From Trichodelitschia bisporula (taxonomy: Eukaryota): 64,000 nucleotides of DNA. This document shows, in pieces, positions 1-64,000 of this stretch. Made by a program: the position numbers and the translations under genes. The stretch is from assembly GCA_010356995.1 (NCBI GenBank), contig ML996705.1:1-64000 (forward strand). The letters are read 5' to 3'. The notes beneath the pieces were generated by a model. The model saw only the letters and a list, made by a program, of their open reading frames with translations. It did no database searches and was not told where the DNA came from. How positions within the stretch are numbered: position 1 is the first letter of the stretch; every line of letters starts with the position of its first letter.

Positions 1-806
1 TGAGGGGGAGAGCTTTTCGGTCGAGCTTCTGAAAGAACTTGGCTAGGTCATCGGCTGTGATCGCGGCCAGCTGGAGATCGGGCAGAACTTGCTTCACCGA
101 CCAAACAGCGTCGGTTGAAGCATCTCGGTCCATGGGGGACTTTCCGGGTTCCAACCACAGGCAGTTGGTGGAAGTAACGTGTCAGGGGCGTGCAAAAGTG
201 TGGAAGTCACGATGGGTATGGTGCAGGCATGAACAAGTTACTTCCACAAAGATCTATCTGAAGGGCGAGCCGCCAGACTCTTGAGCAGATCGCGCTGCCG
301 TCTGCCTAAGGCATGGCGGGGTGCGGGAAGGCTGGCGTGACGTGGCAGCAGCCGCGGGGGAAGATCGTGGGGAGCCAATGAGGTTAAGGCCCGGCATTGG
401 TCTCCCACGACACAACGTGGCTGTTGCTTGTTCTCTAGTCATGATCATCAAGTCATAAAGCCTAGCCTCGTCAATAAAAGAAGAATGGGGCTAGGAGCAC
501 CTACTTTGCGCCCTTACACTTGTACTCCAGCCATTCTTGATCGCTTATGAGAAATGCAGATGACAGGGGCGGATCGACGTCGTTTTTCGTATCGCAAGTG
601 CGCGAGATCTTTCTCGGGAATATCTGAGTGAAATTCTGCGGCAGTTAGCGGGAAAGCAGGGGGAACAACCAACGAACCTTGTGAATAGCGTCGGAGCTGA
701 AGTGTGCAAGATCAAGCTGCCCCAATGTAGCCAGTGGCTGTCTCAGGGCGTGTACCGTGGTACAAATCACCGCGAAGGGCATGGCGAAAATCATTGCGCA
801 GCGCAT
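1..806 (-). pseudogene. Secreted-family paralog A, disrupted by a solo LTR and a frameshift; 3' part runs off the window
   Basis: ATG at 806, with introns 636-677 and 462-504 (GT..AG; clear CTAAC branch in the first). Spliced product: MRCAMIFAMPFAVICTTVHALRQPLATLGQLDLAHFSSDAIHK|NFTQIFPRKISRTCDTKNDVDPP...DQEWLEYKCKGAK|LYDLMIMTREQATATL, matching the W..xCKGxxL..L/M motif of paralogs B-E. The LTR occupies 180-412. Beyond it the sequence reads ...PESP, shifts frame in a C5 run near 134-138, then reads MDRDASTDAVWSVKQ, comparable to ESPFQD...GWS in paralog C. Confidence 0.75.
180..412. mobile_element. Putative solo LTR (233 bp)
   Basis: TG...CA termini with imperfect inverted ends (TGTCAGGGG ... 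CCCACGACA). Flanked by TAACG (175-179) and CAACG (413-417), a 5-bp target-site duplication with one mismatch. It interrupts paralog A exactly where family homology breaks. Confidence 0.7.
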
Positions 807-1844
807 TGGAGCGGCACCCGGAAGGATGGAATGAGGTGTCGGAATAGACAGTTTGTAGTATGGTACCGTATGATGTGGGTTGCGGCGTTGGGTAATGGTG
901 ATCGTGAGATTTTTCGCTGCGATTGGAAGTTTGAACGTGACAGAAACTCAGGGCGCTGTAGAGCAAAATATTGTGGGGGGATGGAGGAGAAGAACGACTC
1001 AAGACAAGCTCAAGGCTCAATATACGATGCAGCGGATTTTCGTCCACACCCCTTCCTTCCCCCATACGTACCTGCCACGGGGGGTGGGCAACTTACCGCA
1101 GGTGCGCCTTCCGTTTTTGGCATATCCCTTGTCAAGAGTGATACGCTTCTTCCAGCGGTTGGTATGATGCCTTGTCGTCGTATTTGCCTTAATGCCCACC
1201 TGCCTGAGTGTGAGGTACCTGTCTACAGAGGTCGAGTTGATGCAGAGACTAGTAGGAATGCGCGTCCGTCGTACATAAACGCTTCTATTAGGCTACTGAG
1301 AGATTTTCGGGCCTGGTATTCTACATACAACATGAGTGGCCATATCGCGGCCTGGCTTTATGTAATGCTCCTGTCATCTGCCGCCCGGCACGGTCTATCG
1401 CTGATAGAGTCCGCATTGCCGTCCCATACCGCCGTCCCATACCAAGCAAGGTAAGGCAGTGTCTTTCTCAGGCGTGCAATTATATTAGGTTATTCACAAA
1501 CACGAAGTCATGTTGGACTGGAGAAGCTGAGAACAGATGAAACAAAGGTTTCTGTTGATTGACGTCGACTGAACTGTCGAGTGTACCATGTGGGCAACTC
1601 GTACTATATAGGAAATATGAAACAGGAGTGGAGTCGAGCCAAAGATACGATGAAACAAGACAACGGAGGTAAGCAATCCCGAGCGCTAACGGATACCGGC
1701 TACAAAGATATCGAGCGCGAAGTAATACAGGAACTTACAATATCAGAAGGCTGTAACAAATGGGAATCCGTCTAACAAGTCATTCATCAACGCAAAGCCC
1801 TTCATGATGCAATTGGAACTACATTCACTGCTACCTAGCCATTC

Positions 1845-3028
1845 CTAAGCATCTTCTATTTTGGCCAGAATGTGCTTCTTGTTGTTGGCCGACCGCCAGA
1901 TCGTGATTTCAGTGACGACCTTCGTCCCAAATCGTGTCTTTCGGTTAATAAGCATCCATGCGATGCCTAGCATGTTTGGGGTACCTAAAGGTCAGCACCA
2001 TTCGCCCTGCACGAAGACGGACTCACTCATGATAACTTTGCCCTTGGTGTGAGCCGTACTAAAAGTGATTCCCGGCCAGAGTGGCCAGTCGAACTTTTCA
2101 CGGCCAGTCAATGGCGGTTGACAGGTTAAGAAGTTCAGAGCGAGCCCGATAGTGTCGACTGTTTCGAAGTTTGCCACATCAATACGCATAATGTATCGAG
2201 GAGCCTCAATTGGGCCGTCACCGTCTCCTTTAAGCTTCTGCCAACCTTGAAAGATAACGTCGGACCATCGGCTCAGCGCTGGTATCGGTGTCACTTCATC
2301 CATGCGTGAAATGAGCTGCGATTGAGGGCCGAAGTTGTAGTAGCATCCAATGAAGTTATCCACCGGGTTGAAGATGTTGTAAAAACCTGCGGCAGTTGGC
2401 TGGATGGATTAGCTTTTGGTTGAAGCGGGTGGTAGGGCTTACCGGATACCGCTTCCCGCTGACTGTGTAGAACGCGTTTTGGATCCATTGAATGACCCTA
2501 TTGTTCGAGCCGCGTCCAGTTTCAGGAGGGATATTGATTGAAGCTAGCGCATCGCCAAGCGCGTATTTTATGAGAGCATTCTTGCCGAAGAGTTCCGACT
2601 CCGACCAGCCATTCTCCACAACCCAGTTCGCATCGTGGTACGGCGCTTCGCTATCGCGATTCAACTTGGCAGTTGCGTCCTCCCGCGTCAGGCGCTGCAA
2701 GCTGTCCAGCTCTGCCCCTTTGCACTTCGCCCTCTGCCAGTTTTCCTTCTCATTATCGGACTGGAGGGCTGTGGCGTGTTCATCTTCACTTTCGGTGTTG
2801 CAGCGCTGTGACTGCCGTGAGAAGATCGAAAGAACAGAAGCGTTCTAGGCATGCTTAGCTTTGTGAGCAACGGGGTGATACATAACATAGACTTACGGTG
2901 GGATTAAGGGAGCCGCTAAAGAGGTCTAGCGGTTGTGGGCTGTTTAACTGGAAGGCCACCGCATCGACCACAAAATGGGTGACGATGGCGGCATAGAGCA
3001 CCAAAGAGATCAAGGCGCGGGGATGCAT
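1845..3028 (-). CDS. Uncharacterised secreted pre-pro-protein, paralog B (4 exons)
   Basis: Signal-like N-terminus MHPRALISLVLYAAIVTHFVVDAVAF. Introns at 2845-2896, 2400-2442 and 1985-2026. Motifs WQRAKCKGAEL, RWSDVIFQGW, APRYIMRIDV, WPGITFST, STPNMLGIAWMLINRKTRFG and KIEDA*. Confidence 0.85.
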
Positions 3029-4634
3029 TGTTAAGGGCTGTGAAGTCCTTGAAATTCAAGTCTGCAATGATGGATGATGTGAGTCGCTCTGTGCGAATTT
3101 GTGGGTATTGGGGGGGGGGTACTTTGTGGGCTTGAGCTTGCAAAGCGGTTGCCGATGCACCAGAGATCAACGAGGAGTGGAAGTCTGTGCAGCGTGAGAG
3201 GCAGGTATACAAGCCAAAAAAGACCGAAGTTTGTCTATTTCAATTAGTCGTCAAGCACCCTCGGCCAGAGCTCAAAACGAGTGAAATGGGACAAGATATC
3301 CTGAAGCCGGAGTCTAGAAAGTTTGGACTGGCAGATCCAAGTCCACCACCGAGCTACCCTAATTGCTCCTATCGGACGGTACGGGATAGCCAGGTGCATC
3401 GTTTTTTGCATCTGCAGTGTGAGAAGTTCGTGTGAATGTCGCAAGCGTCAAGTCATTATTTGGAGCGGAATAAACGGCTGACGCGATTTGATAAACCTAA
3501 GGAAGGAACGTTCATTCCTGAAAGGCGCAGTCGAGCTCTACAGTAGGAAGGGGCGTTCTTGCTCTGGGAAGGACACTTCTCTAGGAGAAATGGCTGGGGA
3601 AACTCTGATGGAAGTAACCTGATGCACTGCATGCTAACCGCTTTGCCGAATGGTTACTCGTTGGCGTTCCATTTGAGTGCATCTGCACTTTTTCTCTCGC
3701 GGACTTGGCATCGTGTTCGCTTAAACTTACTTAGCCCTGGCCTTGCCTCCGCCGACGTCTCCGGAGCAGACTACATGTACACTCCTTTGGCTTAGTTTTG
3801 CTCTCGTGTGGGTCCTGGTTCCACTTCTAACTCTCATTCTGCTATACGCATCCTTACTGTAGCCGCAAGATGGGCCGATGATGCGGCATCCCAACGTGTT
3901 TCTTGCGCATAGACTCCGGTGAGGTGGCATCAGCTTCCATGTTTAGCAGTAGCATTTTTCACTCAATAGGACCAGACCAGACGATTCAAAGGCCAAGCAT
4001 CTTACATATGGCTGATTCAGACGTCTTCAGTCTGCTCATTCCATTACCCTAACTGCGCCGGGAAGGGTACTAATGCATGGATTGCCCGGGAGATAGCCAC
4101 ATCCGATGGACTAAAACCCATCTAAGTCTGAGGCTTGGCCAATGGCCATTGACTTGCTGTCTGCCTTTCAAAAGGGCGAGAGCCTGCTGGCATCTGAATA
4201 TTAGAAATCTGCACGATTTTGTTGAGTGCCGCTAGCATCCGTCCATCAGCCGCCATGCTCTTCCCGCGCCGTCCTCCGGCGTCAGGGGACGAGGTGGAGT
4301 TAGGAGGCATGGGCCGCTGGCAGCCAAAACGCCGCAGACATAGAACTCGCTTGCGGAGATGTCAGATGTGAACTGATATGCCCTGCTCAAACGTTTTGCC
4401 AGAAAAAATCCCGTTTCTAGCGGCAGTACTTCAACTGTGATGGCCGCAAACGCCATGTATGGCTCTATATGATGCCATAAACATGTAAGCAAGCCTACTA
4501 TAATAAACATACGCCCGCCAAATACCACCAGCAAGGAGCTCCACCGAACTCCCGCGCCAAACCAGCAATTGAAGTAATGCAGAGAGCCCAATACAATGAG
4601 CAAAGCCTGAGCAAAGCCTGCGCAAGATATGCGT

Positions 4635-7143
4635 CTATGCGATGTAAGTGTACTTGCCGTCCTCGCGCTCCATGTAGTCCTTGTCGATCAGCTTGTCAAT
4701 GTTCTTCTTGATGTCCTCAATGGCCAGCACACCGCGCTTGCGCGTCGCCTCGATGACCTCGGCCACCAGCACGGCGTGCACAACCGTCTGCTTGCTCTTC
4801 ATGATGCGCACAATGGCCGCCTGGGTCTCGTAGTTGCGGTCCATCATGACGCGTTCGTGCGTCAGTTTGTTCTCCTCTTTCGTCTCGCGCAGCTGGACCT
4901 GGTTGATCTTGACACGGTACTTCTCGTGCGTGAAGCCGGCGTTGAAGTCGAACGTGTCGCTGTCGTCAATGTCGCGGCAGGCGGGGTGCTTGCGCAGCGG
5001 GCGCACCTTGCCGCAGGCGAGCGACTGTAGCGTGCGCTTGAGATCGGCGTCGGCTGCTTGGTTAGCATAGAAGAGAGTGGGGAGAGTCATACGTAAGCCC
5101 GTCTCCGCTTTCAGCCGCGTGTACGGCAGTCGTTGCTCGCTCACACCGTTGAACTGCAACAGCACAATCGCTTGGAAGCCCGAGACAACGAGCTCCTTGC
5201 GCCCACTCGGAAAGTGGGCACGCAGCTGACAGTGTGCGAGCGTGTTCTTCCACTCGAGCTTGCGGCCTTGGTGCTTGCTGCGGTAGTGCTCCTCGAAACG
5301 GTCCATCTCCGTCTTCACCTCGGGCGGAATGTTGACCGCCACGTCGGGGTACGACGGCCACGCGGACGCGGCGAGGATGTTGACGCTAAAGTCAACGGCG
5401 CTTTTCGGCTGCCTGTCCTTGTAGTTAGCGAGCTCCTCGCGTGCGAGCTCAACATCCTTGAACATCTGTTCAAGGTTCTGCGTGAAGCTTCCACCGCACT
5501 CCGTCTTCAGGCGTGCAAGCATACTGCGCTCGGCGTCGGCGCTAGCGCTGCGCCCCATGAGCAGACGTCGCGCAAGGTCGTTCCGGTAAAAAGTCTCAAA
5601 CACGGCCTTGCCGTCCAGAAACCGAAACAAATCCAGCACCTGATCGAGCTGCGCGTCGACCTGCTCGGTCTCGCTGCCGTGCGCGAACTCGCCTGGCACT
5701 GCCTTCGCACCACCCCGCAGTAACGCGTCCAGATACTTGGCAATCATCTCACCAGGCTTGGAGTTGTCGGTGCCCCACGTCATGTCAGATTTCTTCGTCT
5801 TATTGATGAAGGTGTGGAAGGTTTGGCGCAGCGCGTGTCCAAGGTCCGGGTCTCGTTTGAAGGCTGTTTCCCATATGTCGTCGAGCTGCTGTTTGAGGAG
5901 AAGCAGCTTGCGCACCATGTCCTCGTCGTCTGCGAAGACGATGGCCGTCCCGGTACGGTCGATCCACGCGACGAAGCGCGGACGCAGCAGCTTCGTCAAC
6001 TGGCGACGAGCGAGCAGCGCGTAGACTTTCTCGAGTGCCGCAGCATCTCTGGCATCGAGCAGCCGCCCGATGTCGGCAAGTGTCTCGCTGTGCCGTTCAA
6101 TCAGATGGTCCTCCAGCAGCGACCACAGCGCTTTCTGCGTGGCCTCTGGCAACCCGACGGCCTTGCAGCGGTCCATCTCCGATGTCATGAGGTCTGACGC
6201 GCGGGCAACGTACTCGGCGAGCGGGGCACGTGCGGCGGCCTCTGCCCACGGCGTAATGTACTCAGCAGATGCGCGCAACAGCGGGCCCTCGATCTGGTCG
6301 TAGATGCGCAGCGCCTGGAACATGGCGACGACGCTGCGGAACAATTCCTCGTCGCAAGTGCCCTCGCGCTGTGCCTGCAACAGCTGGCACGCGCCGTCAA
6401 CGCACTGGCGTATACCTTTGGGGTTGTCGACGATGTCGCGGAACATATCAACGCCCATCTGCTGGACGCACGGACGAGTGGAGTGGAGGAGGTACGAGCG
6501 GTCGAGAAAGTAGAAGATGGCCTGGATCGTGTTCTGGTGCAGTCAGCACGTATGTTCCATGTAGCCCATCACGGCACGCCGCAAGGAGCACGCCGCAACA
6601 ATTGGGACCTACCATCTGCTTCGACCACCGAGTCCACGCAGGTTGGAGCGTCCGCAAATACTCGATACCGGCACCCGCCAGTGTCTGCGCTGGAATCTGC
6701 GCGCACGCCCGCAGCGCTGCCTCCAGTCGGTCGGCCAGTTCGCTGGCAAGGCCTTGCCGGCAGATGTTCTCGGCGGCACGGTACAGCTCCTCCATAGAAC
6801 ACGGCAGTGGAGCGTTGGCAAAGACAGAGCGCACGGCAGCCTCCAGACGCGTCCATGTCTGCAAAAAGTATGCGCGCGTGTCCGGTTCGCGCGTTGGGCG
6901 TAGATTCTTGATAACGATGCGGCGGGCGCCGGGAGGGAGTCTGGCCTTAGGAGGGGGGACGTCGCGGGTGGCGAAGGAGTACATGTCGTCGGCCTGCACA
7001 CACGCAGGCTGCGTCTTGGGCCGCTTGCTGTGCTCTTGAATGGGGGAGGAGAAGAGACTCGGTATGGACTGCTGTTGATCGTTGAGTTGGCGTTTCTTGG
7101 AGCGGCCCGCGTGGAGGGTGGAAGGTGTCGGCGCTCCCTGCAT
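4635..7143 (-). CDS. cul4: Cullin-4
   Basis: Motifs IFYFLDRSYLL, WGTDNSKPGEMIAKY and LARRLLMGRSASADAERSML, plus the neddylation domain AAIVRIMK...LIDKDYMER. Introns at 6534-6612 and 5054-5092. Start placed at MQGAPTP (7143). Confidence 0.93.
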
Positions 7144-7366
7144 CTCGGCGGTTCGGTTCAATGCGGGGTGGGGGGAGGCGCGAAAGGGCGAACAGGAAAA
7201 GGGTTGTCGGGAGGTCCGGGAAATCCCAAGCAGCAAGGAGCTTTAGACGATGATGAGGGATGATAAGAGTTAATGGCTGCAGAGTGACTGGATTCTGAGT
7301 TGTGAAGGCAACGACTTTTGCTTGACAGTAATGGAGTTGGGGGCGCGTTAGTTTCTGCTTCGAGAG

Positions 7367-7707
7367 CCTGTCTGTCTCTTTCCCATGTCAAATGTTCCAG
7401 GCGAAGCCATTCAAAGCCTGAGGCAACAAACTCGACAAACCACGCGCTCACCACTCATTCATCAACGGACCTCACCTCGGACTAGTGAATTGACAACATA
7501 CATGCAATTAGGACGTTAGTGATATAGTACTGTAGCTCCCGAGCTTACGATTCGTTGCAACAATCCTCATGTCTGTCTTTTCTCGTTTCTGTCCATCTTC
7601 TATGCCAAGCGATTAGAACCACAACCTGAGGCAACAAGCACGACAAATCGTCCCTACACGATTCAGCACCATTGACCTCGGACGAGCGATTGACAAACAC
7701 GCATGCA
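7367..7707. repeat. Degenerate direct duplication (about 140 bp units, about 205 bp apart) in the divergent intergenic region
   Basis: The blocks gtctgtct..., cctgaggcaacaa.c.cgacaaa, acctcggac.ag.ga and attgacaa.ca..catgca occur in the same order at about 7367-7506 and 7571-7707. Confidence 0.6.
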
Positions 7708-7879
7708 TCAAACATCAGAGATAGCCACTGGCTTATCGCCACCGCCATTCCGATAGAGCTGCGATAGGTGTCGGCTGGCTATCGTGTTCCGGCTGATCTC
7801 ACCAGACTGCCTTTGACAATCCTGCCTTTAATACACCTCCTCCCCCCCCGCACATCCATTGCTCTCTCCATCGTGAAGT

Positions 7880-9017
7880 ATGGTGCCGCTCGACCTCCCC
7901 GTCATTGATATTTCCACCCCTAGTCTCGAGATGGCCGAACAGCTTACACAGGCAATCTCACAGCATGGCTTCGTCTACGTTAAGAATGACTCTCAAGCAA
8001 TTCCGTCGGCCGATATCGATGCAATGTTTGACCTCGTGAGTTGCTAATCTTTGTCGCACTTCCAGCACTAACCGCGTCTCCTATAGTCGCAAAGCTTCTT
8101 CTCTAGCCCCGTCGACATCAAATCCCCAGTGGCCGTTAACTCCGGCGCCAGCGGCAAGAACAGCGGCTGGATCGCGATGCACTCGGAGACTCTGGATCCG
8201 CTGAAGCAAAAGGTAGATCGCCAAGGCTAGTGAGTAGCGACATGGAGATGCTAACTCCGCAGCGTGGCGACTTCAAAGAGTGCGTCGATGTCTCCACCCC
8301 GCGTTCCCGCGGTACCCTGTCCCTTGACCTGGAAGCTCCACTGACCTCCCACCCATCAGGGCGTTTAACCTCAACGAGTTCGTGGCCGGCAAAGCGCAAC
8401 AGCCGCTCCCCGCACCGCTCGTCCCGCACGAGGCCCACATCGGTACCTTCGTCGACCGCTGCCACGTGCTCTGCACCGACGTCCTCCGGCTGCTCGCCCT
8501 CGGGCTTGGGATTGACGAAGACTGGTTCGCGGCGCGCCATGAGCGCGCCCGCGGCCCGTCCGGCAGCGTTTTCCGCATGCTCTACTACCCGAACATGCCC
8601 GCTTCGGCTCATGACGCAGATGACATCCGCGCCGGCGCTCACAGCGACTACGGCTCTGTGACGCTCCTCTTTCAGCGCCCGGGGCAGCCTGGCCTGGAGA
8701 TTCTCACCGATGGCAGCTGGAGCCCAGTGCCGGTAAACCCCGGCAATGACACCGTGCTGCCCATTCTGGTCAATGCCGGCGATCTGCTCAGCCACTGGAC
8801 CAACGGCCTGCTCAAGAGCGCCGTGCACCGTGTCGTTTTTCCCTCCGGCAGTGCGGGTGATCGCTACAGCCTTGCCTACTTTTGCCACCCGCTGGACGAC
8901 GCCGAATTGGTACCAGTGCCAAGCAAGCTCGTCGCAGGACATGACCGGCCGGTGTTGACAGCACAGCAGCATCTTGAGGCCCGGCTCGCGGCAACCATGG
9001 CCCTCAAGGGTGCGTAG
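7880..9017 (+). CDS. 2-oxoglutarate/Fe(II)-dependent dioxygenase (IPNS-like, DIOX_N)
   Basis: N-terminal LPVIDIS...HGFVYV, with HSDYGSVTLL (HxD), SAVHRV (distal His) and RYSLAYF (RxS). Introns at 8036-8086, 8213-8262 and 8280-8359. Confidence 0.92.
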
Positions 9018-9975
9018 TCAATGGCAGTTTCTGATGTCTTCGGCTTTGTGGCCACCACGCCTCCCAAGCTCGCAAATCTGTGCATCGCCTGTGATGGCAA
9101 CGGGACCTGTTAGGGCAATGCAGAACTCTTGGAGTATGAGCGGTGCATCAAGCGAGGAACTCCTTCATTGCACAAAGACCTTGTCAGCAAACTCATGGGC
9201 CCCTTTGTGCAATATCTCACTCTCTGTAGGGTTTGGCAAGCTTCTCTAAAATGCCATGGGCAAATTCTGTGCTGTACTCCCCCTTCTACTCATTATGTCT
9301 CGCCGTTCTTGCTTTTACCAATGAGCCGCGTCCGCTATGTGACCACGGCGCGCGCAGTGCGGTCCATTGCCGGTACACTTGATTGCCTCGCCGTCCAAAG
9401 TCCATGAGGCAGTATCTGGAATCCCGCTTCCGGCGCGGCTGGAGGACTGCCAGCGACCGTACGGTAGGACAGAGGAGGCTTTAATCGTTTCCCTTTCTGC
9501 GCCCATGTGTCGTCCAGATGGTGAGACTTTCGGGCTCCTACGTCGCCATCGGCTCTGCGCAGGCCACTCTTCCGTCACGCGACTGCGCAAGGCAGAAAAA
9601 CGCCATATGCGGAGCCTCGTCGCTTCTACCATTTAGCAAGTTCTTACAGGCCGCCATACTCCCATACACCGTATGTGGTGCCACAGTTCGTCGACGACGT
9701 CTGCTTGGCTGCAGTTTTGATGCAGCGCCAGCCTTGCGCTAAATGGCGGCCTCATTGCCACAAGTTTATACTTCACCAATTAGTCATCGCAGAACTCCCC
9801 GCCGGGCTGTTGGCCGGCATACAATGTGGCTCACCCAGCTTGGCGGGTCTTTGCTCCGCAGGCCAACGGTATCTTGCACCGCCATGATTTGGCAAGTTAG
9901 AACTAATATGCGCTCCAAAATCCCCCTTCTAGATGGGCAACATTCTCCGCAACATTCTCCTCTCGCCTCGCCGCC

Positions 9976-12009
9976 ATGGATGGGTACCGGCCTGTTGAAA
10001 TTGAAGACAGTCACATCACCAGCTCACAGCAATCTGCGCCAGTCAGTCCGATAGAGCCTCCGGGAGCTGCTCTGCTTTCCGAGTCGGGCTTCCTCGAACC
10101 GGCCTCGGTTAAACGGACCATTCCTGAACCCACCCTACCCGACCCCAGACTACAAGCACCGGCCTCCGCTGAACTAACCACTCCCGAACCCACCCTAAGC
10201 GACCCCGAACTACCTCTACCGGCCTCGAAATGGAAATTGCTTGGCTCTCTTCCGACCCTGTTTCTTCTGCAAGGTTGGTGAAAGGAAGCCGCCTCGCTCA
10301 TTTTGTCCTTCATCCTGCTCGCTGCCATCTCCGTTGTCCTGAGTGCTTTCCACCTCAGAAAGCAGCCCACCAGCTTCAACCTCTCAACGGCGGTCGCCGT
10401 CCTAGCCACACTCACGCGGACCTTCTTGGTCACCGTCGTTGAAGGAGGTTCGTGCCCCTCATGAAGACGAAATATGCCGCTTGATTCCTGACCAAACAGT
10501 CGTCAGCCAGCTGAAATGGTACTGGCACCTCAATCCGCAGCCCCTCCAACACCTGGCGCTTTTCGACGACGTCACCCGCAGTCCCCAGGGCTCTCTGAAG
10601 TTCTTCTGCCGAATCCGCTCACTGTACGCAGTTCTCTGATGGGTACGTGGCTAATTTGACTCATCTGCTCTCTTCCCCAACTGGGCGCTGCCATCACCAT
10701 CCTGTCCTTGACCATCAGCACGTTTGCGCAGCAGGCGGTCCGTTCTGTTTCCTGCCCGATGCCGGTCACGAAATCGTACCCAAGCATCACAACCGCTACC
10801 GCAATTGCCGATAACCCCTGGGGTGACCCGAACAAGTCCTATGGCCTCAAGGCCGAGACGAAGGGTACAATTCTCCGCGCCCTATCCAAAGTAGCTCTCT
10901 CGATAGCCTTGACTGAAAACATTCCTCCGTTTATAGGGAACTGCGGTAGACCAGCGAATAGATCTTGAGGTCCTCAGGACTCAACTGGACGATTCTTTGG
11001 AATGGATGCTTCACTTGGCAGACGTCCCTTTCCTAGCAACCCGCTCGGCGTCAATCGTCAACTGGACGGTGCTGATTGGCACCCAGACTCGCTGCATCAC
11101 AACCCCTCATGGTGTTTATGACCCGAGTTTTGAGTTCGATAGCATAGACTGCGGCACTCCATTCAACTCCTCCAACGATTCCTACAAGTTGCCGTTCCGC
11201 TACATCTCCACTCTTACCTGCCCGCCCCACTGAACAGCTATGATTCCACATTCGGCATCGCATCATACGTTGGCGTTACTGCAACCTGTGCCTTCAACGG
11301 CACGCGCTATTATCTTGGGGAGGGAAAGTCTATCACTGTCACCCCCCGGAATTCCAGTGTCGCAGACATCACCGTTGAGCTGCCCTCCGGTTCTCTCACT
11401 CTGCCTCCGGGATGCGTGCATCCTATCTCTGGCCTCTACATGAAAAACCTCCAATCCTTCCTATCCGATATTCTCAACGGCACTTGTCATCACCCGGCTT
11501 CCCAAAGCATGCTCAACTTCATTGATCGCACGAGAGTTGTTTGTTCCAGCTTCCAGGAAGGCAAGGTGATCGACGCATGGTGGCTGGAGGACTTGTATCA
11601 ACTAGGATTTGCGATGTTCACAGGGATCTACCGCATCATGGGCGTCATGAGCGCCAGTATAACGACAGAAATGCGCTTCAACGGCCGGCGCCTGCAGGTT
11701 GTAGGCACGGCATACGAGACCCCAGTGTGCACGGAATTTTCGCCGTGGTGGCTAGCGATGCCAATAACGCTACTACTGCTCGGAGCTCTGCTGCTAGTGG
11801 TAGCAGCACTGCAGTCGCTGCGGCATCGCGATGTCCCGCTTTGGAAGATGTAGATTTCACAGTTGGTTTTAGCCGGGCTGCCAGAGAAGTCCGAGTCGCT
11901 TGTTGGAATGGCGGAGTTGAAGACCCTGGCCAGGGGGACTGTAGTGGCGTTAGAGCGGACGGAGGACGGGTGGAGATTTGAAGACAAAACGGACCGTGAT
12001 GAGTCCTGA
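9976..12009 (+). pseudogene. DUF3176-like membrane protein pseudogene
   Basis: Motifs VSQLKWYWH...FDDVTRSPQGSLKF, LGAAITILSLTISTFAQQAV and VVGTAYETPVCTEFSPWWLAMP...PLWK. In-frame stops at 10279 (GW*KE) and 11851 (WKM*ISQL), with further disruptions near 10966-11400. Confidence 0.75.
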
Positions 12010-12443
12010 GTCTTGACAATTGAGCGCAGGTGATGAGACGAGGATGGTATCATCGGCCTCTTTGCTGCGTTTGGGAGTTCTTTTCAAACTAGATACTCAA
12101 GGGGTTGAAGTCGTGGAGAAGCGAACTGCACCCACCATAAGGCCATTTTTTTCCCTCATGGTTGATGGACTCGCTGCGAGCTCGGAGCGGTGGAAGTCTG
12201 GCCGGGAGTAGGAAAGCATAGAAACGAGAGGAGGGCAATGCGCAGAGAACGGATGCGAATAGTCTCAAAGACTTAAACTAGTCATGATGCGCCAACTCCA
12301 TACGCCGTGCCCACATTCGCTGCAAACTCAAGCCAGCTTCATCTCCCCACCCACAAGTCGTCCCCCTCGATCAACTCATACACCATCATCATCGCTCCGT
12401 CAACGCCAGCAAGCACCAGCACCCAAGCCACTCGGTCCAACAC

Positions 12444-14245
12444 TCAAAACACCTCCGATTGACCCACCCGCACCAACGGGCCCCCAATGGGGAACATCTC
12501 CTTGTCGTCCTTCACCTTACGGCGGAACAGCTTCAAGTCGCGCAGCATCTGCTCCGCTTCATGCTGCAGCTCCAGTGCCCAGGCCTCCTTCTCCGCCTCC
12601 TCGCGTTCGGCGTCCTCATCGCGAGGCCGTAGTTCAGCAGGAATAACAATCGGATGCTTAAGCTCGCCAACCACAAGCCCAAGATGGCGCCTTAGAGTCT
12701 CAATCTCCCCGCGAAGGCGCACATTCGTCGGGCGCAACTCCTCGACCTCGAGCGTGAGCGCTCGAATCCGGGCATCCGACACCTGGCGCGTCTCCTCCAT
12801 CAGCCTTTGCATGTTATCGACCTGGCGCTGGTAATCCTCGAGGCTCTCCATCTCCTCCTTCTTGCGCTCAGCCGCGCGATTGACGCTCAATTGCAAGTTC
12901 TTAATCGTCGCCGCCATGGCCGAGATCTGGTCGTCGCGCTGCTTCGCCGTAATAGCATCCACGTTGGCACGCACCTGCATGCGGATGCGCTTCGCCTGGT
13001 CCGCGTACCGCAGCGTCGACAGCGTCTCTTCGTAGTCCGTTGGCGAGACGCATGCCACCATGGCCGTTTTGCTGTTGCCGCCGAGCGAGTCTTTCAGTAG
13101 CCATGTCAGCACCGAGTCGCGGTACGGCACGACCTCGTTTGTCGGGAGCCGGGACATGCGCCGGCCGGGTGTACCAGCGCCGGGCGTACCGGGACGCGGT
13201 GAGTTGCGCCCACTGCCGCCGGGAACCACGCGACGCTGGTCCGCAAGCGCTGCAATGACGCGTCCGAGCGTCGTCAATGACTTGTTGATTAGTCCGCCCT
13301 CGACGAGTCGCTGTCCGGTGGCCTCGGTCTTGTTGGCGCGCTCTGAGCCGGCAAGATCGACGAGCCGCATGCGCGATGTCGTCTCAACGGTCTCGTCGTG
13401 AGTAAGCGAGTGCTGAATCTGCTTGAGGCAGATGGTGAAGACGGCGTGTGAGCGTGACGAGGTATCGTTCATCTTGGTCGCGGCGACGGTACGGTTCTGA
13501 AGGTCAGCAGAGCTTAGGAAGCGCAGATATGACATACCTTGTCGCCCTTCTTGATGAGCTCCTCCACGTCCGCGTAACTTCGCACCGTGGCGTCCGTCAG
13601 ACCCTGAATGTACACACCATCCGCTGGTGACTCGCGGATCTTGAGGTATCGTGTGTCGCCGCCACCAACCAGCAGGTCCCGCACGTGCTCGTTGTAGACC
13701 TCAAAGTAGCTGACATGGACATTGTACGTCGTGTTGGGCACGGGCTGGTGTTTGATACGCTGGAACAGGGCTTCGCATGTGCGCGGGATGAGCCCCGGCT
13801 GCTGCGGCGTACCCATCATCGTGTACGACTTGCCCGATCCCGTCTGACCGTACGCAAAGATGCAAGTATGGAAGCCCTCGAAGTTGTGGTCTAGAAACTC
13901 TTCGCCAAATGACCGGTACACGTCTGCCTGCTCCGCGTAGTGGGCCGAGCCGGGGTCGTGCGACCAGAACGACTTGTCGAAGGTAAAGGTCTTGTCTTCG
14001 AGGTGTTTTCGCGACCGGTCGCTCGCGGCGGGCGCCATCAGCGTCGTCGACTGCGTTGTGGGATCCATCTTGATGAGGCATGGCGACCCAGCATCGAGTT
14101 CTGGCGGTGTCAGCGGTAAAGAATCAGACGGTGAGTTCGTACACCGTAATATAGTGAGACCAGCGAGAGAAGAGCAATACATACCACGCTGCACGAAGCG
14201 CCGCACGCGCACCACCACCTTCACGCTTGACGACTGCTTCTCCAT
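12444..14245 (-). CDS. Short kinesin-3 family motor (UncB/NKIN3-like)
   Basis: Motifs [30 protein letters not shown] (P-loop), [39 protein letters not shown] and [11 protein letters not shown], followed by a short coiled-coil tail. Introns at 14101-14184 and 13497-13537. The start could be an upstream in-frame ATG. Confidence 0.9.
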
Positions 14246-14571
14246 GTTGTGGGCGGGATCGGCTCGAAAGGATGGGGTGGAGGCTGAAGTTTCAAACTGC
14301 ATGTCGAAGGAGCGCAGACCCGGGTCTATAATATCAAGGAGCAGGAGCTTCACGTCCAGCACGATGTCGTGGAAGCGTTGACGGCGGAGATTCAGCATGG
14401 GAGGCGCGCTTGACCCACACCTAAAGGCGGCTAAAAACAAACAAAGCGCCCAGCCCCGCCAGCCGCCACGGCAACGCCCGTGTCAACAACATCCACCCCG
14501 CCCCTGGCCCGTGCACCGCATTCCACCCCCCCCTCATCTGCGGTGCAACAAAACTCCAGCAGGCAGAACAG

Positions 14572-17500
14572 ATGGGAGACAGTGATAGCCAAGATCCTTT
14601 GAGCCCGCGTCTGCTGGCGCAGCATTTATCCCTACTCGAGCAGCATTGTTCAGAACCACTGGACCACGACAGTCCCGACCTTGGCCCACTCCTCTTACTG
14701 CTCGACCTCCTCCGCGATTCTCCCACCCCGCGCATCTTCCTCAATTCCCACTCCGATCCACCGCAACCTGAGCCGGAGATCCAAATCTGGAGGGTTATTG
14801 TTTCATTATGGGACAGCCGCATCGGACAGTCTCTGCTACTGTGGGCCAAATGGATCTCCGTTCCCGCAGTCCAGCCGCGCAGCGTCCTCAACGATCCCGT
14901 CTACTGGCAGCGACTGCAGGACAGCCTCAAGGGACAGTCGAGCGCCCAAAAGCTGGCTCTCCACATTTTGGAGCGCTCGATCCAACTCCTGGATGACGAC
15001 GTCGATGGCCCAACCCTGCATTACGTCGCGTCCCGGCGGACAGAGTACGTCGACGCCTACAGCGCCTACTGCCGGCTCTTCGAGATCATTGTCATCGGCC
15101 GCTACATCAATCAGGTTCAGGTGTGCATCAACTCGTGGGCCAATTCCTGTCCACAAAAGGCCCTCACTTTGGACCACCCTGTCCACAGCACGTGGTGGAA
15201 CGCCCTCTTTGCGGCCGCACTTTCCCAGCCCAATGCCGGCATCCAACAGCTCATCGGGCGTTGGCTTCTCGGAAACTACCTTATGACAACATACGCCGAG
15301 AGCTACGCTTCTCTTGTCACCCAGGCGCTCCTCCCTTGGGCTGCACGTGGCCCGCTTCTGTCAAAGACGCTGCGGCGCGGCAGAAATGTTTCGGACAACA
15401 ATGACCGACTGTTGCTACGATTCGGGACTGTCACCTCGGACCACGGTGAGCAGCTCTTGTGGTTCTGCACCCAACTCACGTCCGGCGATGCACGGTCGAA
15501 GCTGCAATACGCGAAAGCCGTCCTCCGCTACTTTGTAGATCACCCCTGCCACGCCGCGGTGTGGGCCTTCATCGGCCTTGACTGCGGAGTTCCCGGCTGG
15601 ACGCTCGATGTGGAAGCTCTTCGTCTCATCCAAAAACTGGCCTTGGCCCTGACCGGTGTGCGTCGAGCCATCGTTTTGCATCGACTCTTTGAAATCTGCA
15701 ACGACGAGCCCCCCGTGACATCCCCCGCATGGCGTGCCGTGGCCCGCTTCCAGGCCGACTGGCGGGCCACCCACGTGCGGCTGCACGCAGACGAGGTGGA
15801 TGCATGGCTCGGCATCAGCCCCGGCCCGACGGCCATTCGTGAGGGCAAGTGGGGCGAGCTCATGAGCTCTGTCGAACTCGCCATGCGGCATCCGTCGCAG
15901 GACACCATCACGCTGGCCTGGGGGCTGGCCTCTGATCTCAACTATCCCCTAACTGTGATGCAGTCGTTCCCTGACATACTCCTGCACCGAAACGCGATAG
16001 ATCTGGTGGAAAAAGAGTTAGCAATCAAGCAATCCGTCTTTGCGACATTCCTCGCCGACATGTGTCTCCAGCTTTACAATATCGGGCAGAGTAAACCGTG
16101 CATCTGGAACCGACTGGCGGCCGCTGCCCGAAATGCATTTGTGCCGGCACCCCACTTAATCTGGATACTGTTGGATAATCTCATCGTGCAGTTTGCGAAT
16201 GAGCCTCCGCGCGCCTCTCCGGACTTTTTGCTTGATGTATCCTTGATTTATACTATCGGCAGATTTGTTTCCGCAAACGAGGCGTACGGAAATGCGTGCT
16301 TCTTCGATCTTCTCAACGTCAAAGGCGTGGGCCTTCCCTACCCCGAGTTCAATAGCCAGCGGACTTTGCAAAAACTCTTTGATCCGTGGCTGGCACAGCG
16401 CGTGCCGGCGCCGATGGTGACCGCTTGGAAGCGAAGCACCCAGCTTCAAGTGATGGCGCTCCTCGTCAGGTCGCAGAGTAGCAACACCTTCGATCAATGG
16501 CAGCAGCTCTACACCAACTTCATGCGCCTTTTGGCGCTCGAGCCTTCACCGCCCCTCCGCAGCATCCTCGAGTGGATTATCAGCTCCATCAGCCTTCATT
16601 CCAGGCTCAACTTCCAGCCCGAATTTATGGCGGACATGCTTAGACGTCTCCAGGATCCAGAGGACTCCAACCCGAAGTTCGTTGCATCGATAATCCGACT
16701 GGCTTCTCGCTTCATCATCCATTCCAAGAAGGCAGCGTTTAGGGAGTTTTGCACTGCCGTTCTCATCGCCACGGTGCCCCTCTGCACCCACCCCAAGGTG
16801 GTCATCCGGCATGACGCCCAGCGGTGCTTCCCGCTCGTCTACAAATGCGCCGAGGAGGCCGAGTGGCCCGTTGCGGAGAACCCGGCGCTATCAGCGTTAG
16901 ACCATTTTATCCGGCAGTTGGATGCCCTACGGAATCCGCCCGCGAGCAGCAAATTCGAGGCGCTCGGTGTCTTCCAGCCGTTGGACTTGACCTCACTGTT
17001 TATGGGTGAGCATTTCGGCCCGGAAGGAGCTTTGTTGGTCGCCGACTTTGGCCTGCTTTTTTCAGACGAAATGCACTTCGAGAGAAATGTGCCGTTCGGC
17101 GACGGTTTCTGGTCGGCACCGAAGCTAAGCATGCCACCCCCATCGCGTCCAGGCTCAGCTGGTTTCACAGGCGATTCAGCACCTGATTCTCTGGCCCGAG
17201 GGCCTCTACAGACCAAAGCCGTGTCTCACCCAGATCATCTCAACGACAAAATGGCGCCCGTCCAACTGGACCCAAACCACAGCGCCCCCATATTGATTGC
17301 GTCATTGGTCGAAATGGCCGTCAACTTAGGCGGCTTATCCCGTATCGCCGACATCTTCGGGGCCTTCGAGATGCACGTCCACGACAAGGTGGCTCTCAAG
17401 ACAGCAGAGTTCCAGAGCGTGTCGGTGGCCAGCGATAAGCACGTATCCGTTGTCGAAACGAAGAAAGAGAACATTGCAGCTTACTTGCGCCGGCTGAAGC

Positions 17501-17751
17501 AAGACGGATGGACCGTAGTGGGCGTCGAGCAAACCGACACGTCCCTCGTCCTGGGAAACGACCACTCACTGCCGAAGCGCGCTGCGATCGTCATGGGTGC
17601 CGAGAGAACGGGCATTCCGGGAGGCATTTTGGCCGAATGCGACGTGTGCTTCGAGATCCGCCAGTGGGGTGTGTCGCGAAGTCTCAACGTCCAAACAGCG
17701 GCGGGCATCGTGATGCACGAGTGGCGGCGCATTTGGGGCGACGGAGCGTGA
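14572..17751 (+). CDS. TRM3: TRM3/TARBP1-like tRNA (guanosine-2'-O)-methyltransferase
   Basis: Single 1059-aa ORF. C-terminal SpoU domain (NLGGLSRIADIFG, VVGVEQT, MGAERTGIP, EIRQWGVSRSLNVQTA) follows a long helical N-terminal region. Confidence 0.85.
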   Translation: MGDSDSQDPLSPRLLAQHLSLLEQHCSEPLDHDSPDLGPLLLLLDLLRDSPTPRIFLNSHSDPPQPEPEIQIWRVIVSLWDSRIGQSLLLWAKWISVPAVQPRSVLNDPVYWQRLQDSLKGQSSAQKLALHILERSIQLLDDDVDGPTLHYVASRRTEYVDAYSAYCRLFEIIVIGRYINQVQVCINSWANSCPQKALTLDHPVHSTWWNALFAAALSQPNAGIQQLIGRWLLGNYLMTTYAESYASLVTQALLPWAARGPLLSKTLRRGRNVSDNNDRLLLRFGTVTSDHGEQLLWFCTQLTSGDARSKLQYAKAVLRYFVDHPCHAAVWAFIGLDCGVPGWTLDVEALRLIQKLALALTGVRRAIVLHRLFEICNDEPPVTSPAWRAVARFQADWRATHVRLHADEVDAWLGISPGPTAIREGKWGELMSSVELAMRHPSQDTITLAWGLASDLNYPLTVMQSFPDILLHRNAIDLVEKELAIKQSVFATFLADMCLQLYNIGQSKPCIWNRLAAAARNAFVPAPHLIWILLDNLIVQFANEPPRASPDFLLDVSLIYTIGRFVSANEAYGNACFFDLLNVKGVGLPYPEFNSQRTLQKLFDPWLAQRVPAPMVTAWKRSTQLQVMALLVRSQSSNTFDQWQQLYTNFMRLLALEPSPPLRSILEWIISSISLHSRLNFQPEFMADMLRRLQDPEDSNPKFVASIIRLASRFIIHSKKAAFREFCTAVLIATVPLCTHPKVVIRHDAQRCFPLVYKCAEEAEWPVAENPALSALDHFIRQLDALRNPPASSKFEALGVFQPLDLTSLFMGEHFGPEGALLVADFGLLFSDEMHFERNVPFGDGFWSAPKLSMPPPSRPGSAGFTGDSAPDSLARGPLQTKAVSHPDHLNDKMAPVQLDPNHSAPILIASLVEMAVNLGGLSRIADIFGAFEMHVHDKVALKTAEFQSVSVASDKHVSVVETKKENIAAYLRRLKQDGWTVVGVEQTDTSLVLGNDHSLPKRAAIVMGAERTGIPGGILAECDVCFEIRQWGVSRSLNVQTAAGIVMHEWRRIWGDGA

Positions 17752-18581
17752 GCACGGCTCATGAGTTGTTTGGTGATGAGCACAGCCGCCCTTTGCAGCC
17801 CGATGCCGCCTATTGGCCCGGCATGGAGCCTTGAAACCTCCCTGAACCTACAGATGGAATCAAGTCATCTGCTCGCGCCGAATGCACCTCCGGTGCAGTC
17901 GTGGCCAGCCCAAGCGGCGTTCATTCGACAAACATGAAGGATTGCAGTAAGAAGCTTCGAGCGGCGTACCAGTTCAGAGGCATGCGAGGAGCTAGCGACC
18001 AATTCACCACGGGCGTGGACCTGGAAGGCCATGAGCTGAAGTTCTGTTGGGCTTCAGAGGCATTGAAAGAAACGCCACCGGTTCCCATTTCAAGCGCAAA
18101 GGAGAGTACGACGAAAAGAGGCTCAATCGCACGACCGGTTTTAGTCGCCTAAAGCGGTCCGGTGCTGGAATGTCGTCGTGGTCACTTGCTCATGTTTAGC
18201 GGTCGGCAGAGTGCGCGTTGGTGGGTATGCCCGCAATTAACCCATGAGATGGTATTCGGCCATTGATCCATCGGATATTCGCCATTCTTGCATGCAAAGG
18301 ACGAATGACAGAAGTTAAGGACTTGAGAGAAGGTTGGATGTGGTTTCGTCTGATGGTTGGTTCATGAGAGCAGGAACATTACAGGGTTACATCCGATCCC
18401 GTCCATCGTGATCGTGCCTTCCTTCAGACCAGTAATTTTCCCCTCCAAACCGCATCCCCGCCCGGCCCCTCTGACTATCCATAGTTGGTTTTTGTCGCTC
18501 TTTTGCTTGACATCAATCTTTCCGCTCCCCGTCAACTCTTTACCCGCTGTGCTCCTGACCAGCGTAACCCCCCGCTGCGCA

Positions 18582-19723
18582 ATGCTTTCTTTCTGCACGC
18601 TGCCACTCTTTACGATCGCCCTTCTTGTCGCTGGTGCGCTCGCCCTACAGCCGCAAAACGCCGAGACGCATCTCATCTATCTCACCGACATCATCGGTCT
18701 CAGTGTCAAGGTTAGTTAGCCTGACTCGCCAAAATCAAACAGCTTACCGAGACAGAATGCATCCCTTCTCTCTCACCTCTTGCCCCGCCAGAATCCCTCT
18801 TGCAACCCTGACGACGACGACGACGATCCCTCGGGCTTGGTCCGTCGCGACGAAACGTCTGACAAGTTCAAGGCAGCAGTGTGCAAGGGAGATAAACTTC
18901 TTGCCTTAATGCAGGCGAGCGAAGAACACGCTGCTAAAATCGCGGGACAGAGCCAGGAGAGTCCCTTTCAGGACACTGCCGACATTGAGCAAAACGGCTG
19001 GTCGGCTGCAGAGATGCCCATGAAGACTCGCCTGTCGATGTATGATTTTCCCGAGGCACTCGAGGCCATAGGCATAGAGGAGCCGACTGGTCCTGACACC
19101 GACAACCGCATCATAGCCTTGAAAAATGACCGACCGTACACCGTGAGCGGACAGGAATATCCAGTGAGTTTAACGGCTCCATGGTGAATCCGCTAAACGG
19201 ACAGGGTACACAAGGAATCTATCTGAGCGTCTTCAACACCAAGTCGCTGGTGATCGCCGCCCTCTCAAACTACGGCCCGCGTTACAAGCTTGCTGGCACC
19301 ATCGGGGCCGAGAATCAGCCTCCGCCGACTTTAGAGCGCTGGTCGGACCTCGTCTTCCTCGAGTGGCAAGCCTTGATGGGTGGCTCCGGCGGACGGATCG
19401 ATGCTCCCCGGTATGTCCTGCGGGTGGATGTACAAAACCAGGACACACAAATAGTCGTTGGTGAAGCTCTGCGCCGTGTCATTTGCTTCCCACCCATGAG
19501 ATCTGCCGACAAGCTATATTGGCCCGACTGGCCTGGTATGACTTTTTCGACCAAGCGCAAAAAGGGGAAGGCCATCCTCGGAACACCAAACGTGTTCGGC
19601 GTAGCTTACTTTCTAATCCAACATAAGAGCAAGCTGGGCAACCAAGTCATCACACAGATTACCGTATTTAAGAGTTCTTCAACGATGGCTAAGATGCTTC
19701 TGCTCAAAATAGAGGCGGCCTAG
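18582..19723 (+). CDS. Uncharacterised secreted pre-pro-protein, paralog C (3 exons)
   Basis: Signal MLSFCTLPLFTIALLVAGALA. Introns at 18711-18755 and 19164-19204. Candidate processing sites LLPRQ and LVRRD. Motifs VCKGDKL, RWSDLVFLEW, APRYVLRVDV, ILGTPNVFGVAYFLIQHKSKLG and KIEAA*. Confidence 0.88.
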
Positions 19724-20039
19724 CTCCCCTAAAATATGAAATGTTGACTTGTATTGTGCATATAATTGTGACTGCCGGTTTGGCTGGGTCCATTAATTCC
19801 CTTTGGCGGCGGTCGGACAGTGACATGAATTTTGCTTCGGAGGACTGAGTTTGGGCTTAAGGAAATGTCTTGAGCAACTTCACACTTTCTGCCACAAGTA
19901 ACACCTTACACCCGTCCATTGGCTTCTGCAAGCTTCCTGTCAGCCAGAGGGCGAGGTCCGTTCATGTACCAACCTTCTTTTCCGCAATCTAAGCGGTACC
20001 TAGTACTACATCCTCTGCTCTCCTGCGCTCTTTCCCTCA

Positions 20040-21280
20040 ATGTTGTTCTTTACGGTTCTCCATGTTTTGGCTCTTGCCGCGCAGGCCTTCGCTTTTCGTT
20101 CGGCCAACGACGCCGCCCAACTTTATGTCAGGGTTTTCGATACTCTCAGCGCCAGCTTTGCCGTGAGGAAATCTACAATGGTTCAACCCAGCGCTTACTG
20201 TTCTAGAATGCATCCTTCCACAACGCCACCAAGTTATCCGCTAGACAGGCACCTGCTCATGTCTGCGATACCGACAACGACGTCGAGCCGACATCTTCTG
20301 CGGCTCCTCCGGTGGGTTTGTCGGGCGCTCCCCAGTGGGCATCGGACGACGCCTGGAAAGAGGCGAAATGCAAAGGCGAACGGCTTTGCAACTTGATGCG
20401 AGCGGCAAAGGACGAAGCAACAGCTATTCTGAAGGCGGATAGTGAAAGCTCTTTCCAGAACCCCGCGGACAATCCCTTCAAATCAAGCGGCTGGAGAGTG
20501 TTGGAGACTTACAGCACAACGCGCCTCTCGCAATATCGCATTTCCGCAGCTTTAAGTTCAATCGGCGTTCCAGAGGAGGCAGGGAAGGGTACTTCTAACA
20601 GGCAAGTCATAGCTGTCCAGGACCGGCCGTATACCGTCGATGGCAACGAGTACCCAGTAAGCATAAGCTCCGATGCTATTCGAAGCCGACCGACTAATCT
20701 CAACTACAGTACACTTCAGCGACGTTTAGCAACGTGTACAACGTCGACGCGCTCTTCCTTGGAGCCACCGCAAACTTCGGGGTTCAGCACCAGATGGCTC
20801 ACCGCCCTCATCTCAAAGATAATCCTGCACCCGCCCTAAACCGCTGGTCAGATGTTGTGTTCACGATCTGGGACGGCTTCATGGGTGGCCAACCTGGGCC
20901 AATCAAAGCACCCAGATATGTGATGCGTATAGATCTCCAAAACCTCGAGACCAAGCAGCTAGTAAACAAAGCCTTGAGTATGCTTGTGTGTGATCCTCCT
21001 TTGACTGAGGAAGAGAAAGCTAGCTGGCCGGCGTGGCCGGGCGTGTCTTTTAGCACCGAGCATACCAAAGGCAAGGCTCTGTTAAGTGAGTGAGCTTTCC
21101 AGCCGGTAATGCCAGATATTAACCAGAATAGATGCACCAAACGCTATTGGCGTTGCCTGGCTTCTCATCAACCATAAAGTGCGATTTGGCAGAAAGACTA
21201 TCACTGAAATCACGATTTTCAGTGCCGGTACTCCAGGGCAGGAGAAAAAGTTTATATTGCTCAAGATTGAAGATGCGTAA
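20040..21280 (+). CDS. Uncharacterised secreted pre-pro-protein, paralog D (4 exons)
   Basis: Signal MLFFTVLHVLALAAQAFA. Introns at 20163-20206, 20657-20709 and 21086-21131. Motifs WKEAKCKGERL, RWSDVVFTIW, APRYVMRIDL, LLNAPNAIGVAWLLINHKVRFG and KIEDA*. Confidence 0.88.
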
Positions 21281-22116
21281 ATGCTCACGCTTTCAGCGCG
21301 GAGTTAAGGTCAGCCAACGGGAGATATTTGTGTAGTACCAAATCAGCTTTGAACGCACACACAGCATGTGCCGAGAATTTAAAGCCGTAGCTAACGGCCG
21401 GTTGTGACGTTAGAGACCGACCGTGATATAGGCCGCCGTTCACTAATTGGGAACTTCGTGGGTACACTATGGGATGCATGGACACCCACGATGTATAGAC
21501 AGTGCGCCTGCTGACGGCCGCTTGCTGCAGATTATTTGACCTTACAGCTCTAGCATAAGCAAGAGTTATGATTTTAATAGCTGGTCAACGTCTGTTTCAT
21601 AAGCTAGTTGTGATTCTTTGAATTGGTCGTTCACTGCGCCTCCCCGTCTCAAGCGGACGAAGGTTCCGTCCGATGGCTGGTGTCATCGCCAAACTTTACT
21701 TTTCGGCTCTGCCCAGCTCCATCAGCCTTCATTTCACCTATCAGGTGAATAAAGCTCCCGGGTGAAATATCTGACTGGATAGATGTAATTCCCAAGCAAA
21801 GATGTGCATGTTTCGTCTTGGACAAGGCTGAATCACGTGTTGAAGCAGCTCTTGGCATTGCTTCGGGAGCTTCAAGATGCTTTGGATGATAGATGGGGAA
21901 GTTGCGATGGAGCTTCCGGTCTTGGACAATGAGCAGCAAACATATCTGCAAAACCTTTGACCATATTTTCTTGCATTCACATCCGCACTCACGTCCTTCA
22001 CATCCGCAGCCGCATCGCAACGAACAGTAAACGCCCCTGATTGCTACCTCTTTCACTGGACAATACTAGCAGACACGCACACTCCCTCTACATTCGCAAA
22101 GCCACCGTACGCCGCC

Positions 22117-23207
22117 ATGCATTCAGCAGTAATTTGCCGCCTGGCACTCATCGTGCTGATCCCTTTTCTTCTGGTCCTTGCCAATTGCTCCATCGCCGGC
22201 AACAGGGTCCGCACGATCGGAGCCGCACATGTGAACATCTCCGTCCCTCAGTCACCAGTCCGCTAACCCAGATACTCCAGCCCTCCAACACCTCTCACCC
22301 AGTCGCGCCAGTCCTTCGAGCGCGCACCGATGATACGCAATGGCAAGAATGGGTGTGTAAGGGCGCGAAACTTCACCGGTTGATGGAAATGACCATCGAG
22401 GAAGCGTCGAGAGAGCTAGGGAAGCCGTCGGAAAGCACCTTCACTCGCGCCGACCTTACGACGAGTGGCTGGGCCAAGATCCAGCAGCCGGACTTCTATT
22501 ACTTGGGCAAGTTCCAAGAACAAAACTTCCAGCAGATGTGCAGTGCAATTGGCGTCACCCTCGACACCGGTGTGGGCACGCCAAACAACCCGGTCCAGTG
22601 GACACAGGACGAGGAATATCTCGTGGATAACGAGTTTCTTGAGGTGAGTTTCTTCTGGGCGAGGTTGATGCCATCTGACCCTGAATTCTAGCCCACCAAC
22701 GGATGGTACACAAATTTCTTTAATCCTGCCGAAGGCCTCATTGTGGCGTGGTCGAATCGGGGACCTAAGTACAGACTCAAAGAGGAAGGTAGGGGGCGCC
22801 AGCCGGCGCCGCCGCTTTACCAGTGGTCCGACGTCGTGGGCTTGGAGTGGATAGCGCAGAGGGGTGGCTCGTTCACGACCGATCCGGTCGAGGCTCCGCG
22901 GTATATTCTAAGAGCGAATATAGCCAATGATGAGACCCTGGATATTATGGACGAAGTATACAACCGGCACCCAGCCTTCAAAACCATAGACCCGCCTGAT
23001 TGGCCTGGTATTTCCGTTCGGACCGATGATGAGTTCGGACAGACCCTTCTGGGATCTCCGAACGGTCGAGGGTGTGCTTGGCTGTTGATTCAGCGGAAGG
23101 CGAGATTCGGCATGAAGAAGATAGGAGGGATAACGTTCTGGAGGAACCAGCGTGGGCTGCGTGAGATGCTTATGGAGGTTGAGGATGTGGGTAATGCGGC
23201 TGTCTAA
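22117..23207 (+). CDS. Uncharacterised secreted pre-pro-protein, paralog E (3 exons)
   Basis: Signal MHSAVICRLALIVLIPFLLVLA. Introns at 22231-22280 (weak GTGAAC donor) and 22644-22691. Motifs WQEWVCKGAKL, QWSDVVGLEW, APRYILRANI and LLGSPNGRGCAWLLIQRKARFG. Confidence 0.82.
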
Positions 23208-23641
23208 GGTTAAGGTTAAGCTGGAACCAGCCGATCACGCCCCGTGCCGACGCGCTTCCGCCAATCGCACCTGTGCCGATTCGCCGCACTCGCTTTGCCG
23301 ACAAAATCCAACGCTGTCTGACACTCCCATGCCTGCTGGAATTTTGCTCAACATGCAAGCATCCATCCCATGTCTTGAGGCCGCTGACGTTGTGCTCGAG
23401 GTATTCCCGAGGCCGTTCTTATTTCCGCCGACATGCGCGCCCTACGCGGTTGCGCGGGACGAGCGGCACGCCGCGAGAAGCTTTGCGCCTGGAACGATGT
23501 CCATCGTGCAGCACTTGGCCGAGACCATGCCTTGGCCCGAGGCGGCACTCTTCAAGAGTGAATATAAAATGCGACTCAAAGAATTGCCGCACCAGTTGCT
23601 CATTAACGTGTTCTATTACCCCTCCATCCTCTTCACCAATC

Positions 23642-24849
23642 ATGGAGCCACCCAAAGGCATCGCCCGCCGCATCCGCGACATCGTGGTCGGTCAATGGTT
23701 TTTGATCACCCTCGGAATCCTCATCGCCATTTCGTCACAGGTCCAGGTCCCCGCGGCCCAGCAACGGATCAAACAAACCGTAATTACATATCTCTGCGTC
23801 TCAATGATTTTCTTCATAACCGGCTGCACCCTCCCCTCCTCGTCCCTCCTCGAAAACTACTGGCGCTGGAAACTCCACCTCTTCGTCCAGCTCCAAAGTT
23901 TCCTCCTCAGCTCCGCCGTCTTCTTCGCCGTCGTCAGCGCCGCCGCTTCACGTCGTGACCTCATAGACCCGGGTTTGCTTCTGGGGATGATCATGACTGG
24001 CTGTGTTCCAACCACCATAAGCAGCAATGTCGTCATGACGCGGCAATCGGGTGGCAATACCGCGCTTACGGTCGTTGAGTCTACGTTGGGGAACTTCCTG
24101 GGCCCGTTCCTCACCCCGCCCTTGTTTTACATGTACACCTCCGGCAAACCCTGGTACGCGGAGGTGCTCCCTGCAGACCCGGGCGGCTATGAGCAAATAT
24201 ATCGCCGTGTGTTCAAGCAGCTCGGGCTGTCGGTGTTCTTACCACTGGTACGTGCGCGACGTACATGAAAGGCTGAACGGCAAGGCTGACTCGCTAGGTG
24301 GTTGGGCAATGTGTTCAAAATCTGTTCCCGAAGCCGACCAAAACGGTGTTTGTTAAATACAGACTCGCTAAGCTCAGCAGTTTCTGTCTGCTCGTCATCA
24401 TCTGGCAAACCTACGACCAGGCATTCAGCAGCGGCACCTTCGACTCCCTCAGACCCAGCAATGTCCTTTTCACCGTCCTTGGCTGCGTCGGTATCTTCGT
24501 AGCCATTTTCATCATTTGCCTACTGTCGGCCCACTTGTGGCTGTCGAAAGAGGATGCCATCGCATGCTGCTACTGCGTCCCCGCCAAAGGTCCAGCCATG
24601 GGCATACCCCTCATCTCCGTAATCTTCATCGGCATCAAGCCGCAGCTGCAAAGCCAGCTGCAAATACCGCTCGTGATCTACCAGGGTCTGCAAATCCTCG
24701 CTGGCACGATCATGGTCCCGATCTTCAGAAAATGGCTTGCGCAAGAGAAGCCTGAGGAGGAAGAAGCACGTCTGGCGCCGGATGTCGATGCGGATGCGGA
24801 ACCGAAGACCTCGGGCAGTGGGGCCACCACGCCCACCGCTGTAAAGTAG
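23642..24849 (+). CDS. RCH1: SBF-like bile acid:sodium symporter family protein (RCH1/SLC10A7-like)
   Basis: Multi-pass membrane protein with QWFLITLG, IFFITGCTL, GCVPTTISSNVVMTRQSGGN and ESTLGNFLGPFLTP. One intron at about 24248-24297. Confidence 0.85.
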
Positions 24850-24863
24850 AGTAATAACACCCA

Positions 24864-27008
24864 TTACCCCGTCCGCGCAAACGTCGCTCCGGGCCGCGCC
24901 GGACTCGGCGGCGCCCAGTCAACGCCGTACACCGGGCTCAAGCGCTTCCGTCCATCTGGTCCCTCCGGCGGCCGGAACCCGCTGGCCAGCGAGTTGTTGG
25001 AGCGCATGCCGAGGCGGGACTCGCCGCGGGCGGTGGCGGCGAGGGCGGACAGCTCGCTGAGTTCGAGGTTTGTGGTTGATTTGAAGGAGACGCGATCGTC
25101 GAGCACGGCTTGGTAGTGGTTGTCCGGGTTCTTGGAGACGATGGCGCGGCCGGCGGTCCAGATTGCGGTGGCGAGGAGGACGACGGTGAAGACGCAATTG
25201 ACGACGAAGAAGAGGACGCCTAGGACGCCGATTGCGAGGGGCTGCGCTTGTTAGTGACGTCAGAATGCAGGGGGGGTGGACGTACTGGCAGGCCGAATAT
25301 TCCAGAGAGAAGAAGCAGGATGAGGCTATTCAGCGCATTTATAGAAGCAATAGAAATGCTCCAGGCGTTAGTCGCGCGGTCCATGAAAGGCTTCATGATA
25401 GACATAGCAATCAACATCGCCATGTCCAGAATCACGAACGCGATAGCCTGTACAATGCCAGACTTCTGCGCCGCGCCCACGAAGACGGCTTTGACAAAGG
25501 TGTACACAAGCATGGGAATCAGAAAGTACGCCACGTCGGCCTTGTACGACACGTACAAGAAGCCCCACTTGTTCAACACCATCGGGTCGGCGTAGAGAAT
25601 GTATGCCGGGCTCTTGTGCATGTGCTCCGAGCGCGCGGCGATGAGCCAGATCTTGACGGCCGCGAAGGCAAGCACGGTGACGACGAAGAGCAGCACGGAC
25701 ACGGCGAGCGCAACTTCTCCGCCGGAGTCGTGCCGTGTAAACTCCCAGATGCACAGCACCACCATGGGCGCGAAACCGATGAGCACCTGGTGGTCAGCGT
25801 GACCGGAATCTTGGCGGGAGACTTACGAGACGGAAAATGATCCCTTTTAGTACGAGTAGCCACCCATGCCGGAAGTCGTAGAACTTCGAGCTGTGCATTT
25901 TGCCACTGCGCACTAGACCCTCGCACGCATATCTGAAGAGAACAACGAGGAGGCTGACCAGGAGCAGCACGACGGTGAACATGGTATACCCGGTGAAAAA
26001 GGTATTCGTCGCCTCAATGCCAGCCATGAAGCTGACGCGCTCAATACCCTTAACGGTCTTCACCCGCGCGTCAAAAGAGGAGCTGGAGCCCAGGTTCGAG
26101 CGCTTTTGGATGTGCACCGACATCGTGGACAGCGACGAGAGCAACATCGCTGGCTTCCCACCCGTGGCCCGCTGATACCACGTCGCCATGCGCTGCAGGA
26201 AGCCCACGCGGATAATACCCATACTCCACTGGAAATTCTGCGTCCAGGCGCGGATGATCGGGGGCGTGTGGACAGCGGTCATGCCTGGCGGTCAGCGCGC
26301 GCAACGACTGGACGGGGATCGTACCTATCTGTGCCTGCGCTTGGAAGTAGTTAAGGATGCTCAAAATGTTGGCGGCGACGTGTGCCGACGTCGAGAAATG
26401 ACCTCGTCCCGAGGCAATCGCCGACGAGACGAGACAGAGGCCTGTCAGCACGGCGATGGCCCACGCCACGCCCTTCTGGTTCACGGTCTTGCCGTTGCGT
26501 AGCTCGGCTTCGACGCACGCGAGTGGGCGTCGATCGTCCGTTTCGTTGATCCAGACGCGCACTTTGCCGTCGAGGTCGGGGATGTAGTAAATGGCATCTA
26601 GGACGTTAGTGAGCTCCAGCAACTTTGCGGCTAGGGCCACGCACTTGGGACCTGCTTGATGGCATCTGCTGGCAGCGGCGCATTCGAGCGCAAGTTCTGC
26701 AGACTACCGGCGGACATTGGGCATACGCCCTTGAGACTGGGGTCGGAGCATGGGTCGAGAGTTTTGTGGTACACATCGTAGCCGTAGCCGGAGACTTGGA
26801 TGTCGAGTGTTACATATGCCGACACCTCCGATTCCCCGTTGATGTTGTATGCCAATGTGGCATTGTCTGGCGTGAAGACGACGTTGAAGAAGGTTGCGGT
26901 GAAGCTGGAGTTGGCCATGCACGGATTGAGCGAGGTGCTCTCAATCATTCGTACAGCCCGGGCATACTGGAACCCAGCTGCCAAAACAGCAGCTCGTGAA
27001 AGGCGCAT
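24864..27008 (-). CDS. TRP-like/FLC (flavin carrier, Pkd2-like) membrane protein
   Basis: Signal peptide and ML-like TRP_N domain, with IPDLDGKVRV, LACVEAELRNGKTV, WTQNFQWSMGII, WGFLYVSYKA and KPFMDRATN. About four short introns. The last exon reads KNPDNHYQAVLDDRVSF...FARTG*. Confidence 0.9.
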
Positions 27009-28409
27009 ATTGTTGTGGTTGGAAAGGTGTCGGTTTCAAGAGTTCTGTTGTTGAGGCTCGCGGTGATCTACTTGGGCAATCTAATTAGACGAGATCCATT
27101 ATTGGCACTGTGATTCAGGCACGCACTGGGCAACGGCAAATCAGCAACTGTGTTTAATTAGCGATAAATTGGTCACTGAATGCTTGTGAACGACGGCCCC
27201 CGAAGTTCATCCTCCAGTTCAAGGTGACCTCTGGAGCGACGTGCATGCTAAATCTGCAATTATCCGCCACGGGTACCGAATAGTGAAAATGGGTGTGCCG
27301 CCGGCAGTCAGACGTTTCACGAGCCATTGGCAGGTCGTACTCTACCCTCTGCTGCAAAAGCCACCAGATAGGATAATTAGCGGAGGGCCGCCGGAAGCTC
27401 CAGACGCTTGCGCACCGTGCAGAAAGGCGAATCCTTCAAATATAATAAATTCTTCGGTGGTAGGGCTACTTTGCTGAAGGGCCAAATGTATTACCGTCTC
27501 CGCAATGGTTAGGCGTATGAGTCCGGCCACGACTTGAGCCAGTGTTGTGGTAACAGTTGGCCATGAAGGGCATTGGGTCAGTGAAAGCCAGCTCCATAAG
27601 GACATCCGTTCGATCAAGCAGAGAATGCATCATCTTCCCGATACGCTGTGGCTCCAGATTAGCTTTGGCCTTCTTACTCCGAGGCGGACGGTGATAAATG
27701 CCAAAGTGGGATCGACCTGGGCTACGTAGGCTTTAACCGTCATCCAAACAGTCCCGGCGTCTTGGAGCTGACGTCGTAGGAGCAGCCGTGATACACATGC
27801 AGACGGGAGTCGGTCTGGTATTTACAGTTAGCAGAAGATTTTGGCCATCAATGATGGGGATGGCGGTGGTGATGGCTGAACACCTGAGCCTCAAGTTCAG
27901 CGACGCGAAGTCTCCACGGATGTAGCTGTCGTAAAGTAACCGTCCAAAGAGCTCGTCCGGTTCATCTATACCGTATGTAATCAGCAAGCAAAGAGCAGCA
28001 TTCCATACATCACACTCGTCGCATCTGGCGTCAACCTTCAATGGAGTGGAGTGGCCCGTTGTTGTGACGAAAGAGGAGAGGCTTGGCAGCCCAGACAAGC
28101 TCCGCGGCTGCGCGTAGATCCCATCCCGGCCGCGAATTCCTCGGCCCGCGTCCACTCAGCTTCTCCCCCTCCCAAAACAACAAAACACCATCACGAACAA
28201 ATCCCCAGCAACCGCCCCCTCCCGTCAAACACACGGCCAACGCCCATCCCTACCCCCTCTCGCTACCACCTCATCGCCAAGCAAACGTCCCGAACTCGCG
28301 TCCCGTCCGCGCTCCCATCACCAACGACACTCCCACCCGGGCCCTCCCACCCGGCGCGTGCGCAAATCCCGCCTTCAACCAACCCACCACCGCAGCACCC
28401 CACCCGTCC

Positions 28410-30129
28410 ATGACCGCGCTCCTCACGCGCTCGCCGCTGCAGTCCCTGAGCATGTCATCGAGCCAGCGCGCGACGCGGCGGAGCACGCGCCACGTCTTCG
28501 ACGACGACGACCCGCCGCCTGCGAAGCGCACCAAGCTCGACGGCGCGTCTGCGATGCCTCCCCCCGCGAAGAAAGCCAATGGACGAGCCGCTGCTGCAAC
28601 TAGCAAGAGGAAGAATCGTATGTTGAGGTTTGCGCCCTGCGAGCCGCGGGTTTGCTAATGCGCGCAGAATACGATGAGGATGAGGATGGATTCAAGTTCA
28701 CACGTGCGCGCTCGAAGAAGGCCCAGCCACGCGACGAGGCGCCGACTGTGCCTGAGCCGAAACCCGCGAAGACTGCTCCCGCGCGCACGAAGCGAAAAGC
28801 AGGTCCGGCGACCTTGGAAGACGAGGCGGTTGCCCCACCGGTCGCCCCGCCAGTCGCCGAGCCCACCGGACGCAGACGCTCAGCGCGCCTGTCCGGCGAC
28901 AAAGTCGTCGAGCCGCCAGTGCCGGTGCGACGACCGAAGAAGACACTCCCCACGAGCCCGGAGGGCAGTCCGCCACCGACCACGAACGGTCTCGAAGTAG
29001 ACAAGCAGCGCGAAGGCACGAAGATCGCTTTACCCTTCGCCGACACACCCGTGATCCGACGCAACAAGGAAATGCGCGACAAGATCAAGACCAAGAACCG
29101 GCGCAGCAGTACGGGAATGCGCGGCCGACGGGCCAGCTCGCTGATCGAGAGCGGGACGTCAAACGGTGGGCAATTCCGCGCCTCGGATAGGGCTCTTTCC
29201 GCGCCGCCTCGTGGCGCTGCGATTCGGGAACTTGATGCTAACTTTGGTGGTCTAGCGGTGCCGCATGCCGATGTTGAGGCGAGCGAGTTTTATAAGCATA
29301 TCGAGCAGAGCTTGCCGGAGCCACGGCGCATGAAGCAGTTGCTGACGTGGTGCGGAGCGCGCGCGTTGCCTGAAAAGGTGCGCGGTGGCATGTCCGACCT
29401 GCATGAGAACTTGGCTGTGGAATCGGGTACGTTGCTCTCTAGATGATGAAAGGCAAAGCTAACAGGAACAGCGCGACACATACAAGAGGAGCTGCTGCGC
29501 GACTTTGCGAACAAGTCGGAAATGTCCAATTGGTTTGACCGAGTGCGTTCTCCTCTCGTACATCTCATACTCTTCTAACTGTCCCAGGAGGACACAACGC
29601 CGAAAGTCATCGTCAAGACCCCTAACCCGCGGAACATCCAGAACGCCGCCAAAATCGAAGAACTCGAAGCCGAGATCCAGCGGTACTTTTCCCCTCCTCC
29701 CTTCCTCCACAATCCCCCTAACACGCAAGCAGATTACAAGACGAAAAACGCACCTGGGAATCCCTCCTCAAATCCTCCTCCCAACCACCCCTCCCCCCCT
29801 CCACAGACCCCATCTCCGCCTCTGCTCTCTCCGAATCCCAAACCCCACATCTCTCCCTCCTCACCAACCCGACCCCCGCCCCCCTCCCGCGCCTCCAATC
29901 CCTCTCTACAAGCCTCGAACAGCACATCGACGCCTTCGCCTCCGGCATCCACCGCCTCTCCGCCTTCCGCACCGCCGCCGACGCAACCGGGTACGAAATT
30001 CTCGACGCCGCGGTTAGGCGCTTAGAAGCGAGGCAGAAAGCGGCGGCGCAGGCGGCGGGGACGGCAGGCGTGAGTGGGGCACGGGTGCTGGGTGCGTTGG
30101 GGAAGGCGCTGGGGGAGCGGGGCATGTAG
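28410..30129 (+). CDS. mis13: Kinetochore MIND/Mis12 complex subunit Mis13/Dsn1
   Basis: Motifs IALPFADTPVIRRNKEMR, RRSSTGMRGRRASSLI and EFYKHIEQSLPEPRRMKQLLTWC. About five introns; TAG at 30127-30129. Confidence 0.87.
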
Positions 30130-30672
30130 GGTCCAGGGTTGATGTGTTTCGTGCTGCTAGTGATGGTGACGGGTAATGAGCTCTCCTGCGACGTATGCGA
30201 TTTTATGTATGGCCGGTGTGGTGGGCGGATTTATGGGGCCTGGGGAGTTGGGCGTTTTCGTTTATCTCTGAGCATACCCCGTGTTGTCTGAATGGACCTT
30301 GTGTTTGTGTATTTCTAGCTCTGAGTCGCTTGGGCATGTGGTGTCATCGAGGCGTTTTATCCATGCAGTCACGGGCTGTTCGCGTAGCACTATTCGAATT
30401 GAGCGAATTACTGTATTGCTGTTCGGTGCATCATGACTATCGCTCCGGAGGCTCAATGGCCTCAGTAGAGTGCTAACCAAGCGAGTGACCACGGATGCCC
30501 AACGCGTTGCGCAGCGCTCCAGCATGCCTACCTAATGATTGTTGCCCAATATCGCCTCATCAAATCAGTCCAGTTCCGGGTACCGTTACATCCCATCCAT
30601 CCCGCATAATCATAGAGTACACACAGCCCGGTGATCCAACCCAACTCCGCGCACAAGACCTCAAACACCAGG

Positions 30673-32295
30673 CTAATCACTCCCCGCCCCACCCCCATCC
30701 AAAAACGCCCTCAACCGTCCCGAATCCTTCTTAGCCACAAAATACGTCCCCCCCGCATCCGTCCAGCTCACAAAGCCAGACCAATACTCCCTCCTCTCCA
30801 CCGTCAAGAGATTGCGCGGATCCTCCACATTCCGCCTCTTCGTAACCCACTTGTCGGGGACAAAGCTCTTGAGACTCACGACGCGGCACCCTTCCTTCAA
30901 ATCCAGGAACTTCATCAGCAGCGCGTCGTTCAGTGCGGGGAAGAAAGCTTGGTTGTTGACCAGGACGACATCCGCCCCGCGAAGTGCGGTATCAATCTCC
31001 GGACACGCAAGAAAGTCCCCCTGAATGACACGCACACGGCCGGGCACAAGGCCCCAGCGCAAACACCTTGCCCTAAACTCGCGGACCTGTTCTGCAGCCA
31101 TCCGGGCCGGGTTAGGCATGACCTCGATGCCCCACGCCTCAGCGCCAGACTGGAGCGCCGCATGGAGAACCACATTCGCAACACCAGATCCCAGATCCAC
31201 AAACGTGTGCCTGGAGGACAGCGCCGTGTCGTGGAAGATCTGTGCGGCGAAGCGCGGGAGGAGCTCGCCATAGACGTTGTCGGTGCCGTTTTCGTATTGC
31301 TTGAGCAGGTGCACGGCGGGGGAGACGGTGCGCATGTAGGTCTGGCCCAGGATGTGTTCGGTGAGGGCGAAGGGGAGGGCGCGCACGCTGGACATGTGCC
31401 GTTGGATGGTCTCGTCAAGCAGGGAGGTGCGGATCAGGGTGTTGAAGTCTCGAACCGCCGCGGTGAACTTGTCGAGGGAGAGGTCGTGGACGGCGCGGCG
31501 GAGGCGGCGTGGGAAGCCTGTGAGCTCGTTGGTGTGTTTGGCTGCGAGGTCTGGCGGGAGGTAGAAGAGCAGAATTTGCTCGACCGTGTTGATTATGTCG
31601 TCGATGGGCTTGTAGTTGTTCGAGTCGCGCGGCGTCACGAGCGCGAAACTGCGTCATCAGCACCGTCCATCACATAGCTCATGTAGTACTCACGTCTCTG
31701 TTCGCGCAAAGCTGGGATACTGGAGCACGATCTCAGGCACATCGCCCTCGCCCTCAAACACACGCTCGTAATCCGGCTGCGATGCCGTCAAATCCGAGCT
31801 GTGAATGAGTACGCCGCGCTGCTCATCCTGCTCCTTGTCCTCCTTGCCCTTGAGCCGGTCTCTGTCCCTCTTCCGATCTCTTGGTCCCTTCTTGCCAGCC
31901 TGGTATAGCACACGTTCTGTATCTGGCTCGAGAGTGGTGTCCCGCGGACTGTGTCGGAGGCGTTTGTTCAGCGACTCCAGTGTAAAGTCATCATCCTCAT
32001 TATCGTCACTATCCTCCCCCCACTGCGGTACCACCGGCTCAGGTAACTTGCGTTTCTTGCTCATCTCGTTCTTGATCGTAGAGGTGTCGTCTATGGTGAT
32101 CTTGGGAGGTGGTCTGCTTTTGACTCCGGCGGGGGCCTTGCGGGGTACGCGTTCGCGAGGCCGTGGGCGGCGCTCCAACGTGAGGAGGTCCTTAGATGCG
32201 GACGCGGCCTTTTGCTTGCCATCCTTGGGCGGGACCGGGCGCGGACTAGAAACCTTGTGTACCACGGGCTGTGGCTTCTTGACGTTAAGAAACAT
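30673..32295 (-). CDS. DOT1: Histone H3K79 methyltransferase Dot1
   Basis: Motifs NVYGELLP, FVDLGSGVANVV, WGIEVM, VLVNNQAF and VSWTDAGGTYF. One intron at about 31649-31693. Confidence 0.93.
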
Positions 32296-33058
32296 GTTTG
32301 GCGTCGCGTGCGCGTGTCGATGACGTGCGCTTGTCGATGCCCATGCGGTGTAAGGAGTGGTACTATTGCGGGGCAGATATCCAAAGGAGAGTTGATGCAG
32401 TTGCTGCGAGAAAAATGCGACGAGAGAGTGGAAGAGCAGAGTGAAGTTGCGTGCGACTGGTGGTGATGTCGCCCCAGAGTCTCACACCCTCACCTACCGA
32501 ACCCACGTGATTTACCGACAATACGATGCACTGCCACAACCTGTCCTTGGAAGCGCCACAACCACGCCGAATGAGGACACCGGTGTCAGCATCTCGTTAT
32601 TAGCTGTCCAACTAAATCACAGTCCAACTAAATCACAAATAAGGCGAACACGGCCGTGACGGCCTCATGCATTCAATCAAGTCTATTCGCTACCCATACA
32701 TTCTATACATGTTCGCCCCCAAAACCAAGGGGCAGCCAAACGGCCGCCAGCAAGAGGGGAGTGACCAAAAAGACAAGCACATGGGACGCAAAAACACATT
32801 CAAAGAATCATGGAAAGCCATTATGCCAGACCGTTCTTTTGCCGCAGTAAATAGAACTCTTTTCCGTCTCCGCTACTGTGGTTAAAAGCACCGCAAGCAT
32901 GCACCGTCGCTGCGCCCGCCTAACCTTCCACAGATAGCGCACGAAACATCAAATCATGCATAGACCCCACCCCCACTTGCGCCAGTGAAACCCAGGAAGC
33001 CCCTTCGGCCGTCATCCGCGATGAATGTCGTAAACTTCCCCGGTGCGATGTTATGCCC

Positions 33059-35123
33059 CTACGACGCGCGCGAGCCACCGCGGCCGCGACCGCCCTTGCC
33101 GCGCGCAGGCACCGATGTCCATCCATCCTCCTCCTGCTTCTCGGAAGGCCCCGATGGCGAGACAGGAGTCGCGGGAGCAGAGCCCTTAGGCCGACGCCAC
33201 GAGCCGCCGGCAGGCTGGACCTTCGGGCCCCGAGGAGGTTCCCGAATGAACTCCTTCGGCTTGGCCGCCTTTTCGTCCGTGACGGAAGTTGTAGCATCAC
33301 CGGTAGTAGAGACCTCCGTTTCAGTGCGGCTAAGGATCTGGACGGGACGTGCCTCGCCATTTTCGCTGGTGCCGCCGTTGGCGCTGGTGGCCTCTGCAGA
33401 CGCGCTGGTGGCCTCTGCAGACGCGCTGGTGGCCTCTGCAGACGCGCTGGCCTCGGCTTCGCTCGCGGGAGCCTTCGGTGCAGCAGCCGCCTCACGGGCA
33501 GCCTCCTTCTCCTCACGAGCCTTGGCATCGGCCTCCTTCTTCTGGCGAATCGCGAGCTGGCGCTTCTCCTCGACCTCGCGTTCCCTAGCAGCCGTGTCAA
33601 TGGGACGAGCCGCACCAAACGGATTGGCCTTGGATTCAGAGACAGGAGCCGCAGCAGCAGGCGGGACGGCCTCGGAAACTGTGCGCTTCGCGAGGTTCAG
33701 CTTCGGGCGCATGGCAGGAGCCGGAGGCTGGGCAGGGGACGAAGGAGCACTCGGCTCAGGAGTAGATGCCGCCGAGGGGGTGTCGGGCTTCATGCGCGCA
33801 CGCCACTGGTTGTCGCGCTCAGCAGCAGTAGGTTGGCGGTCGTAACCGGGACGCTCGCGGAACTCGCCACGGGGAGGACGCGAACCGTCCTGCGAACGGC
33901 CCTCGCCCCAGGCCGGAGACGCTTTCCGCTCCCGAGGAGCCTCATTATTGCGCAGGCGACCGCCCTCGCGAACCGGAGGACCGGCAGTGGGTGCAGGTGA
34001 GAGAGGTCCGCGGCGCTCCCAGTTGTTCAGATCACGTGTCTTTCCATCACCCTCGAAGTTCGAGCGACGGCTGCCACCACGCTCCATCTCGGGCGCGGCT
34101 CCCTCGTAGTTGCGGAAACCACCCTTGTCGGACGCCCGACGGGTCGCGTTTGGGAGGTCAGGGAGAGGACCCTTGCGAGTCCAGTCGTCAAAAGTGCGAA
34201 TCTCGCCACGGTCCTTAGCTGTTGTGTGTTAGAAAGTTGGGAAGGAGAAGGACAGTATACATACGCGGATCGGCAACGCTGATGCGGATGTTGCGGCCCT
34301 GGAATTGAGCCTGATTCAGCTCGAGAGCCTTCTTCAGACCCTCCAAAGTGCCGAACTCGACGTAGCCGAAACCTTTCGGCTTCCGCTCAACTTTGTCCTC
34401 CACGATGCGGACACTGGTAACTTCGCAGCCGGCGAAGAAGTCCTCGATGTCGGGATTGGTGGCATCGAAGGGCAAGTTGCCGAGATGGGCCGTGTAGGGA
34501 GGCTTGGACGGCAGAGGCAGTTCCTCGCGAACGGCGTAACCGCGATCGCCACCGCCATGAGCTAACATGTCAGCTTGAGCTTCTGGATCAGCCGGAGGAC
34601 GTACCGTAAGAACGCTCGCCACCACCAAAACCACCGCCGGAGCCACCGTAGGCGCGACGTTCACCGAAGCCACCGGAGTCTGATATAGGGTTAGTCCTGT
34701 TTCATAGGAGATGTATGCGCACTGGTGCAGCGTCGAGCTTACCAGCTACGAAAAGTTAGCAGAGAACAACAACCTAGGTACCGGAAAAAACTTACAAGGA
34801 AGGGGCATATCCTCCATCTCATCGGCCCAGGAGCCTAGAGCCGCTGGCAAGTTTAGCGCACACGATTTAAGGTGGGGTCGAAGACTCAAGTGCCCCGCGA
34901 TCGATGGGAGCAGTGCAACACCCCGACGACTCGCGAAATCACTATCGCCGACTCGATAGATATCTGATAAACTCACTCTTGTTGCCGAGAAACTCCCCGA
35001 GGGAGAGCTTCTGGACCTCCTTCTTCTTAGGAGCTGCGATTTGTTAGCTTGGAGTCCGGGCGAAGGCAGCTCGAGCCATTGCAATTGCGCAAGCTCGTAA
35101 GCTGATGCTGGAGACGCACCCAT
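33059..35123 (-). CDS. TIF3: Translation initiation factor eIF4B (Tif3/Sce3-like)
   Basis: Spliced N-terminus MAPKKKEVQKLSLGEFL...GSWADEMEDMPLP. RRM with PPYTAHLGNLPF and KGFGYVEF, then NPFGAARPIDTAARE. About seven exons, including a 4-nt first coding segment and a 3-nt microexon. Confidence 0.9.
33381..33450. repeat. 21-bp coding tandem repeat, about 3.3 copies (SASAEAT) in eIF4B
   Basis: gcgctggtggcctctgcagac is repeated exactly three times. Confidence 0.95.
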
Positions 35124-35657
35124 GATTGCGATTTGAGACGCGCCGATTTGAACGCGCCTGGTGAAAAGTAGTGCGGGGGTGCGTTGCAGTCGACAAAAAC
35201 TGCGGGGTGGGGCTGATGTGGATTATGTTGTCCAGATAGGAACAACGGGTCGACGCGATGATGATGCCTTGACAGTGGGAAAAGGCGTGCTGTGTCGATG
35301 CAGTGGTAGAGTGGTGCTGCTTCGACAAGTGGTCGATGTTTGCGAGGTGGTGAAGGTGGTGGAGGGTGAATGTCGGCGGTCGTTAGCGAGCCGGCGAAAA
35401 TTGCCGCCAGGCCGCTAACCTTCACTGTAAGGCCGCCAAGACTTTGAACGCCGGGGTGAATGTGCAGTTTGTCCCGCCGAAGCCACCCAAACACCCCAGT
35501 CGATTTCCATCTTGACGTTGTCCTGCAGCAACAGGAACCCAACGACCGACGTCGAAACCAGCCAGATAATCATAATCACGACTCTTCGTACATGGACGCT
35601 AACAGAGCCGCATTCCGCCATCCATCTCTTCCCCATCGGTAGTTTTGCCCTCTGCTC

Positions 35658-36740
35658 ATGTCCGAATCGCAAGCTGTCCAGCATAAGCAGCTGGAGAATG
35701 CCCCGATTCTCATCCCCGCCTTGAAGGTCGGCCTCGGAGCCGGTAAGTCTGTTGTATCCTTGATATATGAAGTTTGCTATGTTATGGCTCGTGAGGTGTG
35801 CCGTCTGGCTACTCTTAGAGTATATGTTCCCGCCTGTTTAATTTATCGTTCGTCTTGTTGTCTTTTTGTCGGTCGTTCTTATACCCGTTATAGCTCTCAC
35901 GGCTCTCAATGTCGCTATCAGTGTCGCTCTTGGCTCATCGTCATTCCATTCCTTTTTAGTCATTCTTCCGTAGTCATTCTTATACTTGCTCTCGCAGGCA
36001 TTCTCGTCTCACCATGATCCCATCTCTTCCATAATTGCCCGTATAGTTGCTCTCGCAGTCGTTCTCATCTCAGCATTCTTACATCCCCCTCTTATGTTCA
36101 CCCGCTAACCTCACCACCAGGCCTAACCGGCACCTTCATCGGCTCAATCCTCGGCACCCTCCGCTCGCCAACACCGGTCCTCTTCGCCCTCATCAGCGGC
36201 GCCCAATGGTCCCTCCTCGGCACCACCTACTGGGCCCTCCGCATCTCCCTCCTGCGGACTCAAGTCGGAACAGATGGCACACTAACTCCGCAGCGGCAGC
36301 ATGCGACCAGTGGTGCCGCAGGAGGTATAGCCGCCGCCGTAATCGGGTTTGCAACGCGTATGTTCCTTACCCCTCTTCTCCGGTTCCGGCCCACTGACGG
36401 CACAGGCGGCCGTGCAAATGTCCTGCCCGGCCTGCTCATGGGTAGTTTAACCGGCTACGGGGGCGATGCGGCGTACATGTCATTCATTGCGCGACGTGCC
36501 GCTGCCGTCGATCAGCCTCCCGGGCCGCCGTGGTGGAAGCGTGTTGCCAACTCGGGGTGGAGTCCCGTTAAGGTGCTCGGGGATGCGGAGTATGAGTCGT
36601 TGCTGCGGGAGAAGATGTTGCGGGTTGAAGCGGAGATTGCTGTGATTGATGATGATATCCGGGCGTTGAGGGAGGGGAAAGTGAGAGAAGGGAAGGAGGG
36701 AAAAATGACGACAAGAGAAAACGGCAAAAGTTCGAGTTGA
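35658..36740 (+). CDS. Conserved fungal membrane protein, Tim17/Tim22/Pmp24-like
   Basis: Gly/Ala-rich TM helices (SGAAGGIAAAVIG, RGRANVLPGLLMGSL) and C-terminal WSPVKVL...YESLLREKMLRVEAEIAVID. Introns at about 35743-36120 and 36358-36405. Confidence 0.65.
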
Positions 36741-36988
36741 TTGTCACTGCCTCCTCACGTGCTCAATGTGATCGTGATGTACATTCGTCGTCGAACGGCC
36801 CGTAAGCCCTGCCGAAAATAAACCCGGTCCCTGATATCGAACCTGGAGGTAGCTCCGTGATACCCAAGTCTATCATATACAAGCCGTAACGTCCATAACA
36901 GCCATATCAATCATACAGACATAGCACCCATATCAATCACATCAGCATAAATCATCCCCAACCCCAACCTCAGCCTCACCCTCCCCTT

Positions 36989-38686
36989 TCATACCCTACA
37001 AACTCCCTCCCCCCACCCAACCCCCCACCGCACCCCGCCCATAACCCCAACCGCCACCGCCACCCCACTCACCACCGTCGCCAGCCCATACCCCCAAGCA
37101 TGTCCCCTCCTCAACCCGCTCAACTCCGCCACGAACGTACTCACAGTCGTCAAACACCCGCACCCCCCATCCATCACCCCCTGCCACACCTGACACCCCA
37201 CCCCACTCCCCGCCGTACCCGTCCGCTGTAGGTCAAGCAAAACACCTAACCCCACGGTGCCGAAGACATTCACCGCGAATGTACCGAGTGGGAAGGAAGG
37301 CCGCACGCCGTTCAGCGCCCCGCTGACGTACCACCGCGCGAGACACCCTGCGGGCGCGAATACGCACGCGAAGAGCGCGTCGCCGCGCCAGGCCTTATGG
37401 GGCGGGAAGATGGCCATCAACACCGCCCCAATCCAAGCCAGGGTAGCCACAGGAACAATGCCGATATTAAGCACCTTCCGGAGCCGCGGATGCGCCCTCG
37501 GCATCCACTTCTCCACCCCCAGCGCACCATGCGCCCCCATCTGCAACGCCGCAATACTCAGCGCCATCGTCGTCAAAATCACAGCCAGCAACGCCGCAAG
37601 CCCCTTCTCCGGTGCGCGATGCACGGTGCTCGTCATACTCGGGAGAACCGCGCCAGGCGGGTAGGGGTGATTAAGCGGGGAGGGCAAGTCGTTGGACAGC
37701 GCGAGGAAGGCATCCCGCATGAGGGAGGAGAAGGAGGTTAGGCTCCCGCAGAAGCCGGTTGTGAGGCCGACGTAGAGGGGGATTGCTTTTTTGGGTGGTG
37801 CGGTGGCGGGCTGCTTGCCGGTGGAGGTGGACGACGCGCCCATCTCCTTGTTGTGAGATGCCGATGTCGATGCCGAAGTCATTGCTGAATTCGATGCCGA
37901 TGAGCCACCCTTCTTCCCCTTCTTCCCCTTCTTCCCGTCCTCCCCGTCAGTAGCGAAAAGCCTCCTATCCTCCGCCAAAAAACCCATAACTAAACACCCC
38001 GCCGCATTCGCCCACGCCACGCCTGTCACCAGCGGCGCACCCGGATATACCGTAATCGCCTGAATTCCCAGCCGTGCCAACGTCCCTAGGATGGAAAAGA
38101 AAACCAGGTACGCAATCGTAACCACTTTCCCCCCAACCACGGGCGGAGCCTCGCTCTCCCGCCGTATCCCCTCTTCAAGCGACTCGAGCCTCAATTCCCG
38201 CCCTTGACTGTCCGTCGTGGCTATGGGCGGCGGTCCGGCTTCCTCGGTCAGTACCGGGCGGGAACTCAGCGGTCGCCGCCCGGGCACAGCGACGGAACTC
38301 CTCGTTCTGGCGCGGGCCCGTCGAGCGGGGCGGGGTCGTTCGGGACCATCTGTGTCGGCTGTGGACGCGGTATCCCGGCGGCGCCGGCCCCGTGGCTCGG
38401 CCCAGGACTGTCGGCGCTTGCGCTGCACGGGAGTGTCGCGGGGCGCGGCGGCATTGCGTGATGTTCGGTCTAGGGCGGAGAGGCTCTGTGCGGCGTGAAT
38501 TGGTCGTTGAGGAGTTGTGGGCGCGGGGGAGGCGGCGGATTGCGGTCGAGGCGATGCGCGTTGAGCGGCGTAGAAGGACACGCGACGGGAGAGCGCGGGG
38601 GATTGGGATTGCGGGGTAGAGGGTGGGCGAGGATGGTTTGAAGAATTGGACGCGGGGGGGTGTGAAGAGAGCGGTTTGTCGGCCAT
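36989..38686 (-). CDS. FEX1: Fluoride exporter FEX (two CrcB/Fluc domains)
   Basis: Motifs FFSILGTLARLG, WANAAGCLVMG, GLTTGFCGSLTSFSS, FPLGTFAVN and GGCGCLTTVSTF. The first in-frame ATG is at 38686. Confidence 0.9.
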   Translation of the reverse strand: MADKPLSSHPPASNSSNHPRPPSTPQSQSPALSRRVSFYAAQRASPRPQSAASPAPTTPQRPIHAAQSLSALDRTSRNAAAPRDTPVQRKRRQSWAEPRGRRRRDTASTADTDGPERPRPARRARARTRSSVAVPGRRPLSSRPVLTEEAGPPPIATTDSQGRELRLESLEEGIRRESEAPPVVGGKVVTIAYLVFFSILGTLARLGIQAITVYPGAPLVTGVAWANAAGCLVMGFLAEDRRLFATDGEDGKKGKKGKKGGSSASNSAMTSASTSASHNKEMGASSTSTGKQPATAPPKKAIPLYVGLTTGFCGSLTSFSSLMRDAFLALSNDLPSPLNHPYPPGAVLPSMTSTVHRAPEKGLAALLAVILTTMALSIAALQMGAHGALGVEKWMPRAHPRLRKVLNIGIVPVATLAWIGAVLMAIFPPHKAWRGDALFACVFAPAGCLARWYVSGALNGVRPSFPLGTFAVNVFGTVGLGVLLDLQRTGTAGSGVGCQVWQGVMDGGCGCLTTVSTFVAELSGLRRGHAWGYGLATVVSGVAVAVGVMGGVRWGVGWGEGVCRV

Positions 38687-39479
38687 TGAAGCGTCGCGAT
38701 AATCCTGGCGCGTCAATAACGGTGTCGATAATTCTCAAGCATAGCGCGCAACCAGGTTCCGTTCCGCAGGATATATTACGGTAGCTCCCCCAGCGCGGGC
38801 CCGGGTTGGGGGGAGGTTGGAAGATCGACGGCGAGCGTTTGTTCCCCGCCCCCTGCGGCGAGCATGCGCACGGTGCGCCAGTCGTGCAGTGACTATTCAG
38901 CAGAACCCGATGGAGAAGTCGGTGATGCGGATCGGGTGCGATTCGGGAGGAGAGCGTGCGGCGTTGAGGAGGCGTTCTGCGCTGCGGGCGGCGGGGGTGG
39001 GCGATTGGCGGTGATAGTGGCTTTTGACAGGAGGCGTTGACGTCGGGCTGGATGTGGAGTTTCCGGCGAGAGCTGAGAGAACGCAGCGCGAGTCGCGCCG
39101 CGATGAAGCTTTGCTTGCTGTGCCTCTGACTATTTCTCAATCGCTGTGCTCAAAGCTTCTATTACAGCTTCGCGCTCCGCGGCATGCTTCCCCGCATGCA
39201 GCAGCTCGATCCGGCGAACGTGCTGCCGCTACGTAACAAAGCCGGTTTCGCGCGCGGCGATAGGTTGGCTGCGGGACGGCGGCTCTTCACCGTCTTATCA
39301 TCCTGCAGGACAGGACAGGACAACGGCTTACGGACTCCACCTTTGATAATAACCTCTCCTCCTAATAAAGGCTGTTTGGATATATCTCTCCTCTCCAGCT
39401 CCTGTGTCTTCGTTCAGTTCCTCCTTCTCTTCGTTGACGACCTGTGTGACATCTACGGCACACCTCCCCCGCACTCACC

Positions 39480-40234
39480 ATGGCCCTCCCCACAAACGCC
39501 CACATCTCCACTCACCCCTGCGTCCTAGCAAAGCTCTCGCAACTCCGCTCAGCCAACACACCAGCGCGGGACGTCAAAACCCTCGTGCACGAAATCGCCA
39601 CGCTCATCGGGTCCGAAGCGCTGGCCGCAACCCTCACAACCACCGTCTCGGGCAGCGTGCGTTCCCCCTCCCTTCCTCCCTCCCCCCCTTCCCTACCCCC
39701 TCAAACTCACCCTAACAGGACAAATCCCCCCTCGGCGAGTCTTTCGATGTGTATACAACCTCCCCCACCAAAATCTCCCTCGTCCCCATCCTCCGCTCTG
39801 GCCTCGCCATGACCGACGCCCTGTCCGCCCTCCTCCCCACCCCAGTACCCATCCATCACCTAGGCATGTACCGCGAGCGCACGACCCTCCAGCCAGTGGA
39901 GTACTACAACAACCTGCCCTACCACGGAACCTCAACTACCGGGCACGCAGCCGCAGACGCCGGACCCTCCGAACTGGCCATCGTGTTAGATCCGGTTATC
40001 GCAACCGGAGCGACGGCACATGCGGCAGTTGAAACGTTGCGGGAGTGGGGGGTTAAGAAGGTGGTGGTGCTGTCTGTGCTGGGGAGTGAGGAGGGGGTGC
40101 GAAGGGTGGCGGAGGCGTGGGAGGGGGTGGAGGTTTGGGTGGGTGGTGTTGATCCGGGGGTTAATGAGCGGGGGATGATTGTGCCCGGGTTGGGAGATGT
40201 GGGCGATAGGCTGTTTTTGACGGTTGGGAAGTAG
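39480..40234 (+). CDS. Uracil phosphoribosyltransferase
   Basis: Motifs LVPILRSGLAM, GMYRERTTLQPVEYYNNLP, LDPVIATGAT and IVPGLGDVGDRLF. One intron at about 39657-39718. Confidence 0.92.
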
Positions 40235-42473
40235 AGCTGGATGAGCTTGGACTGTCGTTTGGTGTGGTGGTTGGGAAAGGGGAGGATTGGAAAACGAAGG
40301 AATGAAGGAATGAAGGAATGAAGTTGGAGATGACGACAAGATGAATGCAGAGTCAAGGCGTCGATGCTGAGGTTTTGGTGCTCACGAAATGCCGGGTACA
40401 TGACGTCATCGCTGCTCATTGACCCAAACTTTCAGCTCAAACCCCCTAGGCCCTGAAGAGGCCACTAGCTCCGTCCGTCAGGCTTTTTTTGACCGCAATG
40501 CTCCATCTTCCTCGCCAGACAATTGTCCTCAGCGTTGAAGGCATCTGGGCTGTACGAAGAGCACAAGATGGGGCATATGTGGCGGGAAGCTTACCGTTCA
40601 GTACGGTGGAGGTTATGATGCTGAGGATATGCTGGCCGCGTACCTCTGGGTCTATCATCCCCACAGCGACAGCTTAAATATAGCAACAGCACCGTTGGTA
40701 GTCGTTGCTCCCTAACGGTAATCCCACGGCCCGCTCCGAGAACCTCACTAGCAAGAAGATGGCGCGTAAGGGTAAAGCGGAGCCTCAAAAACGTCGAGAC
40801 CCACCAGATGCAATGCCAGACCCACGAAAAGGCCCACAAAGTTGTGGCAGTGCAAAGGCCGCGTGATGCATGTGCGTCTAATATCCCATTGCTGCGGCCG
40901 GTATTCGCGGTCGTCCTCACAGACAAAGGGTCGGGAAGCGCGTTGGACATGCTGCCGTAGACCGCGAGGCTGGATTTCTTCACTTTTGCCACGAACGACG
41001 TCCGTTGGAAGACCCGATGGAACATCTAAACGGCGTTAGTGCAGTGGCAACGTCCTTCTCCACCCCCGAACCCCGACAATCCAGGCTGGCGGCCGCAGCC
41101 TAGCAAACGACCACAGTGTGGAGTCCAGTGCGTACCCGCAACGGCACCCTACCGGGCACGCTGGGCGTTTCGTCCGTCAGCGAATAGGCACAACGCTCAG
41201 AGCTCGCAGCCAATCAGCCTTTTTCGCAGCCAACCATAATGTCGACGACACTCAACGGCACTCAATTCCGGACTAACGATATGACGTTCGCCGCGGACGG
41301 AGAGTGATTGCGGCTGGGAATGAACAATGGACTATAGCATTAAACAGGCAGTAAGTGCAACGCCGCAGAGGTGAAAGCACAAAAGACGAGCGTACAATCG
41401 ATCCACAAGTCCAATCAGACGATGGCCTTTGAACGTGGTCCGGTTGTCATGGCACAGCCAGGAAGCCCGCATCCTCCACCTCGCACCAAGGTATATCCCA
41501 CGTCACGACATACTCCGCACGTACCCGTCCCTGAAGGTGGGGTGGTTTGCGCCGTGCAATCTGCGATCATTGCGATGTTGCACACGCGGTGGCTGGTGAA
41601 GAGATGAAGGTGTTTTGCCGACGGGTGAAGGGTGAATCTAGATGAAACGGGTGACAGGTGAAAGAGGGCGAGATGATGGAGCGACAAAGAACGAACAAAC
41701 GACGCAAGGGATGAATGAGAGAGAAAGAGGGCAAATATGAGAGGGGCTGAGAGATGTCGGCTGCTAGTTGCCCTTCCACCTCCTCTGCTGTCCTCCCCTT
41801 TCTCGCCCACTCTTCACCCTCTTTGTCGGCTATCAATCACGGTCGACAAACGGAAAGAGCAGCAGCAGGTCCCAACGGTCAAAGAGTGGGTCGCTACTGC
41901 ACCTGTCTGTCGTGAATTGCGCCATCTGTGCCCCTACAGCCCCTCCAGCCCCTCCAGCCCCTCCTTCGCCCCCCCCCCCACATTCCACGCAAGTCGTGAC
42001 TTCCATTTGCAGAGACGAGACGAAGGAGGTCGTCATTGCCTTAATTTCCCTCCCCCTCCGTCTCTCCTTCCCTCTTTCCGTGTCGCCCTTCTCCCCCCAC
42101 TCGCACCTTCCCTCATTATCCGTCTCCCACGTCCGGTCGTCCCACTCCTTCTCTACTCCGTGCCCCGCCCCCGCCTCGTGGTCCCGCCCAACACTGCGTC
42201 GTCGTCCCAGCCAGCCATCGGAACCCCCAAGACTTGAATTCACCGAGCCCTCGCCTTCTTCACGTCTTCAGCTCCGCGACCCGTTGCCCATCCAACGCTT
42301 CATCTTCTTTCACCAGTCGCTTCCGTTCGCTGCTCGCTTGCACACACCGCTTGTCTTTACGCATAGCTTGCCTTCGTTTAGTACCATCACCTCCCGAAGC
42401 AATCCTACTTCTACACGAGTACCGCCTTTCAAACATCCAGAAAAACTCGGACATCGTTAGCAACAGCGCAATC

Positions 42474-43307
42474 ATGCACTTCTCTGTCATCGTTCCTTTC
42501 ATCCTTGCCGCCGCCGTGGGCGCGCAGGATGCGACTCCCGTCAACAACAACCCTCTGGGTGCGCAGTACCTCGCCATCATGCCGGCGGGTGGCAACGCGG
42601 GCATCGACGCTCAGTTTGTTGCGCAGTCAACCGAGGATGGCGACGGCGTCATGTTCATGATCAACATCAACGGCGAAGTCCAGGAGGGCGGTCCCTTCAG
42701 TAAGTGCAACTGCGCAGAGGATACAATCAGCAGCTCACCTTCAGTGTACCACATCCACGAGAATCCTGTCCCTGATGATGGCAACTGTACGGCTACCGGT
42801 GGCCACCTTGACCCGTTCGGCCGCGGTGATGCTACTGCCTGCGATGCTAGTGCGCCGGAGTCGTGCCAGGTTGGCGACCTGAGCGGCAAGTACGGCACCA
42901 TCCCTGCGCTGCCGGGGTTCAGCGCCGCCTACACCGACACGTGGGTGTCGCTGGTTCCGGGGCTTGGCTCTTTCATCGGCGACCGTAGCATCGTCCTGCA
43001 CACTGCGAACAAGACTCGCCTTGCCTGCGCCAACTTCTTCCCGACAAACAACACCGTCGCCCTCAATGGCACCACTTCGACTCCCAAGCCCGCCACCAGC
43101 TCGTCTGACGAGTCGGCGTCGGAGACGACGACGACTGAGGCTGGCGGCACCGTTACCTCGGCCGATGTGGCTACGTCGACGTCCAGCGCACGCACTGTGA
43201 CAGCTCCGACTACGACATCTTCCTACATCCCGTCGGCAGCCACCAACGTCGTCGTGCCCGCGTTCCTCAAGCTCGCCATGGTTGTGCTGGTTGCGTTCCT
43301 CATGTAA
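42474..43307 (+). CDS. Secreted, probably GPI-anchored Cu-only superoxide dismutase (SOD4/5-like)
   Basis: Signal peptide, then YHIH, CTATGGHLDP, CQVGDLSGKYG, RSIVLH and RLACAN, followed by a Ser/Thr-rich stalk and hydrophobic C-terminus. One intron at 42700-42744. Confidence 0.88.
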   Translation: MHFSVIVPFILAAAVGAQDATPVNNNPLGAQYLAIMPAGGNAGIDAQFVAQSTEDGDGVMFMININGEVQEGGPFSKCNCAEDTISSSPSVYHIHENPVPDDGNCTATGGHLDPFGRGDATACDASAPESCQVGDLSGKYGTIPALPGFSAAYTDTWVSLVPGLGSFIGDRSIVLHTANKTRLACANFFPTNNTVALNGTTSTPKPATSSSDESASETTTTEAGGTVTSADVATSTSSARTVTAPTTTSSYIPSAATNVVVPAFLKLAMVVLVAFLM

Positions 43308-43817
43308 TTGCGCCATACGCTACGCAAGGCTGACATCTGTCGGCCTCTTACCACAACAGCACTTATGACGTTTTGCGGTTGCGAGACGGGGGTTCTCGTG
43401 GTTCGGGAGTTGCGGTTGGTAGATAAGTGATGTGGGAGCATTTGCACCTCAATAGTGATGGCGTGATTTGATGAAGTTAATGTCTTTCTCTCTGTAATTG
43501 GAGCGTGCGACTGGCAGCTCTGTGTGGTGGGCGCTGGGGTGTGCCTCTAGCTCTCTAGCCGTAGCTGTATTCTGAATCTCACCATGCGGTCTAGATGCCG
43601 CGGCAGTGTCTTGTTGTCCATGTTCGCTCATCTATGCCAGACAAGCCCCGTGCGCGATCGCTGGATGTGCCCCAGATCAACGCCAGGGTGACGCACAAGC
43701 GGTAGCTGATTACAAGACTAAATTAGATATTGGGACACCTAGACACCTAACCCGTCAGCCTCGTCTGCCTACAAGGGGTAACAATACCATCCCATAGTAA
43801 AAGAAAGAACATACAAA

Positions 43818-46457
43818 CTACACCCGTCCCCCCCGCTCCAATACCCCAATCAGCCTTTCCACCTCCGCCAGGTCCCTACCAGTCGCCTTCCCCCTCAGCG
43901 ACTTCAACAACTCCCCCTCTTTCCCCCTCGCCGCCTCCTCCGCCGCCCGTCCCACCATCCCACACCGCACCCACATATCCACCCGTTCACTAACACCCAC
44001 CCTCTCCACCTTCGGCACAAACAGCGCCGCAACACGCGCGTTCCCGGCGGCGAGGACGGCGTCAAAGAACGGCGCCCACCCAATCGGGGACTTTTTGAGC
44101 CTCGCGCATTCTTCGAGTTCGGTCCAGTCGCGCCGGCTGACCAGACCGCGCAGACGCACCCACCACAGCGCGCGCTCGGGGATGCGAAAGTCGGCGCTGA
44201 AGCGTTGGGCCTTTTTCCAGGCGCCGAGACGCACGAGCTTTAGTACGGTGTCGTATGCGCTGAGGCCGGCGAAACGACCGCCGGTTGCTTCGGGGGCGTC
44301 GGAGCCGAATTCGCGGTCGAGCGCTTGTTGGGCTTTGAGTAGTTTGGGTATCTCGTCGATGGTGGATCGGGTGAATGCCGCCTCCTTCGCGTCCGCGAGC
44401 ACGCGCGAAGCCGAGGCGAGTTTATCAGCCCGGACCACGCCCGTCCCGTCGAGTGCCTCATCGAGTAGCAAGCTCGCACTATCCGCGCGCCGATCGTCCT
44501 GGTAATACAAGTCTTTCAACAAATCCCGATCTCCCGCGGCGCGGGCAGACGCTTCCAGCAGCGCTGCGGCAGCAGGCCGGGGGGCAAGCGCGCGGAAGAA
44601 ACCCGCTAGAGGTAAGGACCGGCGTAAGGAGGCGAGGACGTGGAAGATTAGATCCGGGTCCGAGGACTGCGCCGCCTTGTCCAGGGCGCGGACGGGCTCG
44701 TTCATACTGAGCAGGAGCGGGACTTGCCGTCCTGGTCTTGGTTCGTGATCAAGCAGGGCGGTGGCGAGCGGGGCGCGGCCCTCGGCGAAGGCGGCCCGGG
44801 CGATGGCTTCGAAGGATATACCCGGTTTACCCGCGAGTTTCGCAACAATGAGGCGCGCAACGCCGTCGTCTGGCTCTGGGGAATGGCGGACTTTCTGCTG
44901 GGCCCAGTGGGTGTGGATTGGAGACTGGGGGAGGCGGAGGAAAGACGCTATGCGGAGGGCGTGGGCGTACTCGTGGCGGTGGATGAGGCGGGTGATCAGG
45001 CGCTCGGGCGTCAGGCGGAGGTACTGGTCGTAGGAGAGGGGGAGGCCAAGCGCATAGAAGCGGACGGCATTGAGGACGCGCAGGGTTTCGCACATATCCA
45101 CGAAGTCGTCGGAGTTGTACAGGTCGAGGACGGATTTGCCGAAGGACGCGGCTTTGAGGAGTTGTTTTTGCCAGTGGATGCTGTATTCGTGGCCGGCGGC
45201 GACGACGCAGGTGGAGACGGCTTCGTCGAGGGATTGGCGGATGAGTTGGATGTCGTCGTCGGCTTTTGGGGATTTTTTTTCGAGTTGGTCGACGGCGTCG
45301 AGGAGGACGGCGGCGGGGGAGGTGGAGCCTAGGCGGAAGACTTCTTCGGTGGCGTCTGTACATATCAGCGTCGTTCATGCCGGACAGAGATATAACCCAC
45401 CAGGCACGCGCTGCAGAAACTCGCACACCTCATTCGTGATCAGGCGAATGCCATCACAGTCTGGAATCAAGTGCACCCATCCATCGTAGTAGTACTTCGC
45501 CGCCGACCCCTTCGGCCCAACAAGATGCACCTCGTCCTCCCACGCCAGCGCCACGCAATCATTCCCACACCACTGCATGTCCTTCGGCACCGTGCGCGCC
45601 TTAGAGTCGTACTCGCTAAGCCGATTCTGAAAGTCGCTCGACACGACCCACACCTTGCCGTCGCCGGTGTACAGCGCGACAAAGCGGCCATTAGGCGACA
45701 CACTGATATGCTGAAACGGGCCCTTATCCAGCCCTCTGTCCTCCGCCTCCGTCGCATCCACCACGTATATCGTCGGTCCAATGGCGAGCAGCACCTCGAC
45801 CGAGCGGGATAGCGAGTCCGTCGGCGGAATCAGCGTCCACGACACAACCGCCTCCTCGGGGGGTGTAGCAAGCAGACGCGGGCGCGGATCATCATACCGC
45901 GTCACGGCCACGAGATGATTATTCCCAAGCAGGGCCACGAAGCCATTCCCCCAAAAGCGGCATGCAACAACGCCGTGCTCGTCCGCGCCGTGGCCCAGCG
46001 AAAACGGCACGAAGTCGCTCTGCAGGTCGTAGTAGACGCGCACCGTGCCGTCAACCGTGACTACGAGGAGTTTCTCGTCCTCCGACCACCCGAGGCCGCG
46101 GATGTGTCCTTCGTTCCACTGCCATTGTGAGCTTGCTTCGCTGCCCCTCGCCTAAAGCACGTACGTTGATGCGCCGAATCAGCTTCCCCGCGCAGCTGTA
46201 AATATCGATACTGGGCTTGAGCGCCTGCGCCCCGCGGTGTGCCTGCAGCTTGCGCTCATCGCGATGGAAGGCGATCTAGAGCTATCAGCAAAGCCCGAGC
46301 CGCATACGCGCGACGTACCTACAGCGCCGCTGTAGGGAGCTCCCGCGATGAGGTGGTTCTCGAGCTCGAGGTCCTGGTCGAAGACGTCGGTGTACAGCTG
46401 CACGCGACGGTAGAAGCGGTCGCCGACTTTGGCCCAGTTGGCGGTGGGTTTGGACAT
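43818..46457 (-). CDS. VPS16: Vacuolar protein sorting Vps16 (HOPS/CORVET)
   Basis: Motifs PTANWAKVGDRFYRRVQLY, GAPYSGA, MQWCGND, LLKAASFGKS, CETLRVLNAVR, RQVPLLL and KSPIGW. About three introns. Confidence 0.93.
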
Positions 46458-46460
46458 TAC

Positions 46461-46499
46461 NNNNNNNNNNGGGGGGGGGGGGGGGGGGGGGGGGGGGGG
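46461..46499. other. Assembly gap (10 N) followed by a poly-G run
   Basis: Directly visible, 3 bp upstream of the VPS16 ATG. Confidence 0.97.
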
Positions 46500-47047
46500 C
46501 GATGTCGGTGGTGGGTTACTGTTGTGGTGGGTTGAGGTGAGGTTGTTGGTATCGTCGTTGGCGTGGTGAACTTGGCGCGCGCGGGCGGGCCGCTGGCCGG
46601 GGATAGGGAATGACGATCATCATACGGGAACGGGAAGCAAAAACAAAGGTTGATGAGGACGGGAGAGTTATATTTGACGTCGGCGCTGCTCTACTTTCTC
46701 TGATCTCCTACGTTTTGTCTACATGTGCAGTGATAGACGATTTGCATGCTGCTGACTTGGGTGATAGCAGGCAAGAGGCCGGTCTTGGATCAGAAGCTCA
46801 ATCCCGGACACATCCCACCACCATCCCGCTCTCGAACCTCCGCCGATGCAGCCGGCCCATGATGGATGCTCCTATATTGGACTGACGTACTCCGTACAAT
46901 GCCCCGGTGTTGGACTCCGATATTGAACTCCAGAGCTGGCCGTTCCATTTCTGTTTAGACCGTTTTCTGCAAAGCCAACTAACATGTGAGCAGGTCCACT
47001 CCGAGGCGTGCGGCAAACAGAACAGCAGCTAAAAACCTCGAATCATC

Positions 47048-47250
47048 GTTTGTGATGCTGAACTGGTTCGGGTGGAGGAGGAAGGCGTTGCTGTCGCCGA
47101 TGTCTAGCTGCTCTTTTTCCTTCATGAGGCGAGCTTTCTTTTGGCTAACTTGGTGGAGAAAACGTTCGCGGATCGTGCTCGCAAGGAGGCGGTGCTCTTG
47201 GTGAGCAAGGCGGACCTCTCGTGTTCTTCGTCCAACATATCGATAGTGCT
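47048..47250 (-). pseudogene. Fragment of an SDS3 (Rpd3L HDAC subunit)-like gene
   Basis: Reads VRLAHQEHRLLASTIRERFLHQVSQKKARLMKEKEQLDIGDSNAFLLHPNQFSITN, matching the fungal Sds3 motif as I recall it. There is a frameshift just upstream (IDMLDEEHE), and unrelated sequence with a stop downstream. Confidence 0.65.
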
Positions 47251-50153
47251 CCGAGCTTTGCTAGCCTGCTAGCCGCAACTCTATCCATCCTTTCGTGCTG
47301 CTTGTACCTCCTGCCATGCGACGTAGCGTCCGAGCCGTGACTCGGATCCTGAAGATCCAGTCGACATTCGGCAGCTAAGCCGTACCGCAAGCAGCCCCGG
47401 TTCCATATACCCATGTCCGAATCCTTCATCCAGCGTTCTTTTTAAGCCTCCACGCCTCTGCGCGCAAAAGGCGGCACCGTCCGGAAGGCTCAGTACAGGG
47501 CCCAGCCTCCTGCAGAGCCGGCTTCGCTTCCTCATCTGTTCTTTGCGAACTTTTACCTCGTGGCAAGTGGGACGCCGTGCGCTGCGGAAACGCTTGGTCA
47601 GAGAGTGCATGCTCATGCACTAGCTCTCTGCACGTGTGAAGCACACTACGGTAGGTTGAGCAAGCGGGCGGGGTATTGCTTATGAGAGTTGTCTTGGCCG
47701 GCCTCGCCGGGCCATCCCTTCGCTCACAAGCTGATGGCGCGACGCGTACCTGCGTTTCAACTTCCCAGAAGGCAAACAGCACTTTCAGGCAGTCCAGCAT
47801 TCTCCAGCTCACAAAACCCCAAGGCTGCGGAAACGCGATCTCAAGCACAGACGAGACATCGGCTTAATCCCTCGTGGCAGCGGGGGGTGCGGCGAGGAGC
47901 CGTCGAGGATGGTCAGACGCTCCTGAAGTCCGACCAGAAACAAGCTTCTCCGCAATGTTGCATTATCGCGCAGGGTCTGAAGGATCAGAGCTGGGATATA
48001 TGCAGGCTAAGGAATTTGAAGTGAGGAACCTACCTTTTACGGGCACCTTTTACAGCATGCCTGTTATGCCGTTCGAAGACCTTGAAAAATGCAGTCACCA
48101 CAACGCCAGCAGGAATATCTGCGCCTCCAGCCTCGCAACGAGGAGGTTGGTCCTAAATGCGAGCCAAAGGCGTTGCGTGCAGTTCCACGAGGCAGTCCGC
48201 GTGGCATAAAGTCTAAATCGTTTCCAGCAGCCTTCGAGAACAATTTTGTGAAGGCCGCGCGCTCGAGCTAGTCCCCGAGCCGCGAACGCCGAGTCATGAG
48301 GCGTTCCGCTTGTGGCCGCCTGCATATCGGAAGCAGCCGACGACTGGTCAAAAGCTTCCACAGTCGTCGGCAGCCGGCCCTCGTTTCCCCACACTGAGGC
48401 TGGCTTGAACAACGCTAGGGTGATCAAACAATGCCAGGCAATGACGATCACACGAGAAGGGGTACGTACCTTGTGTCTTCGTGCCTTTGATGTCGAGAGA
48501 GATGTTGCTCTCAACCGTCGCATTATTTCGTCGAGAGTCTCCAATTTCTGATAAGCCACAACACGACTCGCCTCGGCTTGTTCCGTTCCGTTTATGTCTT
48601 CCCCCCGTCCCGTGGCGCTCGCATTGATGCAGATGGGCGGAGGGGCTGGGTGTTTGCAAGACTTTTCATCGACGGATTAACCACAGTCTCCGGGGCAAGA
48701 GTCAATGCCCCGGCTCACATCGACGGTGCGTGACCGCTTTGGGCAAGGGTGGACCGTCCGTTTCCTAAGAGGATGCTCGTAGAAACTTCGCAAGGCGCGA
48801 ATCCTCCCCGCCTCTCTACTTCTTATTGCCGCACAAGCTCGAGATTATCGAAACTGAAGAAAATGTGGGGGACATCGGTACCAGTTCGCGGGATAGCTGA
48901 GAACGTCAATCACGTATGTGGCCGCCAGTCATGATCTTTCATGATATCCGGCGACTTTTTCCGCCGCAATTTAACACGGGTCGACGGAACGTCCTCCCAT
49001 CTTCTATGCTGATGTCTCGCATTTGAGCTGTACGGATGTACCGTACTGGATCAAGGTACCCCATCAACTTCCCTTGAGCCCAACAACACATGCAACCACG
49101 CCTCTCGCCTTCATTGTTAATCCCCTCACAATCCCGGTGTCGCATCGGTGTCGCAAGCTCTCGTAGCTTGTCCTGTTCGAAGCAGGTGACCCAGCGACGC
49201 CCACCCCGCTTTTACTCCCCGCGAGTCATGCCCCGCACTTCCCAGCAGCATTCGATGACAAGCCACAAACTCGGGTTCGCTTCCAGGCTCCGCGTAGAAA
49301 GCGGCCAACAGACGCCAAAGACGGAGAGGCGGCGAGTAGCGCTCATCGACCCCCGACATGGCCGTGAAGCTATCACGATTCGGTGAGCAAATAGCGTCTC
49401 ATCTTCGGTCTCATCAGTCGTGCGGGTAGTCCCCCACCGCCAGCCTCCCCGCAAAATTCATCGCTCGACACGGACAACCATGTGTAGACCCCCTGGTAGC
49501 CAACATGCGCGGTACCCCTCAAGCTACGGTACGGTATAATCCGCCGCTGCCTCGTGCGCGTCGTGCCAATCTCTTGCCCGCTAGAAATCCCCCAGGACCT
49601 GCAGGCTGCATGTCGCAGTAGTAACAGCGGTCTGGATACAAGAGTCCATACCTCCGCACCTCGCGCGTCAAGTCGGGTGTTAACGTCAAAGCTTCGAGAT
49701 CCTGCAACCGGTTGCTGAACCTCAATCGCCAAGCTAATCTATTCGCGACAAACCCGATGGCCGCTTGAATGCACCAGCGGGTAGTAACGTCGATCGCACT
49801 TTACGAAAGGCTGAGCTGGGCGGTCGTCGACTACATCGCGGTACGTTTCTCTCCTAAGAAAGTTCATCGCGTCCATCACACACTCTTGATATCGAGGTGG
49901 TGCTCGATTTCCGTCGCGGGTGAAGATCGCATCGCAATGCGCGCCGTCTTGCCGTCTGACGTGCCGCCGAACCTCGGCGGAAATATGCCGACAGCCAATC
50001 CCCGACACGAGGCTGGGGTTGCTTGCTGGGAGGCTGTCTGCCCATCACTGTGCAATCAGCCACAACGCCTGCATTCAGTCGCGCATCATCTCCTAAATAC
50101 ACACGCGCGCCCGGTCTGGTACCGTAGCTGACAATGCCTCAGACTTCGCTCCG

Positions 50154-52058
50154 ATGGCCTCAACAGCAGTCAGTCATGAGCAGCGCAATTGGATGGCGGG
50201 GTTCGCCGTGCCTATTCAAATCCTCACGACGGCTTTGGTCGGAATACGCATCGCGTCGCGCATGACCACCAAGGGCAACCTAGGACTGGACGACGTTTTT
50301 ATCATTGTGGCGTGGATTTTGGGGACTGCGCTCACAGTGCTCGTCCTTCTCGGTACGTCTGTATTCTCCATCAGAGAGAATGCGCACTCATAGCAGTAGC
50401 GACCTATAAATATGGCTTCAACCGCCACATATGGGATGTTCCGCCTGACAGGTGGGCCTCGGGAGCCCTCATCGGCTTTATCATCGAATACGTCTTCTTC
50501 TACAGCACCTGTCTGACGAAGATCTCCGTCCTGATGTTCTACCGCCGGCTGGTGGCCGGCACCTACAGCAACAAGTTCAAGTGGGCCATGTGGGCTGCCA
50601 TCACTTTCGTCGTCGTGTATACCATCGTCGTCTCCTTCCTGGTCCTGTTCACCTGCAATCCGATTCCCGCGGTATGGAAGAACTACGACCTCCAGTGGGC
50701 CCAGACCCACAAATTCTCCTGCACGTCAAGGCCCGTCCAGACGTGGGTGGCCGAGCTCACGGGCGCGCTCAGCGTCTTCAGCGACGTGTACTCGATTCTC
50801 CTTCCCGCCGCACTGCTGATGCGAATCCGGATATCACGCCGCCAGCGCATTGGCCTGCTCTTCGTTTTTGGCGTTGGCTTCTTGTGCGTTCTTTTCCACC
50901 ACTGCATCTTCCACCTACTGACATTCCAGGGTCGTCGGCTCCGGCATCGCACGCACCATCTTCCTCGGCCGCACCCAAGCTGAAGTCCTCGACAAATCAT
51001 GGGCAGCCTTCGAAGTCTTCGTCACCAGCATCGCCGAGTGCAACGTCGCCATCATGTGCGCCTGCGCACCATCGCTTAAATCCGTCTTCGGCCGCTTCTT
51101 CCGCGACCTGAGCAGCAAGGTCGGCAGCCGCGACCAGACCAAGGACAGCAGCGGCAACACAAGCCGGTACGACAGCCAGATCTCGAATGCGCTGAAACGA
51201 AGCGCCTCCATGATAAAGCGCATCGCCCCAACGAGCAGACTGGAGGTGCATCTTCAGCGGCGCGACGCAGAGAACAGTTTCGTTGACGCGCACGAATACG
51301 GACTGAAGAGCCTCGACCCCGTCCCCTCAGGCTACGACGACAAGCTAGCCGTCGTGACCGAAGAAACCCACCGTGTGATCTCCCCACCGCCCACCCTCGC
51401 CGTCCCCGACCTCCGCAATTCGGGATCCGATTTCTTCGATATGCGCAGCCGCTTCGACAGCATCCCCGGCCTCGTCACACCGGGGTCCTTCATCATCTCC
51501 CCCTCCGAGTCATCCGACGACGAAGCCTCCCTCGTCCCCGGCAACCCGCGCGACGGACTCCCCGGCTTTTTACCGGACATTCCCTCCGCAAATAGTTCGG
51601 CGCCCGACATCGCCACCCACGGACAGCGGCCACGCAGCGCCTCCGAACCCCCCGCCTTCGATTTCGGCATCCCCCTCAGCCCCGTCACCAGCGACCCGTT
51701 CATAACCTCCGTGCTCCGCATGGACGAGGCGCAGTCCCACTCACCACCCTCCCCGAGAAGCCAGTGGCCATTCAATCGCTCTGACCACACGCGGTTCCAC
51801 GAGCCACGCTCCGCGTCCGCGGCCGAGCGGCCTAACCCCTTCGACGTCGCGCCCTTCGAGCAGCGGCCCGGTACGGCGGACTGGCCGTACTCAGCCGCGG
51901 TGCGCGCCTTCCCCGAGCGCCCGGCGACAGCAAGTCCGCCGCCCTTCGGGATGGGGTTGCAAATACCGCGGCGGCCGAGTAGTGCGTCTAGTAGCGCGGG
52001 TCGGCAACGGCGGCGATTGACGCGAGATAAATGGAGTCCCGCGCTGAGTCCCGCATAG
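50154..52058 (+). CDS. PTH11-like integral membrane protein (fungal rhodopsin-like domain, no CFEM)
   Basis: Motifs LGLDDVFI, YGFNRHIWDV, TKISVLMFYRRL, FTCNPI, SDVYSILLP and ECNVAIMCACAPSLK, with a long disordered tail. Introns at about 50353-50399 and 50884-50929. Confidence 0.88.
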
Positions 52059-52589
52059 GGTTTGGGGCGTTTTGTTTTTGGGATGCGACTTCTGTTCGTT
52101 TGCATAGGTCCCGGAAAAATGGGCGGCATGGTTATGATGGGATGGTTTTTATGAGGTTTCTGGTCTGGCATGGCTGGGCGCTTGGGAGATACCCGCCGCA
52201 CGTTTGGTCTCTGTATATGTACGTATGGTAATGTCTATCTGCATACGCTATGAGTCTTCTGAGTTGATTTTGATATGCCTCGGGTGTCTTACGTATGAGG
52301 ACTAGTAAGGGGACAGGTGGTCTTTCCATCCTGTGATTTAATGTCGTCGGTGCCTTCCCCCGGAAGACCCTTGAAGTGCGCGGTCGTTCTCTCCTTCGTT
52401 GGATGACAAGGCAGGTGCCTGCCACCGGAGGATGTAGTTGGGTCCTATCGTCCCTTCTTGCTCTGGATGATGACGAACGTACTTTCCATGTCGGTACACT
52501 TCTCCTCAGCGGTATCGGATCCTTTGACTCGCACAATGACGCGGCCTTCTCTATAAGTTCTCAGCCAGCCTCGATTTCTTCCAACTATT

Positions 52590-52755
52590 CCAACCTCACC
52601 CACTCACCAGTCAACACTCTCATCTCTTCATCAATCAACACTTTCATCTCTTCATCAATCAACGCTCTCATCTCTTCATCAATCAGCGCTCTCATCTCTT
52701 CATCAATCAACAGCCTCACCACTTCATCCATCAACAATCTCATCTCCTCACCAGT
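52590..52755. repeat. 24-bp minisatellite, about 6-7 degenerate units
   Basis: The unit tcaaca(c/g)(c/t)ctcatctcttcatcaa is repeated and translates as N/S-x-LISSSI. Confidence 0.85.
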
Positions 52756-52839
52756 CTCCCCGCAGCTTGACCTGTTGCCCCAACCTTTTTCAACTTCATC
52801 TCCTCGCCACTCCCCCAGCAGCTCGACTTAACAACAGCA

Positions 52840-54699
52840 ATGGCATCTTCGAAGCGCTCATTCTCTCCCGCCTCACCGGGCGAGGTGCCCCCGTCAAACA
52901 AGCGTCAGGTCCACGCCTCTGAGGAGGTGGAGTGGGAAGACGCACAGACGGCTCCCGAATCTCCCGTCTCTCCGGAATAAATGGTGTGGGAAGGCGTACA
53001 GACGTCTCCCGAATCTTCCGTCTCTCCGGAAGAGATTGCCTTGGACGTCGGGTTCACAACTTCCATGTCCCAGGCTCAAGCCACTCACACTTCGACAAAC
53101 CTCGATCGTGACTGGGAGGTGAGGACGTATCTCATTCCGCGTAGGTCAACTCCCTCCAAAGAAAGCGCATGTGAGCTGACTTGTAACTGAAGGCGTTACT
53201 GGCATTCGTCAGCTTCCCGGAGACATGGCCCGGACTGAGCTAGTCATGAATTGCTCGGAGTCAACGGAAGCGCTTGTGAGAACGCTCCACCCCTTCCTTC
53301 GCAAGCATGAAGAGGTGTTCGTGAGGAAAAGCAATATACCCAAAGAGCCAATGATTTGGCTCATCTATCACATGGAATGCGAAGACGAAGGCCCCATTCC
53401 GCTGAAGGTTGCAGGCCCCGAGGTCCCACATCAGGCACTGCGTGGGGCGGAGGAAGACACCCATGGAGGAAAGCTGTAGAGGCGTGGACATCGACATCCA
53501 CAGCACCCGGGAAGTTCTCACCCACAGCCAGATCAGCAGCTTACGGCGGACCTTCAAGGACTCGTCGGGTGTTCGCGTCATGCTCTCCGGACAACTTTCC
53601 GTTCTCTACGACAACAAGGGGATACTGTTCCGAACGAACATGTACCACGGCGAGGTGGGGTCCATTGGAACATTGTCAGTTCATTGAGAAGTCGGTTCTC
53701 GGGTCCCATTCACACAATCATCATCCTAAGTTTCCGGCGCAGTGGTGGCTGAGGGTGACAATATCTCGATGAAGGCGTGCCTGGGACTGCGCCTCCAACT
53801 GGAGGACAGGACGAATGCCATCACCGTCCCTACTCACGGATTCGTCTTTCTCACACAATCAAACTATTTGGTGAGAAAGCTCAGTTTCTGCTATCACCAC
53901 ATCAAGCCGGTGATGGCTCGCTGCGATCTGGAAGCTTTGACGGGCGGTAAGCCAGCTATAGCCGGGGACAATTTGGCATTGGGCAAGAAGGTCTGCCTAT
54001 GCAACTCGAATCAAGAGGTTGGTATCATCCACCGCACCTTCGACAGTCCATCCAGGACCTTGCCGTACCCTGCTGGGTTCCCCCATGACCTGAGCTTGGT
54101 AACGGGACCCGATCTTCCGGCCATGAATGCACCTCGAGGCATGCCGCTGCTCACCGGGTTGGCACTTCCTCAAGACGTCCTTGATGGTAGGGTCGTTTTC
54201 GTCGGCCAAGTCCTGCCGACTGGCCGCTGCGATTCTCATGCAGGACATGTTGCAAACGCCACTCGCGAGGCCCTTATTGTTGGGCATGAGTACATATGGG
54301 ACGTCTATGGTATTCGGCAGGCGTTTGTTTGGCGCTTAGCCAACTACACGTCTATGGGAGGCTTCAGCGGGGCCGTCCTCGCTGCTGGGAAACCGACGGA
54401 CTCGACCGCCCGCGCCGTCTGCTCCCAAAATTTTGAGGCCCTTCAGCAGACATGGCCCAGTGAACATCTTCCTATACACCAGTGGGGCGATTGCGGGACC
54501 TTCTGGGGCCAATCAGGCTGGGGTCCTAGACACCTATCGTGCAATGGCGGATATTGGCTTCCCGACGACATCTATAAATCTACCATTGTGATGCAGCGTG
54601 TGGACGACCTCTAGGACCCCCCGCCAGCCGCCAACGGGCCACGAACGGCGAGTTCTCACGAATCTTGAGGTTCGGTCAAGCTTCGATCAAGTCAACTAA
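52840..54699 (+). pseudogene. Decayed gene of an uncharacterised fungal family with trypsin-like His/Asp/Ser motif order
   Basis: Premature stops at 52978, 53685 and about 53727, a frameshift near 53420, and a short deletion near 54612. Motifs in order: KACLGLRL, TVPTHGFV, PHDLSLV, GGFSGAVL, QNFE and GGYWLP. Confidence 0.65.
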
Positions 54700-54735
54700 G
54701 CGGACTTGACGACGACCCGAAGAAAGGAGGCTTAA

Positions 54736-55221
54736 ATTTTCATCAACCAACTCAAAACCTCAAGTCACAGCGATTTCAAGGAAGCTCGCATCGAGACGCC
54801 CACTCATGACACCCTCATTGCGTGGCATGAATATGTCTGGGACATCAATGGGCTTCGTCGGACGGCGTTTCTTTGGCGCCATGAAAAAGGCAGGGCTTTC
54901 TCTGGCTACAGAGGGAGCGTCCTTGCAGCCGGAAAGAAAACGGATGCCACCGCCCAAGCCGTGTGCTTCCAGAACTTCGAAACCTGGGTTCAGACTTCAC
55001 GCGGGCACCCGACGACAGGCTTGGGTGCTGCTCTTCTGCTGTATAATGGCGGGTATTGGGTTCCCCCCTACCTCTACGAGTCTACAATCGTCATGCAGCG
55101 CGCGCAGGACCTCCCCGATCCCATTAGCCTGAGGGGACCTCCCCGCCAGCCGCCAACGGGACATGAACGCCGGGTGGTAACGAGCCCTGAGGTTCGGTCG
55201 AGCTTTGACCGAGGTAGCTAA
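54736..55221 (+). pseudogene. 5'-truncated diverged tandem paralog of the preceding gene
   Basis: Open frame without an ATG: ...LIAWHEYVWDINGLRRTAFLWR...SGYRGSVLAAGKKTDATAQAVCFQNFE...GGYWVP...STIVMQR...RQPPTGHERRV. It aligns with 54195-54699. Confidence 0.75.
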
Positions 55222-55510
55222 ATGGGTTTAGAAGGGAGCTGGCGCAATTATGGAGGATATATTGGGTGTATTCTAGTCTTGTTTGACTCCTTTCCAAAAA
55301 AATCTTTCCTGTCCCTTGACCTTCTTGCTGGTGACTGTCGTGATGTTGTACTCAGAGGATGTCGGTACAACCGTGAATTCCCGCTTCGGCCGGGAGGGGC
55401 CGTACCAAGCGGGGTCGGGATTCGCGTCGCACCGCGCCGGCGTGGGGCCGGCTACACGCCCATCCATAAAGCCGACACCGGCGTCCTACAGTCTCAACAA
55501 ACTCATCACC

Positions 55511-57693
55511 ATGGCCGTCGACATCGTCCCCCCACCCACGCCCCCCGCCACTGCCCCCGATACCAGTGCCGCCGGCACCAAGCTCTGGGAGCACCCCTCC
55601 CCGTCCTCAACGGCAATGTGCGGTTTCCTATCCGATATCAGCACGAAATTCAACCTCAGCCTTCCGGACTATCCCGCCTTGCACGCCTGGAGCATAACCC
55701 ACGTCCCGGAGTTCTGGGGCGAGGTATGGGCTTACACGGGGATTCGCGCGTCGACGGAGTATACTGAGGTGTGTGCCCCGCTGTGTACCCCCGCCTCCTG
55801 GCTGACGAGCAGGTCCTCCCTCCGGATGCGCCCATATTCCCGCGCCCGGAATGGTTCGCGGGCGCACGCCTCAATTTCGCGGAGAATTTACTCTTCCCCG
55901 CCAACCGCTCGCTGGACGAGGACTCGCCCGCGCTGATCGCGGCGACGGAAACGAGCCGCACGACACTCTCGTGGGTCGAATTGCGCGAGCGAGTACGCAT
56001 ATTCCGGGCTGCGCTTAGGGCCCGCGGTGTTACGGTCGGCGACCGCGTGGCCGGGTACGTGGGGAATCATGCTGAGGCTGTGGTTGCTATGCTGGCGACG
56101 ACGGCGCTGGGCGCGGTGTGGACGGGGGTTAGTCCTGATACGGGGGTTACGGGGGTCTTGGAGAGGTTGAGGCAGATTGAGCCGAGGGTTTTGGTGTGCG
56201 ATGATGGGGCGTATTATAATGGGCGGGGACATGGGGTTTTGGGGAAGGTTACGGAGATTGTGGATGGGTTGCCGGGGGTGGAGTGTGTGGTTGTTATCCC
56301 CACGGGTGCTGGGGCGGAGGGAGATGCTGCGGGTATACGGGGCGCGGTTAGGCTGGAGGCGTTTCTGGAGGGCGGAGAAGACGAGGATCTGGCTTTCGAG
56401 CAGTTACCGCCTGATCACCCAGTGTACATCCTGTACTCCAGCGGCACAACAGGCGCACCGAAGTGCATTGTCCATGGAGCCATTGGGACGCTCATCCAGC
56501 ATAAGAAGGAACATGCCCTGCACTGTGGCTTGCGCCCCGGGTCGCGAATGCTCTACTTCACGACTGCGACGTGGATGATGTGGCACTGGCTTGTGTCTGC
56601 GCTGGCGGTTGGCGCGACGGTCGTGTGCTACGATGGGTCGCCCTTTCGATCCCCTGGCGAGGAGGAAGGGACGTCAGTCCCGGATGATCTGGCCATGCCG
56701 CGGTTATGTCAGGATCTGGACGTTACGCACTTTGGCACCTCCGCGAAGTATCTTTCCGTCCTGGAGCAGCGGGGCGTGGTGCCCACCGCCTCACTACCGC
56801 TGAACAAGCTCGAGGCGATATACTCGACCGGGTCTCCGCTTGCGCCGAGTACGTTTGCATTTGTGTACAAGGCTTTTCCCGCGAGGATTAATCTGGGAAG
56901 TATTACTGGGGGCACGGATATCATCAGTCTTTTCGGTGCGCCGTGTCCGCTGCTCCCGGTGCGCGCGGGCGAGATTCAATGCTTGGGTCTCGGGATGGCG
57001 GTGCGCGCGTGGGATGGCGATGGGGCGGACGTGAGTGCTTCGGGCGAGGCGGGGGATCTGGTGTGCGTCGCGCCGTTCCCGTGCCAGCCGGTTGGGTTCT
57101 GGGGCCCCGACGGGACAGAAAAGTATCAAGCGGCGTATTTTGAAAGGTTTCCGGGCGTGTGGCATCATGGGGATTATGTGCGGTTTGAGCGGTGGACGGG
57201 GAGTACGGGGGGGTTAGTTATGCTGGGGCGGAGTGATGGGGTGCTTAAGCCGGCGGGGGTGAGGTTTGGGAGTAGTGAGATTTATAATTTGGTGTTGAAG
57301 GGGTTTGGGGGGGAGGTCGCTGATGCGCTGTGTGTGGGGAGGAGGAGGGAGGGGGAGGGGGATGAGACTGTGGTGTTGTTTTTGAGGATGGAGCCGGGGG
57401 TTGAGTGTGATGAGGAGCTGGTGGATCGGGTTAAGGGGTTGATTAGGAAGGAGTTGAGTGCGAGGCATGTCCCTGGTGTGGTGGTGGCATGTCCGGATAT
57501 TCCGGTGACGAGTAATGGGAAGAAGTGGGTTGCCCTTTCCCTCTGGTTTGGTGGCTAGAGCATGGCTAACTGGAGCAGGGTCGAGACGGCGGTGAAGCAG
57601 ATCTTGTGTGGGATGGAGGTTAAGATCGGGGCAGCGGTTGCGAACCCGGAGTGTTTGGAGTGGTATCGGGAGTTTGCCAGGACCAGTGCGTAG
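55511..57693 (+). CDS. Acetoacetyl-CoA synthetase (acetoacetate-CoA ligase)
   Basis: Motifs WFAGARLNFAENLL, YILYSSGTTGAPKCIVH, WMMWHWLV, SITGGTDIIS, GVWHHGD and GRSDGVLKPAGVRFGSSEIY. Introns at about 55770-55812 and 57525-57578. Confidence 0.93.
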
Positions 57694-58289
57694 GTTTGGA
57701 CGGTGGACGTTGGTGATGATACCGCGGCCTGGCGAGTGCTAGGGCTGGACACTGGTGACGAGGCCGGGTAAAAGTCCGGTCAGTGTAGTTTGTAGACATA
57801 CCGGGCCCGCTATCCCGCGTAGGGTAAGGAGTGCGATGATGTTGCCATCTCCACGAGGCTGAAGAACGGCTCGGCGTCGACTAGAACTAAGAGAAAGACC
57901 ATGTGAGTGCGCCTGCGTCTTCTATCGCACATACGGCCAGCTTGCTACTTCAAAGGCTCGTGCTCTTCTTTCGCTTCATCTCCTGTATATCAGCTCGCAA
58001 TATCAGTCCGCGAATCGATCAATAGATTGATCATTGACCAGTAACTATAGTCCGCTTTCTGCTTCGTGATGACTTCCCATTCGTTTATCACCCTCATAAT
58101 CTTGAGTTGAGAATGCAACGTCGCCAGATCCTCGATCTGTATGCCCAGCCGCCCTCATCATCAGGGCCTTAACGACCGGAGCAGCATTCAGCCTCCATCT
58201 GCGCCGCCGAGAAGCCCTCTCAAGTTCGCGTCGCCGGTCTATCGCAGTCCGCGGAAGGCTATCCGCCTCCGCTTGTCCCAGAAACAGCT

Positions 58290-59162
58290 TCACCGTCCAT
58301 CCTTCCCTCCATATTCCGCACGCAACACCTCAACCCTCGCTACCAACCTTCTCAACCCCTCCAAATGCTCTACCATCTTCCCGCCCTCCCCACCACCCTT
58401 AAGCAGCAGAGACGCATACGCCTCGACCGTCACCTGTAAAAAGTTCCGCTCTTCCCACTCGGCCTGCCCTAAAATCCACGCATCAATAGCCTGCAGCGCC
58501 TGCTTCCCCTCCGCGAGTATCCCAGGCCCATCAATAACCGGCGTAGAGAGCGTGAGTTCTTCGACCGCCTCTTGCTTCAGCAGCGGGAAGTATCTCCCAC
58601 CGACCTTCCTCCTCCCGTTGCCGTCAAGGAACATGGTGTACAACCACAACCGCCTTACCGGCCCCTCCACCAGGGCTCTTATGCCTTCATCTTCCTTATC
58701 GTCCCCCTTCTCCTTTTCTCCGCCCTCTAATCCCCGCGCCCATTTCTCCAACCCTTCCCTCCCCACCGTCCCCCGCGGCAAGTCCTTCTCACCCATCCCC
58801 GCCCCCGCAGCACCATTTATAAGAAGTGGCAGACCCTCCGCACTCGCATGCGCATTCGCGCCCACAATCCGTACATCCGTACCCAGTGCGCGGAGTAGCA
58901 GCGCAACGGCAAGACAGCGCGGGTCGAATATCCGCCCTGGGTCTGATCTCTCGGCGGCAGGGCTGATTATGGGGGCGGTGGGTGAGGGGGTAGTGGTGGG
59001 GGAGGTGGTGTCGGAGGCGGGGTCCAGCCAAGTGAATAGCAAAGGATCGGACCCGAAGGCGGCGATCGAGCGCTGGGGCGGGAGGTTTGATCCGTATGTG
59101 GTTAGGGGGAAAGTATTGAATAACTTCTTCAAGGGAGCGGGGATGGGGGGGAGGGAGGGCAT
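58290..59162 (-). CDS. Sam35/metaxin-like mitochondrial outer membrane protein (divergent)
   Basis: IPAPLKKLFNTFPLTTY, FDPRCL and ANAHASAEGLPLL resemble the fungal Sam35 N-terminal motifs. Confidence 0.65.
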   Translation of the reverse strand: MPSLPPIPAPLKKLFNTFPLTTYGSNLPPQRSIAAFGSDPLLFTWLDPASDTTSPTTTPSPTAPIISPAAERSDPGRIFDPRCLAVALLLRALGTDVRIVGANAHASAEGLPLLINGAAGAGMGEKDLPRGTVGREGLEKWARGLEGGEKEKGDDKEDEGIRALVEGPVRRLWLYTMFLDGNGRRKVGGRYFPLLKQEAVEELTLSTPVIDGPGILAEGKQALQAIDAWILGQAEWEERNFLQVTVEAYASLLLKGGGEGGKMVEHLEGLRRLVARVEVLRAEYGGKDGR

Positions 59163-59744
59163 GATGCGCTCGGGGGTGGTGGTGGTGGTGGTGGTGAGCG
59201 GGTGGGGAGTGTGATGGTGAGTGCGATGGTGGGGTTAGCGCATGCTCTGGCGTTTGGTAATCGTGTAGGCGTGACTGAGGAGTTCGGTGGTGATATCGTG
59301 CCGTTGTTGTATGTGGCGGGTCGTGATGTCGTCCTCACTCAGCAGTCGTCGCGTCGCCCAAACTTTTCGTGAAGTTCACCGCACCCCTGCACTTATTGGT
59401 CAATGCACCGCGCTTGCGCCCCGAGCCGATAAAAAACGGCCGGCTAGACTTCCGCAAGCCCCCCGTGCCTCCGTCTCAGCCTCAGCCGATCCGGGCCGCC
59501 GTTGCGCAACCTAAAAAGCAAGATGTCTCAACCAAAAAGCAAGCCAACATCACCATGGAGTCAGACTTTAGAGTTTCAAAAGTTCGCAATATACATTAGA
59601 TAACACACGGCTACATCAGAGGGCCTCGTTAGAGAAGACCGCGGGTATCTAGCGCCCTATCCCCCCCGTCCTGCGGGCGCGTTATCCAAACCCGCTTGCT
59701 TATAAACGGAAGACGCCAGCCGACGCCTTGCAGCATAACCACGA

Positions 59745-62251
59745 CTACATCATCATCAACCTCGTCCTCCTCTTCTCCGGCCTCCCCACCCCGGGCGGCG
59801 GACCTAACCACGGCCCTCCCCTCCCTCTGGGCCCGTAACCCCCCCTCCCAGGCCCGGGACTCGGCGCGCGAGCGAACGCATGCCGCTCGCACAACGGCCG
59901 TCCAGCAACTTCAAAGTACTCCCCCCCATCTAGTTTAATCCCACACGTCGCACACGCAAAGCAAGCCGTGTGGAACCTCTCCCTACGATCCGTTTCCAGG
60001 TACGCTCCCTCAATCCCGTGGTTGCACCGCCTGCATAAACTGCCGTTCGCTTCGTGGTAGTGGTGCGCGCAATAGGGTGCGTTGTTATGTACGTAGAACT
60101 CCGAGGTCAGGAAGGGGGCGCGGCAGGTGGTGCAGACGAAGCATTGCTTGTGGTATCGCCCTGGGAGACGCCCGTCTGCTGCTTTGACGGACTTGCCGGT
60201 GATGCCTTCCCCGCAGCCACGGCATTTGCCTCTGCTTGTCGGGGCGGGCGCGGGCGACTTCGCGCGCGTCTCCCACTCGCGGGGAAGAACTGGTGCGGCC
60301 AATGGGGCCGCCGGAGCGGGAGGGGCTGACGGGGCGGGTACTGCACGCTCCATCGGCGCACGGCTGTCGGCGGAGGGCCTTCGTTGGTCTTGGGGCGGCA
60401 GTCGGACGAACATGCCCTGCTGGATGGCGGGGTCGAGCGGCGACTCCTGGGGGTGGAAGTACGCGCCCATTCCCACGCTGCGAGGTGGGGTGAAGACTTC
60501 TGTTATCGGCGGCTCCGGCTGCATGGGCTTCTCGTCCAGTTTTGCCGAGCCTACTGAGCTCTGCGACGATTTCGACCCGTTGGAGATCTTAGATGGACTA
60601 GAGCGCAGGCTGCGTGAATAGTTACTTGAGGCGTTGGAGTCCTTTGCGGAGTGGGTTTTGCGGGGAGGAGACACGCTTTTGCCGGGGAGGGAGGGCCGGC
60701 GCATTTCGTTCGGGGCGCGCTTCGTCTCCCCATTTGAGGTCGACGGGCGGTCTGCGTTCCACGCTGCTCGTGGAGGCATGAATCCATCCGCATCGACCTG
60801 GGGCAGCTTCGGTTCTGCCTGCCTGGAGTCAAGCGAGGAGCCCGACATCCCGAAATGCAAGTCGATTCCCGTATTCGCCATCCCATTCGGCGAAGGGATC
60901 AACGCCTCGGCGGGCACGAGCGGCTTGTCGCCAGCTTGCTTATACGAAAATGGAACGTAAGACGCATCCTGGGGGGTTGTGGGCCGACTATTCGTCCGGC
61001 CATTCATGTATCCAGATCCAAAACTGGCATACGATGCGGTAGGTGACGGTGCGCGAGACTGTGAGTTGGTCTGCTGAGGAAGAAGTTCGGCTCTCGGTGG
61101 ATGTACTGCGGGATCGGAAAGATTATGATGCCTCTCATCTCTCGAGGAGTTGAACTGAAAGTTCGTGTTAAACACTGGTGACCGCTCAGTGTCGCTTTGC
61201 AACGCCTCCAGAAATCGATCCACGTTTTCGTCTGGTCTCGGTGGTCTTGCTGGTGGCGAGCGCCGTTGCTCAGGAGACTTGTTATGCCGCCGTTGCTCCG
61301 GAGACCTGTTCTGGCTCTTCTGGGACCGCTGGGAGTGCGCTGTGGACGGCCGGCGGTCCGATGTGGATGGCCGGCGCTGCTCTAACGGCCGCTGCTCCAA
61401 CGGCTGACGCTGATCCCGCGATGAGGCCCGCGAACTAGTCGAGACATCGCGCTGATGCACCCCCGCCACTTCCAAAGAACGTCCCTGCGTGAACGGTCCT
61501 GGTGCAATGTTGTCCATCCGCTTCATGACATTGGCGCCACCGTTCATGCGCGGTGACACCGGCGCCATCATATAGTCGGATGGCCGCCTCTCGCCAAGCA
61601 TCCCCTGTCCCTGGCTGCTGAGCGAAAAGGCGGAAGGGCTTTTCGCCAGACCGCCAAACGACCCATGCCCAAAATAATCGCTCTCGTGAGGAGAAGGTGG
61701 TGTCGGTGTTCTCGAGATTCCAGGCTGGTGACGGGACTGGAAGGAGCTGGGTGTTGTGATTTGCGTGGAGGGGGTCACGGGTAAGCTGCGGCCGTCGCTG
61801 TTGCTGCTGTAGAAGCTTGCTGGCGTATGCAGCTGTTCGACCTGGAGATACGGCCGGTCTGGTGGTCAGCTGTGTCTCACGGGCCTCTAAGGAGTACTTA
61901 CTCGCTGCCGCAGCGTCAATCCGAGGAGGGGGATTCCGGCCAGGTCGCAAGTAGCCAGGTGACTTGGGGTTCGAGTCGCGCGGCGATGATAATGATCGCT
62001 GTATTCGCGAATCACGGAGGAAGTTGTCGACCTCGTCGGCATTTATCTCAGTCTCCGCACCAAAGGTCGGTGCTGTAGCGGCCTTTGACAGAGGTTCTGC
62101 GCTCGTCAATTACTGTCTCTCAGAACCCAAATGTAAACTTACTTGGGGTACTGCAGATGTGGTCGGCGAGGCTAGCAATCTCAATCTCGTCGCCGCAAGT
62201 CGAGCACTTGATGGACGGCAGCATGCTGGATGCGCGCAGAGTACCCGCCAT
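59745..62251 (-). CDS. Paxillin-like LIM-domain protein
   Basis: Two C-terminal LIM domains (CRGC...HKQCFVCTTC...CAHH; CRRC...HTACFACATC...CERH) and an N-terminal LPSIKCSTCG...DHIC zinc motif. About two introns, near 62100-62143 and 61850-61901. Confidence 0.87.
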
Positions 62252-64000
62252 CACTGCCGATGCCAGACTCGGAGGGTAGTTATCAGAGCGTCATGAATGC
62301 GGTTTCAATGCCTCAGCAGGCGACCAGGCGGTAAGCAGCGGAGATTTGGTACAGCGGATAGAGTGGTGAGTGGGCAAATCGGGTCAAATGGTAAGATCTT
62401 GGATGGGAGCTGTGAATGGCTGGTTAGAGAAATGAGGTTACAGGGCAGCTCTTGGAACTGCCCTATCCGGTTGTCAACCACGCACCTGTTGTAGTGTACA
62501 AGAGACAAGTATTAGGAAGCTAGAGGCAGAAGACACCAAAAGACCAAAAGACCAAAAGATGACGACGAGAACAAGATGAAGATAGAGGGAGAGAAGGAGT
62601 GCACAAACAGATGGAGTCGCAGGTAGTTCCGGAGGGATTGTAGCTAGAGGTTCTGTGGCTTTCATCTCTCCCACCTGCTAGCCACCTGGACCCTGTGTGC
62701 ATCTAAACTTCGATTGGTTTAGCGCGTGGGTGTCGGTTGCGCGAGTTGCTTGGGGTAAGAGGAACAGGGGTGTGCACGGGCGGGTACCTGGGATACTAGT
62801 CCGAAAGCAGGAAAGCCATATGCATTTGGCACGGGAAAAGCTGAGGGACTGTGCGTCGGAGAGACGAGACGGGGGTGAAGAGTCGATACGAGACGAGTCG
62901 AAGCGACAGAGATAGACTCCACATCACTTTCTCTGAAGGAGACTAGAAATCCGGGGAAACAAGCGCTTTGATATCCCGGGAAAATGCAGATGATGCGCAG
63001 CATGCATCTTTGTGCAAACCGTTGATGCAAAAGAAACCAATGCTCAAGAATCGCCCGCCTCAACCTGCCCTACAGTAACCTTCCATTCCACTGATCGAGA
63101 AGATCTGTTGTTGTCGTCGTTCTCCTGTCTTGCGGAGCATTTCAAATCCCCAATCAGCTACGCCGACGCCCCTGATCTACGCCCATTCTTTCCTTTCCAA
63201 TACTTCACCTTCCCCACTGTCTCACGGCACGGCCGACGCCCGACGCCTCTCAGCGGCGCCTCTTTTCTCTTCAAGGCTTCAGGGCTCTTCACGCACACCA
63301 TCAACCCTTCATTCCACGAGCAACCCCACGGAAGAAACATTGCGCCGTACACGATGCTATGGTTGGTGCGTCATGATCTCACAATCCTTTCGCAAGGACA
63401 AGCGGCTTACAACTCACACATCGCGTGCTCCAAACCCACGGGCTTGAGGCGCCTCACGCAACGTCTCGAGTTCCAGGTCGTAAGTGATAGCAATGCTAGG
63501 CATTTTTGCATTGATTCGGCTGCCGCAGCCCACTCCTCCACAGTCTGCCTCTTCTTATCCGCCGGGTTTAGTCACGAGCCCGGAACTCCCCCCGTCGCCG
63601 CCGGCCATCATGGCCATCGTCGTACGGATCTCCGTACACGGTCATCGGTCCAGGGCATGGCCCAGATCACCGTTCGTGTGACACGAGCGCAAGCCCGGCG
63701 CGACCTGCGACTTCGATTTACCCCCACCATCGCCAGTCGTCAACCCTTCAATCGCCCGCCGATGCCTTGCTTGCGACATCCCGATCTTCGACGAAGCGAG
63801 ATCGCGTAACGGAAAGAAAAAGCAAATCCGTGGCCAACTCACTCGCCTGCATCAATGGCTTGAGGAATGCAGCGGGCAGGCCTCGGCGTATCGATCAGCT
63901 GGATTGTCCGGACCACACCGGAACGTCACTTCTAGCCTATTTCTAGCTGCATGCTAAAGACGTCTTCCTGCGACGACATCTCACTCCCTTGCTCGTTTCT

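What the first reader, a model, noticed from the sequence alone, without database searches (positions are those of the whole stretch)
1..23207. Five-member locally expanded family of uncharacterised secreted pre-pro-proteins (candidate effector/toxin system)
Seen: after manual splicing, copies A (1-806, pseudogene), B (1845-3028), C (18582-19723), D (20040-21280) and E (22117-23207) share a signal peptide, an intron at the same position after it, a variable acidic pro-region and a CKGxxL motif. The intact copies B-E continue with GW, N(Y/F/R)G, WSD(V/L)xxxxW, APRY(I/V)(M/L)R, WPGx(T/S), (G/S/N)xPNxxGxA(W/Y)xLIxxKxx(F/L)G and an acidic end. The copies are highly diverged from one another. Known: Kex2-processed pro-domain effectors use LxxR or dibasic sites. 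Inference: IFPR, IFSRQ, LLPRQ/LVRR, LSARQ and LRAR are maturation sites releasing a mature domain of roughly 270-290 aa. I cannot assign the domain to a named family. The conserved W/D/R/N residues suggest an enzyme or toxin fold under birth-and-death evolution.
Basis: partly seen in the sequence, partly recalled or inferred. Interest (0 to 1): 0.82.

Follow-up and report, generated by a model that had tools for sequence, protein, structure and literature searches.

The report
Clustered secreted pro-proteins of unknown family
A dung fungus carries four intact copies and one decayed copy of a gene for a probably secreted, probably protease-matured protein from a large fungal family that nobody has described, with a fold that only faintly resembles acetyltransferases and no sign so far that it is a toxin.

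Summary
The window is Trichodelitschia bisporula, a dung saprobe. Copies B, C, D and E are real paralogs at the stated coordinates (32-43% identity, tblastn E 1e-36 to 1e-63). Copy A is a decayed remnant. B and D equal deposited models. The contigs over E are unspliced, and I found no deposited model for E.

The C-terminal half hits 1103 cluster representatives (267 at E<=1e-10). It has no Pfam family and no relative by sequence in the PDB. All named members are "hypothetical" Dothideomycete proteins, and some carry up to 7-8 tandem domains.

Basic LxxR/KR sites sit just before the domain across the family and in 59 of 71 inter-domain linkers. This supports Kex2-type maturation.

Verdict: an undescribed secreted pro-protein and polyprotein family with a GNAT-like fold and untested biochemistry. 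The effector/toxin label has no support. Interest is moderate.

The parts
1..806 (-). Copy A, decayed pseudogene remnant
   Evidence: The signal-peptide exon starts at 806. Exon 2 (about 635-504) encodes NFTQIFPRK...CDTKND...CKGAK and is followed directly by a stop. The next similar stretch (466-392) is in another frame. Further short colinear remnants lie at 434-393, 171-151 and 117-64. tblastn with D residues 47-100 gives E 1e-6 against the 1-kb subject, or 7.6e-4 against the whole window. Any downstream part would run off the start of the window.
1845..3028 (-). Copy B, intact, 348 aa, equals deposited KAF2396746.1 (P0010)
   Evidence: Exons are 3028-2897, 2844-2443, 2399-about 2027 and about 1984-1845. 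Introns are 52, 43 and 42 nt. The third is phase 1; its exact GT..AG pair lies 2 nt from the codon-rounded borders printed. It is 100% identical to P0010. Candidate site IFSR|Q. The near-invariant His of the family is Arg here.
18582..19723 (+). Copy C, intact and expressed, 351 aa
   Evidence: Exons are 18582-18710, 18756-19163 and 19205-19723. RNA contigs of runs X1 and X2 show GT..AG joints that skip 45 nt (18711-18755) and 41 nt (19164-19204). The contigs run unbroken from 19205 to 19642 and to 19713. Candidate sites LLPR|Q and LVRR|D.
20040..21280 (+). Copy D, intact, 365 aa, equals deposited KAF2396753.1 (P0007)
   Evidence: Exons are 20040-20162, 20207-20656, 20710-21085 and 21132-21280. 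It is 100% identical to P0007. The AF2 model has mean pLDDT 87.2, with residues 88-365 mostly above 90. Candidate site LSAR|Q.
22117..23207 (+). Copy E, open frame intact (330 aa), splicing unconfirmed, no deposited model found
   Evidence: Predicted exons are 22117-22230, 22281-22643 and 22692-23207, with GT..AG introns of 50 and 48 nt. The RNA contigs 22047-23178 and 22160-23087 show no joint. It is absent from the hits, and one search found no protein of 301 aa or more. The best relative is Venturia inaequalis P0168, 40% over 277 aa. Candidate site LRAR|T.
18432..18484 (+). 53-nt GT..AG intron upstream of C's start codon
   Evidence: The joint 18431->18485 appears in contigs of both runs. 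The contig continues into the upstream SpoU-methylase gene, so I cannot tell which transcript the intron belongs to.

Best explanation
Copies B-E encode pre-pro-proteins of the secretory pathway. They belong to a large, undescribed Dothideomycete family.

Inferred course:
- A signal peptide of 18-27 residues is cut after an AxA-type site.
- A pro-peptide of about 25-35 residues carries an N-glycosylation sequon (NAS or NTS) and ends in [LI]xxR. A Kex2-type convertase removes it in the late Golgi.
- In B, C and D the product then starts with Gln. It keeps a short conserved Cys motif and an acidic tether before the domain.
- In E, as in most relatives, the basic site sits 10-20 residues before the domain.

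The released protein is an alpha/beta domain of about 275 residues with a helical N-terminal part and a GNAT-like strand and helix order. It carries a family-specific conserved polar set: W-S-D at the start of a helix, two Asn, PNGxG before another helix, and a His. Relatives string up to 7-8 such domains on basic-site linkers, which implies release of many copies from one precursor.

My best guess at the role is an extracellular protein that binds or chemically modifies a small substrate in the fungus's surroundings or on its wall. I do not think it is a host-directed effector.

Shown: the paralogy, the gene models of B, C and D, the expression and splicing of C, the size of the family, the confident fold, and the enrichment of basic sites.
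Inferred: secretion, cleavage, and any biochemical activity.
For: - Paralogy and models.
- Splicing of C.
- Family size: 1103 representatives at E<=1e-3 and 267 at E<=1e-10. All names seen are 'hypothetical' or 'uncharacterized' proteins of Dothideomycetes: Trichodelitschia, Venturia, Vermiconidia, Oleoguttula, Cladosporium, Alternaria, Pyrenophora, Phaeosphaeria, Periconia, Amniculicola, Lophiotrema.
- N-terminal hydrophobic segment: of 75 aligned relatives, 34 have 60 or more residues before the KG motif, and 30 of those 34 have a hydrophobic 12-mer (Kyte-Doolittle mean >=2.0) in the first 50 residues. Of the same 34, 17 have [KR]R, 19 have [LIVAP]xxR and 30 have an Arg at -26 to -8 from KG.
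- Arg peaks at -13, -15 and -19. It occurs at -18 to -10 in 85 of 117 domain starts, redundant cluster members included.
- Linkers: 59 of 71 inter-domain linkers hold [KR]R, against 167 of 1130 same-length windows inside domains.
- Multi-domain forms: 38 of 169 proteins with the domain have 2 or more hits. P0004 has 7 full domains, and P0163 has 7 plus a fragment.
- Kex2 rules (P1 Arg, tolerant P2, aliphatic P4; KR, RR or LxxR after a disordered pro-domain): passages of PMC8528282.
- Fold: AF2 pLDDT 87.2 and pTM 0.78 for D, with residues 42-59 and 64-80 below 50. The domain-only relative P0115 gives 84.1 and 0.86.
Against: - No signal-peptide or cleavage predictor was available, and no proteomic data. 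Secretion and processing rest on sequence patterns.
- B and D have no Arg within 26 residues of the domain. Their only candidate sites lie 30-42 residues upstream.
- 41 of 75 aligned relatives have fewer than 60 residues before the domain, and only 1 of those has a hydrophobic start. Many come from ORF calls on metagenome contigs, which would miss a first exon. At least one eukaryotic gene model lacks it too: Pyrenophora teres P0064.
- Linkers are disordered and polar, so part of the [KR]R excess may be compositional.
- The near-invariant His is Arg in B and E, which argues against a shared catalytic His.
- E's transcript contigs are unspliced.
Confidence: 0.6

Rival explanations
1. The mature domain is not an enzyme. 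It is a protein needed in bulk, for example a wall or surface coat or a binding and sequestering protein. That would explain why relatives are built as polyproteins that release many copies.
For: Up to 7-8 full domains per precursor sit on basic-site linkers. Known Kex2-cut repeat precursors release products used in bulk (class 1 in PMC8528282). The near-invariant His is lost in B and E, yet their frames stay open. There are few Cys and no recognisable catalytic signature.
Against: About 14 positions are conserved in 90% or more of sequences across very diverged relatives, and several are polar (S, D, N, N, H). That looks more like a pocket than a surface. No binding partner or wall-anchor signal was identified.
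Confidence: 0.3
2. One reading: a fast-evolving secreted effector or toxin family that acts on other organisms, whether plants, microbes or animals.
Against: The host organism lives on dung as a saprobe. The family also occurs in rock-inhabiting and aquatic saprobes. No search showed similarity to any known toxin or effector. The domain is large and poor in Cys, unlike typical apoplastic effectors. The AtaT and TacT rows are simply GNAT folds among dozens of others.
Confidence: 0.12
3. The hydrophobic N-terminus is a signal anchor. The proteins stay in the ER or Golgi lumen as type II membrane enzymes, where acyl-CoA can be supplied, and the basic sites are incidental.
For: Several relatives have long hydrophobic stretches after a charged start, for example P0037, P0002 and P0012. 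A GNAT-like fold would need an acyl-CoA donor, which is not expected outside the cell.
Against: B, C, D and A have short hydrophobic cores followed by AxA-type sites. Basic sites are enriched exactly before each domain and in polyprotein linkers. That is hard to explain for resident membrane enzymes.
Confidence: 0.08

Closest known systems
Kex2-processed pro-domain (K2PP) secreted proteins of fungi (SnTox3, ToxA, SIX1/4/6)
   Same: A signal peptide, then a disordered N-terminal pro-region that ends in KR, RR or LxxR directly before the folded part (passages of PMC8528282).
   Different: The mature part is an alpha/beta domain of about 275 residues with 2-3 Cys, not a small Cys-rich effector. 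The organism is a dung saprobe. Cleavage is not shown. In B-D the candidate site lies 30-42 residues before the domain.
Kex2-processed repeat precursors (class 1 of PMC8528282; KEPs of PMC6339444 and PMC7329392, both seen only as search listings and abstract starts)
   Same: Relatives carry 2 to 8 tandem units separated by linkers, 59 of 71 of which hold [KR]R.
   Different: Each unit is a whole folded domain of about 270 residues, not a short peptide. The four window copies are single-unit genes.
GNAT-type acyl-CoA N-acyltransferase fold (AQ1966 2ARH, C-terminal domain of M. tuberculosis ICL2/Rv1916, Rtt109, EctA)

Membership tests
Kex2-processed pro-domain (K2PP) secreted proteins | N-terminal signal peptide | tested here: inconclusive
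   All five copies have hydrophobic cores followed by small residues at -3/-1: AVA|F, ALA|L, AFA|F, SIA|G, VHA|L. 30 of 34 long relatives have a hydrophobic 12-mer. No dedicated predictor was available. The (-3,-1) rule is applied from my own knowledge.
Kex2-processed pro-domain (K2PP) secreted proteins | Disordered pro-region before the folded domain | tested here: met
   In the AF2 model of D, residues 42-59 and 64-80 have pLDDT <50, and the domain from 88 onward is above 90.
Kex2-processed pro-domain (K2PP) secreted proteins | KR, RR or LxxR motif at the end of the pro-region | tested here: met
   IFPR (A), IFSR (B), LLPR and LVRR (C), LSAR (D), LRAR (E). Enriched in relatives. Motif definition from PMC8528282.
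Kex2-processed pro-domain (K2PP) secreted proteins | Cleavage by Kex2 demonstrated | not testable with these tools
   Needs N-terminal sequencing, or in vitro or kex2-mutant assays.
GNAT acyl-CoA N-acyltransferase superfamily | GNAT core fold (mixed sheet with the order b1-a1-a2-b2-b3-b4-a3-b5-a4-b6-b7; recalled definition) | tested here: inconclusive
GNAT acyl-CoA N-acyltransferase superfamily | Pyrophosphate-binding motif A, Q/R-x-x-G-x-G/A, before helix a3 (recalled definition) | tested here: inconclusive
   The stretch before the helix that I take as a3 by element order reads P-x-L-x-x-W-S-D, with no Gly. The family's most conserved motif, (T/S)PNGxG(V/I)A, precedes a later helix and lacks the Q/R. 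I could not see a residue-level structural alignment to decide which helix corresponds.
GNAT acyl-CoA N-acyltransferase superfamily | Sequence-profile membership (Pfam acetyltransferase families) | tested here: not met
   0 of 75 relatives hit any acetyltransferase family, even at E<=10. The window exons gave none. None for 20 further relatives.

The most novel reading that the evidence does not exclude
This is a previously undescribed, class-wide family of secreted GNAT-fold enzymes. They are released in multiple copies from Kex2-cut polyproteins and acylate or otherwise modify a target outside the producing cell, or inside a competitor. That would make them a fungal extracellular counterpart of the bacterial GNAT toxins.
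Probability: 0.08. Interest if true: 0.8.

Novelty: new variant of a known kind. Interest (0 to 1): 0.5.

Why it matters
The family has more than a thousand 50%-identity clusters, a confident predicted fold, no Pfam model, no solved relative and no paper that my searches could find. It is a sizeable blank in fungal secretomes, including those of crop pathogens such as Venturia, Alternaria and Pyrenophora. The polyprotein forms, whole 270-residue domains strung on basic-site linkers, are an unusual way to deliver a folded protein in bulk. If the GNAT-like fold reflects chemistry, extracellular acyl transfer by fungi would be new. If it does not, the family is still a clean target for structure determination and a family definition. 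For this window in particular, the work corrects one deposited gene model (C) and adds a gene with no deposited model found (E).

Tried and rejected
- Pfam on the window exons, on 20 relatives and on all 75 aligned relatives at E<=10: no shared family.
- PDB profile search: only 2 chance-level rows, E 0.41 and 0.55.
- ESM Atlas: best feature score 0.78 (metallo-endopeptidase-named clusters) and structural TM <=0.27. Both are below the tool's own noise bars, so I dropped them.
- The first all-against-representatives fold search was swamped by matches to the signal-peptide helix. I therefore modelled a domain-only relative.
- No whole genome is held for this window, so I could not count family members genome-wide or read beyond copy A.
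- The word-index searches gave little. The alignment A1 returned 3 proteins. E's last exon against longer proteins returned none.
Presence in bacteria was therefore not tested.
- Earlier findings of this scan: none.
- RNA runs: no listed holder is on record as RNA. The two runs used are labelled 'RNA?' and come from one study. D had no cover, and B was outside the laid stretch. I treat neither as evidence on expression.
- RIP-type mutation as the cause of divergence: the indices of the copies (TpA/ApT 0.57-0.82; (CpA+TpG)/(ApC+GpT) 1.19-1.41) do not differ in the RIP direction from the rest of the window (0.63; 1.14). The RIP thresholds are recalled.
- dN/dS was not attempted, because at 32-43% protein identity the synonymous sites are saturated.
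- Literature: searches for the species, Venturia + effector + AlphaFold2 + acetyltransferase (0 papers), secreted/GNAT-like/fungal/signal peptide/Kex2 (no paper held 'GNAT-like' with the rest) and '2ARH' (only chemistry papers) found no description of this family.
- The UniRef name 'START domain-containing protein' for relative P0055 is not borne out by Pfam or by the fold searches.
Full report
**What the window is.** Exon translations of the copies retrieve proteins of Trichodelitschia bisporula that are encoded on one 707,575-nt scaffold. This species is listed among dung-inhabiting saprobes in the 101-Dothideomycetes paper (PMC7082219, passage read). No whole genome is held for the window.

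**Checking the observation.**
- I built spliced models in scripts.
  - B: minus strand, 3028-1845, 348 aa.
  - C: 18582-19723, 351 aa.
  - D: 20040-21280, 365 aa.
  - E: 22117-23207, 330 aa.
- B and D are letter-for-letter the deposited proteins P0010 and P0007.
- Each copy finds the others by tblastn at E 4e-36 to 4e-63, and nothing else in the 64 kb at comparable scores. Pairwise identity is 32-43%.
- Introns 1 and 2 are phase 0 and sit at matching places in all four copies. A third, phase-1 intron is present only in B and D.
- Copy A keeps a signal-peptide exon, the NFTQIFPRK stretch, the Cys motif and CKGAK. It then hits a stop and a frame change, and leaves only short colinear remnants down to the window edge.

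**RNA evidence.**
- Two runs of one study hold about 40% of the words of 18300-23400. Their kind is only guessed as RNA, but their contigs carry GT..AG-bounded skips, so they derive from spliced RNA.
- For C, the contigs skip 18711-18755 (45 nt) and 19164-19204 (41 nt). They run unbroken from 19205 to 19642 and to 19713.
It contradicts the deposited model P0001 (309 aa). That model uses a longer first intron and removes 30 residues (APR|Y...MR|S, about 19411-19500) as an extra intron.
- For E, both contigs (22047-23178 and 22160-23087) pass through both predicted introns without a joint. An unspliced E message cannot encode the domain: a stop follows at 22264, and another at 22689.
- E is also missing from the protein hits that include B, C, D and a further T. 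bisporula fragment, P0013. A search for proteins of 301 residues or more found none.
- Yet E's three exons are open, its splice signals are canonical, and it is 40% identical over 277 residues to Venturia proteins.
- Whether E is spliced under other conditions, or the contig is antisense, remains open.

**The family.**
- C's last exon (172 aa) scored against 1.84 billion representatives gives 1103 proteins at E<=1e-3, 267 at E<=1e-10 and 10 at E<=1e-30.
- No Pfam family matches the window exons. None matches 20 relatives, or any consistent share of 75 relatives even at E<=10. A profile search of PDB sequences gives only chance-level rows.
- Every source name seen is 'hypothetical' or 'uncharacterized', and every named organism is a Dothideomycete. 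Many further members come from unnamed metagenome and run assemblies.
- A 270-position HMM of the domain finds it in 169 of the 170 proteins then held. 38 of them carry two or more copies. P0004 of Cladosporium fusiforme has seven full domains in 2213 residues, and a metagenome protein has seven plus a fragment.
- In a FastTree of 161 domain sequences, B, C and D form a clade (support 0.994). E joins them together with one unnamed relative (0.86). Venturia proteins and P0115 lie next (0.65). The cluster is therefore an old local expansion. The sample is only the best 150 hits plus cluster members.

**Maturation.**
- All five copies share, after the signal-peptide exon, an N-glycosylation sequon (NAS, NTS or NFT) followed within 5-12 residues by [LI]xxR: IFPR, IFSR, LLPR, LSAR, LRAR.
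- In A-D a conserved C-(D/N)-(T/P)-acidic motif follows 4-6 residues later.
- In D's model this Cys stretch (residues 60-63) is the only part of the pro-region not below pLDDT 50, and residue 62 is assigned a beta-bridge. This is a weak hint that the stretch docks on the domain and belongs to the mature protein.
- According to the passages of PMC8528282 that I read, Kex2 needs Arg at P1, tolerates several residues at P2 and prefers an aliphatic P4. Pro-domain effectors are sought as a disordered N-terminal stretch ending in KR, RR or LxxR.
- Across relatives:
  - Of the 34 of 75 sequences with 60 or more residues before the KG motif, 30 have a hydrophobic N-terminal 12-mer.
  - Of the same 34, 17 have [KR]R, 19 have [LIVAP]xxR and 30 have an Arg at -26 to -8.
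  - The four without such an Arg include the window's own B and D.
  - Arg peaks at -13, -15 and -19, and is present at -18 to -10 in 85 of 117 domain starts, redundant sequences included.
- In multi-domain proteins, 59 of 71 linkers hold [KR]R, against 167 of 1130 equal-length windows inside domains. Many linkers end in ...xPR|A or ...RR|A about a dozen residues before KG.
- This is good comparative support for convertase processing, but it is not proof. Polar linkers are expected to be richer in basic residues anyway.
- The other 41 of 75 relatives have short N-termini, and only 1 has a hydrophobic segment. Many are ORF calls on metagenome contigs that would miss exon 1. At least one eukaryotic model (Pyrenophora teres, P0064) also lacks it.

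**Fold.**
- With 75 relatives as the alignment, AlphaFold2 models D at mean pLDDT 87.2 and pTM 0.78. Residues 88-365 are mostly above 90, and residues 42-59 and 64-80 are below 50.
- Foldseek finds nothing at E<=1e-3.
- To get a clean list, I modelled the domain-only relative P0115 (pLDDT 84.1, pTM 0.86).
- Foldseek on this second model again gives nothing at E<=1e-3.
- The order of strands and helices in both models is compatible with the GNAT order, plus an N-terminal helical part and two extra helices before the final hairpin.
- I therefore call the fold GNAT-like in topology and do not file the family as GNAT. The scores are in the range the tool warns about. No acetyltransferase profile matches. 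I could not place the CoA-binding motif.
- Positions conserved in 90% or more of sequences are a Pro, W-S-D, a Trp, an Asn, WPG's Pro, and L..PN..G....L..H....G. The His is Arg in B and E.

**Context.**
- The two sub-clusters (A and B on the minus strand; C, D and E on the plus strand) are 15.5 kb apart.
- Between them lie a cullin, a 2OG-Fe(II) oxygenase, a kinesin and a large SpoU-methylase protein. An SBF-like transporter follows E.
- Nothing suggests a biosynthetic cluster or a multi-part system.
- The family loci are somewhat lower in GC (0.51-0.53 against 0.55-0.63), but they show no RIP-like dinucleotide bias.

**Verdict.**
- The pre-pro-protein reading is well supported by comparison, though untested.
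- The effector/toxin label is unsupported.
- The thing itself is a member cluster of a large, undescribed fungal domain family with a confident but only remotely GNAT-like fold.
- The family's most unusual trait, seen in relatives, is delivery as polyproteins of whole domains.
- Function is open between an extracellular enzyme or small-molecule binder (my preference) and a bulk, non-catalytic protein.

Noticed in passing
window 18711-18791 and about 19411-19500: The deposited model of copy C (P0001, 309 aa) differs from the RNA contigs in two places. Its first intron is 36 nt too long, which drops 12 residues including LLPRQ. It also removes 30 conserved residues (the APRY...PMR stretch) as an intron that the contigs do not skip.
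   Followed up: yes
window 22117-23207: Copy E seems to have no deposited protein model. The only transcript contigs over it retain both predicted introns. Its nearest relatives are Venturia inaequalis proteins (40%), not its neighbours B-D (32-34%).
   Followed up: partly
window 18432-18484: A 53-nt GT..AG intron lies upstream of C's start codon. It is in an RNA contig that continues into the upstream SpoU-methylase gene, so it could be a 5'-UTR intron of C, a 3'-UTR intron of the neighbour, or read-through.
   Followed up: no
window 10660-11853 (+): ORFs with no Pfam match lie between the 2OG oxygenase and the kinesin. The 236-aa piece ends in a hydrophobic stretch, so this is a possible membrane protein of unknown family.
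   Followed up: no
P0013 (KAF2398632.1, other scaffold of the same species): A further partial paralog (96 aa) is 56-57% identical to B and D. It is closer to them than they are to each other, so the family has at least one more locus in this genome.
   Followed up: no
P0066 (Trichobilharzia regenti, 1879 aa): A schistosome protein hits query residues 36-82 in 18 stretches at 26% identity. It may be a repeat artefact or contamination.
   Followed up: no
P0055 (Lophiotrema nucula): UniRef names this relative 'START domain-containing protein'. Pfam finds no such domain in it, and the fold searches give no START-like match.
   Followed up: partly
P0004, P0005, P0163 C-termini: Multi-domain relatives end in a short conserved tail after a KR site (...W(S/A/T)(G/S)L(R/W)L(F/V)). 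Its role is unknown.
   Followed up: no
window 1-4000 and 18000-22000: The family loci sit in stretches of lower GC (0.51-0.53) than the rest of the window (0.55-0.63), without RIP-like dinucleotide bias.
   Followed up: partly
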